A DNA stretch of 64,000 bases from a virus (lineage: Duplodnaviria > Caudoviricetes): the IMG/VR virus record IMGVR_UViG_3300027007_000012, positions 24,657 to 88,656 of that record. The stretch is one strand, 5' to 3'. Shown here in pieces: positions 1-64,000 of this stretch. The notes beneath the pieces were generated by a model that was given only the letters and a program-made list of their open reading frames with translations, ran no database searches and had not been told where the DNA came from. Position numbers and translations under genes: made by a program. How positions within the stretch are numbered: position 1 is the first letter of the stretch; the number at the start of each line of letters is the position of its first letter.

Positions 1-1146
1 TTGAGCTTTGAAAAGTCGGAACCCACAGATGATGATGTTCTCTCAATCCGAGGACCATTCCCCAGTGCTGAGGCTTTTGAAGAAGGACATCAAGGCCCCC
101 CTCACACCTTCTCAATTGATAGAGCGAAGAATTGGACCGGAACAGCCGCTTTCCCGTTGCTACCGCCAACTCCTGAGGCTGGGGAAGTTTTCGAGACATT
201 GGCCGAAGCTCCGCCTCTCGACAGAGATGAGCCCGGCGAATGGCGTGCAAGACCTAATACGGAGTTGCATGCCACTAATGATAAAAAGAAAGATGATGGC
301 ACCGAGCTGATGAAGTTCTTTGATGAGGGTGAGACACCGCCTGATGATTACTGGCCAATTTTCAAAGGGGGGTCTTTTGACACTTGGAATCCTGATACTG
401 GCGAAAGATATGCTTGGGCCGACCCAGAGATAATGCTCGACCATCTTCAAGAAAGCCGGGAAAGCTCTTACCAATACGCTGGAAAACGGTCCGCGTTCTA
501 TGAGATGCCCGAGGAGTGGGTGTATGACAAGAGCACGCTATCATGCTTTTCTCCACGGGTTGTATTTCGAGATGTAACAAGGGCAACGGACACGCGGACC
601 GTTCGCTCAGCTCTCATCCCACCAGAGACCTTCTTAACAAACAAAGCGCCCTATTTCCTATGGCCACAGGGTGATGAGCGTGATGAAGCATATCTTCTTG
701 GCGTCCTATGTTCGATTCCTCTCGACTGGTATGCCAGACGGTTCGTGGAAACTACACTCAACTACCACATCCTAAATGGCTTCCCAATCCCACGACAAGG
801 GCAAGATAGTGCCCTTCGTCAACGTGTAGTCGAACTCTCTGGCCGACTCGCCGCTGTAGATGAACGATATGCTGAGTGGGCGGATTCGGTCGGAGTAGAA
901 TATGGATCACTCGATGAGGATACGAAACAGGAGAAAATCTACGAACTGGATGCGGTCGTCGCTCATCTCTATGGGCTGACCCGAGACCATGTCGAGGTGA
1001 TCTTCGAGACCTTCCATGATGGATGGGATCACGAGGAACGATTAGAGCGCGTTCTCGACTACTACGCGAGTTGGGCGGATCGACTGGACCTCGACCACAC
1101 CGACCGCGAGACGGAACAAGCGGCTGGAACCAGAAACGATGACTGA
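1..1146 (+). CDS. C-terminal part (target-recognition region) of an Eco57I/type IIG-like restriction-modification methyltransferase; 5' end lies outside the window
   Basis: RVVFRDVTRATDTRTVRSALIP, YLLGVLCSIPLDWYARR, NYHILNGFPIP and ELDAVVAHLYGL resemble the C-terminal TRD of type IIG enzymes; its stop overlaps the next gene's start. Confidence 0.75.
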   Translation: MSFEKSEPTDDDVLSIRGPFPSAEAFEEGHQGPPHTFSIDRAKNWTGTAAFPLLPPTPEAGEVFETLAEAPPLDRDEPGEWRARPNTELHATNDKKKDDGTELMKFFDEGETPPDDYWPIFKGGSFDTWNPDTGERYAWADPEIMLDHLQESRESSYQYAGKRSAFYEMPEEWVYDKSTLSCFSPRVVFRDVTRATDTRTVRSALIPPETFLTNKAPYFLWPQGDERDEAYLLGVLCSIPLDWYARRFVETTLNYHILNGFPIPRQGQDSALRQRVVELSGRLAAVDERYAEWADSVGVEYGSLDEDTKQEKIYELDAVVAHLYGLTRDHVEVIFETFHDGWDHEERLERVLDYYASWADRLDLDHTDRETEQAAGTRNDD

Positions 1147-4100
1147 ACAGCCACAAGTCGTCGACAACCGGGACGGCAATACCCTTGCCGCCGCTATCAA
1201 CGCCTACCTCGGGGACTTGGACGAACGGCTGGCCGATGACCCGGACCTCGACATCGCCACTGGCTACTTCAATCCGAGAGGATACTTTTCGGTCGCTGAG
1301 GGACTGGAACATGTTGATCAGGTCAGGCTTCTTATTGGTGCCCAGCCCGATCAGGAGGGCAAGGAACGCTGGCGACACCCAGAGGAACCACAAGGGGAGG
1401 CATACGAACGCAAGCGCATCGAGGAGGCCCTTCAGACACTGGATTTCAATCTCAAGCGCGACAGAGACTTGCTGGGCTTCTCGCGTAACGTCGATCAGGG
1501 CCTTCAGGAACTTGTCGACTTCCTCCGAAGTGACCGCGTCGAAGTTCGCCGCCACGAAGACAGCTTTGTCCACGGGAAGGCGTACCTGTTCTCGGACAGC
1601 CAGGGCGTGCTCGCGGGTTCCTCGAACTTCACCGGGGCGGGCCTAAACTCGAACTTGGAGCTGAATCTCGGAGCATACGATCCCCACGTAACCGGGGAAG
1701 TCAACAACTGGTTCGAAGATCTCTGGGAAGCCAGCGACCCATTCGATCTCGCCAGCCTCTACGAAGAACGATTCGAACCTTATGACCCCCATCTCATCTA
1801 CCTCCGGGTGCTCTACGAGCGGTACGGTGACGAACTGGAGGAAGAACGAGAGGACGACGGGGGTGCCATCAACCTCACCAATTTCCAACAGGACAGCGTT
1901 AGGAGAGCGAATCGATTCCTCGACAAACACAACGGTGTCATCATCGCCGATGAGGTTGGTCTTGGGAAGACGTATATCGGAGGGAAGCTCCTTGAACAGT
2001 ACGTTCAGGAGAACCGACAGCGTGCACTTGTCGTCGCACCAGCGTACCTCCGAGACGGAATGTGGGAACAAAAGCCGGCCGAGTGGGGCGTACAATTCGA
2101 GACGGTCTCCTACGCTCAACTCCGAAACGACAGCCAACTCGGCGGGGACGCCAACAATCTCAGTCTCCCCGTCGACGAGTATCAGTTGGTCGTTATCGAC
2201 GAGGCTCACGCGTTCCGCAATCCTGGAACCCAGCAATCCCACGCTCTCCGGACACTCCTCCGGGGTGATCCACCGAAGGACGTGGTCATGCTCACAGCCA
2301 CACCGGTCAACAACTCGCTCTGGGACCTGTACTACCTCCTGAATTACTTCGTCCGGAACGACGCGGCCTTCGCCAACGAAGGTATCCGGTCACTCCGGGA
2401 CCAGTTCAAGGAAGCCCAGGCGGAGGATCCGTCGGACCTCAGTCCCGACATGCTGTTCGATGTCCTCGACCAGACGACCGTACGTCGAACACGCCGGTTC
2501 ATCAAGAACCATTATGAGAACGCCACGATGCCCGACGGCGACGACGGAGAGGTTCGAATTAATTTCCCTGATCCGAAGCCCCAACGCGTCGACTACACCT
2601 TTACGGACACATTTGGTGACGACTATTTCCTCGATGTCGCGGAGGGGCTGGCGGCCGGTGATCGGGACGAAGCCGAGCTCACGCTGGCTCGCTATCGTCC
2701 ATCCTACTATCTGGAGGGCGAGGAGGATGCCTCCGAACTCTCACTGGTCGGCCTGTTGCGGACGGGCCTCCTCAAGCGGTTCGAGTCGTCGAGCTACGCT
2801 TTCAAGAACACCCTCGACGGGATGATTTCGCAAAACCGTGTCGCGCTCCAACTTATCGAGGAAGGATATTTCCCGGAGACGAACGCGATTGAGGAGTGGG
2901 TTGAGACGGATAGTGACGAAGGGATGGAAGAACTCCTCGATGAGGCGAGCGACGGAAATATTTCGCTGGCGGCGGCCGATGCCGATCCCGCCGAGCTTCG
3001 GGCGGACTTGGAGTACGACATAGAGATACTGGAACGGTGGCGCGACGGAGCCCAGGACGTCAGTCGAGACGATGACGAGAAGCTCCATGCGCTCCGTGAT
3101 ACGCTTGAGGATATCGTTGAGACGGCGAGAGAGGACGCTGAGGCCCGACAAATTTCGGACGAGGAGATCGAGGCGGCCTTCCGTCAGAACCGGAAGGTGC
3201 TGTTGTTCTCCTATTACGAGGACACCGTCGATTGGATTTACGAATACCTGGAGTCCGTCGTCTCCGAGGACGAAGACTTGTCGTGTTACGAGGGCCGTAT
3301 TGCCGCTGTGTCCGGCGACGGCTCAAAGTACGGCGTCACACGAGAGGAAGCCGTCCACGGGTTTGCACCAAACTCAGGTGACGCCCCGCCGGATGCCACG
3401 GACGAGTTTGACATTCTAATCACGACGGATGTCCTGGGTCAGGGTGTCAACCTCCAAGAAGCACGTAACGTCATTAACTACGACCTCCCCTGGAATCCGA
3501 TGCGCGTTGTCCAGCGGAACGGTCGTATCGACCGCGTCAATTCCCCGCATTCCGAAATTTATCCGTTCTCGTTCTTCCCTGAGGATCGACTGGACGATCT
3601 TCTTGAACTCGAACACCGAGTTCGGGAGAAGCTCACCCAAGCGGCACGTTCTATCGGTGTGAGTGGCGGTGTGATACCCGATATGGAGACCCTCAATCAG
3701 AACTTCGCTGAGAAGGTCGAAGAAATCGACTCGATCCAACAAGAGGAATCTGACTTCTATGAACAAGGTGGGGCTGAAGCGGCGGCCTATTCCGGCGAGG
3801 AGTACCGCCAGGAACTCCGCGAGGGACTTGAAGACCGCGAGGATCAGATCACATCGCTTCCGTGGGCCGCTGGGTCGGGGTTCCGTGGCGACGATCCGGG
3901 CTACTTCTTTTGTGCGCGAGTGGGCGACGAGGTGTTCATGCGGTTTGTTCCTCACGAGATGGAAGGGGATGACGAACTGGTTCAGGATACGCTCACCTGT
4001 CTGAAGCGTATCGAATGTTCTCGTGACACTGAACGGGCCCTCCCCGATGGAATGCGAGACCAAATCTATGGTGCATGGGAGACGGCACAGGAAGACATCT

Positions 4101-4507
4101 ATAGTCAATGGCAAGAACAGACTGATCCGCTGAATGTCCAGCCTGACATCCGGCGGTTGTTCCGTGAAGTCGGCCAACACCTCCGTGACCACTGGCCCGA
4201 CGACAAGACCCAGGAGGAGCTCCAGGAGACGGTCGAAGCAGTTGAGGCTCCCTGGGGTCGCCGCTACGAACGTGAACTCCGGGAGATCTACGAAGACGAG
4301 TCGCTGGGCCCGATCGAGAAGTCCCGCGAGCTCGTCGAGAAAGTCGATGATCTGGGCCTCCAACCGTTCGAGGCACCCGACCCGCTTCCACCGATCGAGG
4401 AGGACGAAGTGAAGTTGGTCTGCTGGATGATCGTCGCTCCTGGCGAAGGCGCGAGTGAGCGTAATGATCGCCCGGGACTGATGTCCCAAGTGACGTTCGA
4501 TACGTAA
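1139..4507 (+). CDS. PLD-domain / SNF2-family helicase, 1122 aa, RM-associated
   Basis: PLD-like HGKAYLF...GSSNFT; Walker A ADEVGLGKT; DEAH box; LTATP; C-terminal QGVNLQ, DLPWNP and QRNGRIDR helicase motifs. Confidence 0.9.
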   Translation: MTEQPQVVDNRDGNTLAAAINAYLGDLDERLADDPDLDIATGYFNPRGYFSVAEGLEHVDQVRLLIGAQPDQEGKERWRHPEEPQGEAYERKRIEEALQTLDFNLKRDRDLLGFSRNVDQGLQELVDFLRSDRVEVRRHEDSFVHGKAYLFSDSQGVLAGSSNFTGAGLNSNLELNLGAYDPHVTGEVNNWFEDLWEASDPFDLASLYEERFEPYDPHLIYLRVLYERYGDELEEEREDDGGAINLTNFQQDSVRRANRFLDKHNGVIIADEVGLGKTYIGGKLLEQYVQENRQRALVVAPAYLRDGMWEQKPAEWGVQFETVSYAQLRNDSQLGGDANNLSLPVDEYQLVVIDEAHAFRNPGTQQSHALRTLLRGDPPKDVVMLTATPVNNSLWDLYYLLNYFVRNDAAFANEGIRSLRDQFKEAQAEDPSDLSPDMLFDVLDQTTVRRTRRFIKNHYENATMPDGDDGEVRINFPDPKPQRVDYTFTDTFGDDYFLDVAEGLAAGDRDEAELTLARYRPSYYLEGEEDASELSLVGLLRTGLLKRFESSSYAFKNTLDGMISQNRVALQLIEEGYFPETNAIEEWVETDSDEGMEELLDEASDGNISLAAADADPAELRADLEYDIEILERWRDGAQDVSRDDDEKLHALRDTLEDIVETAREDAEARQISDEEIEAAFRQNRKVLLFSYYEDTVDWIYEYLESVVSEDEDLSCYEGRIAAVSGDGSKYGVTREEAVHGFAPNSGDAPPDATDEFDILITTDVLGQGVNLQEARNVINYDLPWNPMRVVQRNGRIDRVNSPHSEIYPFSFFPEDRLDDLLELEHRVREKLTQAARSIGVSGGVIPDMETLNQNFAEKVEEIDSIQQEESDFYEQGGAEAAAYSGEEYRQELREGLEDREDQITSLPWAAGSGFRGDDPGYFFCARVGDEVFMRFVPHEMEGDDELVQDTLTCLKRIECSRDTERALPDGMRDQIYGAWETAQEDIYSQWQEQTDPLNVQPDIRRLFREVGQHLRDHWPDDKTQEELQETVEAVEAPWGRRYERELREIYEDESLGPIEKSRELVEKVDDLGLQPFEAPDPLPPIEEDEVKLVCWMIVAPGEGASERNDRPGLMSQVTFDT

Positions 4508-4550
4508 CACCTTCAATTAGCGAGTACAGTTGTTTTAGACGAGCGTCATA

Positions 4551-5516
4551 ATGGTTGATGATACATCCCGGAATACCGCCGATTTGCCGTATGAATCTGG
4601 TGATCTCGTTCATATTCGGCGGTCAGCCCCACAAGAGGTTCCAGAGTTATATCACCACAAACACGCCTGTGAGGTGGTCTCTACCTACAAAGACTACTCA
4701 AGATCTGGTGACGAAAGTTCCGATGATGAACCCCTCAACAAGTATACCTACAGACTCAGCCCGGTCACGAAAGATACCACGCTCTCCACTCTATATTACC
4801 ACTCCCACCTTGTTCCCTCCCCACGAGGGTACAAGCATATCGACGCACTCCTTGGTGAGCACTCCGCCGATGACCCACCCGAGTGGGAACGTGATCTCGG
4901 CAAATTGATGCGCGAGGATTTAGAGACGATAAACACCTGTCTCTCTGTTGTCAACGATACGGACCCCACGAAAGACTGGATGCGCGAAATTCGAAAAGGA
5001 AACCTCGACCGCACTAACTCTGTCTTCGCAGAAATGCTACTCCTCTACCACCTCCGTATAGAACTGGAACACAGTTCAGTCCAGATGAACGTTCGGTTCG
5101 ACGAGAATGGGAAGGATGTCGATTTCCGAGTCATAACGAACGACTGGGATGTGTGGATCGAGGTCTACAAACCGGATTATCTTAATCAAATTCCCGAGGG
5201 TGGTGGGTGGTTCTCGCCTGAAGCAACTGGAACGTCTACTGGAAACAAGGTCCGTGAAAAATTCGACGGTGACCGGGAACGGTTCCCTGACGATGCAGTT
5301 GTTGTCCTCGCTGTTTACCTCGTGGAAAATATAACTCAGGGATTCCAGTTGGAACGATGGTTTGATCAAGACTACTTTGATGTTGGCGATTATTGCGATG
5401 CCCTATTAACATTCACCCATCTGACATTCCCTACTGAATTTCAGCATCGTCCCATAACACCCGCAGGCGAGGACAGTATGGGTTTCTTTGATTCGGTATT
5501 CGGCAATGACTCATGA
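4551..5516 (+). CDS. Hypothetical protein, possible PD-(D/E)xK-fold nuclease
   Basis: 321-aa acidic ORF containing DVDFRV...WIEVYKP; family not certain. Confidence 0.45.
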   Translation: MVDDTSRNTADLPYESGDLVHIRRSAPQEVPELYHHKHACEVVSTYKDYSRSGDESSDDEPLNKYTYRLSPVTKDTTLSTLYYHSHLVPSPRGYKHIDALLGEHSADDPPEWERDLGKLMREDLETINTCLSVVNDTDPTKDWMREIRKGNLDRTNSVFAEMLLLYHLRIELEHSSVQMNVRFDENGKDVDFRVITNDWDVWIEVYKPDYLNQIPEGGGWFSPEATGTSTGNKVREKFDGDRERFPDDAVVVLAVYLVENITQGFQLERWFDQDYFDVGDYCDALLTFTHLTFPTEFQHRPITPAGEDSMGFFDSVFGNDS

Positions 5517-5676
5517 CCGACGTATTTCGAACACCCAACAAAACCTTTGTGGACTATCTATGACAGGCTCTGTTCGCGGAGGACAAGAGTAAGTTACGCT
5601 GACGGACTCGATGTCACCAGAAACGTTGTACGTACACACTTTCGACGTTTAAGTGGGTAGCGGCCCATATAGGACT

Positions 5677-5970
5677 ATGATTCGCATCGAGTACGATGAG
5701 GCGTACCCATTCCTGATGGGGTATCTCACACGTAGTTTCGAGAAAGAGATCGACGGACAGCGATGTGGCCCCGAGACGATCATGTCTGCGATGAACGCCG
5801 AGGGTCGCGAACTCATAATGACCGACCATCAGGCGAAGTGTGTGATAGCGTTGCTTGAAGACGGGTACGACGTCGAGGAGTTGGACAACACGAAGGAGGC
5901 GGTCGAGAAGTTAGAACAGTTGAAAGATGATCTGAACACCGCACTGGATGCCACCAGCAGCGGAGAGTAG
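5677..5970 (+). CDS. Hypothetical protein
   Basis: Acidic 97-aa ORF from ATG 5677; ends with a copy of the dispersed motif. Confidence 0.6.
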   Translation: MIRIEYDEAYPFLMGYLTRSFEKEIDGQRCGPETIMSAMNAEGRELIMTDHQAKCVIALLEDGYDVEELDNTKEAVEKLEQLKDDLNTALDATSSGE

Positions 5971-5986
5971 AACATGTCAGGATGGG

Positions 5987-6024
5987 CTGCACGTACATAC
6001 GTGCACGCACATATGTACGTACAG
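5987..6024. repeat. Purine/pyrimidine-alternating imperfect palindrome (15-8-15), inverted relative to the copies at 40525 and 63003
   Basis: ctgcacgtacatacg-tgcacgca-catatgtacgtacag; its reverse complement matches 63003-63040 at 34/38 positions. Confidence 0.9.
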
Positions 6025-6505
6025 GGATCTGTGACATGTTTGGGGTAGAATCGGCATAACCCAAAGATACCCTTAGAACAAAATGGAATCGGGTGACCGC
6101 GGAGGGGTCGATTGAGACTAAGATACCCTAAAGAGCCAAAGAGTTAAATACTAAAACAGGATTTTAGAATATTCACAGACCTTACATTCTCTGTGTGGTG
6201 CGAAATGGTTATATAGTACGAGAGGTTACTTTTAGGTACATCGAGCTCGGGTTCCTTCGCCCGCTTGATGCATCCCAACGTAAGTTGGACCGACACTCCG
6301 TTCCACGCCAAACCGGGCCCCCCGGTTTCCGCCCTTCCTCAAGGGCTTTTCAGACATGCCGATCATCCCCGAACACTGTCCACGCTGTGACGAATCCATC
6401 AACGTTCAGGTATTACCAGCAGAGTGTGTACACTGCGGGTTCTTGCTCCATCGGATGAAGTGGAGCGAAAACCTGTATGAGTGAGTGATGGCGTAGCGAT
6501 ATGTA

Positions 6506-6784
6506 ATGCCAGTCTGTGAGCTGTGCGGGAGAATACGGGCGTCCTGTGTGCTCGGGGTGACCGATGACTTGCAGGACGACGACTGGCTCCGCCTGGACGT
6601 GAGACAGGTGAAGCTATCGTGCAACCAGTGTGCGGATACGCTGGTGAGTAAAGGGAGAGCGAGAGAGATGCCGTTAGAGGGTGGAGATGCGCACGATATC
6701 TGGTACAAGAACTGTCTCGAGATCACCGATGGGAAGCAGTCGATCTACGCCGGATGGGTGCCTGACATGCGGAAGATGGCGTAA
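6506..6784 (+). CDS. Small zinc-finger protein
   Basis: CELC...CNQC pairs, 92 aa. Confidence 0.6.
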   Translation: MPVCELCGRIRASCVLGVTDDLQDDDWLRLDVRQVKLSCNQCADTLVSKGRAREMPLEGGDAHDIWYKNCLEITDGKQSIYAGWVPDMRKMA

Positions 6785-7170
6785 GCGTTTTTGAAACTTT
6801 TCTTGGGTTGAGTGGAAGAAATGTTGTGAAAGTTGAGTGAAAGCTGGGTTGCGTATATGTATGGAAGCTGTCTCGTTTTTCTGTACCTGTTCAGAAGGGG
6901 GTGAAATCGATAGACGGCGATGGGATTGGGATAGGATTGTTTTCGGGAAAAATCGAGAGATCCTCGTTTAGGGACAATGCTATTCGGGCAATACAGACCC
7001 CCTACCCCCCAAATTCGGGCACTTGGAAACCCCAAATATGGGCACTCTCAGGGCCTGTGAGGCCCGTCTACGGACTATCGAAGCTCCCTGAGTTGATTCT
7101 GTGGACTCATTTTTGGACGTTCGTCTATATATGTGGACACACGCTGGTGGTGGCATCGAGAGCTGCGAGG

Positions 7171-7373
7171 GCTATCTTTTTCGTGCTATCCCAGTCCGAC
7201 CGCGTGGGTTACCAAAAAACTGCTATCCCAGCCGCTTTCGCGCGCGGCCCGCCGGCTCACGGACTCACTCGCCGCTCGCTATCAAATCTGTGCTATCCTG
7301 CGCCGGGACCGTCGTGCGCTATCAAAAAATCGCTATCCCAGAGCTGCGTGGGTTATCTTTTTCGCGCTATCCT
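7171..7373. repeat. Iteron-like array of five bipartite GYTAYC-N8-GCTATCC units
   Basis: Units start at 7171, 7208, 7278, 7318 and 7352; N8 spacers are A- or T-rich; region lacks a credible ORF. Confidence 0.8.
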
Positions 7374-7536
7374 ATGCCTGGTTCGATCTCCAGTCGAAAC
7401 CGGGGGCCTCGTCGCTGCAACCCGGTGTGAAACCTGTCGTGAACTCGTGAAGCGATAACCATGCTACGGGAACGGTTTTACCAGCAGTTTTATCAGTATA
7501 ACATATATTTATTATCTTACGTGTCCTACATAGATT

Positions 7537-7908
7537 ATGGCACAAAAAGGCCACCCGACGGGACGCAGCTGGGACGAGCGGGTCCAGGAGCGACTGGAGA
7601 ACCTCGAGTACGTCGAGCACGTGCACCTGGATTCGGGCGAGCGCGACTACCTGGCGGGCCAGAGAGATGTCGACCGAGTGACGTGGCTGGTCAGGCTGGA
7701 TGAGGCGACGATTCAGCAGATCGAGTTCGTCGAGGCGGGAGACATCGATGGGAGCGAGACGTTGCGCGGGATTCGCAACGAGTTCGAGCTCGAGATGGGC
7801 CTCGCCCCCGGCGACTCGTGGATGGAGTGGGAGGAGATGCAGCGGGGGACGATCTACGTGACCGGCACGCACGACAACCGTCCGGGAGGGAGCGACGTCT
7901 TCCGCTGA
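7537..7908 (+). CDS. Hypothetical protein, first gene of cassette 1
   Basis: Leaderless start MAQKGHP directly after the conserved promoter; acidic 123 aa. Confidence 0.75.
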   Translation: MAQKGHPTGRSWDERVQERLENLEYVEHVHLDSGERDYLAGQRDVDRVTWLVRLDEATIQQIEFVEAGDIDGSETLRGIRNEFELEMGLAPGDSWMEWEEMQRGTIYVTGTHDNRPGGSDVFR

Positions 7909-7925
7909 GCGGCCGGTCGCGGCAA

Positions 7926-7968
7926 CCCGGCATGGTGCGTCGTGGGGGTTCGAGTCCCCCACCGGGCA
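7926..7968 (+). ncRNA. Mini-tRNA-like element 1 (acceptor-like stem plus T-arm)
   Basis: GTGGGGG-TTCGAGT-CCCCCAC (7942-7962) enclosed by CCCG/CGGG; no D or anticodon arm. Confidence 0.65.
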
Positions 7969-8013
7969 TGGGCCGAGAAAAGTCGGGACTGGCCCACCCG
8001 AACGGAGCAACCG

Positions 8014-9999
8014 ATGAGTGTAGACGACGCGCCCGCTGAGGAGCGGGCACTGATAGAGGAGCACCGCAACGAGATCGCCCGAACCGCCGTCGACGACGCG
8101 GTCGAACTGTACGACCTGGTCTCGCGTGTCGGGTTCATCGCCGAGGACGCCGCCGCCGAGCTCGAGTTCGTCGACGAGGACGAGGGGTCGCTGGCGGATG
8201 TCCGTCTGGCCCTGGACATGCTGGACGAGATGGACAACGCACTCGTGTACATGAACCGACAGAAGCGCCGCGTCGAGGGCCTGTTGGAGGAGCTGGCGCA
8301 CATCGAGGAGGACCTGTAGATGCCGTCGACATCGATCGAGGTGGCGGGTGACGTCGTCAAGGCCCGGTACTTCGGCGAGGCGGAGGGTGACTACGCGAAG
8401 CTGGTCGTCCACCGCGACCTGTTGGCGAACGAGGATGAGGCAACGCGCGTCCTCGACGAGATGCGCGACACGATCGCCCGGGAGGGCCGCTGATGCACGA
8501 CACGTGCCAGTGCGAGGAGTGCAAGCTGGAGCGCCAGCGCGAGTACGAGGCGTCGTACCCCGAGCAGGCGCGCCGGGACAAGCTGGAGTTGGGTGCCGAG
8601 GCGACGACCGAGTTCGCCCGAGAGGAGGCACTGCTGCTGAAGACTGGGATGACCGAGCGCGATGCGCGGGCCCGGGGGCTGATCGACTGATGACCGCGAT
8701 GGATGACCTGCGCGTCGAGCGTCAGCACTCGCGCTACGCGATCGCGCTGGAGAACGTCGAGGCACTCGCGCACGACGGCCTCGAACAGACCAGCGCGAAG
8801 GAGAAAGACGAGATCCTGCGCGAGATCGAGGCGGTCGCGACGGGGGCGTTCGAATGAGCGAAGTGTCGAAGAAACGCGCAGCTGCGATGTTGGAGTTGCT
8901 CGATAAGGACGAGACGATGAGCGAGGGACACGACGACTCGACCGACCCGGAGTGTTGGCGGGAGTCGTTCCTGGAGAGCGCGTTCGAGGAGGCGGTGTCG
9001 ATGGTGACCCAGGCGTCGATGGCCTACGACGAGGAGCACGGAGAGATGAACGACCAGCCGCACCCGATGGACGTCATCCGTGGGGAGAGCCTGTTGCGCG
9101 TCTACGCGACGAGTCGACCGTGGGCGGTCCCGGTCGTGGTGGTCGAGGTCGCAGAGGCGCCGGCGTACTTCGAGAACGGCATGCTGACCGATGTGCGGGA
9201 AGTGTACGCCCGGCGGAAGCCGGGGCTGTCGGCCGACCCGACGCACGTGAAGATCCAGATTCGCCAGGGGCGGTCCCGATGAGCGGCGCGACGCGACAAC
9301 CCTGTGACGTCCGGGATTCGGTGGCCGAGATGTCGACGGAGTCGCTGCTGTTCCAGACGGCGATGACCGACGCCTACGGGGGTGAGGTTGCCGACCTGAT
9401 CGACTGGGAGCTGGACAGAGAGATGCGACACGAGCTCGCCTCACGCGGGGTCGAATGGTAGTGTACGCGATGGTGACCCTGATCGTCTGGTTGGGTGGCC
9501 TGCTCGCGTGCTGGATGGTGTACAGAGCGGCGGTTGGAACGATAGACCACAGACAGTCATGAACAGAGACATGGAGGACGACAAATGGTGAACTGGGGCG
9601 GGCGGTACCCGCCAGGAGCAGCGAACGACCCGGCGGCACCGTACAACGAGCCGGAGATGCCCGAGCCCGGGACCGTGATTACGCACGACGTCTCGGAGGC
9701 GTACTGCGCGGACTGTGACGAGACGGTCGGGCCAAACAGCCCGGACGTCGTCGCGGACATCCTGCTGGACGAGCACCACGGACACCAGGTGGAGGTCGAG
9801 TCGTGGACGGAGGAGGAAGTCTGGGGAGGCGACGATGCCCGGTAGTCACGAGCGCCACCTGGACGAGTTCGGTATCTGTCAGTGTGGCCCGTCGCGATCG
9901 GGGACGGAGCCGATGGCGCTGGAGTACCAGGATGACATGACCGGGCGGTGGGTGACCGAGCAGGTGCCGGCCTGCGCCGACTGCTTCGGGCTCTTGTAG
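8014..9999 (+). CDS. Cluster of about 9 short translationally coupled hypothetical ORFs (8014-8319, 8320-8493, 8493-8690, 8690-8857, 8854-9282, 9279-9461, 9585-9845, 9835-9999); several CxxC microproteins
   Basis: Acidic ORFs with ATGA/TGATG stop-start overlaps. Confidence 0.7.
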
Positions 10000-10019
10000 C
10001 CCGGACGCCCTTTCCGCTT

Positions 10020-10330
10020 CTGCGCGCCGCCCGCGACGACCCTGGTTTCCGGTCCAGGCCGAAATAGTAGAGATTCTGATTATATGCAGAACCCGAGAGA
10101 TGAATACAACTCGCCTCAGCGGCACACACGAGGGTCTCCCGGCGACCAGTTTTCTGGGGTCTCACCCCCCACCCTCTCCATGTCGCAAACGACCGTCCAC
10201 GGGCCGCGTTCGCGGCGTCTACGCACGATTTTCGAAGTTCTCATTTTATGCCTTTTGCTCATCGGCGAACCCTGGTTTCTGCTCCGCGAGCCCCGGCACC
10301 GCATCCCGGCGCATGTAAGATAATAGAAAC
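10020..10330. repeat. About 300-bp non-coding spacer with diverged copies at about 19015-19330 and 21540-21840
   Basis: Shared ordered blocks ccctgNtttccggtcca, ctcagc, cggcgac, cccc-rich tract, ttYYgctcc and cccggc. Confidence 0.75.
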
Positions 10331-10401
10331 ATTTAATATCGTACCAGACCAAGTATACATTGGACATCGAGAAACCGATGGCCAGCTGGAGTGTCAAAGA
10401 A

Positions 10402-10860
10402 ATGGCGAAAACGACCAACGCGGCCGGCGCACAGCAGACGAGCATCGCGAGCGACGCGGACCTCGTCGACCCCACGCAGCACGTGGTGGGGTTTAACGAC
10501 AAGACGATGAAGCGCGCGAAGTGGGAGGAGTACGACTTCGTGGTCACGGACACCGGGAACGTGCAGGTCCGGAACGCTTCGTATGGGGACGACGCAGACG
10601 CGCACACGTACCACGTGGTGACCGACGCGTCTGGCATCCCGAAGTGGTGCCTGCACGCACTCGAGGACGACCACGAGGACGACTGGGCGCCATGCCCGGC
10701 GATGGCCTACCACGCAGCGAGGAAGAACAAGGAGACGGGCCTCGACACCGAGGAGCTGATCGCCAACGGCGAGTACCGTGTCTGCAAGCACGCCCTCGCG
10801 TACGCCCGGAACGAAGCGATCGTCCAGGCCGTCCGCCGGGTCAAGGGAGGCGACAACTGA
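10402..10860 (+). CDS. SWIM-type zinc-finger protein
   Basis: KRAKWEEYDF...NASYG...CPAMAYH...CKHA, similar to haloarchaeal SWIM proteins; SD-like GGAGTG upstream. Confidence 0.6.
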   Translation: MAKTTNAAGAQQTSIASDADLVDPTQHVVGFNDKTMKRAKWEEYDFVVTDTGNVQVRNASYGDDADAHTYHVVTDASGIPKWCLHALEDDHEDDWAPCPAMAYHAARKNKETGLDTEELIANGEYRVCKHALAYARNEAIVQAVRRVKGGDN

Positions 10861-11437
10861 TGAGCACCGTCGAGGTGCTGAACGACCACGGGACGGTCCA
10901 GTACCGCGAGCACGACCTCCAGGTCCGGCGCGTCGACGCGGCGTCGGCGGGCTACGACACCGGGTTCGAGAACGAGTTCGAGCTCCTGGTCGACGACGAG
11001 GTCGTCGCGACCGCGACCGAGATCGAGGCCGAGGGGTGGAAGAATCCGTGGGCCAAGTCACTGCGCCTGTATGGGAAGGCGTTCGTCGACGGGAGGCTGG
11101 ACGGATGAGCCGTTTCATCCAGGCCATGCGTGCAGAGTTCGGGCACGAGGATGCCCGGAGCAACGAGGACTACCGAGCGCCCGTCCGCAAGGTGTACTAC
11201 GAGGTCGACGGGACGCGACTCCGCGCCACGGTCGTCGGGGCCACCGACGAGGAGGCGCGACAGACGTTCGACGAGCTCGCGACCGCTGAGGGACTCGACA
11301 CCGCGGAGGTCACCGAGATCGTCCCGACCGACGCCCAGATCGCGGACCTGGACGACCGACTGTACAGTCACGTGCACCGCAAGGCGTCGCGCCGGGACCA
11401 CGGTGCGCTGAACGCCGCGTTCAACGGGGGCGAGTGA
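10860..11437 (+). CDS. Two hypothetical proteins (10860-11108, 11105-11437)
   Basis: Coupled acidic ORFs. Confidence 0.7.
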
Positions 11438-11904
11438 TGCGGGCGCGATCGCGGCGCTGGATGGTCGTCACGGACCCGGACACGGACTGCGAGTCGCCGG
11501 TGTTTCGCCGCATCCCGTCGAAGTTGGAGGCGCACAAGCTCGCACAGTTGACGGTGCGCGCCTACGACGATGGGACCAGCGCCGGCGTTGTGGAGGACCT
11601 CGGAAAATGACGGGGGACGTTCGCCGACGAGAGCACGTCTACGGGAGGGGGCGGCTCGTCGTCTACGAGGGGAACCCGAACACGTCGACAGCGTTCGTGG
11701 CCGGGAAGCCGGTCCCGAACGAACCCTGACAGTTTCTGTTTTTGCGCGCCGCCCGCGTCGTCGATTCACCCAGACCGCACTGGATGCCACCAGCAGCGGC
11801 TCTCGCCCCACATATGACAGATAATAGAAACATTTAATATCGTACCTGTCATAGTATAGTATAGGTTACTGAGGGAAACCTCGGTGCCCACCTGGAGTGA
11901 AAGA

Positions 11905-13569
11905 ATGACGACCAGCGACAGCAGTGGCAAGACGGAGTACAGCACGGGACAGATCGGCGTCGACGAGGAGCGTATCATCGACGAACTGATCTTCAGCCAG
12001 GCGGAGGGCATCGTCGACGGCATCCGCGAACTCGCCCAGAACGGGATCGATGCACCGAACTCGACGACAGTCGAGATCGATGTCGACCACGAGCAGACGA
12101 TCGTGATCGACGACGGCCAGGGGATGGACCTCAGCGACGAGGAGATTCGAGAGTTCCTGACGAACCTGGGACAGTCGACGAAGATAGACGACGAGGACAC
12201 GATCGGCCAGTTCGGCATCGGCTTCGGCCAGGCACTCGCCGTGGGCAAAGTGACTGTCCACAGCCAGGACTCGAAGGTCGAGTTCGACGCCAAGAACTGG
12301 TTCCGCGACTACCGCCTGTACGAGGCCGAGGAGACGTTCGATGGGACGAAAGTCACGATCGAGCACTACGAGGACGAGGTGCCGGCCGAGGGGTCGAGTG
12401 AGTGGTCGGACCACCTCGCGGACCTGCGCACCCGGTTCCAGTACATGGAGCTCGTGAAAGGCGTCGAGGTCTGGCTGAACGGCGAGCGCGTCTCGAACTA
12501 CGACCCGGCGGATGACCTGGAGAACGCCACGGTCTACGACTCGGAGCTGGCGTACATGGTCCTGAAGCACGAGAGTTACGACTGGCTCGAAGTGTACTCG
12601 GCGGGGCTGAAGGTCACGGACGTCAAGGGACACGGCCTTCGCGGGTACGTGATCACCAAGCGCAACCTGGAACTGAACACCGCCCGGAACAGTATTCGCT
12701 CCGGGTGCGAGGTGTGGCCGGAGGTCGAGAAGGAGATCGCCGATGCACGTGCCGAGATCCTCGCGGACGTCTCGGATTCGAACCTGTCGAACCCAGGCCG
12801 GGCCGCGATCATCCGCCTCGTGCGTGAGGGCCACGACGAGTTCAAGGACCGAGAGGTGCTGAAGATGGCCAACGGCGAGATGACGACGTTCGAACAGGTC
12901 GAGAAGCGGGATAGCATCATGTTCGCCGGCCAGACGGACAAGGCGGCGGGGAAGCTGGCCGACCTGGGCAAGATGGTTCTGATGCAGGGCGACAGCGCCG
13001 TCTCGCAACTCCGTGAGGGGGCGAAGCGGGGACAGCTGACGCTCCCGGAGACGAAGAACATCCAGGCGACGGCGGCCGCGCTCGGCATCAAGAACGGCTA
13101 CGAGATCCTCGAGTTGGACGAGTTCCCGAGCAAGCCCCTGGCACTCGCCCGCATCCTGCGGATCAAGATGGCGGCGTACAGCCCGTACGACCTGGACCGG
13201 GAGATCATCCCGGGAGAGGACAAGACGGCGCGGGCGTGGACGAAGCCCCGCCCGGACACGCTGAACGGCGACGAGCGCGCGGCCATCGCCGACTCAGAGT
13301 TCGACTCGTTCGTCGCGATCACCGAGACCGCCTACACGTCGTGGGCGAGTGAGATACTCGTCCTGGAGCTCTGGCGCATCATCGCGCACGAGTTCGCCCA
13401 CACGGAAGACTCGACGGGAGAGCCGTCCCACGGGTCTGGCTTCGCTCGCCGCTTCCGCAAGATCCTGGACGCGACCCAGCCAGCGGCCGTGGAACTGCTC
13501 GAGGAGATTCGGTCTGACGGCCTCGGGGCAACGTTCGAGCGATACGACCACGGGGTCCCGGACGTCTAA
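11905..13569 (+). CDS. GHKL (HSP90/MutL-like) ATPase with a C-terminal HExxH motif
   Basis: RELAQNGIDA, DDGQGM and IGQFGIGF Bergerat motifs; HEFAH near the C-terminus. Confidence 0.85.
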   Translation: MTTSDSSGKTEYSTGQIGVDEERIIDELIFSQAEGIVDGIRELAQNGIDAPNSTTVEIDVDHEQTIVIDDGQGMDLSDEEIREFLTNLGQSTKIDDEDTIGQFGIGFGQALAVGKVTVHSQDSKVEFDAKNWFRDYRLYEAEETFDGTKVTIEHYEDEVPAEGSSEWSDHLADLRTRFQYMELVKGVEVWLNGERVSNYDPADDLENATVYDSELAYMVLKHESYDWLEVYSAGLKVTDVKGHGLRGYVITKRNLELNTARNSIRSGCEVWPEVEKEIADARAEILADVSDSNLSNPGRAAIIRLVREGHDEFKDREVLKMANGEMTTFEQVEKRDSIMFAGQTDKAAGKLADLGKMVLMQGDSAVSQLREGAKRGQLTLPETKNIQATAAALGIKNGYEILELDEFPSKPLALARILRIKMAAYSPYDLDREIIPGEDKTARAWTKPRPDTLNGDERAAIADSEFDSFVAITETAYTSWASEILVLELWRIIAHEFAHTEDSTGEPSHGSGFARRFRKILDATQPAAVELLEEIRSDGLGATFERYDHGVPDV

Positions 13570-13594
13570 GCGGCCGGTCGCGGCAACCCGGAAC

Positions 13595-13641
13595 GGCGTC
13601 GGTTTTGGCGTGATGCTGCGGATCGAATCCGCTCGACGTCC
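13595..13641 (+). ncRNA. Mini-tRNA-like element 2
   Basis: GGCGTCGG (13595-13602) pairs with TCGACGTC (13633-13640); T-arm GCGG-ATCGAAT-CCGC. Confidence 0.55.
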
Positions 13642-13842
13642 TGGCGGCCTCCGCTACTGTCAAGTGGAGTGACCGCCTACTCCCGCCTGGATGGGTCGGT
13701 TCCGTCTGTGGTAGGCGGCTCGGCCCGTCCCACTCCAGGTGGCCACGGCGTTCGCGATCGGGCTGGCTCCCTCGGGAGTTAAGTGGTCGCGGCCGCGGGC
13801 ACCGAGCCCGTGTCACCTTTCGTACTGCTTCCCTGATACCCC

Positions 13843-13878
13843 GTATGTACGTACGTACGCGCCCATACGTACAGACGC
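13843..13878. repeat. RY-alternating element with TACGCGCC core
   Basis: gtatgtacgtacg-tacgcgcc-catacgtacagac; same core as 31014, 40525 and 63003. Confidence 0.85.
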
Positions 13879-13982
13879 GCATTCTCACCTTCCTTACCTG
13901 TCAGAGTTCAGTAACACTTATTATCGTACCCTGAGTAGGTCTATATGGACTTCGAGAAACCCGAAGGCCAGCTGGAGTGAAC

Positions 13983-15614
13983 ATGACAGATACAGCACGC
14001 CTTGTTGTCAACGGTTATGTAGAGCCACAAGAACGATCGGTCCGGATCGTGTCGATCCTGGGGAGTCTGGCGAACGTGCCGGACGGCCACCGCTTCGAGT
14101 ACCGCGGGATGGAGCTCGAAAAGCGCGTCACCACTGCACGAGCGCGGCGCGAACCCGAGCTCGCCGTGTACGACCCCGATGGCGAGTTCGTCGACCAGTT
14201 CCAGCCTCTGGAGCTCTCGTCGTACGGGATCGTGGAGATGCTCGATACCATGCGCGCCCACTGGGTCGAGACGAAGCGAGCGACCTCTCTGTGATCGAGG
14301 TCGTGATCGCGGTCGCGGTCATGGTCGCTGGCCTGGCATTGTTCTACGCCATGGTCGCGTACTTCGACTTGTGACCGAAAACTGGTATTTACCGGGTGGG
14401 CCCTACCGTGACATGGAGTACCAGAGATGCCCCGATTGATCGAGCGCATGGGTTGCGTTGCCGACCGACTGAGTGACGAGTGGGAACTCGACGACATCGT
14501 AATCGAGCAGTCGGCGACAGCCACGGCGCTCTATCGCCACGAGTCCGGGGCGATCGTCATGTGGTCGGCCGACCCGGGGCATCGCGTTCAGCTGTGGGAG
14601 CCAGACGGCGCGATGGAGACCTGGTTGGACGACGACGTGGTCGACCTGGATTGCGCGGCCGAGACGGTCCAGACGTGCATCGAGATGGTCGAATACGAGA
14701 CCAGCACATCGATGCCACCAGCAACGTCGGCGCCACGTCCGTAACCGTTTTTCCGCGCCGCCCGCGCCGGTCCTGTCACATCGATTGACCACCTGTACCA
14801 TGCTACGTTTCTCGATTACCAGCAAACCCCTCAGATATACATACATTAATATCTGTACCACGCATAGGTACATATAGGTCAAAAAACTGGCCTATCCGAA
14901 CGGAGACTGAGAAAGATGAGATACAGAGTCTACGGCACACGCAGTGGCACCGATTTCCAGGCACCCGTCTACGCGCGGACCGCGTCTGACGCGATCGACC
15001 TGTTCCTCGACTCCGTGGGCGACCACGCGGCCGAGTACGACAACGTCCGAGCCGAGGTCTGGGGTTGACGATGGAGAAGCTGTCGAATGTGGTCCGCATC
15101 GAAGACCACGAAGTGGTCGTCAACCGACTGTACCTGGCCACGCTGGTCGACGACGTCCAGTACCGACTGAGCGCCCTGGGAGACGAAGACGTCGGTGACT
15201 ACGAGGGAGAGTTGCACGAGGCGCTGTTCCACGCCCAGGAGGCGCTCGATGACTGACGACGACGACCGACTCCCGCCGGACGCGGTCCCGGACCCGTCGG
15301 TTTGGATGCCCCCGGACGTGGTGGTCAGCAAGGAGACCGCCGAGGTCGCGCTGCGCGAGCTCGACATCCTGATTGAGCACACGGGCGGCCCGGACACGGC
15401 GGTCGAGGACTGCTGCTCGCCGCTGGCGCTCGCGTACGACCGGGTCGAGAGACTGGAGGGCGAGGGGATCGACCCGTTCACCGTGGGGACGGTCCTGCAA
15501 GTGTTGGTCGGTGTCGGTGAGGAACGAGGCGTCGACCTGTCGGGGGAGGACCCGTTACAGGACGACGTGTTCCAGGCGAGGAGCGAGTTCAGGGACGCAC
15601 TCGGCGTCGAGTAG
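13983..15614 (+). CDS. Small hypothetical ORFs of cassettes 4-5 (13983-14294, 14427-14744, 14916-15068, 15071-15256, 15249-15614)
   Basis: Acidic coupled ORFs downstream of the conserved promoters. Confidence 0.7.
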
Positions 15615-15631
15615 TCGCCCCTCGCGGTTTT

Positions 15632-15680
15632 GCATCGCTGCTGGTGGCATTCCGAGCTCGGTTCGATTCCGAGGCGATGT
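15632..15680 (+). ncRNA. Mini-tRNA-like element 3 (contains a near-copy of the dispersed motif)
   Basis: CATCGC (15633-15638) pairs with GCGATG (15674-15679); T-arm CTCGG-TTCGATT-CCGAG. Confidence 0.7.
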
Positions 15681-16026
15681 GTGGCTCCCTGGCCGGAGAC
15701 GATACGTTGATAGGCTGGTGGAGCCTATGTCTGCACGACATCCCATAGTGGATGTCGTTCCGTTCGGGTGGGATAGCACGCGTCGGGCTGTCTCGGCAAG
15801 GGCAACCACGCAAGTCGAGATCAGAGGCTCGTGCATACCCGTTGTCCGGGGCTTTGTCCCCGGACGCCCTTTGTGACCCTGAGCGCCAGCTCTCAGTTTT
15901 CGCGTATCCTGTCAGTATCCTGCGGGGCCGGTCGCGCTAACCCGGTACCCATGCTACGGTCCACAACTATCAACAATATTAGTTGTCATAAATATTATTA
16001 TATCCCTACCCTGAGTAGTATAGAAT

Positions 16027-17363
16027 ATGGGAAAATCAAAATCCCACTCGAGCGGTGAGCGCGTGAACAAGCGGCGGTACCGCGGGAGCGAGCAGACCGA
16101 GAGCTTCGACCTGCAAGCAGAGCTCGCCAAACTCGGCGGCGACGAGGAGGACGAGGACGATGAGTGAGCGAGCGTACCGAGAGCCGGCCAAGTTCTCGGC
16201 CGACGAGCTGTCAATCGGCGATGAGATCGTGGTCGCCGGCCTCGTCCACGAGGTCCTGTCCGTGGGCGAGCCCGGGAAGCAGTGCCTGGTCCGCACGGAC
16301 CGAGGGGCGTTCTCGAAGGACGGTCTGAGCAGTGGCATCGACGACGGCTCCGTGGAGGTCCTTGGGGGAGGCGACGATGGGCGCTGACTTCGGTCCTGTC
16401 AACGTGCGCTGGGAGGGGCCGAACGGGGACGTCCGCAACCGGGAGTTCGCACAGCACGGTCTGTCGACCGGGTGGATCGTCGGCTACGATGAGGACGACA
16501 ATGCCGAGCGGAAGATACCGCGGAACCGGGTCTACGAAGTGGAGGTGCTCTGAGATGAGCGAGAGGGTCGACGAGATCAAGCGCCGGATCACGGGTGTGG
16601 ACCTCGTCGAGATCTGGGTGAGTGAGGGCGACCGACTGTTACTCGGCATCCAGCCCTACGCCGACGCCGACGGGGAGGCTGTCGCGCACTACCTGGAGCG
16701 ACTGTTCGACGCACGCATCGAGCGGGTCACGTACGACTTCGTCCTCGCCGAGGTGGCCCGATGAACTTCGACGAGATGAGTCCGGCCGAGATCGACGACC
16801 TGTTCCAGGTCGAACCGCAGCACGACCCCGAGTTCCAGATGGAGCGAATGCGCGAGCAACTGGAGTACGCTGGCTGGGACGCGATCGAGGGGCTCGTCGA
16901 CCCCGGGGACGAGTACGTCGTCGAGGAGTCGCACCTGCTGACGCCCGACCCGCTCGACTACACCGACTTCGAGTGGACGCTCGTCTACCGCGAGAAGCAC
17001 GTCTTCGACGTCATCGACCCGTTCGACAGCACGCGAGGGGTGATCCCCGCCAGTCGGGATGGCGAGGACATGATGCAAGCGTTCGGGGAGTTCGCCGAGG
17101 CGTTCCACCTCGAGTGCGAGATCGACAAGTTCCACGATGAGCTCGGAGAGATGGAGCCCGGGGAAGTCGTCCTGCTCCCGAGCGGCAAGCTCCGCATGGA
17201 CACGAGCGACCGGATCGTCGTCTACAACCCGATGTACGAGCCGGTCGTGACGACCGACCCGGAGAACGTCACGGTCGAACTGGTCGAGAGTATCATCGAC
17301 GACTGGCGGGCTGAGATGCGCGAGAAGTACGAGGGGACGCCGATGGAAGACCAGTTCGACTGA
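16027..17363 (+). CDS. Cassette 6 ORFs (16027-16167, 16160-16387, 16377-16553, 16555-16764, 16761-17363), hypothetical
   Basis: Leaderless MGKSKSH start; coupled acidic ORFs. Confidence 0.7.
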
Positions 17364-17431
17364 CCGCGCCCGTTTTCGCGCACCGCCCGCGGCGAATGAG
17401 TTATCGACATCGAGATAGTATCGAGTAGCAG

Positions 17432-17938
17432 ATGGGATCGCGACCGTGGGAGAACCCCGTCACACTCGCCCGGGCCTACGCCAAGCATGGCTCGGCCGAA
17501 GGCGTCGCCGACGCGTGGGGGTGTTCCGAACGCACGATCAGGACCTGGCTGCACGAGCACGACGAGATCCGCGTCCAGCGCCAGGGTCGCCGGCCCTCGT
17601 GGGAAGACGACGACCCGGCGAATCACGTCCTGGAGGACGACGAGGGCTACGAGATCGTCGAATCGTTCGTCCCGGTCCGCGATGAGTCAGGCGAGCTCGT
17701 CACGATCGAGCGCAAGACCGTTCGTATCCACCGTCTCGTCTGCGTGGCCGAGTGGGGCTTCGACCAGGTGGTCGACCAGGAGGTGCACCACATGGACGGG
17801 CACAAGGTGCACAACACGCGGGAGAACCTGATCCCGTTAGACCCGAAGACGCACGGGTTTATGGACCCGGCGCGGCGCTGGCGGATGCCCTGGGTCGGCG
17901 ATTACGAACTGGGCGATCCTGGCCCTGCTGGCGACTGA
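17432..17938 (+). CDS. HNH endonuclease with N-terminal HTH
   Basis: RIHRLV...VHHMDGHKVHNTRENL HNH motif; N-terminal AEGVADAWGCSERTIRTWL helix-turn-helix. Confidence 0.85.
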   Translation: MGSRPWENPVTLARAYAKHGSAEGVADAWGCSERTIRTWLHEHDEIRVQRQGRRPSWEDDDPANHVLEDDEGYEIVESFVPVRDESGELVTIERKTVRIHRLVCVAEWGFDQVVDQEVHHMDGHKVHNTRENLIPLDPKTHGFMDPARRWRMPWVGDYELGDPGPAGD

Positions 17939-17960
17939 CCCGTGGGCTTTTGCTTTCGAC

Positions 17961-18055
17961 GTATCCCCGCTCGCTTTCTGTCGGCGGGTATCCCTGCTCG
18001 TTTTCGGCGGTTGCGTATCCCTGCTCGCTTTCTGACACCGCGTATCCCTGCGGGC
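17961..18055. repeat. Tandem 27-bp repeat, four copies
   Basis: GTATCCC(C/T)GC at 17961, 17988, 18015 and 18042 (exact 27-bp period). Confidence 0.9.
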
Positions 18056-18189
18056 CCCGGCACCGCTTCCCGGTGACCAGACCATGCGATGCTCGGAAAC
18101 TCACAGCAGTCCAAGCCGCTTCGCGAGTCTCTAATACCCTACCCTGAGTAGCATAGAATGAGGAACAAAAATTCCTCACCCGAACGACC

Positions 18190-18429
18190 ATGAACGCAAT
18201 GGAAGACGTAGAAGGACTCCGTTACACCTTCTGCAACGTGTGGCTGGAATCGAACTCTCAAATCTCGCACATAATGGTGAACAAAGGTGGTGAAGATGTG
18301 TGGGAGGAGACGCCAGAGACAATACTCGTCAACAATTCGATATTCGAAGGCGAGTGCTACTTCCGAGATGTGATGAAGGTGGTGCTCGAACCACGAGAAG
18401 ACGAGATCAACGTCAAGATCAACCCCTGA
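18190..18429 (+). CDS. Hypothetical protein (cassette 7)
   Basis: 79 aa, preceded by an 11-codon leader ORF that overlaps its start. Confidence 0.65.
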   Translation: MNAMEDVEGLRYTFCNVWLESNSQISHIMVNKGGEDVWEETPETILVNNSIFEGECYFRDVMKVVLEPREDEINVKINP

Positions 18430-19361
18430 CGGCAACGAGATGGGGCTCCCCATGTGAGCTCCCGTTTTTGCGCGACGCCCGCCGCCCACGACTATCCCAG
18501 ACCATGCGATGATCTTCGATTCCCAGCAGTTCCAGCCGTCTTACGCGTCTTTATATCACTACCCTGAGTAGTACAGAATGGGAACAAAAATCCCAACCCG
18601 AACGATGAGCTACGCAACCCACGTTCAGATTCAGAAGCTGAAGCGAGCGAGAAACGAGAGTCGCTGGCCCTCGGACGAGAGAGAAGACGACGAGTAGAGC
18701 CGACGCCGACTCTTTCCATTTTCGAGCGCCGCCCGGCGTGACCCACCGGCGTTCCCGATGTGAACGTTTCCAGACAATATCAGCCGCTAAACGTGTCTTT
18801 AATACCCTACCAGTGGTAGTATAAGATATGGGACAAAAAATCCCAACCCAGCGGAACTGAGTGTAGAGAGTGTGCGAATAGAGGGAGAGAGTGGAGAAAA
18901 GACACTACGAGTGCACAGTGTGCGTATAATAGAGGGAGAGCTCATCGTGAGAGCCTACGAAGATTTCCCACTTCACTCTGACATCTGAGTGAGTGGGAGA
19001 GCGGTCCACCGTTTTTGCGTGCGGCCCGTCGGCCTCGAACCCTGATTTCCGGTCCACGAGATGATTTTGCTTCCTTGCAGCACCTGAGAGGCGAATACAA
19101 CCCGTCTCAGCGAGGATCTCGAGCGCCTCACGGCGACACGTTTTCTGAGCTACAACCCCCTCCCTGTGGACGGTGCAAACGACTGTAATCGACTGTCAGC
19201 AGCGAGCTCACACGTGCATATTCGAGTGCCTCAGTGTATGTAGAATAACGTATACGACGAACCCCTGTTTCTGCTCCACGCGGGCCCGCTCGCAGCATCC
19301 CGGCACCGTCTCTCTTGCCGCTTCGCTGATATTTATTACCCTACCCTGAGTAGCTATAGAT

Positions 19362-19739
19362 ATGGGACAAAAAAATCCCAACCCGAACGACGAGAGCGAC
19401 GAAATCCTCCCGGCCCTCGACCACCGAGGACTGACGGGACACGGCAAGAAACGACTCGACGAGAGCGAGCTCGTCACCCCGTACCTCGTGCAGACGCTCC
19501 AGGACGCTGACCCGACCATCCTCCGAGCCATCTGTCAGGTGGCCGATGCAGCAGCGTCGGCACGGTACGCACCGATCCAGAACCAGCTGGCCAAGGACGA
19601 GAGTGCCAGCCGAGAGATTCAGCAGGAATACTGGAACCAGCTGGACGACGTGAAGGGGCTCTCGCTCCTCTGCACGGAACTCCTGCGAGACCAGAGAGAC
19701 GGCGTCCCAACCGAGGAGGACCCCCGACTCGGCTTCTGA
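19362..19739 (+). CDS. Hypothetical protein (cassette 10)
   Basis: Leaderless MGQKNPNP start encoded by the conserved hairpin. Confidence 0.75.
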   Translation: MGQKNPNPNDESDEILPALDHRGLTGHGKKRLDESELVTPYLVQTLQDADPTILRAICQVADAAASARYAPIQNQLAKDESASREIQQEYWNQLDDVKGLSLLCTELLRDQRDGVPTEEDPRLGF

Positions 19740-20091
19740 ACACGGGAACCGACCCAGGGCTACCGATTTCGCGCCACGCCCGTCGTGAAAACCACCGCAC
19801 CGATGCCACCAGCAGCGCCGGCCCCGGCGTGAATCGTGCACATCGCGACCAGTGTGCCTCGACGAGCGGCGACCAGGTTTCGCGAGTGGAACCCCTACCC
19901 CGTAGACGCCGCCAACGAACCTCCGAGAGCTGGGCCAGATCGCCGTCGTGAAGGGCCGTCGTATCAGGTGTGAATACTTGCGGGCCCCGGCACTGAATCC
20001 AGGGACACAGCGGCTATGCGATGCTCTGGAACTACCAGAGTTATCAGCCGTTTTACATACCTTAAATACCTCACCCTGAGTAGCTAAGAAT

Positions 20092-20370
20092 ATGGGAAAA
20101 CAAAATCCCATCCGAACCGGCGAGCAGTGCGGCAAACACGACGTCGTGGCCTTCGTGGCCCTCGCTGCGGACCCCTCGTGGGTCGATGCACCGACGAACC
20201 CGGTCACGCCGGGTAACGGCACCGAGGACTGGGCCGCCGACATCGAGGGCGCCGACGGGGGCGTGATCATGAGCGACTGGTCTTCGCTGGCGGGTGCGGG
20301 CGCGATCGACCCCCTGTCGGGACGAGAGCTGAGCGATGAGGAGCTGCGAGAGAGGCTGGGGGTCGAGTGA
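20092..20370 (+). CDS. Hypothetical protein (cassette 11)
   Basis: Leaderless MGKQNP start. Confidence 0.7.
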   Translation: MGKQNPIRTGEQCGKHDVVAFVALAADPSWVDAPTNPVTPGNGTEDWAADIEGADGGVIMSDWSSLAGAGAIDPLSGRELSDEELRERLGVE

Positions 20371-20562
20371 GATGCTGAGCCCCAACGGCGATACGGCGCG
20401 GATCGATGCGCACGAGTGCGAGCTCGAGCCGACCGGCCGCGGAGAGGGGATGCACGAGGAGTTCGAGTGCCGAGTCTGTGGGACGGTCACGACGCCCGCT
20501 GTGGGCGTCCGGCGAGCGAAGCGGCAACGGCTCTGGTGAGGGCCAGCCCCTCGTTTTCGAGT

Positions 20563-20598
20563 GCGTGTACGTACGTACGAGCGGGTACGCACAGACGG
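20563..20598. repeat. Degenerate RY-alternating element
   Basis: gcgtgtacgtacg-tacgagcg-ggtacgcacagac. Confidence 0.6.
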
Positions 20599-20775
20599 GT
20601 GGTGGGACCATAGCTTCCGCTTCTGCGCGCCGCCCGCGACGGCCACCGTCCCCGACAGCCAACGTAGCATCTATGCGCGCTACTCGACAGAGAAACTTAA
20701 ATTCGGGCTCCTCTGGGCTTCTACGCAAGTTTTACAACCGAAGTCTTTATATCTGATACCTGAGAAGTCTTAGAT

Positions 20776-22962
20776 ATGGGACAAAAAATCCCAACCCCCG
20801 AACGGAGCGAGAGCGAGACGAGAGCAGCAGAGGAGGGACGATGATGCGCCCCGAGTCGCCGATTGAGTGGACTGGCGAGGCCCACCTCGTCACGGTGAGC
20901 TGTAGCCGCTGCGGGAGCACGATGAGCGTCGACGAAGATACGGCGCTCTGGTACGACGAGCAGGGACGCGAGCACGTGTGCGAGGAGTGTGAGTGAGATG
21001 CGCCGAGTGCGTACGATGCTGCTGGCCGCGAGAGTCGTCGCTGGGATCGTCGTGTTCCCGATCGCGCTGACCGCCGCGAGAGCTCGGGCCCGGGTGGTCT
21101 GATGAGCTGTCTCGATTGCGGGTCGACGTCGCTGGCGAGCGAACGAGTGGACGTGGTCGGGCGCCCCGACGAGCGGGTGACGTACTGCGAGAACTGTGGA
21201 GAGGTGCAGTACGTGGATGTGATTCGATGATTACGCTGCTGGTGGCATTGGTGGTTGCCGGGCTGGGCGTGTGGGCGTTCCTGCTGATCGCGAGGGAGCT
21301 GTAGCGATGGACTGGTGCCCGGAGTGCGGGTCGATGGCCCGCGTCGACGAACGACGGTTGGAGCGCCAGGACGACAGCGCGCTCGCCAAGGAGGTGCTCG
21401 ACGTCGTCTGCATGCAGTGTGAGTACGAGGGCGAGAAGCGTCGCACAGTGCCCGCCGTGTTCGAGCGGCGGCCAGCAGAGACGGGGCGGGGCGTGAGCGA
21501 GCGCGAGCCGGGTCACCCGCTCGACCGCTGAGCGCCCCGGTTTCGCGTTCCGCCCGCGCCGACCCCTGTTTCCGGTCCACGAGCAAATAGAGTTCGCGAC
21601 GCGTGTGCATACGCTCGTCTCAGCACGATCCCCCAGGGCCTCACGGCGACGGGCTCCTCGGGCCATCACCCCTCCCCTGTGGATGTTGCTCACGACTGAC
21701 TGGGAGCACACGAACGCACGCCTCAGCGCCTCTACGCGCACTTTCTGTCTGGGGATTTATCATTGGCTTCGACCTTGATTTCCGCTCCACGCGGCCGGAC
21801 GCGGCAACCCGGCACCAGAAGTATCAGCCGCTTTACATGACTATATACCTGTACCATGAGTAGCTAAGAATATGGGAAAACAAAATCCCACCCGACCGGA
21901 ACTGGCCGAGAAGCGACGCAAGCTCGTCAGCGAGCTCCCGTTCACGAGCCCCGCCGAGAGCGGCAATCGGATCGTCGTGTGCGTGCAGGACCGCAAGCTG
22001 TCGAAGTTCGAGCGCGTCGTCGCGGACCTGGACCTGGAGATCGTCGAGCGAGAAGACGCTGGGCACTCGATGCAGGGCCGACGCCAGCGCATGGTCCTGG
22101 AGGCGTCGTAGCATGCGCCGATCGACGCCGGCGGACCTGGAGCAGCGCCTCGCCGCGATCGAAGCAGAGCTGCGAGCGATGAGTCGCGGAGACGTCGACG
22201 CGGGAACGTGCCGGTGGCTGCTGGAGGAGAAGGCCGAGCTCAGAGACGAGCGCGACCGGCTGCACGAGACGAGTGGGCGGTGGGCCTGATGAGCGACGAG
22301 GGATTTCTCCCGCCAGCGCCGACGGGCGGCCACCCAGCAGACGCCGTCGAGCGAGCGCGAGAGATCGTCCAGGGAGCACCGGCGACAGAAGAAGAAGTGG
22401 CGTGGGCGGCGGAGGTCCTCGCAGACGTCGAGTAGGGTCTCCGGTTTCGCGCCGCGTCCCCGCCGTCCCCGTCAGTTTTCAGGCCGATTTCAGGCCGATT
22501 TTCGCAGAAACCCTCGAAATCGAGTGCCTCAGAGCCTCTACGGGCCAAAGTCTTTATATTCGCTTATGTCAAAGATTTAAATGGTATGGCAAAAAACCAA
22601 ACCACCCGACGGGAAGCAGAGCAGGAGAACGAGAGCGACTGGTGGAGCGAGTATCTGCGAGAGCTCGACGAGATCGTTGTGGGAGTGCTCCCAGCCGAGT
22701 CAGATGCGGCACGCCGGCTCGCAGCAGACGAGTACCCGACGTGGAGCCAGCGATGAGTGACGAGACCGGAGAGGCGTGTGCGAGGGGAGTCGAGAGTGCG
22801 AGCAGTGAGCGAGAGCGTGTGCTGGTGAGAGACGTGACCGCCGTCGCGCAAGACCTGGAGACTATGTCGGACCACGATCACTTGAGAAGCAGCCGCATGC
22901 TCGAGAAGACGGCGCGAGAGATCGTCGACGCAGTGCACGTGTACGCAGACGACGACGCGTAG
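20776..22962 (+). CDS. Microprotein ORFs of cassettes 12-14, including CPxCG-type zinc fingers, a short membrane peptide, 21872-22111 and 22586-22756
   Basis: MDWCPECG and MSCLDCG-type starts; leaderless MGQKIP, MGKQNP and MAKNQ starts. Confidence 0.6.
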
Positions 22963-23686
22963 GGAGAGGGGTTGCCGATTTTTTTGGTGCTGTCCGTGAG
23001 CGCCGGAAACGCGCGCCGCCCGTCGCCCGTCTTTCGTGTGTGCAACCGCATGGCTGGGTGAGAGAGCGAGCAGGAGATGAGCAGGAGCGTGTGCAGTAGA
23101 GCCCCCCGCTCGCGGGCCCCACCAAGAGCTGGTGCGCGGCCGGGACCCATTTAGACCTACTTTTACCGCGACACTGATTTTCAGGGATGGGACCGAAACG
23201 AATCACTATACTATCTCACATCAATCCAGTCTTTGTCTTCAAACTCGGTGGCACAGATGTTACACAAATCGATGTCAACTTCTTTCGTTGTCCCGTCCTG
23301 GCGGTCAATCTCAAGGTGATGTTCAGATCCAGTCCTATCGTTACAAACTGAGCACTCCATTTTTAGAAAGATTACAGGTGAACCGTTTTAGTCGTATTCC
23401 CCCTGATCAGTGTCCCACTAAGGTGTTTTCGTGGTGTTGATTCGATTTGATCTACTTTTTACGGGCACCCTGTTTTCAAGCAGTCGCCTCTGGTGGCATC
23501 CAGTGCGGTGACATGAACCAGGTCCATTGACCCTAATGTACCCTTATTTCGAAGCATAACGAAAATTATATATCCGTTCCCTGACTATCTCCATATGTCC
23601 TCCTTGGAACGGAGTGACGCATTGCATGAAGCGAACGAACGACCGGCCTGGAGACCCGGTCACGACCCCGAGAAGCACCGCTTCGG

Positions 23687-26600
23687 ATGCCACCAGGAAC
23701 GGTGATTTTGGTGAGTGAAGCTGACCAGTTCACCCCCGAGATGGTGGAACGTATCGAGGAGTTGCAAGATGATGAGTCGGTCGATTCCCGCAACACGAAC
23801 AGACACGACGAGGGCTGGATCAGGTTCTACGTCGAGTGTCCTGACTGTCACGTCCCGATGGCTCGCACGACGGTCGAGGCGAAGGACGTCGACGAGACAC
23901 ACTCGCGATCGACGCATCGATGCATCTGTCCTGAGTGTCACGCAGTCCAGACGAACCTGACTGTCTACCGCGAGACCTACCGCTTCGACGAGAAGCACCG
24001 GAGGGACGATGCGTAACAAGTATTTCGTCGACGATGTCTCGCGCCAACAGGCGGGTGATCTGTGGCATATCGCCGACGAGAGCCCTGATCCCTATTCGAA
24101 CTGGGTGGCCCGCGTCGCGTGGCGACTGTACAGCGAGCTGGACATCGGCGAGCGCGGCCGACTCAAGTTCCGTGGGGAGAGTGAGTACAACCGGGCTTGC
24201 AAGCTGGTCGAAGTCGAAGCGATTGGGTCTGCATACGGCGACAAGCCCGATCTCGAACGGTCGTGGAAAGACCTGCTGGACAAAGTCGAGAACGCACAGG
24301 TGGTGCCCTGATGTCGAGCGATCCACGGTTGCTTCAGCTGATACAGAGTCAGAACGAACTACTTCGCCAGCAGAACGCGTTCGTTGCCGATCTCGCGAAG
24401 ACGCAGAACGACCTGCTACGGTTCCAGTACCTGGAGCGGCTGGGTCGGATGCCCGAGGTCGAGGAGGCCGAGGAGTACGTCCACTCGGACAAGGTGGAAC
24501 GACTCCGTATCACCGGAGTCAAAGGCTCTGATGGGGACACCCCAAAACTTCACGATTAAAGATGACAAATCGCATAGCGCGTGAGACAGAGGTATCGACA
24601 GATGAATAGGGTGGCTGACATTTCCCCGGGAACGGTCCTGGTGGCCGGGTTCACGGGGAGGCGGTACGTGGTCCAGTCCGTCGACGAGGACGAGGGACTG
24701 GTGTACGTGCGGGGGCTTCCGGCCCTCCCGATGGACGAGCTCCAGCGGGACATCGCCAACGGCAAGATCGGAGTGGTCGGATGAGTCACCTCGAATCTGA
24801 GCTGGTGACAGACATGGACGCGATCGCCGGCTACTCGCGGCGGGCGCTGAACAAGTTGGCCGTCGACGATGTCGATGGAGCGGAACGACTCGTCGAGGAC
24901 ATCCGGAACATCGCGTCCTCGTGGGAGGAACCGTGAACTACGAATCCGCTGGAGTCAACGACCGGCGTGGTGAGATAGGCGTTATCGACGCCTACGTCGT
25001 GTCCGAGTCGCCCTCCGGCGACGGAACGATGTACACGATCCAGTTCGTCCCCTTCGATGAGGGAGAGTGGGTGCCGTCAGACATCCGCTCGGAAGGGTCG
25101 TGGGTACACGTCCAGGATATCTTCCGCGGTGCCCTCCACGAGGCGATTCAGGCGGTCCAGGACGAGTGTGACGTTCGGGTCCCGTTCAACCGACCTGGCT
25201 TCGAGGAGGTTGGGGATGTCTAACCTGGGAGAGGAGCGACGATGTCGACGGTGCGGCTTCACGTGGGTCGACGAGTACGGGAAGTACCGCTCGTGCCCGC
25301 AGTGTTACGGAGAGAAAGATGAGTGACAACGAAGCGATCGCGGTAGAAACGGACGGTGAGACGTACGCCGACATTCGCGTCGACGGCGCAGTGGCCGCGT
25401 CGGTCGACGTCGTCGACGAAGATCAGGTGAAAGCAAAGCTCTACGAGTTGGTGAACCCCGGAGACAGAGACGCGATCGATGTCTGGTTCATCGACCGGCT
25501 GACGGAGGAGAGTGACGAAGATGAGTGACGACATCCACCAGCAACTACGGGAGAAGTACAGTGACCTGATAGAGCGACACAGGGAACTGAAAGCATCTGC
25601 GAGGGAGGCGGATATAACGGAGGACCCGCTCCACTCACCTGGGGAGATACGGGCCGAAGCAGACGGCGTCATCCTGGGAGTGCGGGCTATCGAGGACGTG
25701 CTGAACGCCATCGAGAGGGACGGAGATGAGTGAGAAAGACCCGATCAGGCTGGTCGAGATACTCGAGGACGAGAAGCTCGACTTCGTGGTCTTCCAAGAT
25801 GGTGAGGAACAGACACTGTTCGACAGCTTCGGTGAGGCGGTCGATAACATCCTGAACGTGGTCGGTCTGGACGTTGGCATCGTCCAGGCTGTCGGTGGTG
25901 GCGCATCACGGCCGGTGTACCTCTCGGTGGATGGCGTTATCGAGACGCTCCTGGAGAAGACGCCGGATGACGACGAGGTCGTCGTCTCCCGAGAGCTCCT
26001 CGCTGACACGGCCGATGCGATCGTATCGGCGGGTGCAGAACCGAGTGAGTCGGAGAAGGCCGTGGTCGACGCGATCAACGAGGTGTTGGCGGATGAGTGA
26101 TGACTACGTCGCGACTTACGCACTCGAGCTCAAACGAGACGTCGGCGAGATGACCGCCTGGTATCAGGTTGAAGCGAAGGGAGACGTTGATCTCGACGAG
26201 GCTGATCTCCGCGAGATGGGAGTCGAGACGGTCGAGGAAAACATCCCCGAGGTGCCCGTCGACGAACTGGTCCTCGCGTTCGCCGAGATGACGGAACTGG
26301 AAACGCCGGCGTACACGTTCGAGTTCTCGGCGAAGGTCGACTACCACGCCGACGACAACGACTGTCACGGCATCGCTGTTGGTGGCACCCTCGACGATGA
26401 TGGGGACCTCCGTCTCACGGTCTACCGGACGGAGATGGACGGCATCGACGTGAGCAAGCCGAAAACAGTCGACAGGGTCCTGCTCGACGACGTGAAGTCG
26501 GTGGTGGACGATGAGTAGCACAACGAACGGACAGGTCCAGCGGGGGTCCTCGTCGTTTTCGAGCTGGTGGGAGATCGAGCTCGAGATCCCGTTCGAGATG

Positions 26601-27431
26601 GCGATGGACGCGTACTTCGTCTTCCGTGAGTCGAGCCACAAGTGCTCGGACCGGATGGCGAACGCGCTGTACTACGGCCTGAAGATAGCGAACCACGAGC
26701 GGTCGGACGTGGTGGAGGTCGACGTCCAATACTGGGACAAGGGATGGCGAACCTGGCTCCTGAAGACAGCCAACATGCGACCGCACTACGCATCGGACCC
26801 TGAGCAAATCAAGAACCTGGAGGAGCTGACTGACCTGCTGGAGAACATCTGATGTCGGTCCAGGAGACGGGGACGTGTCCTTACTGTGACATCAACCTTA
26901 AACGGACGGGGACGGCCTTCGGAGAGTTCGACTCGGCGGTGCTGTTCACGTTCGAGGGCCACATCGTCTTCGAATGCCCGGACGTACCCCCAGAGGCACG
27001 GGCATACTTCGATGAGGGAAACAGTCATACCTCTCAGAAGTGAAATGTCAAGTATGAGTTTCGAGAAGTACAAGGGGTCGAGCCGTGGTCGGAAAACGAT
27101 CAGTCACCCAAGTGTTAAAATCTGGTCGTCCGGGAAGATCGCCTTCAACGACATGGCGATGGACGAGTGGCTCGACGGCGCTGAGTACGTCGCGATATTC
27201 ACCCACAGCGATCTCCCCCAGGTGGGGATCGGACCTGAGACGAAGTCCAACTCTGGTCTCCCTCACGTATACGCGCTCCACACACAGGGGACGTATCAGG
27301 GAAAGCTTCTCCAGGTCAAGAAGTTGCTTCGCGATCTCGACTGTGTTCGACCGGACGAATCCCTCGAGCTCGACGCCTGGTACGACGACGATCAGGAGCT
27401 AACGGTCGTCGACCTGTCCCCGCTGACGTAA
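23687..27431 (+). CDS. Operon of about 13 small hypothetical proteins (e.g. 23687-24016 Zn finger, 24009-24311, 24311-24559, 24602-24784, 25319-25528, 25521-25733, 25726-26100, 26093-26518, 26511-26852, 26852-27043, 27045-27431)
   Basis: Continuous ATGA-coupled acidic ORFs; the first start codon is uncertain. Confidence 0.7.
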
Positions 27432-27473
27432 CCCCCACCCCCGAGAGGCCGAATACAGGTCTCCGGGAGCTGC

Positions 27474-27515
27474 GCCCTTCTGGGATTCGGGTCGGTTCGA
27501 TTCCGACCAGGGCCA
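27474..27515 (+). ncRNA. Mini-tRNA-like element 4
   Basis: GCCCT (27474-27478) pairs with AGGGC (27509-27513); T-arm GTCGG-TTCGATT-CCGAC. Confidence 0.7.
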
Positions 27516-27596
27516 TGTGCGCCACCCACGCTGGCGCCCAAGAAATCGCGTGTGGAACGGAGAAGGATATGAAACAGACACAGGAGGCGCGGTGAC

Positions 27597-27968
27597 ATGG
27601 ACGTCATCGTCACTGCGTACGGAAACGACCCGAAGCTGGTCACAAAGGCCGACAGCATCGTCAGAGACGGCTACCGACCGGATGTGTGGGTCCTCTGCGA
27701 ACAGCTGCTCGGAGAGAACGACGACGACATGGTGATCCAGTTACGCAACGACGAGGGAGACAACTGGCTGGTCGACGAGAAGGGGCTCAGGACGGCTGTA
27801 CTCCAGCAGGATTGTATCTACGTCACGGTCGAGCACGAAACAGAAAACGCGGTGTTGCTCGATCTGTACGGCGCCGGTACTGTCGACGGACTCTCGATGC
27901 GGAACACGGTCGGCGAGGTGTGGCTTCCCCGGAGTCAGATCACGTCGTTCGAACTGAAGGACGATTGA
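27597..27968 (+). CDS. Hypothetical protein
   Basis: 123 aa, SD-like GGAGG upstream. Confidence 0.7.
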   Translation: MDVIVTAYGNDPKLVTKADSIVRDGYRPDVWVLCEQLLGENDDDMVIQLRNDEGDNWLVDEKGLRTAVLQQDCIYVTVEHETENAVLLDLYGAGTVDGLSMRNTVGEVWLPRSQITSFELKDD

Positions 27969-27988
27969 CACCACCCCAACGATAGACC

Positions 27989-28525
27989 ATGCTACGCCAA
28001 AACGCAACTGGAGAGGCCGACGTAAACACGCTGGAACTAACGATCACTGACGGTCACCCACTCGACGCGGTTGCGGCCGCGCTCGATGCCCTGGGGGTGA
28101 CAGAGGATCGTGTTGTCACCGCACAGATAGCCGTCACCTACGAAACGGAGGTCGAGACGGTCGAGCCCGTTATCGAGACGAACGGTCAGGATGATAGTGA
28201 GGACGTCGAGCTCGACATCAACGCTGTCGAGACGTGCTCGATCTCGTACGGGAGTCAAGCCTACGCGATCCTCAAGCACCTGGAGGATGTCACGGACGGT
28301 AACGAGTGGGCGACCACACGGGAGATCGCTGAACGACTCGGGGATGGGGAGAAAACAACGGCGGTGAGTGCTCAGGTTTCGAAGTGGAACGAACAGAACC
28401 TCGTCGAGAGAGCACCACGCGACGACATCCCGCAGAAGTCGTACAAGTACAAGATCACCCTGCTGGGGCGCGAGGCGCTTCGTCGATCAGAACACGAAGA
28501 AGAAACCCGACAACCAGTCGTATAA
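27989..28525 (+). CDS. Protein with a C-terminal winged-helix DNA-binding domain
   Basis: ILKHL...WATTREIAERLG...VSAQVSKW...LVER...YKYKIT pattern. Confidence 0.6.
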   Translation: MLRQNATGEADVNTLELTITDGHPLDAVAAALDALGVTEDRVVTAQIAVTYETEVETVEPVIETNGQDDSEDVELDINAVETCSISYGSQAYAILKHLEDVTDGNEWATTREIAERLGDGEKTTAVSAQVSKWNEQNLVERAPRDDIPQKSYKYKITLLGREALRRSEHEEETRQPVV

Positions 28526-28562
28526 CACATGCACCCAGATGCCACCAGAAGCGGGAGGAATC

Positions 28563-28844
28563 GTGAGCAGTAAACGCGCCGGTCTGTCTCCGAAACAGCT
28601 CGGGGCACTCACCAGAGGGGGACTCGTCGAGGTCGACGACGGGACGCGTCGCTCGGTCGAGCTCTATTGTGAACAGGATGATGCCGAGGTGTGGTCTCGG
28701 ATTGCCACCACAGACGGTGGCGAGGAGTTGACGGTCCTTTCGTTCCCGGAGGATGTCTGGGAAGACGTTCTCGACGTACTGGGCGTCGAGGATGGCCGAG
28801 ACAAGATCAAGGTCGGGTCGATGGTGTGGGTACAGCGCGGCTGA
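28563..28844 (+). CDS. Hypothetical protein
   Basis: GTG start; flanked by convergent copies of the dispersed motif at 28538 (+) and 28850 (-). Confidence 0.6.
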   Translation: MSSKRAGLSPKQLGALTRGGLVEVDDGTRRSVELYCEQDDAEVWSRIATTDGGEELTVLSFPEDVWEDVLDVLGVEDGRDKIKVGSMVWVQRG

Positions 28845-29152
28845 CGTTTCTGGTGGCATCCAGGTGATGGGTCGATATTAAAAATTCTTATAGTTGCCAA
28901 CTTCTCGAAATAAGAGATCTGTATAGAAGAGGCGTTTAAACCTGTCTGAAGGGCTTATCTGTGAGGTAATCCGAAAGTTATAATGAGTTGGGGGACCGAG
29001 TGTATGTTACCAGATATGGGTACACAGATGGGGGCGGTCGACACGCTGTTGATCACCCCGAACCCCCACGAGACACGAACGCACTACGAGCTCCTCGAGA
29101 TCGGGCGCGAGGAGTTCCATGGAACTGTTACAGTCGTTGGACTGGCGTCGTA

Positions 29153-29545
29153 GCCCGGCGAGACGATCTTCGAGCCATGATCCCCACCCCCGAGACATCG
29201 AAACCACGTGCCCGAGGCCCGGTAGCGGGTCGTGGGCTGGCAAAAGTGATCGATCATGGTGGATATGGCGGACAAGCGTCCGTAGTACCATACTATGTTG
29301 GGCGCAGTTCTAAATACTCTGCACCCATATACGATTATACGGGCAAGTGCTCTGGTCCATTCACAGACCAGCGTATGCGCTCGTTAAACTGGGTAGCTGC
29401 AAGCGACCCCTTTCGGAACGCGGGGCGACTTACCTGGGGAGGTGTCGTTCCCGTTCGCTTGCAGTTTTCGTACAGTAACGCCCGTGAGACTGGTGTCTCA
29501 CGTCCTGTTCGATTCGGGACACGGGCATCACCCGACTGGGTGAGG
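29153..29545 (+). ncRNA. Candidate large structured ncRNA ending in mini-tRNA element 5 (29480-29527)
   Basis: Stems 29175-29182/29252-29259, 29300-29307/29319-29326, 29352-29357/29366-29371 and 29397-29406/29455-29464; GCCCGT/ACGGGC acceptor-like stem with GTCCTG-TTCGATT-CGGGAC T-arm. Confidence 0.55.
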
Positions 29546-29555
29546 TTCTGAAACG

Positions 29556-30141
29556 ATGGAGGAAATACCACCAGAAGCAGCTGAGCCTGCGCACGAGCAG
29601 GAGTATAACGTCCGGATGCCCCAGGAGATGGTCGTCTACTACGACACGGTTCTCGACCAGACGGTCACGGTCCGCGATGTCGACAGCGGGAACGACGGGT
29701 TTGTCACCTACCACACGGAGGGTGGGCCGGAGAACATGGTAAGCGAGCCCATGAATCGCTTCCTGGCGTGGCTGGCCGCTGGTCGCTTCGTCAAGCTGGG
29801 AGATCGGATGGACGCCCACGGCATCGATGCTTACGACGAAGACATTGCGAACGTCTTCGCCGAGGCGTACGGCTACGACCCGCGCGAGTTCCGCCCGTTG
29901 GAGCTCGCCCGGTTCCTCCTGGCCGAGCGGCTCGACGAGACACTGGTCATGGAGGACGATGGGTAGCGTCCCTGTCGACTTCGACGAAATCGAGGTCACG
30001 GATGACCGATGGCACCACCTGGAGGTGACGATGAACGGCGCGGACGTCGAAGGGGTCGTCTTCGACGGCGACATCGTCTTCGCCACCGAGCAGTACATGG
30101 ACGAACGAGACGATCTGGACGACGTCGACGTGGGTCGCTAA
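29556..30141 (+). CDS. Two hypothetical proteins (29556-29966, 29959-30141)
   Basis: Acidic coupled ORFs. Confidence 0.7.
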
Positions 30142-30303
30142 TCGGGCGATCCATGTCTACTATCAATTACCAGTTTACTTCCTCCTGCTGGTTAATTCTA
30201 AGTGGAAAGTCGGTCGTTGCGACGAATGATAGCCGAAACTGTGGAGTTAGTATATAAACTCACCGCAATGCTTTTCTGATACAAACGACCAAGTATCACA
30301 TAG

Positions 30304-30984
30304 ATGAGTGGTGGACGCCGCCCGGACATCGACCGGTCCCCGTTCCGGGACGAGATCCGGATGCTCCTCAAAAGCAAGGGCCGAGCACACAGCCCGACCT
30401 ACGAGGAGGTTCAACAGCAGATCGAAGAACGGTACGGCGAGGAGTTTACCGTCCGGCAACTCCGCGACTACATGAACAAGGAGCTTCTCCCCGAGGAGCT
30501 CATGCCGGCCCAGGAAGCACAAGAGGAACTGGAGCGCCGGAAGGAAACTGTCGATATTGCCGCGAAGCGACAGGATCTCGTCGAACTACAGGAATCGCGC
30601 CTCGGCAAGGCCGTTGAGACTGAGGAACAGATGGGCGGGATGCTCCTCGACCAGGTGAACGATCAGATCGAGCTGAAAGACAAACTGCTCGAATCGCTCT
30701 CGAAAGACTACGAACGCCTCGGCGTGCTCCAGTCCACGAGTGAGATCGACATCGACGTTAACCAGGTACAGGCCGACCCGTTCAGCCAGATGCTCGCCGA
30801 ATCCCTCCAGGTAGAGCTTGATGCCGACGACGATGGCGACGACGAACACTCGGACTACCGCGATCCCGAGGACATCCGAAACGAAGCGGAGTCCGAGGAT
30901 GACTTCGAGGAGGGTGAGTCCGAAGACGCCTGGATGGAGAAAGACGCCGACGAAATCACCCTCGACGACCTCCCCGACGAATAA
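30304..30984 (+). CDS. Terminase small subunit candidate
   Basis: N-terminal helical/HTH-like region, coiled coil and acidic tail, directly upstream of TerL (position-based call). Confidence 0.5.
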   Translation: MSGGRRPDIDRSPFRDEIRMLLKSKGRAHSPTYEEVQQQIEERYGEEFTVRQLRDYMNKELLPEELMPAQEAQEELERRKETVDIAAKRQDLVELQESRLGKAVETEEQMGGMLLDQVNDQIELKDKLLESLSKDYERLGVLQSTSEIDIDVNQVQADPFSQMLAESLQVELDADDDGDDEHSDYRDPEDIRNEAESEDDFEEGESEDAWMEKDADEITLDDLPDE

Positions 30985-31013
30985 AAAAAACCCCACTCGA
31001 TGCCACCAGAGGC

Positions 31014-31047
31014 GTATGTACGTACATACGCGCCCATACGTACGCCC
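31014..31047. repeat. RY-alternating element with TACGCGCC core, next to a dispersed-motif copy
   Basis: gtatgtacgtaca-tacgcgcc-catacgtacgccc, between TerS and TerL. Confidence 0.85.
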
Positions 31048-31075
31048 CTCCTGGCACCCCTGAAGCCCTCCCCAG

Positions 31076-33835
31076 ATGACAACAGCGAACCTCCTGAACC
31101 AGAAGGTCGGTAAATTCGGCCAGGTCCCCGGCGCCGCCTCTCGTGCTCGCATGTCCGAGCTCGTCGAGGGGAAAGGCGCACTCGATCTCCGCGACTACCA
31201 GCAGCATTTCGAAAAAGCGTTCGACGATAAAGTCACTGCGCAGCTCAAGTTCGAGAACTGGTGTTGCCGCGTCAAAGACAAGCTGATAGAGGAGTCGGGC
31301 ATCACTCTCCGCCCCTACCAGAAAGAGTTCTCGGACCGTATCATCAAGTCGGTCGTCAGGAACGACGGACAGACGTTCTTCGCCGAGTGGGCCCGACAGT
31401 GTCTCGACAAGGACACAGTCGTCCTCGACTACGACGGTTCAGCCACCCGCATCAAGGACCACCCGAGAGCGTGGAAGACCGGCGTGAAAGATGCGTACCG
31501 TCTCAAGACGCAAGGTGGGTGCGAGATCGTCGCCACCGATAATCACCCGTTCTGGACGCCTGACCGAGACTTCGTCGACTTGGGAGACCTCTCGCCTGGT
31601 GACCTGGTTGGAGTCACTGATGGTATCGACCGCCAGTGGAACGACGAACAGGTGTTCGAAACCACGTACGAGAAGTTCGTCAACATCCACCGGACGGACA
31701 CAGTCGATCTCCGAGAGCCTGTAACACACGACTTCATGGTGTTCCTCGGACTGATGACCGCTGACGGCACCGGGTACGAACCCGACTCGTCACAGTCGGT
31801 GAAGTTCACGAACACGAACCGTGACTACTGCGAATGGGTTGCTGATTTCGCCTACCGACGATGGGGTGTCGACCCACAGTGGTACGAGAAGGGCAACGGC
31901 TGGGACGTCGTTCTGTCGACGCGAGACAACGGTGCGACGAACCCCGTGAACGAAGCGTTCCGCACTGTCGAGCTCGACGATGGCTTCCCTACGGCGGTGT
32001 TCGACACTAACCCCGAGGCTGTTGCGTCGTTCCTCAACGGTCTGTGGGCGGGCGATGGCTACCTCTCTGTCATCGATGAGTCGCGTGACCGCACGGGAGG
32101 TCGTATCGATCTCGGCGTTGCTGGTGGCAACCGAGAGGTGTTCGTTCGGTATGTCCAGCAGCTGCTCCAGAAGGTCGGCATCGAGGCCCGCGTCAAGCGC
32201 GAGGTGATGGAGAAGACGACTGATGGAGAGCAGTTCTACCGCATCCTGGTTAACGGGACACACGGGGCGAAACGGTTCTTCGACCTGATGGACCCGGTAG
32301 TGGGGAAAGAAGACGCGTATGCTCGCGTGAGGGCGGTCGTCGACGCGCGTGACGGACGTGGGCGTCGTGTCTACGGCGATCACACGGAGCCGACTGGTGA
32401 ACACATCGTCTACCGGAAGGTCACGTCCATCGAGTACGTCGGGGAACGAGAGGTCTGGGACGTTCGCTACCCAGGGAAGGACTGGTTCATCGGTCAGGGA
32501 TTCAAGACGCACAACAGCGGGAAGACGGAGACGCTGGCCTCGACAGCCTACGTCATCAGTGTTCTGTTCGCCCCGATCCGCATCGGTATCTTCGGTCCAA
32601 AACAGCGACAGGCGCAGATCATGTGGGACCGCGTGAAAGAGCGGTACAACCAGGATGTGCTCAGCGGACTCGGGCTGGAGATCGAGAAGTACGGGGGAAA
32701 CACGTTCAAGCTGTCCTCCGGTTCTGTAGTCCAGGCGATCACGGCGGGCTCGGGGAACATTGAGGGGGAGACCTTCGACCTGATCCTCATCGACGAGACG
32801 CAGAAGATCAGTCGCCGGATGCTCCTCGCCGAGATCTGGCCGATGGGCGCTGAGACCAACGCGACGAAGTGCTGCATCGGGACACCGCACTTCCAGGACT
32901 GCTGGTTCCGCGAACAGCTGGAGCGGCTGAAAGGCACGCCGTTCTGCATGATCTACGACTGGCGGACGCCAGCGAAATACTCACAGAACTACCGGAAGTC
33001 GATCGCTCGCCAGTTGGAGCAGATGAGTCCCGAGTCGGAGGAGTTCCGCACTCAGTACGAGCTCGAGTGGATTCTGGAAGCCGGGATGTTCATCACGATC
33101 GAAGACTGGCGTCGGATGAACCCCGCGCCGCTGCTGGCGCCGGTCGTCACGAAGGAGGACCTCCGGGACGACGATGTAGACTCGAAGTGGCAAATCCGAG
33201 CGGGGCTGGACCTCGCGAAGGAGCACGACTCGACCGTCCTCACAGTCACTGGCAAATACTTCGGGTCGTGGGACCCTTACTGGGATTACTTCTCGAACGA
33301 GACGATCGTCCTCCTCGACGTGGTCGAACTGGAGGGGCTCGAATACCCCGACCAGATCGACATCATCAAAGAGGAACTCGACCGCTGGCACGCAGACGTC
33401 GTTGGGGTGGACTCGACAGGTGTGGGTGACCCGGTGACGGACATCCTGAAGCGAGAGTTGAACCAGTACGTCGAGGGCATCAAGTTCTCGCAGGCGAGCA
33501 AGCACGACCTGTACAAGCACGTCGAGCGGAAGGTGAAAGTCGAGGAGGAATGGGACTACTGCAACTTCGTCATCCCGAAACAGGTCCGGTCGTATCCCCA
33601 CCTGGAGGTTTCGATGCGGAAGATGGAAGATCAGTGGCTGGACCTCACGAAGGAGTACAAAGGGTCGCGGATGCACGTCGAGGGGCCGGACAGTGGGCAC
33701 GACGACTTCCCGGACTCGGCGGCGCTCGCCATGTGGTGCCAGGACGCCGACTACAACATCGACAAGAAGCACATGACATCCCCGACCCCGGTCCTGGGGA
33801 CGATGGATGGGATCGGCGCGACGATCGGGTACTGA
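31076..33835 (+). CDS. terL: Terminase large subunit containing an intein
   Basis: LRPYQ adenine motif, split Walker A ARQ/SGKT, Walker B LILIDE, nuclease motifs GLDLA, VDSTG and HDDFPDSAALA. Confidence 0.92.
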   Translation: MTTANLLNQKVGKFGQVPGAASRARMSELVEGKGALDLRDYQQHFEKAFDDKVTAQLKFENWCCRVKDKLIEESGITLRPYQKEFSDRIIKSVVRNDGQTFFAEWARQCLDKDTVVLDYDGSATRIKDHPRAWKTGVKDAYRLKTQGGCEIVATDNHPFWTPDRDFVDLGDLSPGDLVGVTDGIDRQWNDEQVFETTYEKFVNIHRTDTVDLREPVTHDFMVFLGLMTADGTGYEPDSSQSVKFTNTNRDYCEWVADFAYRRWGVDPQWYEKGNGWDVVLSTRDNGATNPVNEAFRTVELDDGFPTAVFDTNPEAVASFLNGLWAGDGYLSVIDESRDRTGGRIDLGVAGGNREVFVRYVQQLLQKVGIEARVKREVMEKTTDGEQFYRILVNGTHGAKRFFDLMDPVVGKEDAYARVRAVVDARDGRGRRVYGDHTEPTGEHIVYRKVTSIEYVGEREVWDVRYPGKDWFIGQGFKTHNSGKTETLASTAYVISVLFAPIRIGIFGPKQRQAQIMWDRVKERYNQDVLSGLGLEIEKYGGNTFKLSSGSVVQAITAGSGNIEGETFDLILIDETQKISRRMLLAEIWPMGAETNATKCCIGTPHFQDCWFREQLERLKGTPFCMIYDWRTPAKYSQNYRKSIARQLEQMSPESEEFRTQYELEWILEAGMFITIEDWRRMNPAPLLAPVVTKEDLRDDDVDSKWQIRAGLDLAKEHDSTVLTVTGKYFGSWDPYWDYFSNETIVLLDVVELEGLEYPDQIDIIKEELDRWHADVVGVDSTGVGDPVTDILKRELNQYVEGIKFSQASKHDLYKHVERKVKVEEEWDYCNFVIPKQVRSYPHLEVSMRKMEDQWLDLTKEYKGSRMHVEGPDSGHDDFPDSAALAMWCQDADYNIDKKHMTSPTPVLGTMDGIGATIGY
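31400..32515 (+). mobile_element. Canonical intein with LAGLIDADG homing endonuclease in the TerL Walker A (372 aa)
   Basis: Starts CLDKDT, ends KTHN before Ser+1; FLGLMTADG and FLNGLWAGDG blocks. Confidence 0.92.
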
Positions 33836-34081
33836 AAACCCCTCTGACTACCTAACAGGTTTTTGGTAATACCAGATTAGCAATACACTTAAGCGTAGGT
33901 GGTACCAGATTTGTGATATGGGAAGATCCGTAGAGACGGGCGCCGTGAACGAGCGTCCCGAAGATATCCGTCAGGACGGGAAGTGCCCGTGCTGTGGAAC
34001 TGAAGTGTCCGCAGAGGACCACGACCACGAGTGCAGTTGCTCGTGCTCGGACGAGAGCGAATAAATCTGGAGTCGCCCTGA

Positions 34082-35842
34082 ATGAGTGAAGCAGAAACAC
34101 CACCAGATGATACACCAGCCGATGAGTCAGAAGACGACGTCGAGATAACGGCTGAGGTCGAGTCGGCCGACGGGACAGCGGCGACCGTCACACGGTCGGC
34201 ATCGCTGGCCGAGGTCGTCTCGGAACCGCGAGAGATCCTCGACAAGGACCAGTTCGAAACGGACTTCGACCTGTACGAACGCCTCCTGACGATCGACTCC
34301 GAACTGGCCGGGACTGTCCGCGCACAGGCACAGTTGGCCTCTGGCTTCGAACTGATCCACCCCACCACAGAAGGAGACAGTGAGGAGCCGAGCGATTCGG
34401 ACGTTACGGCGCTCAAAGACTGTAAAGAATTGGTCCAGTTACTCGACCTGGACCTCTCACAGCCGTCGATGTTCAAGGGCATGATCGCTATGGGCAACGA
34501 CGTCTCGAAGATCATCTTCCGTGACGGGGAGGGAGTGACCGGCCTCCAGTCACTCCCCCTCCGCTCGCTGACGATCATCGACGAGGATACCCAGCCCGGT
34601 GTACAGAACGCGATCGCAGAGGCGAGAAAGGCCGTCGACGGCGACGAGGAGATCGACCTCAAGACGTACACCGACAACCTCCCCGATGCGGTTGTGCAGG
34701 ATGCAGACTACTACGTCCTGAACGAGGGCAAGAAGGACATGAAGATGATCGAGTCGTGGAAGATCCTTCATCTCGCCGCCGAGCGCCGTAGCAACTGGTT
34801 CACGGACAAGTTCGACCGGCGGACCTACGGCGTGTGGGGTGCCCCACGAATCGAGCCGACGAAGTTCCCCCTCCAGGCCAAGCACAACACGCTCACGAAC
34901 AAGGTGTCGATGGATGACTCCCTGATCGCCCGGGAGATCTACCACATCGACGTCGCGACGCTGTTCGGACACATCAACAACGACGAGCGCCGAGAGGAGA
35001 AGGCCAAAAAGTACGCGTCCGACCTCAAGGAGACGCTGGAAGGGATGGGGCCCGACGAGAAGCCCATCCTTCCGGACGAAGTAACTGTCGACGTCAAAGG
35101 TCCCGAGGGGAAGGCCAAGGAACACGGTGACTTCCTCGACCTGATGAACGATTCCATCATGCACGCGCTGACGTTCAACGTCTCGGGCGTCGGGCGTGAC
35201 GCTGGTGGTCCGTACATCGGGAACCGGCCGGCGAAGGATACGTCGCTGAACAACGTTCGTCACCTTCGCGAGACGATGGGCCGACAGCTCCGAAAGCTGT
35301 TCAAGATCCACCTGCTCCTCAAGCACCCCGAGTGGCGCGAGGACATGGTCGACCCGGAGGACGTTTCGACCTGGAAACTCCGGGACGACATCACGCTCCC
35401 GAAAGTCGAGTGGGCGCAGATGGAAGATGGCGACCTCGAACGTGTTGTGAACGCGGCAACGAAAGCGTACGAGTCCAAACTGATCACGCGGAACGAGGCC
35501 CGCGAGATGTTCGGCCACGACCCGATCCCGGACGACGAGCTCGATCGCCTGTTCCAGGACCAGTTCATGAACATGGAGATTCAGGACGAGTTCAACCGTC
35601 GCCAGCAGGAGCGCCAGCAGGAGATACAGGATCAGGAGCAGGAGACACAGGACACGGACGAGGAGGAAGAAGACGCAAGCGTCGCCGAGACAGCCGAGAC
35701 CGCGCACTCGATGCCACCAGCAGCAGTCGCCGAGGACATCGACAACGACGAGTTCCGAGAAACGCTGACGGATTCGTTCGACAGCGCGATTTCGAAGATG
35801 AACGCGTCGTTGAGCCAGGGAGGTAACGATGAGTCTGCGTGA
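34082..35842 (+). CDS. Portal protein
   Basis: 586 aa directly after TerL; C-terminal LITRNEAREMFGHDP typical of portals. Confidence 0.75.
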   Translation: MSEAETPPDDTPADESEDDVEITAEVESADGTAATVTRSASLAEVVSEPREILDKDQFETDFDLYERLLTIDSELAGTVRAQAQLASGFELIHPTTEGDSEEPSDSDVTALKDCKELVQLLDLDLSQPSMFKGMIAMGNDVSKIIFRDGEGVTGLQSLPLRSLTIIDEDTQPGVQNAIAEARKAVDGDEEIDLKTYTDNLPDAVVQDADYYVLNEGKKDMKMIESWKILHLAAERRSNWFTDKFDRRTYGVWGAPRIEPTKFPLQAKHNTLTNKVSMDDSLIAREIYHIDVATLFGHINNDERREEKAKKYASDLKETLEGMGPDEKPILPDEVTVDVKGPEGKAKEHGDFLDLMNDSIMHALTFNVSGVGRDAGGPYIGNRPAKDTSLNNVRHLRETMGRQLRKLFKIHLLLKHPEWREDMVDPEDVSTWKLRDDITLPKVEWAQMEDGDLERVVNAATKAYESKLITRNEAREMFGHDPIPDDELDRLFQDQFMNMEIQDEFNRRQQERQQEIQDQEQETQDTDEEEEDASVAETAETAHSMPPAAVAEDIDNDEFRETLTDSFDSAISKMNASLSQGGNDESA

Positions 35843-36698
35843 CCGTCTCGACAAGCACCTGATCGCCCTCGACGAGACACACGAGACGGTCATCGACGAG
35901 TACATTCAGGATGCGTTCGCCCAGGGTGTTAGCGAGGAAGTCACATGGCTGAGCAATCTCGGTGTTCGGACGGCAACGCGCGATCCTGAACCGACAGACG
36001 CTCTCGAGGAGATCCGAGCACGAACGGTCGACAGAGTCGCCCGCTACGACGAGTCACTCCGCGAGAGTGTGTTCGAATCGCTCGACGAGTCGAAAGGGAG
36101 TACGTACGAAGTGATAGCCCGGCTGTTCGACGATGGCCTCACGGTTGGGGCGGGAGACGAGACACACGACGTCAAATCGGTCAGTGCGGACGGGTCGGCG
36201 TCGATCGTCTCCCGGGCGGGAACCGTCGCCATGACGCTCGAACCGTCCGCGTATTTCGACTGGGTAAGCGCAGTCGCAGTCGTCGAGGCGCGAAGCGCCG
36301 GCCGGGTTGCCGCCCAGCTCGGGTCTGACGACGTCATGGGACACGTCTGGGTCGACCCACTCGACGAGCAGACGACGCCAATGGCCGCCCGTCTCCATGG
36401 TGAGACGTTCGGTCGCGATGGCCTCCCGTTCCATCCACCTGTCGTCTATGGCGGGCGATCCCGTGTGTGGCCACTGTTCAAGGCATCGTCACCACAGGCC
36501 GAAAAACTCCCCTCCGTGGATGCGCTCGTGGGCCAGCGGGAACGCTGGTTCATCAACTACTCGCGGATGCAGAACGGTGAGCTCCCGGAAAACGACTGGG
36601 CACACGAACCAGTTGTCGATGAGGAGTACAACCTGGCGTTCATCTACACGCAGTTGCTCCCGCGAGACTACGCACAATACCTCCCCACCAACGAATAA
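35829..36698 (+). CDS. Head morphogenesis protein (SPP1 gp7 / Mu F-like)
   Basis: WVDPLDEQTT...LHGETF...FHPP...GRS resembles the F-family C-terminal motif; follows the portal. Confidence 0.6.
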   Translation: MSLRDRLDKHLIALDETHETVIDEYIQDAFAQGVSEEVTWLSNLGVRTATRDPEPTDALEEIRARTVDRVARYDESLRESVFESLDESKGSTYEVIARLFDDGLTVGAGDETHDVKSVSADGSASIVSRAGTVAMTLEPSAYFDWVSAVAVVEARSAGRVAAQLGSDDVMGHVWVDPLDEQTTPMAARLHGETFGRDGLPFHPPVVYGGRSRVWPLFKASSPQAEKLPSVDALVGQRERWFINYSRMQNGELPENDWAHEPVVDEEYNLAFIYTQLLPRDYAQYLPTNE

Positions 36699-36964
36699 TG
36701 TCCCCCAACAAACCGCTCGCAGACTGGCAAAAGCTGACGATCATGGCCCAGGCCCCGTTCCGGGGCAACCGGACAATCGCGAAACGCGCTGAGTGTTCGG
36801 TTTGGGCCGTCAGAAAGTACCGCTCGCTGATGAAAGAAAACGGACACGCTCTCGACGTTGGTGTGACGGAAGAATACGATGAAGCCCTCGTCTCAGAGGA
36901 AGCGATGGCGATCTTCGACACAATCGTCGACGAAGGGCTGAACCAGGAACGGGGGCGGATATGA
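36698..36964 (+). CDS. Small HTH-like protein
   Basis: NRTIAKRAECSVWAVRKYR. Confidence 0.5.
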   Translation: MSPNKPLADWQKLTIMAQAPFRGNRTIAKRAECSVWAVRKYRSLMKENGHALDVGVTEEYDEALVSEEAMAIFDTIVDEGLNQERGRI

Positions 36965-37191
36965 TGCCCCGGGCGAAGGACGTGGTGAGTGTCCTCCTGG
37001 TCGGCGCCGTCACGAGCGTGTGGCTCTACCAGACGCTCGACCCGGCGCTGGCCGAGGACTTCGCCGTCAAGGCACTGGCGCTCACGTTCGCCGCTGCTGG
37101 TGGCATCACCTTGTTCGGGCGGGGGACGATGCAAGCGGCAAAGAGAGTGGCTGAATCGACACTCCGCCCGCAAGAGAAGACAGACGAATGA
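36961..37191 (+). CDS. Small membrane protein with two hydrophobic segments (holin-like candidate)
   Basis: VVSVLLVGAVTSVWLY and ALALTFAAAGGITLFG segments. Confidence 0.55.
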   Translation: MMPRAKDVVSVLLVGAVTSVWLYQTLDPALAEDFAVKALALTFAAAGGITLFGRGTMQAAKRVAESTLRPQEKTDE

Positions 37192-37601
37192 GGCTGGTCA
37201 AGCAGGAGAGTTGGAACGACTGTGCTCCTGCGTGTTTAGCGATGGTGACTGGCGTACCGATTACAAACGTCAAAGCGTTCGTCCCGGTGCCGACGACCCA
37301 CGCGGAAATGTATTCGTTTCTCTTTCGCCGTGTCGACGATGTCCATCTGATCACAATCCTCGACGAGATCAAGATCCGCGACCTCAAAGAGCGACGTGAC
37401 CTGTTTCGTACCAACCGACCATTCGAGGAACGGACGATGATACTCACCGTCGCAGCACCCTATCCGGAGGTATTGTGGCACGCAATCGTCGTTCACGAGG
37501 GAAAGGTCCTCGACCCGACCGACGAGTGGCGCGACATAGATGAGATCAATGGCGTGAGCTGTACCTGGGGCTTCGACATCGAGCTCGACAGCGACCTGTA
37601 G
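37188..37601 (+). CDS. C39-like cysteine peptidase
   Basis: Q...DCAPACLAM plus WHAIV...VLDP catalytic Cys/His/Asp pattern. Confidence 0.8.
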   Translation: MRLVKQESWNDCAPACLAMVTGVPITNVKAFVPVPTTHAEMYSFLFRRVDDVHLITILDEIKIRDLKERRDLFRTNRPFEERTMILTVAAPYPEVLWHAIVVHEGKVLDPTDEWRDIDEINGVSCTWGFDIELDSDL

Positions 37602-37682
37602 ACCTATCAGAGAAGATAGTTCTATATCGGTCGAACCACCAGACAAGTAAGCTTTTTAGCAATGTAACGTATTTGGTAATAT

Positions 37683-38708
37683 ATGCAAGCTGTCGTAGAT
37701 GCAACTGGAAATGCACCCAGCCTGTCGCCCCTCAACGCCCGTCGGTCCCGATTCACCCTCCCGGTCGCCGGAGAAACAATCATCGAGCGTGTGGTGAACG
37801 GGTTGGTCGACATCGGCGTCGAGCGGGTCGCCATCGTGACCGATGAAGACTCTATTCGGACGGTCTTCGGCGCGGAGCGTGGGGTCGACCGACTCGGGTT
37901 GGAAGACGTCGAGCTGTGTTTCATCCCACACTACTACGGCGAGACAGCGTCGAAGACACGAGGACTGGCCGAAGATACGGGGTTCCTGTGGGTTCGTGGC
38001 GACACGCTCTATGACTGGGAGTCCCTCGCGGAGCTCGCCGAGCACGACTCGGCGCTCGGGTACGTCCCCCATCCACACACGGCGACCCACGGAAAGATTC
38101 AGATCAACGGTGATGACCTGCGAGCGACGCCCGGGGAGTACACGCACTCGGGCGCACACCTGGCCTACGCGTACAAGTTCCCACCCCGAGCCCACGAATG
38201 GGACTACGGAATCGATCCCATGACAGAGGAACTCGCCACACAGACCGACTCGGAGAGCGTCGCCATCCGGTGGACGCCCATCGAGAACCCTGCTGACTAC
38301 TTGGCGGCGAACCTCGAGCGAGCCGCTGCTGGTGGCATCGATGTGGAGGTTGACGGAGCGGCAACCGTGATCGGGCCATGTGTCGCCGGCGAGGACGTCA
38401 CGGTCGGGCCCGGCGCAGTGATAGAGTCGTCGGTCCTCATGGACGGGGCGACAGTTGGAGCCGGGTCGTACGTCGGTCACTCGGTGGTCGGCGAGGGAGT
38501 GACGATCGAGCAGAACGTGACGACGAACACACGGTCGGCCAGCTGTGAGACTGTGGTCGCCGAGTTTGGTGACGAGCGTGTGGACACGGGACGAACAGAG
38601 TTCGGCGCAATCTTCGGCCCAGGGTCGACAGCCCAGGCCGGGTCGACCGTCCTCCGAGGGACCACCGTCGAGACGGGGCTCACACTCGAACCAGGGTCCG
38701 TCAACTGA
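37683..38708 (+). CDS. Degenerate sugar-phosphate nucleotidyltransferase (GlmU-like) with a left-handed beta-helix C-terminus
   Basis: LPVAGETIIERV...I and hexapeptide repeats are kept, but the GxGTR and PK motifs are replaced by TGNAPS and SR. Confidence 0.75.
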   Translation: MQAVVDATGNAPSLSPLNARRSRFTLPVAGETIIERVVNGLVDIGVERVAIVTDEDSIRTVFGAERGVDRLGLEDVELCFIPHYYGETASKTRGLAEDTGFLWVRGDTLYDWESLAELAEHDSALGYVPHPHTATHGKIQINGDDLRATPGEYTHSGAHLAYAYKFPPRAHEWDYGIDPMTEELATQTDSESVAIRWTPIENPADYLAANLERAAAGGIDVEVDGAATVIGPCVAGEDVTVGPGAVIESSVLMDGATVGAGSYVGHSVVGEGVTIEQNVTTNTRSASCETVVAEFGDERVDTGRTEFGAIFGPGSTAQAGSTVLRGTTVETGLTLEPGSVN

Positions 38709-38717
38709 GGGCACAAC

Positions 38718-40166
38718 ATGCGTGTTCTCATCTTCACGCTCGCCTACCGGAACGAGTACGCCCTCTCGAGTGGGACCATCTCGGATGCTGTGAGCTGGGC
38801 GCAATACTGGACCGATCGTGACCCGACGCTACACGTGTATCTGGTGGTGCCCGACAGGGACGACGTCGCCTGGGACACGGAGTTCCTCGTCGACGCCGCG
38901 TCGGGGGACTACCCACAGATCACGATCATTGAAGCCCGGCGACCGGAGGATACACTCGGGATTCGAGGTTTCAGTGACGACGAGCTCGCGGCGGTTGAGA
39001 CCGAGTGGGATGAACACGGTGGATACTTCGACGTAGTCATCGACCAGCGCCGCAAGGGACGAGATCGGCTTGTTCAGTTCCTGACGACACTGATGCAAAC
39101 GAAGCGGTGTCAGAAACGACCGTTCAGAGTGGTCGACTACGTTCACGACGTGTACGCTCCCTATATGTTCGGCTACAACCAGGACTTCCCGTTCGAGCTC
39201 CACGGCCGACAGGAGTTCTACGGCATGACCTACTCGGACCGCATCTGGTTCTCTGCGGAGAGCAACGAACGGGACGTAGCGAAGTATGGGTCTCGACACC
39301 TCCCACAGGCGACGGTCAAGGATATCTTCGACCGGAGTCGAATCGTCCACACGCCACTCGACATCTCGATGTCGGACGCACAGTTCAGCGCCTCACCACG
39401 CTACCTGCACATCGCCGGCGACGCAGGTGTAGAGAAACGAAACCCGGACGTCGTCCTCGAGGTCTCGAACTTCCTGTACGGACGGTTCGATATCGAGACG
39501 ATACTGACGACGCGGAAGTCGGAACTCCCGCCGATCTTCAAAGACGTCGACCACATCCACGTACACAAGTCGTGTCCGTACGAGACCTACCGTCGACAGA
39601 TTGGCCGGGGAGACATCGTCCTGTGCGTCTCCAAAAACGACACGGAGGCAAGGACGATGTTCGAGCAGGCCGCCGGCGGTCAGGTACTCCTGTGCTGGAA
39701 TCGACCGTGGCTATACGACCAGCTCCCGACGGACTACGCGCTGACCATCGATCACAAAGACGATATGAAGAAACTGGCGTACTGGGCGGTCTCGAACTGG
39801 GATGAGGCGGTCGCAGAGACCAAGCGTGGGATGGAGGTTGTCGAGACGCGACGCGGGAAGGAGAACGTTGGGAACCGAACCTACGACGACATGCGTATGC
39901 TCGTCGACGAGAAACTGGCTGAGTTTTCCCTCGATGGGTACGTCGGGACGGAGATCGTCGAGAAGGCGGCTGATTCGATCAGCGAGGGAGAGTTCACGAT
40001 CGAGACGCTCAACGATAGAACTCAGTATTTCACCGATTCGGGAGCGACGCTGCTGGACATCTACTTTGAGTCGCGAATGAACCTGGTGGATGCCCTCCGG
40101 CGGCTGGGGTACGTCGACACGGGAGAGCGAACACCTCGCTTCCGAAAGGCTGGAAAACAGGTATGA
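38718..40166 (+). CDS. GT-B-fold glycosyltransferase-like protein
   Basis: YRRQIGRGDIVLCVSKNDTEARTMFEQAAGGQVLL resembles the GT4 donor-binding segment. Confidence 0.6.
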   Translation: MRVLIFTLAYRNEYALSSGTISDAVSWAQYWTDRDPTLHVYLVVPDRDDVAWDTEFLVDAASGDYPQITIIEARRPEDTLGIRGFSDDELAAVETEWDEHGGYFDVVIDQRRKGRDRLVQFLTTLMQTKRCQKRPFRVVDYVHDVYAPYMFGYNQDFPFELHGRQEFYGMTYSDRIWFSAESNERDVAKYGSRHLPQATVKDIFDRSRIVHTPLDISMSDAQFSASPRYLHIAGDAGVEKRNPDVVLEVSNFLYGRFDIETILTTRKSELPPIFKDVDHIHVHKSCPYETYRRQIGRGDIVLCVSKNDTEARTMFEQAAGGQVLLCWNRPWLYDQLPTDYALTIDHKDDMKKLAYWAVSNWDEAVAETKRGMEVVETRRGKENVGNRTYDDMRMLVDEKLAEFSLDGYVGTEIVEKAADSISEGEFTIETLNDRTQYFTDSGATLLDIYFESRMNLVDALRRLGYVDTGERTPRFRKAGKQV

Positions 40167-40191
40167 CCACAAGATTGCGAAGGGAGTAGCA

Positions 40192-40518
40192 GTGTACGTC
40201 GAAGACCTCTCCGCTGGCTACTGGATGGCCACCCTTGCCGTCGAACAGTGGGACCAGGACTACGGCGCGATGGACTACCTCGACCACGGAACGCTGTCCG
40301 ATTTCGTCTACGGGCGAGACGATCACCCACTGGTCGTCAGGGAGGAACGGCATCAGGCGACATACATCCCGGTCTACCCGGAAAGTTCGATCCCACGAGA
40401 CACGCTATTTGTCCCCGGCGACACGGATGACCCCGCATGGGATCGGGAATGTGTACTTATCGCAAAGGCGACACATGCGGTAAAACTACTTCAGTTCTTG
40501 AGCGAGGACCCCCTCTAA
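40192..40518 (+). CDS. Hypothetical protein
   Basis: GTG start with GGAG upstream; start uncertain. Confidence 0.55.
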   Translation: MYVEDLSAGYWMATLAVEQWDQDYGAMDYLDHGTLSDFVYGRDDHPLVVREERHQATYIPVYPESSIPRDTLFVPGDTDDPAWDRECVLIAKATHAVKLLQFLSEDPL

Positions 40519-40524
40519 ACCCCC

Positions 40525-40560
40525 GTACGTACATATGTACGCGCCCATATGTACGTGCAG
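40525..40560. repeat. 36-bp site identical to 63005-63040, with 13-8-13 inverted-repeat architecture
   Basis: gtacgtacatatg-tacgcgcc-catatgtacgtgc(ag). Confidence 0.95.
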
Positions 40561-41061
40561 AAGGGTAGAGGTTCTGAAAGACATTAGGTAGGGAATCTTT
40601 CATGGTGACCCCCGGCGACCCCCTTTCCAGACCCCAACCCCCACCCTGTAGGCCCTGTAAACGCCTCTCCGGGCACTTCGGACCCGATTAGTTTCAAATC
40701 GACACTCTCAGACTCTCTATACGTGGTATACGGCATAGCTGAGCGACATTCCAGTCCTTCAGAACAGTTTCCTCTCCGCTAACCTCTCATGTCCGATAGC
40801 GCGTCATAATATTCCTGACACCCCCACGCTCTCGATGCCACCAGCAGCGGTTTCGACGATTCATGAAAGGCACGTAGAAACGGTTTAGGTGGAATCGATA
40901 GACTGGTCTTCATTAAACTAATGAATGAGTCTCGATAGAACAGAAATCTTTAATATCATATCCCACATATTTCTACTTACCCACAGCTACCCAGTGGGAC
41001 GCACTCCAGGAGTGCGTGGAACGGAGACATACATGAGAAAATTGCGACAGAAGTGGGGGCA

Positions 41062-41874
41062 ATGAAAATCAAACTAATCGCAGGCACGCCACACCCCGAA
41101 CGACTGGTGTGTCTCGCAGCACGAAATGACTACCGCGCTGAGGGCGTCATCGACCACTCGTTCGCCGAGATCATGGACGGCGTGAAGGTGGACGACGACG
41201 TCGTCGACGAGCTCCGCATTGAGTGGTTCGACGACGATGATATCGCACGGGACGACCCGTGGGATGCGATGCCCGCAGCGTTTAGAACCGAAGCAGAACA
41301 ACGCTCCCTCCTCAAGCATACCATGAACGAGGGGCACTGGGGCGTGTTCGAACACCCGCAGGCGACGCTCGCGCTTGAGGGCATCACCCGAACAGCGATG
41401 GCGCAGATCACGCGCCACCGACACTTCACGTTCGACATCATGTCCCTCCGGTACGTGACACTCGACTTCGACTCGGTCGAGGAGATGAAGGAGCGATTCG
41501 CCGAACCTGATGAGATCACGGCTGAGGAGGCTGTGAGTCGACACGGCGTGAAGACCATCGACATGGACCCCGAGGAGCGCGAGGAGCTCTGGTGGGAGAC
41601 GATCGCCCACACCGCCCACACCTACAACACACTCGTGGAAGCTGGCGTTCCCCAGGAGGAGGCGCGGAAGGTCCTCGGGATGGGCACGAAGGTCAACATC
41701 ATGATGTCCGGCAACGCCCGGGCCTGGATGCATCTGTTAAATATCAGAGGGAAGGCGAACGTCCAGGGTGAAGCCCGAGACATCGCCGACGGCGTGATGG
41801 GCGAGATGAAGGAGTGGATGCCCTACGTATTCACTCGCTACGACGACATGCTCCCGCTGAGGCTGAACCCATGA
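41062..41874 (+). CDS. thyX: Flavin-dependent thymidylate synthase
   Basis: GHWGVFEHP and the RHR-X7-S motif (RHRHFTFDIMSLRY). Confidence 0.95.
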   Translation: MKIKLIAGTPHPERLVCLAARNDYRAEGVIDHSFAEIMDGVKVDDDVVDELRIEWFDDDDIARDDPWDAMPAAFRTEAEQRSLLKHTMNEGHWGVFEHPQATLALEGITRTAMAQITRHRHFTFDIMSLRYVTLDFDSVEEMKERFAEPDEITAEEAVSRHGVKTIDMDPEEREELWWETIAHTAHTYNTLVEAGVPQEEARKVLGMGTKVNIMMSGNARAWMHLLNIRGKANVQGEARDIADGVMGEMKEWMPYVFTRYDDMLPLRLNP

Positions 41875-42755
41875 ACCCCGAGGAAGCGCAGCAGCAAGTT
41901 CGAGACGAGTTCGCACTCGTTGCCGACCTGATGCCCACGTCTGGCGTCGATCCAGACGAGATGCGGGATATGGTCGACAACGTGATCGAACGATACAACG
42001 CATATCTCGGCGACGAGATCGAAAACATCTACGAGACCAATGAGTAACGCAACCGACGCAGACGCGACGATAGACAGTAGAGATGACATCCCGGATCGTG
42101 ACGAGCTCGTCGAGCTTCGACGAGACCGTGGCCTCACGAACGGCGACATCGCGGAGAACCACATCACGGAGTTCAGTGCCCGACAGATAGGGATCTTCGC
42201 CTCGATGTACGGTATCGAGAAGGGCTGGAAGGACGCCGAGTACCTCCAGGAACAGATCGATAGAGGGGTGACCCCCGAGGACCTGGCCGAGCAGTGGCCA
42301 ATCAACGCTGACACCGTCCGGGGCTGGATGAGCGAACACGGCATCGAGGAGAACCCGATCCCTGACGCCTACGCTGACGCGGTTGAGGCGCTGGAACACC
42401 TCGCGGAGGTCGTTGACGACGACGATCTGGCGACCGAGTACGAGGAGTTCGCGAACGAGCTCGCCGACGACGAGGGTAGACTGTTCGCATGAACATGTGT
42501 GACGCCGACGACGTGGTCGAGATGGTCGGGGACACCAAGAGGGTACTCATCGACCGGATGACCGAGACGGAGGACATCATCGAATATAGAGAGCTCAACC
42601 AGGCGAGACAGGCGCTCGACGATCTCGAGTCCCTGTACAATGCGGGGACAGAAAGCGATCTCGTGAAGCAAATCTTCGAGGAAGAAACAGGGCTCGATCC
42701 AGACGACTTCGACGGACCGTGGGATGAGCGGTTGAACGGTGTGATCGAGGCATGA
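41871..42755 (+). CDS. Three hypothetical proteins (41871-42047, 42040-42492, 42489-42755)
   Basis: Coupled acidic ORFs. Confidence 0.7.
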
Positions 42756-43069
42756 GCACCGAGCGGTACGAAGCGGAGGCGGTTGGTGAGCCGAACATCC
42801 TGGAGGAAGCCAACGACACGGTCGGCCAACGAGCCGATGAGTACGGGCCGCCAACGGAGAACTTCCGGTGTATCGCCGACATGTGGTCTGGCTACCTCGG
42901 CATCGAAGTCACGCCCTACGACTACGCGATGCTGATGCAACTCGCCAAGATCGGGCGGACGAAGACGGGTGGCCCCGACCGGGATACGCACGTCGACATC
43001 CCGGGATACGCACTCACAGCCGATCTCGTCAACCAGGACGGGTCGGAGCCAGGGCCGTACCTCGGATAA
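42752..43069 (+). CDS. DUF6378-like phage protein (all-alpha, nucleotide-metabolism associated)
   Basis: ILEEA...RADEYGPP.ENF..IA.MWS.YL...K..R...D..VDI.GY pattern. Confidence 0.7.
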   Translation: MSTERYEAEAVGEPNILEEANDTVGQRADEYGPPTENFRCIADMWSGYLGIEVTPYDYAMLMQLAKIGRTKTGGPDRDTHVDIPGYALTADLVNQDGSEPGPYLG

Positions 43070-43233
43070 CGCTCCTAACTACTCTTAGGGATTAGCGGAG
43101 CAATCCATAGTTTTGCAGCAAACCTACCCAGAAGTTGTCAGAAGCGGCGTGTAAGATACCCGCGCGTATCTCGCATACTATCTTCAGACATCCGGGAAAT
43201 TTATCGGGGGTTAAATCTTATTTAACCAATATA

Positions 43234-44292
43234 ATGGTAGAAGCACACTATTTTTTCTCAACCCTTGCGCAGGCAAGTGCTGCAATCGTCGGTTTCGTTA
43301 TTGCGGTCGCCGCCGCCCTCTACTCGCTGGAACGACAGCGAGTTGAGCGCCGAACAGACGAATATCGGGATGCTCTAACCGAGTTTAGGAATCGATACGG
43401 ATTCGCCCTGGTGACGTTAGATAGGATGCTGGAGGGAGAGGGAGGTGAAACAACGTATCAGATGACCGATGATCTCTCACTGGATAACGATGAGTTGGAG
43501 GAGATCGTGCGCGAGGAATACGAAGAAAAGCCGGTCACATCGTTGTACTTGGCGCACGTACGCAGAATCCTTGGAATATTCAATCGAATCGGGCCAGAGA
43601 ACGACTACGTCCTCACCCCTGACGAGTTAGAAGCTCTTCGAAAGAGTGTCTACTGGATGTATATCCAATTCTACAATATTGGGGATGAACCCAACTCCGC
43701 GATTAAGGAGTTTGTAAAAGAAATGACGGGAAAATATTACTCTGAGTACGATGATTCGGCGGATATCACATTATTCGGGGGTGAAATCGAAACCAAAGGT
43801 TTCAGTCCGGGCCAGTTTCAGCAGTGGTTCAAAGAGAGGAGGGCCGTTGAGTCCGAAATACTCAGACCCGCTCCCGATGAGGACGATGTACTCGAGATTC
43901 GAGACGAATACATCACCGGAGATAATTTCGGGACCATAAAGATATTCTCAAAATACATTTGGGATGATTTTCATAAGGTGCTACGCGAGTCAGCGGGAAC
44001 CGTGGTTCACTACGAACCCGGGATCCGGCCAGTCGTGAAAATTTCTACGTACTTGATTCTCGTAGGCGTGATCCTCCCAACGACGTTCCTGTTCAGTTCC
44101 CCGGTGACACTTCCGACGTGGTTGATTCTGACGATTCAGGTGTTGCTTCTTGTAGGGACGCTCATACTGGCTCTGAGCCTCGTTGAGTTTGTTCTCCTAT
44201 CTGCGGAACCGACTAATCAAATGGGGGATGAAAAGAATCTAAGTAGGCTTTCGTCAACAGTTGTGAACCTACTCCCGCAACTTCCTGTCTAA
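43234..44292 (+). CDS. Membrane protein with N- and C-terminal TM segments, in a compositionally distinct island
   Basis: TLAQASAAIVGFVIAV and two C-terminal hydrophobic helices; visibly AT-richer DNA. Confidence 0.75.
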   Translation: MVEAHYFFSTLAQASAAIVGFVIAVAAALYSLERQRVERRTDEYRDALTEFRNRYGFALVTLDRMLEGEGGETTYQMTDDLSLDNDELEEIVREEYEEKPVTSLYLAHVRRILGIFNRIGPENDYVLTPDELEALRKSVYWMYIQFYNIGDEPNSAIKEFVKEMTGKYYSEYDDSADITLFGGEIETKGFSPGQFQQWFKERRAVESEILRPAPDEDDVLEIRDEYITGDNFGTIKIFSKYIWDDFHKVLRESAGTVVHYEPGIRPVVKISTYLILVGVILPTTFLFSSPVTLPTWLILTIQVLLLVGTLILALSLVEFVLLSAEPTNQMGDEKNLSRLSSTVVNLLPQLPV

Positions 44293-44405
44293 ACCCAATT
44301 TAGGAAATATGAGTCTCCGCTGGTCGACCTGGTAAATTCACAAGAGGTTTTATACTCATACCACGGAAACATACAAATCAAACTACCCTTACCCCCCAAC
44401 CCGAT

Positions 44406-45809
44406 ATGTTTACTGACTCCATCACGTCCGAAACACTGACAATCGACGGCCCTGATACCACCGGGGAGATCAAACTCACACTCACCGAAGCCGGTGAAAT
44501 AACCTCGTCAGTGACCGGTTACATTCCAGCACCAGAACCAGCCACTGACTCCCTCGCGCAACTCGCTGGAAACACCGCACCGCAATACCACGACTTCCAC
44601 GGTGAAGCACTGGATGGAACCGGTGCCATGATCACTGGCGCCGTTACAGAAAGCGATTACACTGACTCATCCGACGGATCACTCACTGATATTCGCCCAG
44701 CATCCGCGACATTCAACTCTGCACCTGACACACCATTCGTAGACCAGTCCGTTACGATTAAATTCGATATGCTGAACTTCCGTGCACCGAAATACATTTT
44801 TCCACAACCTGACGACCTACCGCTCCTCACTCGTGATGGCCTCACCTTTCACTCGGACCGACTCTCCGATTTTGACGATCGCCTCAACCTGATCAAGGAA
44901 TACCGTCGGTCACTCCGTACTGGAACAATCACGCTCACTCAAGCTGTGAATGGTCCGGTGGATAGGCAACTCAATAAAGCGCTTTCCTCGCTACGCCCCG
45001 TGACGTGGCTGCTTGCGTTCGTCCAGGGCGTGTACCCAGCACCGATTCGTGCCCGAATCACCGAGGTGGACGATGACAGCATTGCGTGGACATACGAGCG
45101 GTGGATGACAACATGGCGGAACGATATAGGGAATGCATTTACGGAGCGAATCGACTGGGCGAACGACGCCCGCGTGTTCTTAGATGACGCGTACGATCGA
45201 TTCGATGACCGGGCCGATGATTATCGGTACCGCCGGTGCATCTCGTGGTATCTCGATGCGTTACTCGACCGGACGATAGATTGCCGCGTCGCGTCGATTG
45301 CAGCCGGAATTGAGATATTGGCTGAACGTTACGCTGCTTACAGCGATGGCCCAGTTGATAGTGACGGAGAAAGTGAATATGAGAATAGTCGTGTATTCCG
45401 CGTTAGTGAGGTGCTCCGCGACGTACTTGCTTGTCTCCGCAACGTAGCGGATGAGAATGAGTCCTTTGAGTCCAACCGTGAGAAGGACGATGATTCCAAG
45501 GGAAAGACAGCTGCACGGATCCAGCATCTCGTTCAAGAACTCAATGTGAATGTGGATGACCTCGTTGAGTTCAGCGAATCGTTCGACTCGAATCCAGGTG
45601 CGGTGGATGAGTACTTCTACGCGACGACACGAAATTTTGTGCTGCATAACGCTCGTGACGAACACCCCTTTGATTCAGTATTCACAGATTACGAGGCTTC
45701 GTTGACCTTGTTTCGTCGAATTTTGTTCAAGGAGTTAACTGGGTGTGTGGAGCATAACCGGTACACAGGACTCTCGGACTTAATGCCGACTGATCAGCGA
45801 TTCGAATAA
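44406..45809 (+). CDS. ApeA-like HEPN-domain protein, putative anti-viral RNase
   Basis: WYLDAL...IAAGIEILA and C-terminal RNFVLH (Rx4H HEPN motif). Confidence 0.65.
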   Translation: MFTDSITSETLTIDGPDTTGEIKLTLTEAGEITSSVTGYIPAPEPATDSLAQLAGNTAPQYHDFHGEALDGTGAMITGAVTESDYTDSSDGSLTDIRPASATFNSAPDTPFVDQSVTIKFDMLNFRAPKYIFPQPDDLPLLTRDGLTFHSDRLSDFDDRLNLIKEYRRSLRTGTITLTQAVNGPVDRQLNKALSSLRPVTWLLAFVQGVYPAPIRARITEVDDDSIAWTYERWMTTWRNDIGNAFTERIDWANDARVFLDDAYDRFDDRADDYRYRRCISWYLDALLDRTIDCRVASIAAGIEILAERYAAYSDGPVDSDGESEYENSRVFRVSEVLRDVLACLRNVADENESFESNREKDDDSKGKTAARIQHLVQELNVNVDDLVEFSESFDSNPGAVDEYFYATTRNFVLHNARDEHPFDSVFTDYEASLTLFRRILFKELTGCVEHNRYTGLSDLMPTDQRFE

Positions 45810-46157
45810 CCTCTATACCTCTCACGGATTTCCAGAAAAGTACTAAATTTGCCAATTTCGCCAGTACTCAATTCGCACGCACACTGAGCACTCATTTCAC
45901 TTTGAAGAACTCAAAATCAATCCATTGTGAAGAGTTGTATGACACTCTCTCTAATTAGAAAGTATGAGAACTTATTATAGTCCATAAGACACCCATATAA
46001 CGTACTTGGTTAGTGATTAGCGGAATAGTCACATTACAAACTATCGTTGAGAGACATCAAGAGTGGTCAAGTGATGCGTTTTTTAATGGTAAGAAATGAA
46101 ACTTATCAGTTTTAGAAAACTATTTACCCCTCCCTTGCCTACTTATAGTTACCCTCT

Positions 46158-47114
46158 ATGCCGACCCAATTAGCCGTTGAACAGGACAGTCGGAACCACT
46201 GGGCGCTCCTGTGTCTCGCTCTCTATCAGGACGAATACACAAACGGTGCGACGACACGAGAGCTGTACGAGTTGGCCGACGGGGTGTTCGGAAACGCCCA
46301 GGGTGTCTCCGGAGCGTGTTGTAACTTATTCAACGAGCGTCGGTTGATCGAGCGAGAAGACGACCCGAGTCACCCGCGAGCATATCGCTACTATCTGAAC
46401 GAGAGCGGGTGGTCGATGCTCAAGCACATCGGGAGCCCCACCCGGACGCCCGATGGGGGCCGCGTTGGCACGGTCGACCTTCCGGACAAGCCGCCGTGTG
46501 TGAAAGCGCCGAGTGAGTACAAGCAGGTCGAGATTACTGACGATGTGGATGAGGCCGGGCACGATCCTGGTCCGTTTGAGTCGGCGAAGTCGCGACGTCG
46601 GTACTTCGCTGAGCAGAACGAGAAAGAGTATCTCGACTGGCTGGAGAACGAGTGGGCTCCGTCGAACCCTGTCTCGGAGGACGAGACCGACCGAGCGACG
46701 ACGGGTATGGACGAGTTCATCGAACTGAACCGGCGTGCCGATGCAGAGGGCGAGATTCGATTCGAGGGCCACGAGGAGATGATGGAGCAGGTGTTCGGCG
46801 ACGAAGGCGACGAGCCGGTCGAGACGGTCGATATCTCACCCGACTGGGACTGGCTCGGAACGCAGCTCGTCAAACTCGGCTTCGTCGGCCTCGCACGGGA
46901 TGCGTTCGAGGCGAAGCTCTCGCCGAACATCGTCTTCAACGACATCCTCGACACGATCCACGAACACGCGTCGGACCCGGACGTCGACCTGGACCTGGAG
47001 ACCGGCGCCGGCGGTGCAACCACCGTCGAAGCACCGGCCGATCCCGAGCAAGTGTCTCGGTTCAAGAAGGCACTCGGTGTCGACGATGCCGACTCCGGAC
47101 ACGCAGTCGCCTGA
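46158..47114 (+). CDS. Hypothetical protein with an N-terminal winged helix
   Basis: ATTRELY...GVSGACCNLFNERRLIER...YRYYL. Confidence 0.6.
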   Translation: MPTQLAVEQDSRNHWALLCLALYQDEYTNGATTRELYELADGVFGNAQGVSGACCNLFNERRLIEREDDPSHPRAYRYYLNESGWSMLKHIGSPTRTPDGGRVGTVDLPDKPPCVKAPSEYKQVEITDDVDEAGHDPGPFESAKSRRRYFAEQNEKEYLDWLENEWAPSNPVSEDETDRATTGMDEFIELNRRADAEGEIRFEGHEEMMEQVFGDEGDEPVETVDISPDWDWLGTQLVKLGFVGLARDAFEAKLSPNIVFNDILDTIHEHASDPDVDLDLETGAGGATTVEAPADPEQVSRFKKALGVDDADSGHAVA

Positions 47115-47137
47115 CGCACCCCCGATGCCACCAGCAA

Positions 47138-47175
47138 CCCGTTTGGAGCACGGCGGTTCGACTCCGCCGGCGGGC
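47138..47175 (+). ncRNA. Mini-tRNA-like element 6
   Basis: CCCGT pairs with GCGGG; T-arm CGGCGG-TTCGACT-CCGCCG; directly after a dispersed-motif copy. Confidence 0.65.
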
Positions 47176-47223
47176 CTGCGCTCCCCACCAGCGCGATAGA
47201 AATCGTGGGACGGAGTACAAGAA

Positions 47224-48254
47224 ATGACCGCAGATACCCAGTCTACCAGCACCGGGTCTACAGAGGACCGGGAGCTGATGAGAGTGGATGTGCTCGCTGA
47301 GGACGGGCACCTCCACGAGTTTCGAAACGTCGTCGACGCGCACGAGCGTGGCGACGGGGTCCAAGTAACGTATCTCGATGACGATGAGGAAATCGTCGAG
47401 AACGTCGGCGAGATGGGCGGGCGCATCGTGTGCGCACTCATACCGGCCAGGTACGGGGAGCGGCGCGATGATTGACCCGGTCTACCTGGTGGTCCTCGAC
47501 GGCGAGTGTGAGGTGTTCGAGGACGGGTATGGGTTCCAGACCGCCCACCGCGTCGCTGTGACAGACTATTACGGCGACTTCCAGTTCCCGAACGCTGAGG
47601 TACACCTCCCGGCCATCAAAGGACACGGGGCCAACGGGAAGGTCTACGTCAAAGAACAGGACATCAACTACATCGTCGACCTGTCGACCGACGAGTTCAG
47701 ACCCGTCGATGGGGAGCGTGAGTGACGTGACTGACGACTTTGTCCCCGTCCGACGGGAGGACGCTGAGACGGCCGCAGACGAGCTCGAGTTGCTCGCCGA
47801 GTCCGTCCAGGATGAAGACCCCGCTGTAGAACGGAACGTGAGAGCGGGCCTGCTGGAGGCCGCAGAATCGATCAGGGTGTCACTCGCTGGTGACCACGAC
47901 GGAAAGCTCAGCCACCCCGACCGTGAGACGTGTGTCAGAGAGGAAGTGTTCCTCGAAGAAGACCCGACTGACGAGTACCTGGATGAGGCCGGGTGGAACG
48001 TCGTCTACAACTGTCCACTGTGTGGTCGGCGCTACGAATACTTCTACGGGTTCGAGGGCATCTACGACACGGAGACGAAGCGGTACATCACGTCAGAGTC
48101 GTTCGACCCCTCGTGGGAGTGGGACGAAGAAGACGGGTACCACGATGGACAGTGTTTCTCGATCCCCGCCACCGACGACGCCCGGTACGAACGGGTGTAC
48201 ATCATGGACGGGCTGTACGACCCGCTCGATCACGAACAGATCTGGAGCGTCTGA
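47224..48254 (+). CDS. Three hypothetical proteins (47224-47475, 47468-47725, 47709-48254, the last with CPLC)
   Basis: Coupled acidic ORFs. Confidence 0.7.
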
Positions 48255-48940
48255 TGGCGGTTACGACACAGTATCCCGGGAGCCTCCCGGACTGGTACCA
48301 CCAGCACGACTACGCGGCGGTCGAAGACCGACTTGCTGCTGTACGAAAGGTGACCCTCGGCGGCGATATCGAGCAGGCGGCCGAAAACCTGCGACGGGCG
48401 TACTACTTCGCAGTCCTGTCGATTCGGACGGTCAAAGACATCCACGAACACGCGTTCGAGCTGTGGATGGACGGCACCGCACTTGAGGACGCGGTGCGTA
48501 TCACCGGAGTCAACTTCTACAAGAACAAGCTCAGCTGGATTCGAGAGACCGAAACGTCGGTCCACTGGGAAGGACTCGTCAGCAGTGTTCGTGACCACGT
48601 CGACGACGACGAGCTCGGGTCACTGATGGACCTGAACGAACGCTTGTGTGGCGTCCACTACGCGAAGTGGGGGTTCACACTCGCCCTCGCCGGCGTCTGG
48701 GAAGTGATCTGCATCGACAGTAACGTCAAGAACCACTACGGCATCGGCGGACGGCTCGACTTGCGGTCGAAAGGGGGCATCGATACCTACCGGGAGATGA
48801 TAGACCGCGTGGTACAGGACGTTCCGGCGGATGTCCCACCGTTCGTCGCCCAGTGGGTTGTCTACGACTACCAGCGAGGTGAGCACGCCACACACGACCC
48901 GTACTTCGCGGCGGCGTACCCGTTCGTCGAGAGGGCATAG
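48254..48940 (+). CDS. HhH-GPD DNA-glycosylase-like protein
   Basis: YFAVLS, GVNFYKNK, CGVHYAKWGFTLALAG and ICIDSNV align by eye with the Ogg/HhH hairpin and catalytic Asp. Confidence 0.55.
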   Translation: MAVTTQYPGSLPDWYHQHDYAAVEDRLAAVRKVTLGGDIEQAAENLRRAYYFAVLSIRTVKDIHEHAFELWMDGTALEDAVRITGVNFYKNKLSWIRETETSVHWEGLVSSVRDHVDDDELGSLMDLNERLCGVHYAKWGFTLALAGVWEVICIDSNVKNHYGIGGRLDLRSKGGIDTYREMIDRVVQDVPADVPPFVAQWVVYDYQRGEHATHDPYFAAAYPFVERA

Positions 48941-49942
48941 ATGGACGTCGCCGAGATCTACGAGCAAGAGATCAACGCCCGGGAAGACATCATCGAGGCG
49001 TGTCCTATCGACATCTACGTCGCGTCGATCAACCCGTACTGGGCCTACCCGAATAAGCTGATGGCGTACTACGAGACGCGGCCTGGCGTTCGTGACTCGT
49101 GCCGCCAGGTGATCGTCGACTCCGGGAAGACACGTATCGGCAACATGAGCGAGATCATCGACGCGGCCATCGACATGGACGCCGACCAGGTGATCCCGCC
49201 AGACCCGACACCGTACACAGACGGATACGACGATCTCACGCCCCACGGTCACGCCGAGGAGCAGGCACAGCACTACTGGGAGTGGTATCGAGAAGACGTC
49301 GACGGGAAGCTTCTGCTCCCGATTCACCCGCCGTATCAGCGATTTATCGAGGAGCTCGGTCGGTGGGACCCGGGACACATCCTCGGCTACGAAGACGACC
49401 CGTACTTCGACTACCCGAGTACGCCCGACGCTGAAGAACGCTACCTCGCCGGCGTCGAGCACTATTCGCTCACGTACGACCTGGTCGGTGCCGCCGATGG
49501 CGTGGCGGTCGGTGGCCTCCTGGGCCTCGACGTCTTCGAGCAGATCACGGCCCTCAAGCAAGTGCGCAAGGCGGTCGGCCCGTACAAGCACGTCCACGCA
49601 CTGTCACCGACACCTCGGCCCGAGATGTTGCTGTTCCTCCGACGCAACCCCGGTGTTATCGACTCGCTGGACCTGTCGACACCGGAGACGGCACCGGCCG
49701 GGAACAAACTCCCCGACCTGCGGTTCTACCCGCAGATGAAGTACCTGTTCCCACCAGCACACGCGAACATCAGCCCCGTCAGGGGCGCGGCGTCGACGAT
49801 GATCGCGCTGATGCTCAACTTCTGGTTGAGCGAGTGGGTCAAAGAGGAGGAACTGCTCGACATGCTCGAGGAGCACTACGACTGGGTCGAGCGCGAGCCC
49901 ACCGCACAGACCGGCCTGGAGGCGTTCGGGCATGGCGACTAA
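48941..49942 (+). CDS. Divergent TGT-fold (queuine tRNA-ribosyltransferase/DpdA-like) protein
   Basis: VIVDSG, GVAVGGL, VHAL and IDSLDLST motifs. Confidence 0.7.
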   Translation: MDVAEIYEQEINAREDIIEACPIDIYVASINPYWAYPNKLMAYYETRPGVRDSCRQVIVDSGKTRIGNMSEIIDAAIDMDADQVIPPDPTPYTDGYDDLTPHGHAEEQAQHYWEWYREDVDGKLLLPIHPPYQRFIEELGRWDPGHILGYEDDPYFDYPSTPDAEERYLAGVEHYSLTYDLVGAADGVAVGGLLGLDVFEQITALKQVRKAVGPYKHVHALSPTPRPEMLLFLRRNPGVIDSLDLSTPETAPAGNKLPDLRFYPQMKYLFPPAHANISPVRGAASTMIALMLNFWLSEWVKEEELLDMLEEHYDWVEREPTAQTGLEAFGHGD

Positions 49943-51161
49943 CCTCGTCGATAGCGGGCACAGACCCACCCCGGAACGGGAGACGTTCAGACACGTCTGG
50001 GCCGGCGAATCCGGGCCGTGGGTCGTTCTCGAACGCATCAAAGGGACGCGAACGGATAGCGGTGAGATCGTCGCCGAGTGTGACGACTACCTGAACGCCC
50101 TCGCGTACACCGTCGACAACGAGACTGAGGACTGGGTGACTACGGAGATTGCGGGCCAGTGCTGCAACTGTGACCAGTTGGTTGTCGTCGACGAGCTCGC
50201 AGAAGAACCACTGTGTCCACACTGTGACGACGTGCTGTGGCTGGCCACCGAGCAGCGGAAACTCGCCGAGTTCGCGCGGGAGCGACTCTCGTTCGACATG
50301 TACTGGGGCGTTGCGTCCGGCGCACAGCGGAAAGCGATTCGCGTTCTCGCGCACGGCTTCGACCATCGCGAGCCCGACGATCTCAACATCATGCTGAACT
50401 ACGCGACGCAGAACAATCAGGTCCTGACCGAGAAGGGGCTTGAGCTCGCGACAAACGTCGACACGTTGTTCATCGACTCAGGGGGCTACTCGTTTTTCGA
50501 GCGTGAGGGTGGGTACGATACGTCGGATTATGAGTATCTCAGGTACATTGCTCGAGTCCAGCCAGACTACTTCGCGCTGAGGGATTACCCATGCGAGCCC
50601 GATATCCTGGATGCACGCGACACGACCATTCGATGCCACCAGCAGCGGACGACAGAGAAAGCCCAGATCCTGCTCGATATGCTCGATGACTTTTCGATCA
50701 CGGCCACACCCGTCGCGGTCGTCCAGGGGTGGGCGCCCGATGATTACCGGTCACACCTCCGTCAACTCAACCGTGCGGGTGTCCTCGACCAGGTAGAGCA
50801 CATAGGCATCGGAACCCTCTGTGGTCGGGAAGACGTCGCCCAGATCGCGACGATCATCGAGACGGTCAGAAAGAGTGTCGGCCCGGACTTCAAGATACAC
50901 GGGTTCGGGGTGAAACGAGAGGCGTTGGAACGACCGGACGTCGTCGAGGCACTCGATTCGGCGGACACGCTGGCGTACAGCATGAAACCGATGTACGATT
51001 CCATCGCTACTGGTGGCATCCTCTCGAACACTTGGAAACACGAAGCCTGGGGGTTCTTGGACTACTACGCCACGGTCCACGAGTCACTCAGGATGATCGA
51101 GCACGGAGAAGCCGACGAGGATGTTGTCGCCCAACAGACCCTAACGTCATATGGAGACTGA
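49932..51161 (+). CDS. dpdA: DpdA-like 7-deazaguanine DNA transglycosylase with an N-terminal Zn-ribbon extension
   Basis: LFIDSGGYS, DYPCEP, VVQG, IGIG, IHGFG and DSADT motifs; N-terminal CCNC...CPHC. Confidence 0.8.
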   Translation: MATNLVDSGHRPTPERETFRHVWAGESGPWVVLERIKGTRTDSGEIVAECDDYLNALAYTVDNETEDWVTTEIAGQCCNCDQLVVVDELAEEPLCPHCDDVLWLATEQRKLAEFARERLSFDMYWGVASGAQRKAIRVLAHGFDHREPDDLNIMLNYATQNNQVLTEKGLELATNVDTLFIDSGGYSFFEREGGYDTSDYEYLRYIARVQPDYFALRDYPCEPDILDARDTTIRCHQQRTTEKAQILLDMLDDFSITATPVAVVQGWAPDDYRSHLRQLNRAGVLDQVEHIGIGTLCGREDVAQIATIIETVRKSVGPDFKIHGFGVKREALERPDVVEALDSADTLAYSMKPMYDSIATGGILSNTWKHEAWGFLDYYATVHESLRMIEHGEADEDVVAQQTLTSYGD

Positions 51162-51293
51162 AAGGAATAGAGTTGCCAAGCTACTGTCTTGCGATTTCAA
51201 TAGGTAAGAAAACAGAAACTTATTTTACCTACTACTGCATACTATAGATTACCCACCCGGCACCAGGCCAGGTGGTGTGGAACGGAGTTACTA

Positions 51294-54200
51294 ATGGAAG
51301 ACGAAGGACCAGATACGCACGATGTGCCCGGACACGACCGGGCCACCGGTATCGACGATCCCGTACCCGACAGCGAGTACGGCGATCAGGACTACCGACC
51401 AGAGGACGAGGTCGACCCCGCCGAGAACGACGACGGCTACACGATGGAGGACGAGTACGCTGTCGACGATGTCGACGGATACGGTTCGGCACAGCACTAC
51501 GGAACATACTGTGCAGACGGATTTGCGCAGGCGGCTGAGCAAGCACAGGCCGAACACCCGGCCCTGGACCTGGGATTCGTCCACGTCACCCACCTGGAGA
51601 CTGGGGAGACACAGCACGTCGAGGTGCACACTGGGGGCGATGACGTCCCCGACGATCTCGTGGTCGAGCTCGAGGGAGACATCGGAACGCTCCAGCCAGA
51701 GGTCGACGACGAGGAGATGGAACGTGTCAACAACTCGCTCGAGGACTGGATCGCGTCGCTGGAGCTGAACGCGTTCCTCGACACGTACGACTACATGTGG
51801 GCCGAGTACCCCGTCGGTGACACTGACGAGGTCGTCTACGTCGTCCCCGACGCTGAGCGGTCGTTCACGACGAAGGAGGAACTCGCGTACTTCATCCACG
51901 AGTTCGAGCAGTACCCGAAGCAGGTGGCTGTCACGGCCACCGTGGACGTTCGATTCGACCTGATGCTCGCATCGCCAATGCGAGACTCTGAGGAGGTCGC
52001 AACGAATCAGCTCGTCGACGCGGTTGAGTCGGTCGGACTGACCGTCGACAACGCGACCATCGTCGACGTGGCGGACGTGCCCGAGTACCCGGAGAGCGAG
52101 CAGGCCGATCCAGTGGACCCGATCCCGGACATCGGAGACACCGTTCGGTTCGTCCTCCCGGAGGAAGATGGCGAGTTCGACGGCGTCGTCAGGAACGTTA
52201 GGGGGTTCGACGGGAGTGTCGAAATCGAAGTGCAGACCCCACCGGACAATAACCAGACCTACGTGTCACCAGAGCAGATCACGGCCGTCCAGCCCGCTGA
52301 GGACGCCGACACGCCGGACCACGAGGTGTTCAACTGATGGGTCTGTTATCCAAAGTTCGACGCATGGTGTCGCGGTCTTCAGACCCTGACCCCTCCCCCG
52401 TGGAGGCTGACAACGAGGCTCTGGAGCCTGTGACACGCGACGTGCATATCTACCCGGACATCGACGACGTTATCGAGTTCGGTGGGCGTCGTGGTCGTGT
52501 CATTCGGTACGAGAACGGGACGGCCGTGATCGTCAAACTCGAGGAACAGCCGGCTCTTACGCCTGTCAACGTCGAACAGATCGACTGTATCGTTGCTGGT
52601 GGAAGTCCGCGCCTCCCCGACCACGACGTGTTCGGCACAGAAACGCCGGACCACCCCGTCTTCGACGCAGACGAGGACCTCCCGGACCACGAGGTATTCG
52701 CATGAGCGATGACGAGGAGAGTCTGTTCGAGGTGACGGTCACTGTCTCGTACACGGAGACGTTCGACCTGGAACGCGCTTCAAAAGAGGAAGCCCGAGAG
52801 ACGGGCGTGTTCTACGTACAAGACGACATCAGTCAGGGCGTCATCGACATCGATGCCTTCGACATCAACGCGACCGCCACGGAGGTCGTTGAATGACCGG
52901 GACGATCAGGAACATCGGTCGAGAGCCTATCGGGGAGTGGGAGTTTATCGTCGGCTTCGGTCACGCCGTCTACGGCGCGGTCACGCCCGATGGAGACATC
53001 ATCGCGTTCATCGGCTGGTGGCAATCGAGCTACGCCACTCGGACACAGATGGCGATCATCCGGGCGCTTGCAGACGATGAGTACCGCGGGCGACCCAGCT
53101 TCCGTGACGACCACGTTGTCGTCACCACGCAGTCGAGCCAGGTCCCCGACGTCCTCCCACCGTCGCTGTACGAGTACGCGAACGACCGCGCGGCCGCCGC
53201 CCACGGGGTGGCGGTATGACTGTCGTCGACGTCGTCATCTCGTTCGCTACCTCGGCGAAAGTCGAGATCGGCGACTACGACCGAGAAACCGCCTTCGGCG
53301 ACGACTTCCCATGGAAAGAGTTCGACGATGCGCTGGTCGAGTATCTCGACTCACTCCCCGAGGAGGAACTGCGCGAGCTCTATCGCGAGCCCGAGGCGAT
53401 CGCCATGGACGACCCAATCTTCGGCGGTTTCGGCGACGCAGAGGCTGATGTCGAGATGGAGGTCGAGTGATGTCCGGCGTGGAGTTCAGCGGCGAGCCAG
53501 ACCGTGTGGTCGACGGGTCCGACCAGGACGAAACGGTCGATCACGTCCCGGACAACATGGCTGCTCACTTCGCGAGTGCCTACGAGAAAGGCGCGCTCGC
53601 GAGGCGACGCGGCGAAGACCGGTCGGAGAACCCGTACGTCGCACGGTACAACCCGGACTCAGCAATGGGCGGTGAGTGGGGCCACGTCTGGTCCAACGCA
53701 TGGCGCCTTGGCTGGGAGAACGAACAGCGAGACGAAGACGGAGAGCGCCTACTGAACTACCGAAAGGCGTGGAAGATGGGGCGCTGAGACGATGGCGACC
53801 GTAGACGATACGACCCAGGGTACACTCTCCCGGATTCCACCAGAAGCGCGGTGTGTGAACTTCGCCGACTGTGGGAACGAAACGCCCGGTGGCGAGGAGG
53901 CTGGCAACATGATGTGTGACGACTGTCTCGACGAGGCGCGAGCTGCTGGCGCTGGACACGACCTGGGCGTCGACGAAGACGACGAATAGAACGTAGACTA
54001 ACCCGAATGAACCGAACTGAACTGAAGGAATCAGCCATGCCGTAACACGACAGGCGAATCGAATAGAAGTGACGTAGCAAGGACGAGAGATAGATGGCAC
54101 AGCATACACGGCCATACCCGTACGCAGAATCGCTCCGGAACACGCAGCTGATGGACCTCTACGAGACAGGTCCACGGTTCTCCGACGAGCTCCCGAACGG

Positions 54201-54970
54201 CACTCGGTTCACCCCGAGGGCACGACCCTACGTCGGGTCGATCGCCCCAACGTGGGGGACGGGGAACGCGATCTGGTTCCTCTGGGGAGACGAACGGCAA
54301 GCAGTTCGCCGATTCGTTAAGACCTACGAGGATGAAGTACGGGATGCAATGAACAGTAAGAACAGCGCGCTCTGTGCTCGACTGGACGACACCATCTGGC
54401 GGATGCTCTGCGAGGAGTTCTACTGGGGAGTCGCCACCGACGAGGAGCAGAGAGAAATAGCAACACGACAGAGACGAGTCCGTTCGAAGGCGGCACAGGA
54501 CGAGATCGACGCGGAGGCAACGGATGTCTGAAGACGAGTCGGATACCGTCGGCCTGGATGGGCTGGATGTAGAGGACAGTCTACTCGACCCAGACAATGA
54601 GACCGTATACTTCGAGCGCCGACAAGACGCCGACAAAGAGTTTCCTGACACGTATCGGCACGCACAGATCATGGAGCTCTCGACGGGAGAGACGCTGGCT
54701 ATCGAGCTTACGCTCCGCCAACTCCAGGGATGGGCCGATACACTCGGTGCGAAGCTCTCGGAGGTACGCCGACGGGTCGGTGAGGACCTCGCGGACGTCG
54801 ACGAGGTGTACGTCCTCTATCGGACGAGAGATGGCGTCAGGGCTGAGACGCGCGGCGTCGCGTTCACGTTCCGCGCCGCCAAGGAAGCACAATTGGACAT
54901 GCGAAACGAGCTCGACGAACCGTGGTGTGAGGAGATAGAAATCGACACAGTCCCGTTTTTCACGGGCTGA
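51294..54970 (+). CDS. Operon of hypothetical proteins (51294-52337, 52337-52705, 52702-52896, 52893-53219, 53216-53470, 53470-53787, 53792-53989, 54094-54531, 54524-54970)
   Basis: Coupled, highly acidic ORFs. Confidence 0.7.
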
Positions 54971-55153
54971 GTCAAGCCACACCACCGCCTCACGCCGGTT
55001 CTCACGAGTTTCCCGATACGTGCCCTACTTGTACCCCATAGTAGCGGGAGGAAATGGCTTCTCGATGAACTACCAAGCCCTAAATGATATGAAAAGTTAT
55101 AATTACAAATACCGATCAAACCGTTTAACTGACGTGACGGTAAATATTAAGGA

Positions 55154-55828
55154 ATGACGCTGATTGCGGAGTTTGAGGTATCCACCCCACTCCTCCAAGA
55201 GACGCGTCGTCTCGCGCCTGACGTGGTCCTGGAGCTGGACAGTCTCTATGCAACGCGAGATTGCCGAGTGAAGATGATCATCTGGGTAGTGGGTCGGGAT
55301 CACGAACAGTTCGTCGACAACCTGGAGAGAGACAGTACGGTCGCAGAGATGGAGGTTCTGGCCGATATCAACGGAGACGATCGGTGCTTGTGCGTAGTTC
55401 TGCTCACCGAGGATGCGTCTGATCTATCCTCGTACTGGCAAGTCATGGAGGCCGACATCGCGTGGCTCCGCGTAACAGTCAGTGGCGAGACAGGAACGTG
55501 GCTGATACGCATTCACGACCGCGAGCGACTGGCTAAGTTCGTCCAGGGGGTCAAGACCGAGACAGGAGAGTCGATCAGGCTCACCAGTCTCTACGACGAG
55601 GATGGGGACCAGATAGACGAAGTCAGTCGGTCAGGTCTTTCAGGGCCACAGCTGGAGGCGTTGACTATCGCATACGACATGGGGTATTTCGACAACCCGA
55701 GACAGACGACGCTGGGTGAGATCGGCGAACGGATTGGCATCTCATCCGGTGCTGTGAGCGGGCGAATCAGGCGCGGTGTCAAGACGGCTGTTGGGGACCT
55801 GGTCCACCCGAACGGAGGGCATGAGTAA
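55154..55828 (+). CDS. Bacterio-opsin-activator-like HTH-10 transcription regulator
   Basis: LSGPQLEALTIAYDMGYFDNPRQTTLGEIGERIGISSGAVSGRIRRG. Confidence 0.9.
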   Translation: MTLIAEFEVSTPLLQETRRLAPDVVLELDSLYATRDCRVKMIIWVVGRDHEQFVDNLERDSTVAEMEVLADINGDDRCLCVVLLTEDASDLSSYWQVMEADIAWLRVTVSGETGTWLIRIHDRERLAKFVQGVKTETGESIRLTSLYDEDGDQIDEVSRSGLSGPQLEALTIAYDMGYFDNPRQTTLGEIGERIGISSGAVSGRIRRGVKTAVGDLVHPNGGHE

Positions 55829-56102
55829 CCCGCACGTAGATATAAAACATGGATGGGAACGTGTAATCGATTATATGAGTAACGGGCGTCTGGATGGATG
55901 CCATCCGGCACCGGTTGTTGACGACGACTGGATAGAAACATTTTCTATATGTAATAGTTTATCATCCGCCATAAAATAGGGGTTATAGAGCATCTAAACC
56001 TCGAAGATAACTATTTTGTCGATATAAGAATTACTACATATAGCAACATTTATCATGGTATACCGGTAAGATAAGAGTACCCCTCCGAAAGGGGTCGCCC
56101 CA

Positions 56103-56501
56103 ATGCGGGGCGCAGCTACCCAACCTCCCCAGATGTCGACAGCCCCAACCGTCCGATCAGACGAGATCGGCGCAGAGACGAACACACTCGTCCGTGTCGC
56201 TATCGCGAATGGCGACCATGACTACGTTGTCGTCCAGTTCGAGACGGACCACAAACCCGCGACGCACTCAGAGCTACAGGAGCGAGTGCGGGTGATGTGG
56301 AACGAGCTCCCTGTCCGAGAGTTTCGGACACTTGCTGGCCGAATCGTTGCCGACTGGCCAGGAGCTGTCAAGGGTATCTGTGGCGGTGTCCTTCGACACG
56401 ACCCAGCCAACGAGACGTGGCATTGTGAACACTGCAACGTCTATCTCCCGCCAGGGGTGTGGGCCGGCCACGTCGAAGGGTGTTATCGGTCACAGTGGTA
56501 A
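56103..56501 (+). CDS. Hypothetical protein with a C-terminal CxxC/HxxxC zinc site
   Basis: CEHC...HVEGC. Confidence 0.55.
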   Translation: MRGAATQPPQMSTAPTVRSDEIGAETNTLVRVAIANGDHDYVVVQFETDHKPATHSELQERVRVMWNELPVREFRTLAGRIVADWPGAVKGICGGVLRHDPANETWHCEHCNVYLPPGVWAGHVEGCYRSQW

Positions 56502-56507
56502 GAATCC

Positions 56508-56951
56508 ATGACGACAGAACCAACGGACGTGCTGGAGGAACAGAAAGCGACTTTCGAGGCGAAGAACCAGGACTACTCGGACACGTGGATCGTGTCGGGT
56601 ATCGCCCTCTCCTCACTTCACGACGAGCCCGTGGTGCTCGAATCGGACGTCGACCACATCGTGAACGGAAACGTTCACCGCCTCCTCGACAAAGTGCTGC
56701 GCGGCTACAGCGCGACGATCATCAACGACGACGTCAACTTCGAAGCGGCGGTTGACTCGTTCCGCGATGCCGCGACCTACGCGGCCATGCTCGCGTCAGT
56801 GCTCGAGGGGGAACCAACGGAACGACTCCACACCGCGTACAACAACGCACTCGCTGACGGCCTCGCCGAAGGAGACATCGACGTGCTGATTTCGGCCCAC
56901 GAGAGCAACGCTCCGACTGGCATCGGCTACGACCCGGAGGCACAGCGATGA
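56508..56951 (+). CDS. Nucleotide-modification-associated domain 1 (DUF1599/Nmad1-like)
   Basis: FEAKNQDYSD...DKVLR...DSFRDAATYAAM pattern. Confidence 0.7.
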   Translation: MTTEPTDVLEEQKATFEAKNQDYSDTWIVSGIALSSLHDEPVVLESDVDHIVNGNVHRLLDKVLRGYSATIINDDVNFEAAVDSFRDAATYAAMLASVLEGEPTERLHTAYNNALADGLAEGDIDVLISAHESNAPTGIGYDPEAQR

Positions 56952-57289
56952 GCTGGGACACCGAGTTCGACGACCGCTACCAGGAGATGGCCTGGGTCGT
57001 CGCAGACGGGTGGGAGATGCGCCCGGAGTACAGCAGCGACCGCGACTACAACGCACAACTCGACGAGGTGCGAGAAGAAGTCCTCGAGCTCTCGCGAGCG
57101 ATCCGCGGCGAAGGGCGCGACGACCCGTCCATCATCGGCGAAGAACTCGCTGACTGTCTGATCACACTGCACATCCTGGCGGTGCAGTTAGATGTCAACC
57201 CTTGGCCATACTACCACGCCAAGCAGGAGTACAACATGAACAAGACGGGGACGAGAGCGGCTGACGGCAAAGTCATCGACGACGCCTGA
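56948..57289 (+). CDS. MazG-like NTP pyrophosphohydrolase
   Basis: EEVLEL...EELADCLITLHILA. Confidence 0.8.
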   Translation: MSWDTEFDDRYQEMAWVVADGWEMRPEYSSDRDYNAQLDEVREEVLELSRAIRGEGRDDPSIIGEELADCLITLHILAVQLDVNPWPYYHAKQEYNMNKTGTRAADGKVIDDA

Positions 57290-57384
57290 AACCGCTATAC
57301 ACGGCAACGTATACACTTATAACCGTCCAACGGCTATTACTTAATTACCCACTCCTGGAACGGAGTGTATCAGCATTAAGTAAT

Positions 57385-60300
57385 ATGAGCCAATCAGATA
57401 GTAGTGTGCATCTCCCGAAGAAACGGACTGACGGAGAGACACTCGAAGATCGACTGACAGAAAACGCGTATCAGCGGATTATTCCGCAGCGATACCTCAA
57501 GAAAGACGAGAACGGCGTCCCAACGGAGGAACCCGAGGACCTGTTCGAACGTGTCGCGAAGAACATCGCTGTCGCCGAGGCGGTATACACCGACGAAGAT
57601 GTCGTGATCCGGCCGGAGCACATCAAGCCCGACCACCCGCGTCGCGATGATCTAATCGACGAAGTGTTCTTCACGCCCAAAACGCCGACTCGAAATGACC
57701 CTGACCCCGAGACGCTCGCTGACGAAGTCGAACTGACCGAGGAGAACGCCAAGTGGGTCGACTACGATGCAATCATCGACGATCTCCCGGATGCCACCAG
57801 GAACGTCGTCGAGGACCAAAAAGAACAGTTCCAGGACCGGATGGAATACCTGGACTTCGTCCCCAACAGCCCGTGTCTCGCCAACGCCGGCGACGAGCTC
57901 CAGCAACTCAGCGCCTGCTTCGTCATGTCCCCGCAAGACGACATCGCGGACATCCACGACACGATTCGTGATGCTGCGCTGACGTTTCAGTCGGGAGGCG
58001 GCGTTGGATATGCGTTCAGCTACCTCCGACCCTACGGCGATACGGTCGGGTCGACTGGCGGCATCGCGTCGGGGCCGCTCACGTTCATGCGCACCTACGA
58101 CCAGATGTGCCGTACGATCGCCCAGGGCGGGATGCGCCGGGGGGCACAGATGGGCGTCATGCGCGTGACCCACCCGGACGTCATCTTCTTCATCCACTCG
58201 AAGAACAAGGACGTCTCGCTCGCGCAGGCCCTCCGCCTGAACGACCCGAAGGACTACGTGAACACGACCTACGGGGAAGCACTCGACGAAGCCCGAGAGA
58301 TCCTCGACGAGTTCACCGATAACGAAGGGAGACTGGCCCCACACCTGCGGAACGCGGTCGAAGCGCAGCTCGCGAACTTCAACATCAGCGTGACGGTCAC
58401 CGACGACTTCATGGAGGCCGTCCAGAACGACGAGCTCCACACGTTCATCAACCCGAGGACAGGACACCCACACATCGCGACCGAGGAGACCAAGGAGATG
58501 TACGAGTGGTTCGACCTGGGTGAGCACGTCACCGTGGGTGAACCACTGCGTGTCCCGGCTCGTGAGATCTGGGAAGACATCATCGAGGGTGCCCACGAGA
58601 ACGGCGAGCCCGGCGTTTTGTTCATCGACACTGCTAACGTTGACCACTCGTTCCCGACGGAATCGACCCCGACTTGGAGAGACGACCCGTTCGAGATGAG
58701 CACCACGAACCCGTGCTGTGCGAAAGGGACGCTCGTCAACACGCCTGACGGCTACCGACGGGTCGAGGAGATCGAAGTTGGGGACGAGGTATCGACTGTC
58801 ATCGGTTCGGAGACCGTCGACGAGGTCGAAGTACACGAGGATGTCCCGATCTACCGAGTCGAGTTCAGCGATGGTGGCTCGATGAAGGTCACGGGACAGC
58901 ACCGTTTCCACGTCCTGAAAGACGACAAGGGCGTGGATGACATCCCGCTCGTCGACGTCGACATCGGTGACCACGTCCGGTTGGAACCGGCTTCGTTCAA
59001 CGAAGTAGGAACGAACGACGAATACCGCCACCAGTTCCGCCGAGGGGTCCTCGTCGGTGACGGTTGTTACACCCAGGACACCCTCAAAGCCAACAACGTC
59101 GTCAAGATCTCGACCAGTGAGGACGACGCCGAGTACAACCGGCGGCTCAAAGCACTGTTCGAGGACGATGGATACGCGTTCAACGCCGACGAAAACAGTA
59201 GCGACGATAAGGCGCTTCGGCTGAATCTTCGTGACGGGTGGACAGTCGTCGAGGACCACGGCCTGACCCCGTCGTCGGCCCCGATGAAAACAGTCGATGT
59301 GACAGAGTTCTCGACCGAGCGAGAGGCGATGGGATTCCTCGATGGACTCCTCGGCGCAGACGGCAACGTCAACCTCTGGAGCACCCGTCCGCAGGTTCGG
59401 TACGACACGTCGTCGAAGGCCCTCGCGAAAGACGTTCGTGACCTGTGTCTCCAGCTCGGGATGCACGCTCGCATCTACGAGGTGACGGACCCCCAGCGTG
59501 GTGGTTCCATCAACGGCCGGAAGGTCAGCTCGAACCACCCGAAGTACACGGTCAACATCTCGGGAGCGTCAGCCAAGCGGTTCGCTGAGCTGTCGAACGT
59601 CGGTGACTACCACCCGGAGAAGGGAGAGCAGATGTTGGAACTCCGCACCTCGTTCATGAACACGGGAGACTCATGGAAGGCGGAAGTTGTCTCCATCGAG
59701 CCCTGTGGCGAGCCCGCAACGGTGTACGACCTGTACTGTTCTCGGTCGGACACGTGGGTCACGAGTGGCTACGTCCAGCGCGGTTGCGGCGAGCAGTGGC
59801 TCATGGAGAACGAGGCATGTAACCTGGGCCACATCAACCTCTCGACCCTGGTGGCCGAGGATGCCCCGGACTGGCGAGATATCGAGGCGGCGGCCGTAGA
59901 GGGCGGTGCTGAGCTTGACCTGGAGCACGCTGTGAGCGAGTTCCTGTGGCACAAAGCCATCGATGTGGAGGACCTCGACGCTCGCGTCGACGATGGTGTC
60001 CGGTTCCTCGACAACGTCGTGACCATGTCGGCGTTCCCGACCCCCGAGATCGAGCAAACGGTAAGCGAGAACCGAAAGATCGGGCTCGGGATCATGGGAC
60101 TGGCCCAGATGTTCGTCCAACTCGGGACGAAGTACGGGTCGGACGTCTCGAACGAGATCACCCGCCAGCTGATGCGCCACATCAACCAGCGGTCGAAAGA
60201 CGCGTCGATGCGCCTCACTGACCACCGTGGAGTCTTCGACAACTGGGAACACAGCAAGTACGCCGACCCTACGGCCCACACGGACTGGTTCGAGCGACAG

Positions 60301-61455
60301 ACCGGGGAAGCTGCTGACGTCTGGGAAGACGGCTACCTGATGCGGAATCACAACACGACCACAGTGGCCCCTACTGGGACAACTGGGATGATCGGAAACA
60401 CGAGCGGTGGGTGTGAACCGATCTTCGGCGTTGCGCACTTCAAAAACGTCTCTCAGGACATCCAGGGAGACGAACAGCTGGTTGAGTTCGACGACTACTT
60501 CCTGCGCGTCCTGGAGGCGAACGACATTGACGTCGAGGCGACGAAAAAAGAGTGTCTCCGACAGATGGAGAACAACGAGTTCGAGGGGGTACACGGACTC
60601 AAGACCGTCCCGAACGAGATCGGTGAGTTGTTCGTCACCACGGACATGCTCACGGGCCGCGAGCACGCATCGGTCCAGTGTGCAGCGCAGGAGGGCGTAG
60701 ACAGCGCCCTCTCGAAGACGGTGAACTTCCCGAACCGGGCGACCGAACAGGACGTGGCTGACGTCTACGAGTACCTGTGGGACAACGGGGCGAAGGGCGG
60801 TACGATCTACCGTGACGGGTCCCGGTCCAAGCAGGTTATCTCGACCCGCGCTGACCACGGGGATGTCGCAGACGATGAGCCCATGTCACGTGAGGAGGCT
60901 GAGGAACTGATCGACGAGCTCGCCGAGGAACACGCGATCCCACTCGGTGTCGAACCAGCCGAGGATGCCGCTGCTGGTGGCATCGAGTTGGTCGAGCCGG
61001 GTAAAGTCCTGACCGCACGACGTGAACGCATCAAGACGGGCTACGGGAACATGTACGTCAACATCGGCTTCGACGACGAAGGTCGACCCATCGAGACGAT
61101 CTGCAACATCGGCAAGTCCGGTGGGTTCACCAACTCGATGGTCGAGGCGATCGGCAAGCTCTCCTCGCTGGCCCTCCAGGCGGGTGTTCCCGCCGAGGAA
61201 GTGGTCGAGAAGCTCGACGGCATCTCCTCGCCGGACATCGCGTTCGACGATGGCGAGCAGATCGCCTCACTCCCGGACGGCATCGCGACGGCCCTCCAGC
61301 GGGCAATCGAGGCCGAGCAGGAAGCGACACTCCAGATCAACGCGCACAACGACCACAACCCGAACAACGAGTCCTGTCCGGACTGTGGCGGAGAGGTCGT
61401 CTACGACGGCGGCTGTCCGAAGTGCTCCCTCGGCTGCGGCTGGTCCAAGTGCTGA
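57385..61455 (+). CDS. nrdJ: Class II (B12-dependent) ribonucleotide reductase containing an intein
   Basis: PNSPCL, SACFV, GGGVG, RRGAQM, TNP/CGE, CNLG, APTGT, SKTVN and C-terminal TSCPD/Zn-ribbon region. Confidence 0.95.
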   Translation: MSQSDSSVHLPKKRTDGETLEDRLTENAYQRIIPQRYLKKDENGVPTEEPEDLFERVAKNIAVAEAVYTDEDVVIRPEHIKPDHPRRDDLIDEVFFTPKTPTRNDPDPETLADEVELTEENAKWVDYDAIIDDLPDATRNVVEDQKEQFQDRMEYLDFVPNSPCLANAGDELQQLSACFVMSPQDDIADIHDTIRDAALTFQSGGGVGYAFSYLRPYGDTVGSTGGIASGPLTFMRTYDQMCRTIAQGGMRRGAQMGVMRVTHPDVIFFIHSKNKDVSLAQALRLNDPKDYVNTTYGEALDEAREILDEFTDNEGRLAPHLRNAVEAQLANFNISVTVTDDFMEAVQNDELHTFINPRTGHPHIATEETKEMYEWFDLGEHVTVGEPLRVPAREIWEDIIEGAHENGEPGVLFIDTANVDHSFPTESTPTWRDDPFEMSTTNPCCAKGTLVNTPDGYRRVEEIEVGDEVSTVIGSETVDEVEVHEDVPIYRVEFSDGGSMKVTGQHRFHVLKDDKGVDDIPLVDVDIGDHVRLEPASFNEVGTNDEYRHQFRRGVLVGDGCYTQDTLKANNVVKISTSEDDAEYNRRLKALFEDDGYAFNADENSSDDKALRLNLRDGWTVVEDHGLTPSSAPMKTVDVTEFSTEREAMGFLDGLLGADGNVNLWSTRPQVRYDTSSKALAKDVRDLCLQLGMHARIYEVTDPQRGGSINGRKVSSNHPKYTVNISGASAKRFAELSNVGDYHPEKGEQMLELRTSFMNTGDSWKAEVVSIEPCGEPATVYDLYCSRSDTWVTSGYVQRGCGEQWLMENEACNLGHINLSTLVAEDAPDWRDIEAAAVEGGAELDLEHAVSEFLWHKAIDVEDLDARVDDGVRFLDNVVTMSAFPTPEIEQTVSENRKIGLGIMGLAQMFVQLGTKYGSDVSNEITRQLMRHINQRSKDASMRLTDHRGVFDNWEHSKYADPTAHTDWFERQTGEAADVWEDGYLMRNHNTTTVAPTGTTGMIGNTSGGCEPIFGVAHFKNVSQDIQGDEQLVEFDDYFLRVLEANDIDVEATKKECLRQMENNEFEGVHGLKTVPNEIGELFVTTDMLTGREHASVQCAAQEGVDSALSKTVNFPNRATEQDVADVYEYLWDNGAKGGTIYRDGSRSKQVISTRADHGDVADDEPMSREEAEELIDELAEEHAIPLGVEPAEDAAAGGIELVEPGKVLTARRERIKTGYGNMYVNIGFDDEGRPIETICNIGKSGGFTNSMVEAIGKLSSLALQAGVPAEEVVEKLDGISSPDIAFDDGEQIASLPDGIATALQRAIEAEQEATLQINAHNDHNPNNESCPDCGGEVVYDGGCPKCSLGCGWSKC
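58714..59784 (+). mobile_element. LAGLIDADG intein at the NrdJ active-site Cys, with an atypical C-terminus (...GYVQRG/C)
   Basis: Starts CCAKGT after TNP; GVLVGDG and FLDGLLGADG blocks; the C-extein resumes CGEQ. Confidence 0.88.
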
Positions 61456-61574
61456 TCCGGTAGAACCACCGTTTTCCCGTCAGTTTGAAACCGCATGAGT
61501 GGAATCTACCTGCGTATGAAAACACTCTTAATATGATAGTACCAAGAATGTGATAACGCCTCCCCAGGTGTCAC

Positions 61575-62384
61575 ATGCAAAAAGAGACGACGGAAGTGTC
61601 GGCCCACACCAACTGGGTCCACCCGCAGCTGCGAAACGCGGGCTTCGACATATACGACGTGGAGGGGTACAGTCTGGACGAGGACGCGGATTCGGTCGAG
61701 CTGTTCATCGACCGGCGGAGGGTCCGCGACGTTCGTGGGTACAACGCCGGTCGAGTGTGGCGAGAGCTCCAGAAGACCATCGACGAGACGGAGTTAGAAG
61801 CCAAGGAATCGCTGGCGTCGAGAGCTGGCTGTGACTACGTAGTCGCTCTGTACGATGATAGCCGCGTGAAGGTGTTTAGCGTCGACAGCGATGGTATCGA
61901 GACGGTGACGGACGAACTGTCCTTCCCCGAGTTCGGCAAGTGGGTGTTCAGCCACAACTCGACGACTGAGCTCGGCAAGGAGTTCATCCACGACGACGAC
62001 TTCCCGTCACTGGATGCGGCCCTCAGACAGAACGGGACGCCGTGGCCACCAAATCTCGACGGCTTCTGGTACAACGACGATGGGGTGCAGTGCCTCATCG
62101 AGTACCAGACCACGAACGTCACGTCCCCTGCGAATCACTCGAACAACCGCTATTTCTCACAGGACCACGGTCGCTGGAAACACCTCTGGGGTCTGGCCCA
62201 GGCGCTCGATCTCCCGCTCGTGATCGTCGTCTGGTCGCCCAACGAGAAGTACCAGAACGAAGTGAAACTGAAGCGCGTCCACGATGTCTGTTTCAGCGGT
62301 CGAGATCGAGGACTGTCCTACTCGAGCGTTCAGCTCATCGAGCCAGCCCAGGTGAGCGACCAGATCAGGACGGTGGCCCAATGA
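61575..62384 (+). CDS. Hypothetical protein, possible PD-(D/E)xK-like nuclease
   Basis: PNLDGFW...LIEYQ. Confidence 0.45.
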   Translation: MQKETTEVSAHTNWVHPQLRNAGFDIYDVEGYSLDEDADSVELFIDRRRVRDVRGYNAGRVWRELQKTIDETELEAKESLASRAGCDYVVALYDDSRVKVFSVDSDGIETVTDELSFPEFGKWVFSHNSTTELGKEFIHDDDFPSLDAALRQNGTPWPPNLDGFWYNDDGVQCLIEYQTTNVTSPANHSNNRYFSQDHGRWKHLWGLAQALDLPLVIVVWSPNEKYQNEVKLKRVHDVCFSGRDRGLSYSSVQLIEPAQVSDQIRTVAQ

Positions 62385-62749
62385 CGTTCGAGTACCAGCA
62401 CGCGCGAGCGGACCGTGTCGTCGACGGCGACACGATCTGGATGACGGTGGACCTCGGGTTCTACCAGTACGTGAAGGTCCCGTTCCGTCTCATCGACGTC
62501 GACACGCACGAGATCCACTTTGTCAGCCACGACAGCGAGGAGTACAAGCAGGGAATGGTCGAGAAGCAGTACGTCGTTGACTGGCTCACCGAGGCCGAGC
62601 TCGGCCGTGGCGACTGGCCTCTGGAGCTGATCACCTACGGCACCGGGAAGTACGGCCGGTGGTTGGCCTACGTCAAGCGCAAGAGCGACGGAGCGATCCT
62701 GAACGAGGACCTGCTCGAGACGTTCGACGACGTGCGGTACGAGGCGTAG
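62381..62749 (+). CDS. Thermonuclease (SNase-like)
   Basis: RVVDGDTI, RLIDVDTHE and GKYGRWLA. Confidence 0.9.
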   Translation: MTFEYQHARADRVVDGDTIWMTVDLGFYQYVKVPFRLIDVDTHEIHFVSHDSEEYKQGMVEKQYVVDWLTEAELGRGDWPLELITYGTGKYGRWLAYVKRKSDGAILNEDLLETFDDVRYEA

Positions 62750-63001
62750 ATGATAGGTGATCCTTCGGCACGCGTTACTCGCCGTGACCTGCTGATCGCC
62801 CTTGGAACGACGACCGCTGTGTTGAGTGTCGAGCGAATGAGCGCGTCGGCGTCGGATGTGGAGGAGTGTGACTACGATACGACGTGTTGGCCGACGGGAT
62901 TCGGCGAGTGCGGCTACGGAGCGGGTGGGTTCGGTGGTATGGAGACAGACCTGCGTGACTACGGAACAGGTGGCTTTGGAATCGGTGGGTACGGAGAATA
63001 G
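62750..63001 (+). CDS. Small Tat-signal protein with a Gly/aromatic-rich tail
   Basis: TRRDLL plus hydrophobic stretch and ASA site; GFGxxGYGxGGFG repeats. Confidence 0.6.
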   Translation: MIGDPSARVTRRDLLIALGTTTAVLSVERMSASASDVEECDYDTTCWPTGFGECGYGAGGFGGMETDLRDYGTGGFGIGGYGE

Positions 63002-63002
63002 G

Positions 63003-63040
63003 CTGTACGTACATATGTACGCGCCCATATGTACGTGCAG
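63003..63040. repeat. 15-8-15 inverted-repeat site, direct repeat of 40525
   Basis: ctgtacgtacatatg-tacgcgcc-catatgtacgtgcag. Confidence 0.95.
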
Positions 63041-63045
63041 GTAGT

Positions 63046-63597
63046 TTAGACCAGATCGTCGACGACAGCGTATGTCCGGTCGGCGAGTTCGTCGATCCCA
63101 GCGGTATTTTGAACGACGCCGTCTGCACGCTGGAAGTAGTCACCCGCACCCGCGTCGCGTTCTCGCGCGGTCCGTTCACGGAGATATTGAGCGTTGCCGA
63201 CGGGGTCTTCGCCCCCTTTCCCCCTCCCTGAACGTGCTGAAAACCACCGTACACGGTCCGCAAAGGTCGCCGAGACCCAGATCACGTACGCCTCAATGTC
63301 TAACTCGGCGGCCAGGTAGTCCACTTCGGCGGGATTCCTCGTTCCCTCCAGGACCACGATCTCGGACTCGTCGAGGTGGTCACGGAGTGGTTCGACGCAG
63401 GGGATAGCGACCCCGTGTTCACCATGGTCCTCCCGAAGGCTCTCTGCGTAGGCCCATACATCCTCCTCGTCGCTTTCGTCAACGGTTTCTCTGAGTGTCT
63501 CACCCATGCTCACGACCGGCCACCCCTCATTTTCCAGGAGTTCGGCGGCTGTGCTTTTCCCACTTGCCGGATAGCCCGCGAGTGCTATGATAGTCAT
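63046..63597 (-). CDS. P-loop nucleotide kinase (dephospho-CoA/dNMP-kinase-like)
   Basis: IALAGYPASGKST, VVSMGETLR, VLEGTRNPAE; the only clear minus-strand gene in the viral part. Confidence 0.8.
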   Translation of the reverse strand: MTIIALAGYPASGKSTAAELLENEGWPVVSMGETLRETVDESDEEDVWAYAESLREDHGEHGVAIPCVEPLRDHLDESEIVVLEGTRNPAEVDYLAAELDIEAYVIWVSATFADRVRWFSARSGRGKGGEDPVGNAQYLRERTARERDAGAGDYFQRADGVVQNTAGIDELADRTYAVVDDLV

Positions 63598-63776
63598 TAT
63601 GATATGTAATGTATCCCGAAACAAGAACATTCCGCTCACTACCACCAGCAGCGTTCACTTGTACTTCGTCTATCACGGTCACTGGGGACGAGTATAGCAA
63701 AAATCTCCCCGATTGTATCTGTGAAAAGAGTAGTTACGAAAACTGGTATATATGTCTGTACGTGTTTGATAATTCG

Positions 63777-64000
63777 ATGGGTGACCCACAGACCGCCGAA
63801 ATCCTTCTCGACACCCCCGAGGTAGTCGTCGAGACGGCTGCGGACGGAGATACCGTCGAGAGCGTCAAGCTCGTCGGTACCATGTTCGCAGACGGACTCA
63901 ACGCCAACGCCTGGGGCCTTACAGAGAAGGGTGCGAAGGCGATCGCGTCCTCGCTTGAGGGCGAAGATCTAACGGCTGGTCATCCTCCCGTAGTGGGATA
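63777..64000 (+). CDS. 5' end of a probable prohead protease/scaffold protein (truncated by the window end)
   Basis: MGDPQ...GLNANAWGL...SLEGEDLTAGH resembles the N-x-N-x-W...G...H start of phage maturation proteases. Confidence 0.5.
   Translation, partial: MGDPQTAEILLDTPEVVVETAADGDTVESVKLVGTMFADGLNANAWGLTEKGAKAIASSLEGEDLTAGHPPVVG

Follow-up and report, generated by a model that had tools for sequence, protein, structure and literature searches.

The DNA analysed here, termed the window, is a 64,000-nt stretch (positions 24,657 to 88,656) of the 88.7-kb virus record IMGVR_UViG_3300027007_000012 (G000), in which intergenic DNA and genes for a portal protein, an intein-bearing terminase, ribonucleotide reductase, DpdA and a GlmU-like protein carry copies, exact or with one mismatch, of one asymmetric DNA word of 16-25 bases. 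G000 lies 52 bp from a second contig (G001). G000 and G001 are the same molecule, as contig L416 carries the end of G000 and the start of G001, both at 100% identity and 52 bp apart. Together they form one ~155-kb temperate element (type A) with at least 43 exact cores, of which 25 are in G000 (17 + and 8 -), 16 in G001 and 2 in the extension of G001. Two relatives were used for comparison. The first, at ~82% nucleotide identity, is represented by G002 and contig L406 (type B), and G001 and G002 come from the same metagenome. The second is the 149-kb plasmid CP058532.1 of the cultured Halobaculum (Halorarum) halophilum (type C), which is colinear with both G000 and G001. The assumption of the initial annotation that this is an archaeal virus holds, as the proteome is acidic and the relatives are haloarchaeal. 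A temperate lifestyle is indicated by the tyrosine integrase of types A and B, by the type-B provirus, which abuts host genes, and by the type-C plasmid, which carries Orc1/Cdc6 and ParA. The features in the window are as follows.

5947..5962 (+), exact core; overlaps the last codons of gene 5677-5970; G002 has ACTACCACCAGCAGCG at the orthologous place
11783..11798 (+), exact core, intergenic
14711..14726 (+), exact core; 23 nt before the end of gene 14427-14744
19802..19817 (+), exact core, intergenic
23485..23500 (-), exact core, intergenic; forms a divergent pair with the copy at 23686
23686..23701 (+), exact core, intergenic; 14 nt before the next gene start
28538..28553 (+), exact core; 12 nt after the stop codon of the winged-helix candidate gene
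28845..28860 (-), exact core; 5 nt after a stop codon; kept in types A, B and C
30999..31014 (+), exact core; directly upstream of the GTACGTACATA palindromic element and the terminase gene
35710..35725 (+), exact core, inside the 3' end of the portal gene (34082-35842, a PHROG portal match); ends ...CAGCA
37092..37107 (-), exact core, inside the 76-aa gene 36961-37191, labelled holin-like in the initial annotation only
38324..38339 (-), exact core, inside the GlmU-like gene (38329)
40834..40849 (+), exact core, intergenic
47124..47139 (+), exact core (ends ...CAACC); 9 nt after a stop codon; abuts a mini-tRNA-like T-arm element
50632..50647 (+), exact core, inside the DpdA gene; orthologous copies in types B and C
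51005..51020 (-), exact core, inside the 3' end of the DpdA gene (51010); orthologous copies in types B and C
57790..57805 (+), exact core, inside the ribonucleotide reductase gene; orthologous copies in types B and C
60969..60984 (-), exact core, inside the 3' part of the ribonucleotide reductase gene (60974)
5610..5620 (+), one-mismatch copy (GATGTCACCAG), followed by the GTACGTACA element
7147..7157 (-), one-mismatch copy (GATGCCACCAC)
15641..15651 (-), one-mismatch copy (AATGCCACCAG + CAGCG), embedded in a mini-tRNA-like element; G002 has ACTACCACCAG here
21239..21249 (-), one-mismatch copy (AATGCCACCAG + CAGCG)
32121..32131 (-), one-mismatch copy (GTTGCCACCAG), in the intein-bearing terminase gene
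53833..53843 (+), one-mismatch copy (GATTCCACCAG); G002 has a site at the same place
58055..58065 (-), one-mismatch copy (GATGCCGCCAG)
27989..28525 (+), candidate binder 1 (inference only), a 178-aa protein with a weak MarR-type winged-helix match; motif copies follow the gene at 28538 and 28850
55154..55828 (+), candidate binder 2 (inference only), a 224-aa HTH_10/BAT-type regulator

The observation made in the initial annotation, that a short asymmetric motif recurs across this genome, was confirmed. The exact core GATGCCACCAG occurs 18 times in the window (12 + and 6 -), at the coordinates stated in the initial annotation, compared with 0.03 expected from shuffled sequences, and when one mismatch was allowed, 25 copies were found against 1.13 expected, which gives the 7 near-matches that had been noticed. 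All 18 exact copies fit GATGCCACCAGNRRC. As claimed, the second and third bases after the core are purines and the fourth is C in all 18, and the fifth base is G in 16 of 18, the exceptions being the copies at 35710 and 47124. However, the motif is longer than the 16 bp stated, since a weakly conserved A/C-rich stretch of about 10 nt (caCCGCACTs) precedes the core. The claim that the copies are read in several frames also held: the + genic copies use all three frames, and all five - genic copies in the record (four of them in the window) read A-A/T-G-G-I.

Comparison with the relatives showed that the sites are kept in place while one half of the motif differs between lineages. First, 26 of 30 alignable G000 sites have a G002 site at the same place and strand, with a column identity of 0.90-1.00 for CCACCAG against about 0.75 in the flanks. 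Second, where G000 reads GATG-CCACCAG, the type-B relative reads CACTA-CCACCAG; position -1 is G to A at 20 of 30 sites, and positions -3 to -5 change together with it. The same switch is seen between G001 and L406. Third, the plasmid of H. halophilum uses another form, cACATG-CCACCAC-NRRCG, at orthologous places. Selection acts on the DNA, as third-codon positions inside the motif are 0.82 identical between relatives against 0.62 in the flanks (p = 0.002). A concerted change of all sites of a lineage in one half of the motif is what co-evolution with a trans-acting, sequence-specific binder would produce. In contrast, a selfish or neutral short repeat, or a linker that promotes exchange of gene modules between viruses, would not change in this way. 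Although some homology blocks between G000 and G002 end near a copy (genome positions 4574 and 48117), only 2 of 47 homology breakpoints lie within 40 bp of a site, as chance predicts (1.5-1.9), and copies sit at orthologous places inside conserved genes. We therefore regard this reading as already disfavoured and very unlikely.

The motif is also restricted to the replicon of the element. The type-C 11-mer occurs 14 times on the 149-kb plasmid and twice in the remaining 4.15 Mb of the host genome, so that it is about 200-fold denser on the element than in the chromosome of this cultured host. None of 301 sampled Halobacteria genomes has more than 2 copies of the 16-mer, with 22 copies in all against 9 for the control pattern. 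Equal density across the host chromosome and lack of conservation in relatives had been named beforehand as outcomes that would refute the observation, and neither was found. These counts also bear on the possibility that a host protein binds the sites and that the three variants reflect three host species or strains. Although no viral binder was found and the variants could track hosts, the 2 chromosomal copies in the type-C host are no more than chance (the reversed control pattern gives 5 in the whole genome), and without enrichment in any of the 301 genomes a host factor would have essentially no sites of its own. In addition, types A and B co-occur in the same samples, and a host binder is thus considered very unlikely.

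The placement of the sites was examined across four related records. Of 114 sites, 58 are intergenic or on gene edges against about 20% expected (p = 1e-11), 17 of 42 + intergenic sites start within 19 nt after a stop codon, and 17 of 56 genic sites lie in the last 15% of their gene (p = 0.003). In contrast to the initial annotation, in which the copies were described as not oriented with transcription, orientation is not random with respect to genes, but it follows transcription only weakly (co:anti 38:20 in intergenic DNA and 31:25 in genes). There is no fixed distance to TATA-like elements. A 12.6-kb gap without sites holds a helicase gene and small genes and takes in an R-M/SNF2 defence island that both relatives lack. 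However, the gene-end preference could simply mean that those places tolerate a 16-nt insert best, and the site-free defence island could simply be a recent arrival.

Because most intergenic copies are in the sense strand and start just after stop codons, the motif might instead act in RNA, as a 3'-end, processing or termination signal of viral messages. A TTT run follows 37% of them against 20% background, and two copies abut mini-tRNA-like elements. However, about 40% of all copies are antisense to the genes and are conserved just as well, and there is no extra folding potential (MFE -11.4 against -12.5 kcal/mol, p = 0.24) and no Rfam family in the window. A covarying stem is not possible, because the core never varies. 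We consider an RNA signal very unlikely.

Another possibility is that the sites serve genome maintenance and load a partition, condensation or packaging protein along the 155-kb replicon, as the dispersed centromere sites of plasmid-prophage N15 or ParB/parS-type sites do. The spread over the whole replicon on both strands with weak orientation bias, the somewhat more even spacing than chance in G002 (CV 0.70, P = 0.01), and the ParA and small adjacent DUF8160 protein of the cultured plasmid fit this view. However, the site is not palindromic, spacing in G000 and G001 is no more even than chance, and the gene-end and intergenic preference has no obvious meaning for partition. The site is kept equally in the integrase-bearing types A and B and in the ParA-bearing type C, and the DUF8160-like zinc-ribbon protein is 94% identical between types A and B, so it does not track the motif change. 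N15 also carries several SopB-binding sites scattered along a prophage that can live as a plasmid, some of them inside genes, but those sites are inverted repeats and number only a few, whereas the site here is one-sided and present in more than 40 copies. A maintenance role is therefore possible but unlikely.

It is also conceivable that the motif is a strain-specific self tag, either as a Chi-like stop signal for an element-encoded helicase-nuclease that destroys DNA lacking the tag, or as the target of a site-specific base modification by the DpdA-type 7-deazaguanine transglycosylases or the GT-B glycosyltransferase of the element. The tag is almost absent from host chromosomes, sits on both strands and differs between co-occurring strains, and the element encodes a UvrD-like helicase, ERCC4 and PD-(D/E)XK-like nucleases, DpdA and glycosyltransferases. 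The reverse complement holds GCTGGTGG, the E. coli Chi octamer, in the 16 of 25 copies where C follows the core, and the GT-B gene P0001 is present in type A and missing at the same place in type B. However, a 16-25-nt word is far longer than any known Chi; Chi sites (RecBCD/AddAB) are 5-8 nt long, enriched in the host chromosome and skewed by replication direction, none of which holds here, and archaea are not known to have RecBCD or AddAB. The UvrD-like helicase does not track the motif types (83% identical between types B and C but 61% between A and B), the glycosyltransferase correlation rests on one lineage pair, now that G000 and G001 are known to be one genome, there is no evidence of modification, and the gene-end placement is not explained. 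This reading is also unlikely.

Two other archaeal elements were compared. The intergenic repeats of halovirus HF2 that carry promoters (PMC8707807) are likewise repeated non-coding elements in a haloarchaeal tailed virus, but they are 29-58 bp, AT-rich and strictly intergenic, whereas this motif is GC-rich, lacks a TATA element and has half of its copies in genes. A separate ~36-nt GTACGTACATATG-type repeat in this genome may be the nearer counterpart of the HF2 repeats. Origin recognition boxes bound by Orc1/Cdc6 are also asymmetric archaeal sites of ~20-30 nt with a G-rich tail on one strand; however, those next to cdc6 on the related plasmid read AACACTTGAAACAGTGGGGGGT, are unrelated in sequence to this motif, and are clustered as inverted repeats and not dispersed.

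Compared with these, the stoperators of Cluster A mycobacteriophages (L5, Bxb1, TipsytheTRex) are the closest in logic. In that system, more than 20 asymmetric 13-mers are recognized by a monomeric repressor with two DNA-binding domains, and the motifs differ between heteroimmune relatives (PMC9283540, PMC6550527). In both cases, tens of copies of a short asymmetric site are spread over a temperate viral genome, in promoters, short intergenic spaces and gene boundaries, the variant differs between related strains at syntenic places, and relatives are inherited either by integration or as plasmids. The two-part site would suit a binder with two DNA-reading domains. The contrast with stoperators drawn in the initial annotation needs softening, as the sites are enriched between genes, sit close to stop codons and are mildly co-oriented with transcription, and the element is temperate. 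However, stoperators act only in one orientation (PMC9283540), whereas orientation here is only weakly tied to transcription, about half of the copies are inside genes, the site is longer (16 nt plus about 10 weakly conserved nt), and the host is an archaeon with eukaryote-like transcription machinery.

No binding protein was identified, and no homologue of the Cluster A repressor was noticed in the Pfam scans that were run. Two candidates are proposed by inference only. For the winged-helix protein (27989-28525), the differences between types A, B and C cluster in the predicted recognition helix, but the domain match is weak, only one homologue was found in 5.8 billion proteins, and the AlphaFold2 model is unreliable (pLDDT 42). 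The HTH_10 regulator (55154-55828) is 52% identical between types A and B, against a median of 82% for all orthologues, but its recognition helix is unchanged.

In conclusion, the interpretation in the initial annotation, a binding site for a virus-encoded protein that organises, segregates, packages or silences the whole viral genome, was partly supported. The analysis established the enrichment of the motif, its restriction to the replicon of the element, selection at the DNA level, conservation of site positions, the concerted change of one half, a preference for gene ends and a temperate lifestyle, while it remains inferred that a protein binds the sites, which protein it is, which function applies and that binding silences transcription. 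Our best, though tentative, explanation is that the motif is a set of dispersed, one-sided binding sites on double-stranded DNA for a sequence-specific, co-evolving protein encoded by the ~155-kb temperate head-tail virus/plasmid of haloarchaea itself. One half of the site, CCACCA(G/C)-NRRCG, is kept in all relatives and the other is lineage-specific (GATG, CACTA or cACATG), which fits a protein, or a pair of domains, that reads the two halves separately and whose specificity for one half has shifted, with all sites following. In this view, the most likely role is genome-wide transcriptional control in the carried (lysogenic or plasmid) state, in which the bound protein would block read-through at the ends of genes and at some promoters and would define immunity types, as stoperators do in Cluster A mycobacteriophages.

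The enrichment described in the initial annotation was confirmed. The window contains 18 exact GATGCCACCAG cores (12 + and 6 -), whereas dinucleotide-preserving shuffles give 0.03, and when one mismatch is allowed, 25 copies are found against 1.13 expected. After every exact core, bases 2-3 are purines and base 4 is C, and base 5 is G in 16 of 18 copies. The 88,656-bp IMG/VR record of which the window is the right-hand 64 kb (G000) holds 25 exact cores (17 + and 8 -), and the alignment of these 25 copies shows a longer motif, in which about 10 nt of weakly conserved A/C-rich sequence (caCCGCACTs) come first and are followed by GATGCCACCAG and then by NRRCG. The motif has no dyad symmetry. Almost all genes are on the + strand, and the + genic copies use all three reading frames, while the - genic copies read A-A/T-G-G-I. 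As stated in the initial annotation, copies lie in the portal, ribonucleotide reductase, DpdA and GlmU-like genes.

The replicon was then characterized. The proteome is strongly acidic (median pI 4.4, Asp + Glu 19%), which fits a virus of 'salt-in' halophiles, and no relatives were found in the cultured-phage collection at the DNA or protein level. When viral contigs were scanned with the 16-mer, a second record, G001 (IMGVR_UViG_3300027007_000030, 58 kb), was found with 16 exact cores. G001 shares no DNA with G000 and only one protein, a GT-B glycosyltransferase, and this looked like the same motif in two unrelated viruses, which would have pointed to a host factor. However, this reading was wrong for three reasons. 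First, the 148,857-bp plasmid CP058532.1 of Halobaculum (Halorarum) halophilum is colinear with G000 over 51-127 kb and, immediately after that, with G001 over 127-141 kb and then 5-44 kb. Second, a metagenome contig (L416) carries the last 3.9 kb of G000 and the first 8.3 kb of G001, both at 100% identity and 52 bp apart. Third, one of the window's proteins sits on contigs of up to 154,791 bp. The two IMG/VR records are therefore two pieces of one ~155-kb genome, here called type A, with at least 43 exact cores. Its gene content includes a tyrosine integrase, a DNA ligase, a family-B polymerase, an AEP-type primase, tail sheath, tape measure and baseplate proteins, terminase and ribonucleotide reductase (both with inteins), DpdA, and major capsid and cement proteins. 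In addition, the 'provirus' end of G001 is an artefact, since viral and defence genes and two more motif copies continue beyond it. The element is temperate, as it encodes an integrase, a close relative abuts host genes (hisD, dnaJ) on a metagenome contig, and the cultured relative lives as a plasmid with Orc1/Cdc6 and ParA. Further loci of the replicon and its relatives are as follows.

Window 63777-64000, continuing into L416 and G001: junction of the two records.
Locus L403:6933-16014, beyond the end of G001: continuation of the contig with dCTP deaminase, PadR, an OLD-like nuclease and Fic genes and the two more motif copies, in a region of lower G+C (45-49%).
G000 genome 2600-4300 (outside the window; locus L370): cluster of about 6 tRNA-like genes next to the integrase, where the type-B relative has about 13 at the same place; the count comes from T-arm matches only.
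Window 31076-33835 and 57406-61455: inteins with LAGLIDADG homing-endonuclease domains, which interrupt the large terminase and the ribonucleotide reductase, whereas the terminase (547 aa) and reductase (989 aa) of the relative G002 lack them.
Window 38718-40166: GT-B (GT4-like) glycosyltransferase next to a GlmU-like nucleotidyl/acetyl-transferase, present in type A and cleanly missing at the same place in type B; a 34%-identical paralogue sits in G001 and is likewise missing in L406 (the relative of G001) and L405 (plasmid CP058532.1). It may modify DNA or the virion.
Locus L119:300-686 (G001 40300-40686, minus strand): 128-aa protein matching Pfam PF25735 (mycobacteriophage L5 gp82) at E = 4e-32, an unexpected family link between a haloarchaeal virus and a Cluster A mycobacteriophage.
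Locus L405:16087-16606 (plasmid CP058532.1, upstream of cdc6): typical haloarchaeal replication origin with at least 6 ORB repeats (CACTTGAAACAGTGGGGGGT) in inverted arrangement next to Orc1/Cdc6, with ParA and a DUF8160 protein nearby.

Relatives of the element keep the sites but spell them differently. The record G002 (89.6 kb, type B) is colinear with G000 at 82% nucleotide identity, yet it has only one exact core, and at the orthologous places it reads (C)ACTA-CCACCAG-NRRCG. Of 30 G000 sites in alignable DNA, 26 have a G002 site at the same place and strand. When the sites were compared column by column, CCACCAG was 90-100% identical, the T at -2 was 90% and the CG at +10/+11 was 93% and 87%, whereas the flanks were about 75%. 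Position -1 is G to A at 20 of 30 sites, and positions -3 to -5 change together with it. Third-codon positions inside the conserved columns are 82% identical, against 62% in the flanks (p = 0.002). The other half of the genome shows the same switch, as G001 has CTGGATGCCACCAGCAGCG where L406 has CTCACTACCACCAGCAGCG. The H. halophilum plasmid, at about 65% protein identity, has a third form (type C), cACATG-CCACCAC-NRRCG. It holds 36 copies of ATGCCACCA, again at orthologous places, for example inside DpdA and the reductase gene and after the gene matching window 28539-28844. Thus, one half of the site is fixed, and the other half has changed in concert at dozens of loci, at least twice.

The motif belongs to the element and not to the host. 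In the complete H. halophilum genome, the type-C 11-mer occurs 14 times on the plasmid and twice in the remaining 4.15 Mb, which is roughly a 200-fold difference in density, and the reversed control pattern gives 5 in the whole genome. In an even sample of 301 Halobacteria genomes, at most 2 copies of the type-A 16-mer were found per genome, 22 in all against 9 for the control, although this sample does not prove absence from the unknown hosts of types A and B. These counts reject a host repeat or a Chi-like host signal. The reverse complement of most copies contains GCTGGTGG, which is the E. coli Chi octamer, but nothing else about the motif fits Chi. Types A and B co-occur in the same metagenomes, and binding by a host factor is considered very unlikely. 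Scans of the collections with the bare 14-16-mers gave only chance single hits, and a scan with the longer 21-nt form found only the parent contig of G001 holding several copies. Literature searches for the word itself found only primers.

To examine where the sites sit, 114 sites in the four records were pooled. Of these, 51% are intergenic or straddle a gene edge, where about 20% is expected (p = 1e-11), and 49% are inside genes. Orientation relative to the genes (co:anti) is 38:20 in intergenic DNA (p = 0.025) and 31:25 inside genes, and therefore does not strictly follow the direction of transcription; only the strict type-C 11-mer is strongly biased, 12:2 on the plasmid. Of 42 + oriented intergenic sites, 17 begin within 19 nt after the preceding stop codon, while the distance to the next start codon is broad, with a median of 106 nt. 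Genic sites favour the last 15% of genes (17 of 56, p = 0.003). A TTT run follows 37% of sense intergenic sites, against 20% background. There is no fixed distance to TATA-like elements, as some sites lie upstream of a promoter-like element and some downstream, which rejects a promoter with a fixed TATA distance. Spacing was also checked, and a regular spacing of ~3.3 kb was rejected, since the CV is 0.95 in G000, equal to chance; spacing is no more regular than chance in G001 either, and only G002 is mildly even. The only long site-free stretch in G000 (12.6 kb) holds a UvrD-like helicase gene and small genes and takes in a defence-type island, which both relatives lack. The island and other non-coding elements are as follows.

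Window 1-5516 (genome 21660-30172): defence-type island without a motif copy, holding an Eco57I-like methylase/nuclease of 1380 aa (it starts before the window) and an SNF2 helicase with a PLD nuclease domain (1139-4507).
Window 5971-6026, about 31015-31040, 40517-40560 and 63003-63040: second repeated non-coding element of about 36-44 nt, built around the palindrome ACGTACATATGTACGT (GTACGTACATATGTACGCGCCCATATGTACGTGCAG), 93-95% identical between copies and also found in G001, G002 and the H. halophilum plasmid. It may be a promoter/operator cassette, and three copies directly follow a motif copy.
Window 40607-40640: third shared non-coding element, GACCCCCGGCGACCCCCTTTCCAGACCCCAACCC, repeated twice in G001 at 94-97% identity.
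Window 15661, 27495, 29507 and 47156: mini-tRNA-like elements (T-arm GGTTCGAWTCC with an acceptor-like stem) between gene blocks. Two of the four (15661 and 47156) abut or contain a motif copy, and in the one at 15661 the reverse-complement motif fills the space between the acceptor strand and the T-arm.

Several other identities were considered. The motif is not a structured RNA, because there is no Rfam match and its folding energy is no better than that of random windows, and an RNA 3'-end signal is considered improbable. It is not an origin recognition box, a type of site that occurs as inverted copies clustered around an AT-rich unwinding element next to cdc6, because the true ORBs next to cdc6 on the related plasmid read AACACTTGAAACAGTGGGGGGT and are clustered within about 500 bp, whereas the motif is dispersed (the ORB papers searched gave no sequence in their text). 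It is not a recombination linker at mosaic boundaries, because only 2 of 47 homology breakpoints lie near a site, as chance predicts, and a passive repeat is the least likely of all the readings. It is also not the promoter-bearing AT-rich repeat of halovirus HF2, which is intergenic only (PMC8707807), as the motif is GC-rich, half of its copies are in genes, and its AT-rich peak is weak and not fixed in position. The site does not fit ParB/parS-type or N15-type centromere sites, which are palindromic and bound by a ParB/SopB-type dimer encoded next to ParA. In addition to the lack of dyad symmetry, it is kept in relatives where an integrase but no ParA was seen in the Pfam scans run, which covered only part of the proteome, and the small protein next to ParA does not track the motif type. 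A role as maintenance or partition sites is considered unlikely, although it is the strongest of the alternatives.

The evidence fits double-stranded DNA sites read by a sequence-specific protein that the element encodes, namely a long asymmetric word under DNA-level selection, confined to one replicon and with one half that co-varies across all copies. The interpretation in the initial annotation, a binding site for a virus-encoded protein acting on the whole viral genome, is supported in part. The two-part architecture recalls the immunity repressor of Cluster A mycobacteriophages, a monomer with two DNA-binding domains that recognises more than 20 asymmetric 13-mers, called stoperators, and whose site motif differs between heteroimmune relatives (PMC9283540, PMC6550527). 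Stoperators lie in promoters and short intergenic spaces or at gene boundaries, and their orientation strictly follows the direction of transcription; the repressor, which has an HTH domain plus a second DNA-binding domain, binds them and stops transcription. Our analysis establishes the enrichment of the motif, its restriction to the replicon, selection on the DNA and the variant spellings at orthologous sites in types A, B and C, whereas the binding of a protein, the identity of that protein, a block of transcription and heteroimmunity between the types are inferred. Genome-wide transcriptional blocking in the carried state is our best functional guess, and it remains tentative. Three things favour it: the temperate lifestyle; the position of sites just after stop codons, ahead of the next promoter; and the site-free defence island, whose genes would be expected to be expressed in lysogeny. 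However, orientation is only weakly tied to transcription, half of the sites are inside genes, and no homologue of the repressor appeared in the Pfam scans run, all of which speak against full membership in the stoperator family.

Two unproven HTH candidates for the binder are offered as inference only.

Window 27989-28525: 178-aa protein with a weak MarR-type winged-helix match, followed by two motif copies. Its differences between types A, B and C cluster in the predicted recognition helix.
Window 55154-55828: 224-aa HTH_10 regulator, only 52% identical between types A and B, against a median of 82%, with an unchanged recognition helix.

The first candidate has only one homologue in 5.8 billion proteins, and its AlphaFold2 model is unreliable (pLDDT 42). 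A PadR repressor and a 53-aa zinc-ribbon protein were rejected as specificity determinants, because they are 92% and 94% identical between types, and the PadR recognition helix is identical. The UvrD-like helicase was rejected as the reader of the motif because it does not track the motif types. The GT-B glycosyltransferase P0001 was also rejected, as it is a GT4-like fold and its correlation with the motif rests on a single lineage pair. An atlas search of the fastest-evolving 200-aa protein was uninformative.

A different and unlikely possibility that is still compatible with the data is that the motif is a strain-specific identity barcode and not an operator. In this view, an element-encoded machine would read a ~16-nt word that the host chromosome lacks and so tell its own DNA from host DNA and from competing sister strains. 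That machine could be a helicase-nuclease with a Chi-like stop signal, or a site-directed 7-deazaguanine or glycosyl modification enzyme, and the three 'dialects' would be the outcome of competition between co-infecting relatives. This would be a new kind of self/non-self discrimination for a virus.

In conclusion, the motif is a real, strongly selected and replicon-specific cis-element system, which is closest in logic to the known stoperators but differs from them in host domain, site length, orientation rule and placement. In the papers searched, we found no description of such a dispersed motif in an archaeal virus or plasmid. How large archaeal viruses and plasmid-prophages keep a hundred or more genes silent, or mark and manage their genomes, is almost unknown, and the motif offers a clean handle on this question, with more than 40 copies, three natural specificity variants at orthologous sites, and a cultured carrier, H. 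halophilum with plasmid CP058532.1, in which binding, transcription and immunity can be tested directly. If the sites are roadblock-type operators, stoperator-like global silencing has arisen independently against the archaeal, eukaryote-like RNA polymerase. If they are something else, such as an identity tag, a modification target or a loading site, the element would be a new class.

Follow-up and report, generated by a model that had tools for sequence, protein, structure and literature searches.

The 7.5–23.1 kb region of the window appears to be the early-gene region of W, a series of about 15 short transcription units, all on the + strand, in which one set of signals (~70–130 nt) recurs every 0.3–2.5 kb; its early timing is predicted from the sequence. 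We consider, with a probability of about 0.7, that these repeats are expression signals first and recombination substrates second, the order of the units being fixed. The window is the whole 64-kb stretch of DNA that we analysed (G000:C1:24657-88656 of an 88.6-kb IMG/VR virus contig). Its virus, abbreviated W, is an undescribed, uncultured large tailed virus of haloarchaea encoding a terminase, a portal, a ribonucleotide reductase and a helicase.

W and its relatives

Among deposited phages and haloviruses, we did not find a close relative of W. DNA and protein searches of a phage collection with the array, the GHKL ATPase and the portal gave no match, and those with the terminase retrieved distant bacterial phages only. 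Two independent relatives were found. The first, G002, is an 89.6-kb IMG/VR "provirus" with 78–81% nucleotide identity to W (G001 is a fragment identical to part of it), and the second is the circular 148.9-kb plasmid unnamed3 of Halobaculum halophilum (NZ_CP058532.1), whose GHKL ATPase is 65% identical to that of W. The annotation of this Gai3-2 "plasmid" (L130, L309) is that of a complete tailed-virus genome, with a terminase, a tape measure, a head-tail adaptor and other virion genes. Pattern and protein scans of IMG/VR returned G001 and G002 only, and one IMG/VR scan with a loose pattern gave only chance matches. A metagenome scan yielded chance matches and the parent contig of G002, scans of genome contigs found generic GHKL ATPases only, and an Rfam search had no match.

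A tyrosine integrase gene is located at G000:C1:1302-1841, 23 kb upstream of the window start and ~30 kb from the array, and the term "integrase-free" used in the first-pass annotation therefore applies to the array but not to the genome. The integrase gene of G002 is in the same relative place, whereas the H. halophilum plasmid has the array yet no integrase.

Units of the array

Each unit reads as an optional upstream block, a BRE/TATA promoter, a ~20-nt spacer, an AUG with a hairpin, the box CCCGAnCGG, the cargo, and a T-run followed by a GC box. The units and elements are as follows, in W coordinates:

7502–10034, + strand: U1; promoter, AUG hairpin (AUG 7537), ~10 small genes, T/GC box at 10018
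10035–10300, + strand: E1; non-coding ~250-nt element between direct repeats
10326–11756, + strand: U2; class-2 promoter, leader hairpin, GGAGUGA Shine-Dalgarno-like box, 5 genes, predicted terminator at 11739
11827–13569, + strand: U3; class-2 promoter, hairpin, GHKL ATPase gene (11905–13569)
13911–14765, + strand: U4; class-2 promoter, hairpin, 3 genes, predicted terminator at 14748
14840–15640, + strand: U5; promoter, leader hairpin with a U.G pair, 3 genes, T-run at 15628
15991–17390, + strand: U6; promoter, AUG hairpin (16027), 5 genes, predicted terminator at 17373
17432–18051, + strand: HNH endonuclease gene without a canonical promoter, then three 27-nt tandem repeats
18124–18482, + strand: U8; hairpin AUG 18158 (11 codons), then a 79-aa ORF, GC 0.49; W-specific
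18544–18736, + strand: U9; hairpin AUG 18578, 39-aa ORF, predicted terminator at 18719
18792–19030, + strand: U10; promoter, hairpin, 10-codon ORF, predicted terminator; without protein cargo
19035–19300, + strand: E2; non-coding element
19326–19785, + strand: U11; hairpin AUG 19362, 125-aa ORF, predicted terminator at 19767
20056–20637, + strand: U12; hairpin AUG 20092, 2 genes, the second (20373–20539) in U5 in G002
20740–21557, + strand: U13; hairpin AUG 20776 (22 codons), then CxxC mini-genes, predicted terminator at 21541
21558–21810, + strand: E3; non-coding element
21836–22465, + strand: U14; hairpin AUG 21872, 3 genes; two units in G002
22547–23030, + strand: U15; hairpin 22582–22604, 2 genes, T7 run at 22979

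Direct-repeat families reproduced the promoter block and the T-run/GC box. R1, a covariance model of promoter plus hairpin, matched the 64-kb window 14 times at E<0.05 and once at E=0.39, always on the + strand (7502–23620), with no match outside the array on either strand. Over the whole records of the relatives it had 19 matches in G002 and 16 in the H. halophilum plasmid, all on the coding strand and, with one weak exception, inside the arrays. These results agree with the first-pass annotation, which had described at least 14 promoter-stem-loop cassettes; we count about 15 self-contained promoter-to-terminator units with 14–15 copies of R1, all in the array.

As also described there, the cargo genes are unrelated to one another; they are ORFans. 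Paralogues were not found among the cargo proteins, so the signals alone are repeated. Only the HNH endonuclease and the GHKL ATPase are recognisable, and the host-takeover or anti-defence role raised in the first-pass annotation stays putative. The gene of the latter (PF13589; C-terminal HEFAH motif) is the largest early gene, and the protein has 45–79% identity to members of eight further sequence clusters in public genome and metagenome data. ATPases with 100% and 62–66% identity (P0001, P0003, P0005) were also seen. The GC content is 0.49 in the U8 cargo, 0.54 in U9 and 0.62–0.70 in most other cargo genes; the low value of U8 is consistent with a recent acquisition. The previously noted 10-codon ORF at 18828 (GC 0.50) was confirmed, and its unit U10 (18828–19016) may represent a small RNA.

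Several other repeated sequences were observed. The elements E1, E2 and E3 are paralogous, are bounded by direct repeats GACCCCTGTTTCCGGTCCA and have orthologous sites in G002; their consensus fold is weak. Iteron-like GCTATCC/GTATCC repeats occur at W 7158–7374, 15903–15920 and 17960–18051, including the 27-nt triple tandem after the HNH gene, and similar GCGTATCCC repeats at G002 45095–45200. Alternating GTAC tracts (gtacgtacgtac...cagacg) are intergenic in W (13845–13875, 20565–20595) and G002 (near 40905, 46800 and 53040). Finally, tRNA-like T-arm pieces (e.g. GGGGGTTCGAGTCCCCC) were seen at W 7930–7965, 13610–13640 and 15650–15690; ARAGORN called no tRNA, and these pieces could be processing signals or att remnants.

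A conserved hairpin at the start codon

In most units, a stem of 4–7 bp with an A-rich loop opens at the U of the AUG and is followed by CCCGAnCGG. Units U2–U4 carry the hairpin in a short leader, followed by the Shine-Dalgarno-like GGAGUGA; the leader of U5 is of the same type, but a CGGAG box replaces GGAGUGA. In correction of the first-pass annotation, the conserved stem-loop begins in or just after the start codon and not at the terminator.

Positions +3 to +5 were paired in all 37 units of the three genomes, and all four Watson-Crick types were found at +5 (G:C in 23 units, A:U in 7, C:G in 5 and U:A in 2). Pairing statistics were obtained from the gap-free subsets A7 and A8, since the 3' arms were out of register in A3, the Infernal alignment; 92% and 86% of the cells were paired in these alignments, against 79% in shuffles (0/500) and 20–53% in slid controls. 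Stems of orthologous units differ yet stay complementary, as in U9, where the arms are UGGGA/UCCCA in W, UGGGG/CCCCA in G002 and UGAGGA/UCCUCA in the H. halophilum plasmid, and U.G pairs are present in the hairpins of U3 and U5. When a hairpin test was run over the 88.6-kb contig, 10 of 2077 ATGs passed, all 10 in the array. Three of the hairpin ORFs end after only 10–22 codons, which together with the varied but complementary stems indicates that the structure is conserved and not the peptide. Most simply, this structure would be an RNA fold at the transcript's 5' end.

Promoter, spacer and terminator signals

The TATA box is centred ~27–28 nt 5' of the AUG (alignment A2). Under the TATA-to-start distance rule of haloarchaea (PMC8707807), this spacing predicts leaderless or nearly leaderless mRNAs, and most array mRNAs should be leaderless. 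An upstream block (CCATGC.A.G...CAGCAG) does exist, but it was read in only ~6 of the 15 units and is not the general feature previously described. The ACCCTGAGTAG block has six exact copies and one with a single mismatch, all on the + strand (13928–21863); correcting the first-pass annotation, we place it 3' of the TATA box but ahead of the predicted start site, outside the transcript. The ~20-nt spacer reads (C)TACCCTGAGTAG in 7–8 W units, and CTAC-N5-GTAG forms a small palindrome in the interval between TATA box and start site.

A T-run with a GC box, already proposed as the unit end, was found at 11 positions (10018, 11739, 14748, 17373, 18465, 18719, 19012, 19767, 20621, 21541 and 22445), and all runs of T>=4 on the + strand of the array fall outside called ORFs. 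A conserved stem-loop was not seen at these unit ends when they were read by eye, and we predict that they function as oligo-T terminators. The box differs between genomes: the variant TTTTGCGCCGTGCCCCGCCG has three exact copies in G002 and none in W, and the variant GCGCGCCGCCCGC three copies in W and none in G002.

From these elements, we propose that a BRE/TATA promoter ~28 nt 5' of the AUG would give mostly leaderless mRNAs, that the hairpin probably either controls all early mRNAs jointly, through their stability or their translation, or binds one common factor, and that an oligo-T terminator with its GC box would end each unit. Because the same blocks recur at such short distances, they would also serve as substrates for homologous recombination, with short conversion tracts homogenising the signals within one genome and unit-sized pieces being gained or lost in the right half while the order is kept.

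Comparison of the units among three genomes

Protein and DNA maps showed that the unit order is collinear in W, G002 and the H. halophilum plasmid, down to 40–70% protein identity, so the cassette reordering expected by the first-pass annotation is not supported. The sole displaced gene, W 20373–20539 in U12, has its homologue in U5 of G002 (42130–42300) and moved without its promoter.

The same annotation had anticipated gain and loss of cassettes, which was seen in one half of the array. In the left half (U1–U7), W and G002 have the same units in the same order. Differences there are single-gene swaps at gene boundaries within operons (W 10863–11427, 15074–15331 and 16360–16786), with no repeat at the breakpoints, and one insertion adjoining a terminator in G002. 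Whole-unit gain and loss is confined to the right half (W 18.0–23.1 kb versus G002 45.1–53.9 kb), which has five orthologous cargo islands (U9, U11, U13, U14 and U15). Three units of W (U8, U10 and U12) and seven of G002 lack a counterpart in the other genome, and U14 of W equals two units of G002, parted by two genes, a terminator and a promoter-hairpin. The G002-only units at 49367 and 49956 have homologues in the H. halophilum plasmid, indicating that W lost both. Overall, 3–4 of the 11 differences between W and G002 have no repeat at their breakpoints.

Possible traces of recombination at the repeats

Homology between W and G002 cargo begins a few nt from the AUG or just past the hairpin box and stops at the stop codon. 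The earlier expectation of breakpoints inside the repeats does not hold in general, the three swaps lying at gene boundaries within operons. Four W promoters (U6, U9, U11 and U13) carry a CCTGAG(T/A)AG spacer that is absent from their orthologues; these spacers are 75–92% identical to the best W paralogue and 58–67% to the orthologue. The flanks of U6 are orthologous in all three genomes, and CCAGYCYAAGG is common to G002 and the H. halophilum plasmid; in its place, over a patch of ~40 nt, W has CCCTGAGTAG and another stem. In both U6 and U11, the hairpin and box were replaced along with the spacer.

These comparisons support different histories for the regulatory parts and the cargo. Short-tract conversion among the repeats would best explain the homogenisation of spacers and terminator boxes; selection acting on CTAC-N5-GTAG as a regulator site particular to the lineage could have the same effect. 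Together with the turnover of units, this homogenisation points indirectly to recombination at the repeats, with no crossover point mappable.

Comparison with known systems

The closest layout is that of HGTV-1, where most ORFs in one arm of the genome have a TATA-like box and an inverted repeat in front of them (Sencilo et al, 2013, as cited in PMC3950731). According to the same citing paper, these motifs were explicitly likened to PeSLs in 2013 (PMC3950731); the archaeal PeSL analogy is thus already published and not new here. On the minus strand of KC292026, at 128–143 kb, we read a BRE/TATA element and, ~28 nt on, an AUG whose U opens a 4–6-bp hairpin, while promoters elsewhere in that genome are without the AUG hairpin; R1 gave five weak matches in this region. 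The W array likewise has a TATA-like box and an inverted repeat before ORFs of one arm (37 units in three genomes). However, HGTV-1 is a separate virus lineage that has only a few distant homologues with W and no array gene in common. The W array also contains a conserved box after the hairpin and a terminator box made of T-run and GC box, a difference from the 2013 motif as known through the citing paper. Because whole units come and go among the relatives while the order is kept, we regard the array as another case of the HGTV-1 layout and not as a proven gene-shuffling machine.

The first-pass annotation had cited the intergenic repeats of HF1/HF2 as mediators of modular exchange, which is not what has been published: the HF2 repeats are proven promoters whose location is strongly conserved, and nobody claimed that they take part in exchange (PMC8707807). 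By analogy, this supports the array repeats as expression signals. The class I repeats of HF1/HF2 (Hafunaviridae) are also repeated AT-rich intergenic blocks with BRE/TATA promoters at early-to-middle genes, and their conservation spans the start site, but HF2 has seven copies over 33 kb at conserved positions. The HF2 beta motif TCTTTAAGTC has no match in the array and two elsewhere in the window; the gamma motif CGTCTNNTAGAG is absent from the array, with one gamma-like match in or near it, at chance level.

T4-type PeSLs combine sigma-70 promoters with terminator stem-loops, flank differential ORFans and yield mini-circles (PMC2839356, Arbiol 2010; PMC4122927, Comeau 2014). Like them, the W array places recurrent regulatory blocks in front of ORFans within a plastic early region, where all W copies lie, and shows unit-sized indels between relatives. 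Of the differences between relatives, 10 are whole units in the right half, but three are intra-operon swaps without repeats. The W promoter is archaeal, the hairpin lies past the start site, the predicted terminators are oligo-T and no reordering was seen. As a composite of an early promoter and a terminating stem-loop the W element was rejected, since its hairpin follows the TATA box and starts at the AUG.

Alternative explanations

PeSL-like shuffling could be the main role of the repeats, which would move, lose and reorder cassettes through recombination, with excised circles as intermediates. The presence or absence of right-half units, the low-GC, W-specific cargo of U8, the "empty" U10 and the exchange of regulatory parts relative to cargo are in favour of this possibility. 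We nevertheless find it doubtful, since the order is collinear in three genomes, the left half, although it carries the same repeats, is unchanged in unit set and order between W and G002, the only gene to be displaced left its promoter behind, and swaps occurred at gene boundaries within operons.

A purely regulatory role is similarly hard to favour. It would attribute the similarity of the repeats to a genome-specific DNA- or RNA-binding regulator and the indels to illegitimate recombination, as in phage early regions. Authors working on HF2 proposed virus factors binding such repeats (PMC8707807), the CTAC-N5-GTAG palindrome would suit a factor of this kind, and the three intra-operon swaps are repeat-independent replacements. 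However, it is improbable that the same 9–12-mer arose by point mutation in four promoters independently, and the joint replacement of hairpin, box and spacer in U6 and U11 also argues for exchange.

In lambda, the nut/boxB site, a 5-bp stem capped by an A-rich loop, lies close to the 5' end of early transcripts that have terminators downstream. The array hairpin resembles it in form only, with no sequence or protein homology. Every unit starts with a short stem and an A-rich or GNRA-like loop and ends in a predicted terminator, and the hairpin might thus load an antiterminator that allows read-through of the T-run terminators later in infection. We think this improbable, given that an N-like gene was not identified and that, to our knowledge, RNA-hairpin-dependent antitermination is not known in archaea.

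It is very improbable that the hairpin is an attC-like site of integron-like cassettes for the tyrosine integrase encoded in G000 and G002, because attC stands at the 3' end of a cassette with integrase and attI adjacent, whereas these hairpins have only 4–7 bp and lie at the 5' end, inside ORFs, the integrase is distant and missing in a relative that keeps the array, and the order is fixed.

Implications

Beyond our preferred reading of expression signals that secondarily serve recombination, we tentatively raise a broader possibility, which we hold to be less probable. The promoter-hairpin and terminator blocks may be a true archaeal counterpart of PeSLs, whose homologous exchange would homogenise the signals and cause early ORFans to turn over unit by unit in at least two lineages of haloviruses that are unrelated (W and HGTV-1), and the AUG hairpin may serve leaderless early mRNAs as a shared post-transcriptional operator.

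Almost nothing is known about the timing and control of early genes in archaeal viruses. In the array, one control module is present in about 15 parallel copies, with comparative support from three genomes, and H. halophilum Gai3-2, with its related 149-kb genome, provides a cultured system. The HGTV-1-type motif is no longer a singleton.

Follow-up and report, generated by a model that had tools for sequence, protein, structure and literature searches.

The window, a 64,000-nt stretch of an 88.6-kb uncultivated halovirus record, contains an early region (7.5 to 23.7 kb) in which some 15 archaeal promoters are repeated on the plus strand. These are AT-rich intergenic sequences (BRE/TATA; repeat families D2, D3, D5, and D12) standing in fixed orientation ahead of gene blocks. 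Each comes with a hairpin that has a stem of 4 to 10 bp and a loop of 4 to 9 nt (77% A and 0% U over the 330 nt counted), followed on its 3′ side by a box, (A)CCCGAnCGGAG or GCCAnCTGGAGTGA. Within this box, the single-stranded CCCGAnCGGA is conserved after the stem, and the full GGAG is present in just 26 of 51 elements. There is no T-run 3′ of the hairpin; T-runs are found in separate terminators, a conserved family that ends each early unit and lies upstream of the promoters. The version TGGGA..TCCCA occurs seven times in the whole record (16028, 18579, 18829, 19363, 20093, 20777, and 21873), always on the plus strand and ca. 30 nt past a TATA box. An identical layout was found in another viral contig, on a 149-kb plasmid of Halobaculum halophilum, and in three metagenome fragments. 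Rfam gave no matches (cmscan, whole window, both strands), and neither nucleotide nor protein similarity was found in a phage collection. Nearly all transcripts of this salt-lake archaeal virus appear to start with a small RNA hairpin.

All hairpins described below are on the plus strand, and their folding is given as z scores against dinucleotide shuffles. The first one (UGGC/GCCA, loop ACAAAAAG, 7538 to 7553; 4 bp, z −1.0) has its TATA box at about 7508 to 7514, and the AUG at 7537 starts a 123-codon ORF; the G001 orthologue has the same stem and a different loop. The next two hairpins belong to a leadered class. GG-A-CAUCG/CGAUG-G-CC, with loop AGAAAC (10362 to 10383, z −2.9), precedes the SD-like GCCAGCTGGAGTG and an ATG at 10402, and its orthologues have CACCGGU/ACCGGUG, CACCG/CGGUG, and CUCAG/CUGAG. 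ACUGAGG/CCUCGGU, with a GAAA loop and two U.G pairs (11864 to 11889, z −3.9), precedes CCCACCTGGAGTGA and the ATG of a HATPase_c_3 gene (11905 to 13569); the stems differ in five orthologues, down to 42 to 44% protein identity (first ca. 190 residues). At 13946 to 13970 lies UGG-A-CUUCG/CGAAG-G-CCA (z −2.7), where the AUG at 13945 opens an 11-codon uORF ending in a GGAGTGA box 3 nt ahead of the main ATG (13983); its G001 counterpart is CCUCG/CGAGG, a U:A to C:G change. The hairpin at 14876 to 14893 (AGGUCA/UGGCCU with a U.G pair, z −2.5) holds no AUG and is followed by CCGAACGGAG and an ATG at 14916, with counterparts GGCCAG/CUGGCC in G001 and GGUCAG/CUGGCC in W01.

Most copies farther along are variants of UGGGA/UCCCA. 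The copy at 16028 to 16046 (loop AAAUCAAAA), whose AUG at 16027 opens a 46-codon ORF, has orthologues with UGGC/GCCA in G001 and AUGGG/CCCAU in W01. UGAGGAA/UUCCUCA (18159 to 18178, z −5.2; UGAGGA/UCCUCA in W01) carries at 18158 the AUG of an 11-codon uORF, which ends in an ATGA overlap with the main start codon. The next UGGGA/UCCCA (18579 to 18595, loop ACAAAAA) is translated MGTKIPT, and UGGGG/CCCCA stands ahead of the same MSYATH gene in G001. The copy at 18829 to 18845 opens a 10-codon ORF only, followed by ca. 150 nt of purine-rich, ORF-free sequence, while at 19363 to 19380 (loop CAAAAAAA) the AUG at 19362 opens a 125-codon ORF whose G001 orthologue (84% identity, 125 amino acids) has UGGG/CCCA. 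AUGGGA/UCCCAU (20092 to 20111, z −2.5) carries the AUG of a 92-codon ORF. The copy at 20777 to 20793, followed by CCCCCGAACGGAG, begins a 22-codon uORF, the stop codon of which shares bases with the main ATG at 20841, and its orthologues have UGGAAU/AUUCCA and UGGAA/UUCCA. Finally, the copy at 21873 to 21890 has an AUG (21872) that opens a 79-codon ORF, and a degenerate copy at 22587 to 22599 is reduced to UGG/CCA (3 bp, z −0.3) with the promoter and CCCGACGG box retained; its G001 orthologue has UGGAAU/AUUCCA.

Every stem listed in the earlier note was found at its position in the sequence, including ACTGAGG/CCTCGGT at 11868 and ATAGGTC/GGCCTAT at 14874 (both with U.G pairs), CATCG/CGATG at 10365, and CTTCG/CGAAG at 13950. 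The range that it gave, 7537 to 22610, does hold hairpins, but they are not confined to it. One promoter-proximal hairpin at 23597 to 23618 (GUCCUCC/GGAG-U-GAC) encloses a GGAG and is kept in G001. Another copy (UGGGCC../..GGCCCA with CCCGAACGGAG, 7966 to 8010, E 0.64) is internal to an operon, ahead of an ATG at 8015 and directly past a tRNA-like T-arm element; it has no TATA box and is also kept in G001. Further copies lie at late promoters near 40980, 51253, 57350, and 61550. CCCAC/GUGGG (40980 to 40998) begins at about +2 of a transcript with the predicted start ACCCAC... CCACC..GGUGG (51253 to 51275), followed by GGAACGGAG and an ATG at 51294, has a C.A mismatch that is G.U in G001, and W01 has CACUCAG/CUGGGUG. 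CACUCC/GGAGUG (57350 to 57367), upstream of a ribonucleotide reductase gene, is conserved in sequence itself in all three genomes, and GUGAUA/UGUCAC (61550 to 61574; GAUA/UAUC in W01) ends at the ATG at 61575.

Transcription starts were inferred from TATA spacing and the initiator, with a possible error of ca. 2 nt. The predicted transcript starts with A(U)GG ca. 30 nt past the TATA box, and the hairpin begins ca. 31 to 33 nt past it. A promoter model (HMM) trained on upstream sequence alone detected 24 promoters at E<0.05, and all 24 carry the hairpin at a fixed offset, as do ca. 45 of the 49 matches at E<20; this count of 24 to 45 copies covers three genomes. Among 53 elements anchored on the TATA box and initiator in six sequences, 51 fold with 0 to 2 unpaired 5′ nucleotides relative to the inferred start. 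The hairpin is also found at the late promoters, which are non-homologous to the early class. Under loose rules, a stem of at least 5 bp was present at 26 of 31 promoters versus 42% of random positions (binomial p = 2e-6). The mere presence of a hairpin is a weak test, and the decisive observations are its fixed position and its covariation.

Twelve of the 14 copies in the window had z scores of −1.4 to −5.2, the weak ones being those starting at 7537 and 22586. The 51 elements contain 33 distinct stems. When 35 copies were aligned with a covariance model, 99.4% of the cells were paired, compared with 87% in shuffles and at most 66% after sliding, and double changes in four of five pairs amounted to 17 cells versus 1.7 expected, matched by 0 of 500 shuffles; as many copies are paralogues or orthologues, such p-values overstate independence. 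Six leadered copies in a gapless, loop-anchored alignment were 92.9% paired versus 63%, with double changes in six of seven pairs. Orthologues, defined via the downstream protein, have other stems but still form the hairpin, even at a protein identity as low as 38% (full HATPase gene), and in five of them the GAAA loop is invariant despite the differing stems. The earlier note had proposed an RNA-level signal maintained by compensatory changes, and both the covariation, which went beyond that of shuffled alignments, and the orthologous stems support it.

Inverted repeats might also be kept at the DNA level with no RNA function, either as the operator of a dimeric regulator bound at the start site or through templated repair or a similar DNA mechanism that would hold the arms complementary. 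The repeat does overlap the start site, a frequent binding place of archaeal repressors, and elements of the AUG class almost always share the outer TGG..CCA; this near-invariance, however, is accounted for by the AUG plus pairing. The antisense strand folds at least equally well overall (on average −8.7 kcal/mol versus −7.2 kcal/mol for the sense strand in whole-segment folding) because it is G/U-rich. Against an operator, one protein could not read 33 stems with arm spacings of 4 to 9 nt and unrelated leadered and late arms, and stems of 4 to 5 bp are too short for cruciforms. The minimum free energy helices contain eight G.U pairs versus one C.A mismatch, a hint at the sense strand from a small count that is partly shared by descent. 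We consider the DNA-level explanation very improbable and the hairpin, with high confidence, a selected RNA structure on the sense strand. The stem comparisons indicate that its shape, not its sequence, is under selection.

The relationship of the hairpin to coding sequence differs among elements. An AUG lies at the inferred +1 in 38 of the 53, with its U and G paired; ORFs of 38 codons or more follow in 31 cases, and the other seven are uORFs of 10 to 22 codons that stop at or adjoining the main ATG (the uORFs at 18158 and 20776 overlap it as ATGA). The 13 leadered elements have no AUG in the hairpin. Many early ORFs start with MG(Q/K)K.., but the shared MG(Q/K)(K/Q)NP-type N-terminus described in the earlier note actually comprises three frame dialects, MGQKSHP, MGQKIPT, and MGKQNPT. 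Loops of 6, 7, or 8 nt (16, 13, and 9 elements) set the frame in which the 3′ arm and its flank are read, so that the same nucleotides are translated as SHP, IPT, or NP(T/N), and stem changes alter residue 2 (MA.., ME.., MV.., MR.., and MD.. starts). Since all three reading frames run through the 3′ arm, the shared N-termini are a by-product. A peptide tag on early proteins, already contradicted by this frame usage, by the seven short ORFs, and by the AUG-less elements, is hardly credible and was rejected.

The paired start codons would also fit translation control, in which the hairpin hides a leaderless 5′-terminal AUG or directs translation of very short leaderless uORFs to which the main gene is coupled, the initiation rate being set or switched by, for example, salt, temperature, or a stem-opening factor. 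The seven uORFs abutting main start codons agree with it, and hairpins that contain a real start codon are significantly less stable (median −4.9 kcal/mol, n = 31, versus −10.0 kcal/mol for leadered ones, n = 13; p = 6e-7), although weak stems are equally consistent with limiting a cost. In the 13 leadered elements and at late promoters, however, the AUG-free hairpin covers neither the SD box nor the start codon, so the function common to all classes is not translational masking. A pure switch leaves the leadered class unexplained, and we regard translation control as unlikely to be the main function. A possible haloarchaeal precedent for the arrangement is the bacterio-opsin (bop) mRNA of Halobacterium, which is almost leaderless, with a proposed hairpin over its first codons and an SD-like stretch inside the coding region; that is one cellular gene, in contrast to the covarying family described here.

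The tightly constrained loop composition, the GAAA loop that outlasts its stems, and the single-stranded box 3′ of the stem raise the question of a docking site whose A-rich loop and CCCGAnCGGA box would be recognized by an RNA-binding factor, either of the virus or of the host. Such a site could act in boxB/nut-like or put-like antitermination or could mark viral mRNAs off from host mRNAs; control of termination is conceivable given the T-run terminators that end each early unit. The lambda nut boxB and HK022 put sites are likewise small promoter-proximal RNA hairpins with a purine-rich (GAAA-like) loop and an adjoining linear box. However, the N protein recognizes a conserved sequence in lambda boxB, which does not need a 5′-terminal position, whereas here the stems vary freely and the position is fixed at the 5′ end, a strictness unexpected of a nut-type site. 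Moreover, each unit has its own promoter and read-through is unneeded, loop length and sequence differ between classes, and ten early proteins, most without any Pfam match, gave no match to an N-type antiterminator or other RNA-binding domain (a novel factor would escape this search). A docking site seems a doubtful explanation.

Two known cassette families were compared with these elements. The promoter-early stem-loop (PeSL) cassettes of T4-type phages (Arbiol et al. 2010, PMC2839356) are also numerous around small orphan genes in an early/hyperplastic region and, like the elements here, are possible substrates of modular shuffling. The PeSL stem-loop, however, sits between or over the −35 and −10 boxes and terminates upstream transcription (PMC2839356), whereas here it lies past the inferred start, ca. 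31 to 33 nt beyond the TATA box, with an A-rich loop and no T-run after it, and the assignment was discarded. The class I and II intergenic repeats of halovirus HF2 (Russ, Pfeiffer, and Dyall-Smith 2021, PMC8707807) are likewise repeated BRE/TATA promoter cassettes of a haloarchaeal tailed virus, conserved among relatives, and the only shared sequence is a similar TCTTTAA-type TATA box. Neither the alpha, beta, and gamma motifs of the class I repeats nor the consensus for class II matched our elements. In HF2 itself, GTCTATTAGAGTGAGGAG closes the class I repeats, and their six downstream regions have no hairpin in common. The HF2 paper describes a 9-bp inverted repeat in IR4.5 only and proposes protein binding sites, not RNA structure (PMC8707807).

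Of the functions suggested in the earlier note, the peptide tag drops out, and protection, antitermination, and a translation switch are not separable by sequence alone. Among these, 5′ protection fits best because promoter classes unrelated to one another all place the hairpin 0 to 2 nt from the inferred 5′ end, with or without a start codon inside it. Stem-loops at the 5′ end are known stabilizers in the Escherichia coli ompA 5′ untranslated region, the Bacillus subtilis aprE leader, phage SP82, and the STAB-SD type of cryIIIA. They resemble the elements here in lying a few nucleotides from the 5′ end, often with an SD-like box next to them, in being used on phage early transcripts, and in depending on shape over sequence, which is also what the 33 stems among 51 elements, the covariation, and the orthologues display. 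As differences, the host here is an archaeon, its 5′-end-dependent decay is putative and the stabilizer role a prediction, and most copies hold the start codon of a leaderless mRNA, an arrangement for which we know of no bacterial counterpart.

We therefore favor, tentatively and with somewhat less than even confidence, a 5′-end stabilizer traded off against leaderless translation. The hairpin would be the transcribed part of the promoter cassettes, at the very 5′ end of viral mRNAs. Host RNA polymerase would start ca. 30 nt past the TATA box, at the A of TA(T)GG, and the first 18 to 26 nt would fold, leaving 0 to 2 unpaired 5′ nucleotides and protecting the end from 5′-end-dependent decay or processing. 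The GGAG box after the hairpin possibly assists as a ribosome-binding "STAB-SD." Stems that contain a leaderless start codon would stay short and weak so that translation can begin. Leaderless transcripts make up 72% of the mRNAs of Haloferax volcanii, and most of them begin directly at the AUG (PMC4983044). The nuclease aRNase J is conserved across Euryarchaea and present in H. volcanii. The purified H. volcanii enzyme has endonuclease activity, and its complex with RecJ3/4 is mainly 3′-5′ (PMC10470531), so 5′-3′ exonucleolytic decay is not established in haloarchaea. The A-rich (77%), U-free loops and the conserved CCCGAnCGGA box are features that a stabilizer role leaves unexplained.

A 5′-terminal hairpin on archaeal-virus mRNAs appears not to have been described previously. 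A more speculative and rather improbable idea is that the hairpin, its U-free A-rich loop, and the CCCGAnCGGA box form a virus-specific mRNA badge. Read by a viral or host factor, it would permit selective translation of structured leaderless mRNAs or escape from an RNA-degrading host shut-off. In a variant, termination at the T-runs would leave a 3′ oligo-U tail that pairs with the A-rich loop, giving a circular mRNA with both ends hidden. If true, the badge or circle would be the first cis-acting RNA element that separates viral from host mRNAs in archaea.

The source record, of which the window spans bases 24657-88656, is linear, 88.6 kb long and estimated to be 72% complete (IMG/VR). The window has a G+C content of ~60% and encodes a large terminase (31076-33835) and a ribonucleotide reductase (57385-61455), each with an intein carrying a LAGLIDADG endonuclease domain, together with a DpdA homologue and, at its left end, a SNF2/PLD helicase. 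No tRNA genes were found in the window, Rfam gave zero family matches for it (hairpin included), and a phage collection provided no nucleotide or close protein match, the terminase retrieving only distant bacterial-phage matches. A Pfam search with ten early proteins gave nothing relevant. Between 7.4 and 23.7 kb, short plus-strand ORFs are interrupted by AT-rich islands. Repeat finding grouped promoter-like families separately from a terminator-like T-run family (..CCGTTTTTGCGCGCCGCCCGC), with copies (10002-10034, 11724-11756, 14733-14765, 17358-17390, 18450-18482, 18704-18736, and 20605-20637) placed just upstream of the next promoter. Since this family closes each early unit, the early region reads as a series of promoter-hairpin-genes-terminator cassettes. 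One cassette (18828-19010) contains only a 10-codon ORF, then ~150 purine-rich nucleotides with repeated GAGAGAGTG-like words and a T-run, and may be a small non-coding RNA. Iteron-like short direct repeats were also seen in non-coding stretches (17945-18060 and 7170-7370), one set made of four ~27-nt copies starting with GTATCCCTGCTCGCTTTC and the other of repeated GCTATCC/GCTATCAAA words. A dispersed oriented motif with the core GATGCCACCAGCAGCGG and a palindromic TGTACGTACGTACGCGCCCATACGTACA family (repeat families D8-D10 and D16) recur genome-wide, with copies at 5938-5963, 11774-11799, 23677-23702, and others, and in reverse at 28836, 32107, 37083, 38315, and 60960.

Every stem listed in the earlier note is present in the sequence. 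The TGGGA-loop-TCCCA version has seven copies in the whole 88.6-kb record, all inside the window, on the plus strand and ~30 nt after a TATA-like box. Each unit runs from BRE/TATA through ~22 nt to TA(T)GG, continues with two complementary stem arms around an A-rich loop, and finishes with a box, for which one class has (A)CCCGAnCGGAG and the other GCCAnCTGGAGTGA. Folding was more stable than in dinucleotide shuffles for 12 of the 14 window copies (z between -1.4 and -5.2), and the one at 22586 is a degenerate copy. With loose rules, stems of 5 bp or more followed 26 of 31 promoters, compared with 42% of random positions (p 2e-6). The mere presence of a hairpin says little; the case rests mainly on its position and on covariation.

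For position, a promoter HMM was trained on nothing but the 42 nt that precede the inferred start, and it contains no hairpin information. At E<0.05 it detected 24 promoters in three genomes, all 24 followed by a hairpin, and at E<20 a hairpin came after ~45 of 49 matches, its start nearly fixed at 4 to 6 nt past the end of the model. Anchoring on TATA plus initiator yielded 53 elements, 51 of which fold with 0 to 2 unpaired 5' nucleotides, stems of 4 to 10 bp, and loops of 4 to 9 nt. The downstream box has a full GGAG in only 26 of these 51 (16% by chance). A second mini-hairpin (CCG..CGG) within this box was rejected by inspection, its pairing being inconsistent between copies.

Relatives were traced through the HATPase_c_3 gene (11905-13569), which sits between two cassettes. 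They comprised a second viral contig (G001, IMGVR_UViG_3300027007_000025; 79% protein identity), a 148.9-kb circular "plasmid" of Halobaculum halophilum Gai3-2 (W01, NZ_CP058532.1; 65%), and three metagenome fragments (L028, 65%; L025 and L026, 38%). All have the same cassette architecture with different stems, such as GGC/GCC, GGCA/UGCC, GGGG/CCCC, GGAAG/CUUCC, GGAAU/AUUCC, GGAAC/GUUCC, GGUC/GACC, GAGGA/UCCUC, CACCGGU/ACCGGUG, CCUGGG/CUCAGG, CUCAG/CUGAG, and GGGUC/GACCC; the 51 elements contain 33 distinct stems. Scanning IMG/VR with the promoter DNA pattern recovered only the known relative and three AT-rich chance matches, and with the hairpin pattern only one contig 100% identical to the second viral contig plus one unrelated match. 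The replicon from the cultured host ("plasmid unnamed3") shares the early-region architecture and the orthologous HATPase gene, carries polB, helicase, and HNH genes, and resembles a virus-derived replicon or a plasmid-prophage. The "cmlA5 phenicol efflux pump, identity 100%" that PLSDB predicts on it lies on a 126-nt hypothetical ORF (27200-27325), and this resistance prediction on a haloarchaeal plasmid is almost certainly spurious.

The compensatory changes proposed in the earlier note were borne out in three ways. Because stem and loop lengths differ, MAFFT plus RNAalifold failed on the raw copies; pairing was instead assessed with a covariance model and with an alignment anchored on the loop. 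The model, seeded with seven equal-length copies, gave 35 matches, all on the plus strand and in the early regions of three genomes. Standard pairs filled 99.4% of cells (87.0% when shuffled, at most 66% when slid), both sides had changed in four of the five pairs, and there were 17 double-change cells against 1.7 expected, a value matched by none of 500 shuffles. As this alignment is fitted to its model, a second, gapless one was made of six leadered-class copies (hairpins without AUG, with the start codon further downstream), anchored only on the 4-nt loop; here 92.9% of cells pair (63% shuffled, at most 43% slid), with double changes in six of seven pairs. Cassettes matched as orthologues through reciprocal best hits between their downstream proteins behaved in the same way, with CAUCG/CGAUG replaced by CACCG/CGGUG, CUUCG/CGAAG by CCUCG/CGAGG, and UGGGA/UCCCA by UGGC/GCCA or UGGAAU/AUUCCA. 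In four leadered-class copies (window 10362-10383 and 13946-13970, second viral contig 37341, and plasmid 76161), the outer GG:CC pairs are separated from the inner stem by a retained A.G mismatch, perhaps a conserved non-canonical pair.

Late-type promoters near 40980, 51253, 57350, and 61550, non-homologous to the early ones, also have a hairpin at ~+2 to +4, two of the four with other stems in relatives, so the feature extends beyond the repeated early promoters. An operon-internal hairpin plus CCCGAACGGAG (7966-8010), kept in the second viral contig, lies directly after a tRNA-like T-arm element. In this stretch (7905-8014), the T-arm (GGGGGTTCGAGTCCCCC) is followed at once by the hairpin and CCCGAACGGAG and then by an ATG; at the matching site of the second viral contig the T-arm covaries (GGTGGTTCGAGTCCACC). 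Processing of RNase P/Z type at this element may create a new 5' end protected by the hairpin.

In 38 elements an AUG is found at the inferred +1. The earlier note had also offered an N-terminal tag, a suggestion that we reject. Because loop length varies, the conserved 3' arm and its flank fall into every reading frame (16, 13, and 9 elements), giving MGQKSHP, MGQKIPT, or MGKQNPT, stem variants produce proteins starting with MA, ME, MV, MR, or MD, and another 13 elements lack an AUG altogether. What is conserved is the nucleotide structure, not a peptide. The AUGs nevertheless appear to be real starts in most cases: 31 of the 38 open at least 38 codons, and many CDS in the NCBI annotation of the plasmid begin exactly at hairpin AUGs. 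The other seven open upstream ORFs of 10 to 22 codons that end at or beside the main ATG. Leaderless transcripts make up 72% of the mRNAs of Haloferax volcanii (PMC4983044). Median hairpin energy was -4.9 kcal/mol around real start codons (n=31), -7.4 around upstream-ORF starts (n=7), and -10.0 in leadered transcripts (n=13), the first and last classes differing with p 6e-7.

At the DNA level, the inverted repeat could be read as the operator of a sequence-specific dimer. However, the stems are many and different, the spacing between arms varies, and arm sequences are unrelated in the leadered and late classes, all of which argues against such an operator. The predicted helices contain sense-strand G.U pairs and C.A mismatches in a ratio of 8 to 1, a modest hint toward sense-strand RNA. 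Whole-segment folding energy is uninformative as a strand test because the antisense strand is G/U-rich, and mis-registered stems confounded a symmetric scan of G.U versus A.C, which was dropped. Overall, the hairpin is very probably a real, selected RNA structure.

The 5'-terminal stabilizer stem-loops of bacteria and phages are defined by a stem that starts at the very 5' end. Here, such a stem would be common to all inferred transcripts, whatever comes after. The energy difference between classes fits a structure that would bring a translation-independent benefit at a cost to leaderless initiation that has to be kept low. This common stem and the energy difference favor protection of the 5' end, a reading that we put forward tentatively, at somewhat short of even chances. 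Our confidence is limited because transcript starts are inferred, because aRNase J of H. volcanii shows endonuclease activity and its combination with RecJ3/4 works mainly 3'-5' (PMC10470531), and because of the U-free A-rich loops and the CCCGAnCGGA box, which 5'-end protection leaves unexplained. Factor-binding and translational roles are both possible. Operon-specific complementarity between each loop and the terminator of its own unit was not found (own pairs averaged 4.36 nt versus 4.49 permuted), leaving only generic A-run to U-run pairing.

The earlier note had also considered a boxB-like site. Sites of that type are sequence-specific and not 5'-terminal, unlike the stems described here, which vary and are predicted to be 5'-terminal. 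Among haloviruses, the closest precedent for repeated promoter cassettes is found in the intergenic repeats of HF2 (PMC8707807); no 5' hairpin is common to the six class I repeats examined. The PeSL cassettes of T4-type phages are similarly organized, although their stem-loop, located inside the promoter, ends transcription coming from upstream (PMC2839356), whereas the halovirus hairpin is 5'-terminal on the inferred transcript. By analogy, we place the hairpin with the 5'-terminal mRNA stem-loops, here in an archaeal virus lineage, its unusual property being that it appears to enclose leaderless start codons.

Most haloarchaeal genes are translated from leaderless mRNAs, and to our knowledge the protection, decay, and ribosome selection of these messages are poorly understood. 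The hairpins make up a family of over 50 naturally occurring cases where selection would keep a stable predicted structure around a 5'-terminal AUG, which goes against the simple expectation of a free leaderless start codon. Their natural variants are ready wild-type, disrupted, and compensated sets for studying, in Haloferax, how leaderless initiation and 5'-end-dependent decay work, and since one relative resides on a plasmid of the cultured Halobaculum halophilum Gai3-2, start sites can be mapped directly. For this uncultivated halovirus lineage, a promoter and 5' UTR grammar is now defined, which improves the calling of gene starts.

Follow-up and report, generated by a model that had tools for sequence, protein, structure and literature searches.

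Mini-tRNA elements between the genes of a haloarchaeal tailed virus as predicted t-element-type signals for RNase P and tRNase Z

The window, which is the whole stretch of 64,000 nucleotides analysed here from a haloarchaeal virus, carries six mini-tRNA folds of 40–50 nt between its genes, and each of them consists of the top half of a tRNA only (Table 1). All six lie between open reading frames that are conserved as proteins in relatives. E1, E2, E3, E4 and E6 begin 16–41 nt past a stop codon, and E5 sits within a 5′ leader with an ATG 28 nt further on. A T-run is found immediately upstream of, or inside, E2, E3 and E5. The first-pass annotation had placed six intergenic elements on the coding strand, and our boundaries agree with it within 1–2 nt.

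Table 1. Elements, leaders, promoter and non-coding RNAs in the window. Coordinates of the elements run from tRNA position 1 to position 73.
Feature	Position	Strand	Description
E1 mini-tRNA	7925..7968	+	A1.C72 mismatch; acceptor CCCGG/CCGGG; linker 12 nt with TGG; T stem TGGGGG/CCCCCA; loop TTCGAGT; discriminator A
E2 mini-tRNA, atypical	13595..13641	+	acceptor GGCGTCGG/TCGACGTC, 8 bp; linker 15 nt with TGG; T stem GCGG/CCGC; loop ATCGAAT
E3 mini-tRNA	15632..15681	+	acceptor GCATCGC/GCGATGT, 7 bp; linker 18 nt, CTGGTGG; T stem CTCGG/CCGAG; loop TTCGATT
E4 mini-tRNA	27473..27515	+	acceptor GCCCT/AGGGC; linker 11 nt with TGG; T stem GGTCGG/CCGACC; loop TTCGATT; discriminator A
E5 mini-tRNA	29480..29527	+	acceptor GCCCGTG/CACGGGC, 7 bp; linker a D-arm-like mini hairpin, AGAC-TGGT-GTCT; T stem TCCTG/CGGGA; loop TTCGATT; discriminator A
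E6 mini-tRNA	47137..47176	+	A1.C72 mismatch; acceptor CCCGT/GCGGG; linker 8 nt, TTGGAGCA; T stem CGGCGG/CCGCCG; loop TTCGACT
Small GC hairpin of repeat D20	7912..7923	+	GCCGgtcgCGGC; ends 1 nt before E1 position 1
Leader after E1	7969..8007	+	hairpin TGGGCC...GGCCCA (7969-7996), then CCCGAACGGAG; ATG 8014; homologous to promoter-cassette leaders
Leader after E4	27519..27562	+	hairpin GCGCC...GGCGC (27519-27537), then AAGAAATCGCGTGTGGAACGGAG; ATG 27570 (8-codon uORF), another ATG 27597
Leader after E5	29529..29558	+	hairpin CACCC-gact-GGGTG (29529-42), then AGGTTCTGAAACG; ATG 29556
Leader after E6	47178..47215	+	hairpin GCGCT...AGCGC (47178-47194), then ATAGAAATCGTGGGACGGAG; ATG 47224
TATA promoter	40948..41026	+	CTTTAATATCAT; then leader hairpin GCACTCC-agg-AGTGCG and GAACGGAG; ahead of gene 41053/41062
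ncRNA A	13642..13830	+	conserved structured RNA directly 3′ of E2; T-run at end
ncRNA B	15682..15873	+	conserved structured RNA directly 3′ of E3; covarying terminal hairpin, then CCCTTTG

We scanned the plus strand of the window for hairpins with a stem of at least 4 bp around an [AT]TC[GA]AN[TC] loop. Nine hairpins were obtained, and exactly six of them, E1–E6, are flanked by a bulge-free acceptor helix. The acceptor and T stems stack as 5+6 bp in E1 and E4, 8+4 in E2, 7+5 in E3 and E5, and 5+6 (or 6+5) in E6, which pairs 11–12 of the 12 positions per element; taken over all six elements and 11 orthologs, 10–12 of the 12 stacked positions are paired. The proposed architecture, a T-arm stacked on an acceptor-like stem with no anticodon arm, holds throughout. 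The T loop is TTCGAnT in five of the six. The 7-nt loop described earlier for all of them applies to E1 and E3–E6, and that of E2, ATCGAAT, is atypical and may be only 5 nt, because the bases at its two ends change together, from A..T to G..C, in the plasmid ortholog described below.

A relaxed descriptor run on first-order Markov shuffles of the whole genome gave a mean of 1.4 and a maximum of 6 matches over both strands. This background accounts for four weak, bulged minus-strand matches, but not for six clean intergenic elements on the same strand. Minimum-free-energy folding compared with shuffles gave Z scores of about 0 for the elements except E5 (−2.1), and in isolation they reach the proposed fold, or stand 1.0–5.3 kcal/mol above the minimum when it is enforced.

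The six elements are not functional tRNA genes by ARAGORN or by the Rfam tRNA model. ARAGORN calls no tRNA in the window, as the first-pass annotation expected of elements that are not full tRNAs, and finds 9 real tRNAs elsewhere in the same genome. In the window, Rfam gives no match at gathering score and no tRNA (RF00005) match at E ≤ 10. E3 resembles the mascRNA-menRNA family (RF01684) weakly, with 19.4 bits and an E-value of 1.2; its membership is ruled out by the gathering score of 42.5.

All six elements occur at the same sites in a related genome of 89.6 kb (G001), and five, E2–E6, also in a Halorarum plasmid (L011). The E6 site is occupied as well in two metagenome contigs (L012 and L013) with covarying stems. 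The comparison draws on a small set of five related genomes or contigs. The E1 ortholog in G001 has a compensatory change of the T stem to CGGTGG/CCACCG and a linker of 23 nt. E2 and E4 each have orthologs in G001 and the plasmid, and the plasmid stems of E4 covary (GTCCCG/CGGGAT). In E3, the C7-G66 pair is T-A in G001, and the plasmid acceptor is fully covaried to CGCCG/CGGCG. The plasmid ortholog of E5 retains the linker hairpin with a fully covaried acceptor, CTCGCG/CGCGAG, and the E6 orthologs have covarying stems in G001, the plasmid and both contigs.

In an alignment of eight viral sequences, 93.8% of the cells are paired and 8 of the 12 pairs show compensatory changes. These values are reached by none of 500 shuffles, and slid controls drop to 42–54% paired. 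Over the 72 stack positions of the six ortholog groups, 46 are invariant, 17 compensatory, 4 changed on one side yet still paired, and 5 broken. The viral linkers vary in sequence and in length (8–27 nt), with GG in all and TGG in most. About a dozen G.U pairs occur in the 17 sequences of elements and orthologs; read from the opposite strand, they would turn into A.C mismatches, and therefore the structure fits the plus-strand RNA. Thus the elements are not chance folds and selection acts on their structure, as they recur at the same sites with stems that covary against drifting linkers.

As another reading, the elements might be functionless leftovers, either tRNA genes in decay or host tRNA 3′ halves remaining from attP-type sites. 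An integrase and a tRNA cluster are both present in the virus, a partial tRNA beside the integrase is the attP site in HF1-group haloviruses (PMC8707807, PMC7230728), and E3 and E4 have T-arms similar to those of tRNA-Gly and tRNA-Glu among the viral tRNAs of G001. However, the compensatory changes and the 12-bp stack common to all orthologs count against remnants. Moreover, the acceptor stems match no viral tRNA, and the six different elements, each with a matching 5′ strand, lie 28–70 kb from the integrase (genome 795-1901). The first-pass annotation had named an exact match to host tRNA 3′ ends as evidence for att remnants; E5 searched against 401 Halobacteria genomes returned only the plasmid ortholog and short chance matches, with no tRNA 3′ half. 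An origin as functionless remnants is hardly credible.

The closest design known is that of the host. A t-element lies just upstream of the haloarchaeal 5S rRNA (Hoelzle et al. 2008, RNA 14:928; 2012, Biochimie 94:940; both as described in PMC4326828), is a substrate of both RNase P and tRNase Z, and has been used as a processing cassette for icrRNA (PMC4326828). We located the 5S rRNA in 30 of 31 sampled Halobacteria genomes and found the published t-element in about three quarters of the upstream 5S leaders read in this sample. The sequence of itele1, the published primer for the Haloferax t-element (PMC4326828), occurs in one of these leaders. The host consensus is A-CCGAY-[linker with GG]-6-bp T stem-TTCGAnT-RTCGG-C-R; it is placed 3 nt ahead of the start of the 5S rRNA model, and the 5S rRNA itself begins 1 nt past position 73.

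Covariance models were built in both directions, R1 from the viral elements and R2 from nine host t-elements only. Against 317 kb of viral DNA, R2 ranks viral elements at the top with 45, 34.7, 30.5, 21.8, 20.7, 20.3, 19.0 and 18.6 bits, all at full length. E6 scores 30.5 bits (E 5e-5), E4 21.8 bits (E 0.01) and E1 a borderline 19.0 bits (E 0.05), and orthologs of E6 and E4 are significant matches too. R2 matches only the T-arm of E3, and neither model detects E2 or E5. R1 scores E1, one of its own training sequences, at 48.5 bits; against 71 kb of rRNA loci, its sole full-length matches are the host t-elements.

The viral and host elements share an acceptor of 5–7 bp on a T stem of 5–6 bp in a stack of about 12 bp, the TTCGAnT loop, the lack of an anticodon arm, and a linker of 8–13 nt with GG or a longer one with one hairpin. 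The host t-elements read here are built as 5+6 or 6+5, as in the virus, and GG is present in every linker read from the virus, the hosts and phage HF2. The A1.C72 mismatch is common to both sets and frequent, and the downstream RNA begins right past the discriminator, which for the virus is a prediction from sequence. The differences are that the viral elements are virus-borne, number six per genome with their own stem sequences each, and mostly precede protein-coding leaders instead of rRNA. Also, the acceptors of E2, E3 and E5 are 7–8 bp long and the E2 loop is atypical.

A hairpin begins 0–4 nt past position 73 in all six, being an mRNA leader after E1, E4, E5 and E6 and the start of a structured RNA of about 190 nt after E2 and E3. 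The leaders that E1, E4 and E6 precede match those found next to promoters, and the first-pass annotation was right that E1 runs into a hairpin leader of the promoter type. Such leaders, a hairpin followed by GAACGGAG, stand behind TATA promoters at 14898, 20800, 41019, 51280 and 57358. The hairpin leader downstream of E6 is present also in L011, L012 and L013. On the upstream side, the D20 hairpin motif found before E1 occurs ahead of E2 (13573-13584) and of two promoter cassettes (15920 and 21787) as well; before E1 it might cap the 3′ end that RNase P would leave on the upstream mRNA.

Promoters and mini-tRNAs substitute for each other at two orthologous gene slots. Gene 41053 has a TATA promoter in the window, whereas its G001 ortholog has a mini-tRNA, E7r (G001 69692-69737), in that place. 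Conversely, where E1 precedes its gene in the window, the plasmid ortholog of that gene is headed by a TATA promoter and a homologous leader, with no mini-tRNA.

E2 and E3 adjoin conserved structured RNAs in three genomes, and no gene directly follows either of them. ncRNA-A is about 90–92% identical to G001, as against about 80% for the DNA on either side; its indels are of lengths not divisible by 3, and it is partly conserved in the plasmid. RNAalifold predicts 81 pairs across E2 and ncRNA-A with compensatory changes. The core of ncRNA-B, GTTCCGTTCGGGTGGGATAGCACGCGTCGGGCTG..., is nearly invariant across the window, G001 and the plasmid. Neither RNA matches any Rfam family. Both are unannotated and about 190 nt long.

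Taken together, the six elements are predicted to be t-element-type processing signals for RNase P and tRNase Z, which we hold at roughly two chances in three. The virus already depends on both enzymes for its 9 tRNA genes. Long rightward transcripts of the virus would contain the elements, each folded as a tRNA top half and cut by host RNase P at position 1 and by host tRNase Z after the discriminator at position 73. After the tRNase Z cut, the downstream RNA would begin precisely with the hairpin. The products would be mRNAs with the promoter-type hairpin and GAACGGAG leader at E1, E4, E5 and E6, and structured ncRNAs of about 190 nt at E2 and E3, in parallel to the host t-element with its 5S rRNA. 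The RNase P cut would release the 3′ end of the upstream mRNA. From these arrangements we infer both the cleavage by the enzymes in vivo and the protection of the ends by the terminal hairpins.

The first-pass annotation had proposed that host enzymes punctuate the viral operons at these elements. The t-element design, the hairpin after each 3′ site and the promoter swaps favour this proposal, but E2 and E3 head ncRNAs, not operon genes, and to that extent it needs amendment.

Alternatively, the elements may act in cis as structures that are never cut, either stabilising the upstream mRNA 3′ end against 3′ exonucleases or binding a host protein that recognises the elbow or T-arm, such as a tRNA-modifying enzyme, the CCA-adding enzyme or a ribosome-associated factor, and so tuning the translation or decay of the neighbours. 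Conserved, covarying structures 16–41 nt after stop codons would suit such a role, repeat D20 places a hairpin there too, and the T-runs just before or within E2, E3 and E5 would fit a site near the transcript end. However, the elements share the design of a signal for which cleavage is proven, including A1.C72 and the fixed distance to the downstream RNA, and an uncut structure leaves unexplained the hairpin right after position 73 and the promoter replacement at orthologous genes. We regard this explanation as unlikely.

The mini-tRNAs might instead work in trans, as decoys or sponges for tRNA-directed defence nucleases or tRNA-binding proteins, or as small RNAs with a function of their own after CCA addition. 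They keep the tRNA elbow, made of the T loop and the linker GG, that many tRNA-binding proteins read, and the virus and its relatives invest in tRNA biology with 9 and 16–31 tRNA genes, respectively. Yet each element has its own stem sequence and a conserved position relative to leaders or ncRNAs, which points to a cis role, and in host cells this design serves rRNA processing only. Furthermore, the elements are not associated with any gene for defence or counter-defence, and decoys for anticodon nucleases are impossible because there is no anticodon arm. The decoy idea, raised already in the first-pass annotation, gains no support from this analysis and is decidedly improbable.

Phage HF2 also has two t-element-type matches in intergenic regions, each then followed by a hairpin and an ATG; they are absent from the record annotation and not discussed in PMC7230728 or PMC8707807. 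By primer extension, an HF2 transcript has its 5′ end at T-4384 with a TATA box upstream, and no 5′ end is reported at the predicted tRNase Z site (PMC8707807). T-4384 falls inside one of the matches, about 7 nt in. This counts against the main reading, as at least some such elements are therefore promoter-proximal and would lack the 5′ acceptor strand in that transcript. Conserved non-functional tRNA-like sequences of HF1-group haloviruses have been flagged for study; in the published cases, a partial tRNA-Thr forms attP and there is an aberrant ‘tRNA-Pro’ ahead of the terminase gene, both distinct from the two HF2 matches (PMC7230728, PMC8707807).

In mitochondrial tRNA punctuation and at plant mitochondrial t-elements, RNase P and tRNase Z cleave intergenic tRNA shapes, which yields mRNA 5′ and 3′ ends (Forner et al. 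2007, PMC1920247; review PMC3790967); similar cutting is proposed here. The marks are functional tRNAs in animal mitochondria and fuller tRNA-like folds of the organelle genome in plants, whereas those of the archaeal virus are anticodon-less minimal forms. The likeness is mechanistic, not ancestral.

In the mascRNA and menRNA of MALAT1 and NEAT1, cleavage of a tRNA-like fold within a long RNA polymerase transcript, by RNase P and/or tRNase Z, matures the neighbouring RNA. In the TMERs of murine gammaherpesvirus 68, tRNase Z frees the hairpin RNAs that follow a viral tRNA-like unit, an arrangement close to that of E2 and E3 and the ncRNAs behind them. Unlike the elements here, these eukaryotic or herpesviral units are cloverleaf-like with an equivalent of the anticodon arm.

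Our searches of PubMed Central and bioRxiv found no report of t-elements in archaeal viruses, and the elements are missed by tRNA finders and Rfam, so their description is a gain for annotation. Should cutting take place, these elements would be, as far as our searches show, the first example of tRNA punctuation in an archaeal virus. Such punctuation would explain how discrete stable mRNAs arise from very long viral transcripts, for example in HF2, and would provide exact cleavage coordinates, two new conserved viral ncRNAs and natural, sequence-diverse t-elements for the RNA-release cassettes in use in Haloferax genetics.

More broadly, and with somewhat less than even odds, haloarchaeal tailed viruses may possess a modular generator of RNA 5′ ends, in which a TATA promoter or a host-mimicking mini-tRNA can stand interchangeably in front of a common hairpin leader. 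Host RNase P and tRNase Z would then punctuate viral operons in the true sense of tRNA punctuation and would also mature the two new ncRNAs, with A1.C72 as a mark to ‘cut but do not charge’.

All six stretches in which the first-pass annotation had seen mini-tRNAs, i.e. acceptor and T-arm stacks without an anticodon arm, read as described, and the elements (E1–E6) are a real observation. Among + strand hairpins whose stem of 4 bp or more closes a T-loop-like heptamer, only E1–E6 add a bulge-free flanking acceptor helix. In each, 11–12 of the 12 stack positions are paired, and the 12-bp length of the tRNA acceptor/T minihelix is kept throughout, whereas the helix-helix junction shifts among the six. 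Markov shuffles of the genome yield a mean of 1.4 and a maximum of 6 matches to a relaxed descriptor, which fits four weak, bulged minus-strand matches but not six clean coding-strand elements. Relatives conserve the proteins encoded by the flanking ORFs, which places the elements in true intergenic DNA.

As had been supposed, they are no full tRNAs: ARAGORN finds none in the window versus 9 elsewhere in the genome. Rfam gives no match at the gathering score or at E≤10 over the whole window, and in a focused search of 13.5–16 kb the sole match is a sub-threshold mascRNA on E3. Folding energy alone does not support the elements: with flanks, only E5 folds better than shuffles, the RNAfold z-scores of the others being about 0. 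Folded alone, the elements have the proposed structure as their energy minimum or 1.0–5.3 kcal/mol above it.

Features of the virus and its relatives (window coordinates unless stated; bp, base pairs)
Feature	Position	Description
E1	7925-7968, +	acceptor 5 + T stem 6 bp; linker 12 nt
E2	13595-13641, +	acceptor 8 + T stem 4 bp; linker 15 nt
E3	15632-15681, +	acceptor 7 + T stem 5 bp; linker 18 nt
E4	27473-27515, +	acceptor 5 + T stem 6 bp; linker 11 nt
E5	29480-29527, +	acceptor 7 + T stem 5 bp; linker 16 nt
E6	47137-47176, +	acceptor 5 + T stem 6 bp; linker 8 nt
Seventh mini-tRNA of G001	69692-69737 (G001)	
ncRNA-A	13642-13830	directly after E2; unannotated, highly structured
ncRNA-B	15682-15873	directly after E3; unannotated, highly structured
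HF2 match 1	2905-2946 (AF222060.2)	full length, intergenic, unannotated (among loci L066, L067, L070)
HF2 match 2	4377-4413 (AF222060.2)	full length, intergenic, unannotated (among loci L066, L067, L070)
SNF2/PLD helicase	1139-4507	Pfam
Large terminase with intein	31076-33835	Pfam
Integrase	795-1901 (genome)	left of window; Pfam
DNA ligase, family B DNA polymerase, UvrD helicase, Eco57I-type methylase	left of window	Pfam
9 ordinary tRNA genes	2434-4315 (genome)	outside window; ARAGORN
TATA promoters with E1/E4/E6-type leader	14898, 20800, 41019, 51280, 57358	
Short uORFs in leaders	27570-27596; 41033-41065	8 codons; 10 codons
Promoter cassette	7500-23100	e.g. 16010, 18143, 18811, 19345, 20075, 20759, 21855
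Motif GATGCCACCAGCAGCGG, + strand	5938, 11774, 23677, 30990, 35701, 40825, 50623	
Motif GATGCCACCAGCAGCGG, reverse complement	28836, 32107, 37083, 38315, 60960	also within E3 linker
Repeat TGTACGTACGTACGCGCCCATACGTACA	5979-6025, 13833-13879, 20566-20597, 31008-31054, 40515-40561, 62995-63041	palindrome-rich
Repeat CCGTTTTTGCGCGCCGCCCGC	10002, 11724, 14733, 17358, 18450, 18704, 20605	early-gene ends

The source genome is a single contig of 88,656 bp with 59% G+C, of which bases 24657-88656 are the window, and the + strand of the window carries nearly all its genes. The terminase intein has a LAGLIDADG homing endonuclease domain (Pfam). In a collection of 50,697 phage records, neither the presumed capsid protein nor a 4-kb stretch has a match.

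Other repeats also recur in the window. A promoter cassette (repeat families D2, D3 and D5) heads many small early genes in the order of an AT-rich box, CCCTGAGTAG, the A-rich-loop hairpin ATGGGAnAAAAAATCCCA and a CCCGAACGGAG leader. The motif GATGCCACCAGCAGCGG is scattered over genes and spacers on both strands, with one copy just upstream of E6, and might serve for protein binding or for modification. The repeat TGTACGTACGTACGCGCCCATACGTACA sits in long spacers, usually ahead of a promoter, and the T-run of CCGTTTTTGCGCGCCGCCCGC suggests archaeal terminators.

Through two flanking proteins we found a related virus, G001 (IMG/VR record, 89.6 kb, about 78% amino-acid identity), which has elements at all six syntenic sites. 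The E1 T stem TGGGGG/CCCCCA is CGGTGG/CCACCG there, and T-A takes the place of C-G at pair 7:66 of E3, both compensatory, while the linkers differ in both sequence and length. The protein upstream of E6 has few homologues; one, of 59% identity, is encoded on a 149-kb plasmid of Halorarum halophilum, and two metagenome contigs carry others, of 42% and 38%. At the E6 site, the plasmid and both contigs have a mini-tRNA with other stems, and behind it the GCGC hairpin and GTGGAACGGAG leader recur. The plasmid has orthologues of E2, E3, E4 and E5, too. It (CP058532.1, 148,857 bp, 31 tRNA genes) is collinear with the virus from the terminase to the tail genes and probably represents a provirus of this virus group in plasmid-like or episomal form. 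On the Halorarum chromosome, a covariance model of eight viral elements (R1) has only two weak matches, both within coding sequence.

Because a MAFFT alignment of all 16 elements misplaced the 5′ strands, an 8-sequence subset (A6) and a hand-registered stack table were used instead. In the subset, 93.8% of the cells are paired and 8 of 12 pairs show two-sided changes, values reached by none of 500 shuffles, and sliding the partner by 1–3 columns lowers the pairing to 42–54%. Of the 72 stack positions in the six ortholog groups, 17 carry compensatory changes; pairing is lost at 5, for the most part at the outermost pair, 1:72. About a dozen G.U pairs occur in the viral stacks; each would be an A.C mismatch on the opposite strand, so the selected structure sits in the + sense RNA. 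In real tRNAs, G18-G19 of the D loop contacts the T loop. All linkers here contain GG, usually as TGG, which suggests that it may stand in for G18-G19.

This covariation contradicts an origin of the elements as decayed tRNAs or att remnants, as does their distance from the integrase gene. Descent from viral tRNAs is rejected, since neither the 9 tRNAs of the source genome nor the 16 of G001 share an acceptor stem with the elements. A match to host tRNA 3′ ends, as an att remnant would have, was looked for with E5 in 401 Halobacteria genomes and none was found; outside the plasmid, the three best loci lack a T-arm and match only in part, by chance. The elements had also been proposed as decoys for nucleases or T-arm-binding proteins. 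This is not favoured, as the anticodon arm is absent, the stems are unique to each copy and the positions are fixed.

A counterpart exists in the host. In Haloferax, as described in PMC4326828, a tRNA-like t-element lies directly upstream of 5S rRNA, whose 5′ end is made by a tRNase Z cut at it; both RNase P and tRNase Z take t-elements as substrates, and a crRNA was released by them in vivo. We located 5S rRNA in 30 of 31 Halobacteria genomes sampled; of the leaders read, about three in four carry the t-element, and one of these contains the published primer itele1. The t-element consists of A-CCGAY, a GG linker (9–13 nt, or 22–40 nt with one hairpin), a 5–6-bp T stem, TTCGAnT and RTCGG-C-R, and the 5S model starts 3 nt past its last pair. 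The viral elements have the same build, including the A1.C72 mismatch of E1, E6 and many orthologues. This mismatch ends the acceptor in most host t-elements (loci L025-L047), is replaced now and then by G-C, A-T or G.T, and may keep the element from being handled as a tRNA.

The likeness holds in both search directions. A model built from nine host elements only (R2) was searched against 317 kb of viral and plasmid DNA, and its best eight matches are all full-length viral mini-tRNAs. At the E6 site they score 45 (metagenome contig L013), 34.7 (plasmid), 30.5 (window), 20.3 (G001) and 18.6 bits (metagenome contig L012), at E4 21.8 (window) and 20.7 bits (G001), and at E1 19.0 bits. Conversely, the sole full-length matches of R1 in 71 kb of host rRNA loci are the host t-elements, with up to 39 bits. 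E2 and E5 escape both models, and R2 recognises no more of E3 than its T-arm; acceptors and linkers are longer in all three, and the E2 loop is possibly of 5 nt. Judged by build, the elements belong to the t-element class as viral representatives.

A hairpin begins 0–4 nt past the discriminator, position 73, in every element. At E1, E4 and E6 it is followed by (C/G)NN-GAACGGAG and the start codon, a leader type found also behind five TATA promoters, and at E5 by AGGTTCTGAAACG instead and ATG at 29556. At two orthologous slots, the promoter and the mini-tRNA stand in for each other. Gene 41053 is preceded by a promoter in the window but by a mini-tRNA in G001, and the plasmid orthologue of the gene behind E1 has a TATA promoter with a homologous leader. 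In two leaders, the stops of very short uORFs overlap the main-gene start (TGAcATG, ATGA).

Downstream of E2 and E3 are non-coding stretches of about 190 nt in place of genes. These ncRNAs are conserved above the neighbouring genes, with indels not in multiples of three and compensatory changes in structure, and each closes with a terminator-like hairpin or T-run ahead of the next promoter. The ncRNA-B core is nearly invariant in three genomes, where the adjoining proteins are only 36–79% identical. Neither has an Rfam match; among viral and metagenome contigs, an exact 20-mer of the core occurs only in the G001-type virus, and the genome contigs searched gave no match to it. E2 and E3 with their ncRNAs parallel the host t-element with its 5S rRNA.

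From the leader hairpins, the slot swaps and this parallel placement, we read the elements as putative processing signals. A tRNase Z cut would make the downstream mRNA or ncRNA start at a hairpin that would protect its new 5′ end, and an RNase P cut would free the 3′ end of the upstream RNA. A small GC hairpin upstream of E1 ends 1 nt before the predicted RNase P site. An uncut, cis-acting structure agrees with the conservation, but it accounts for neither the promoter swaps nor the identity of build with a signal known to be cleaved.

R2 has two matches also in halovirus HF2, each followed by a hairpin, GTGACACCG and ATG. By primer extension, an HF2 5′ end was mapped to T-4384 with a TATA box upstream, and no end was reported at the predicted tRNase Z site (PMC8707807). 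T-4384 lies about 7 nt inside the second match, so some copies are promoter-proximal.

Our literature search found no paper describing t-elements as transcript punctuation in archaeal viruses. With E2 and E3 preceding ncRNAs, not genes, the tRNA punctuation of the first-pass annotation is well supported by comparison as the use to which the virus may put these elements in its transcripts.
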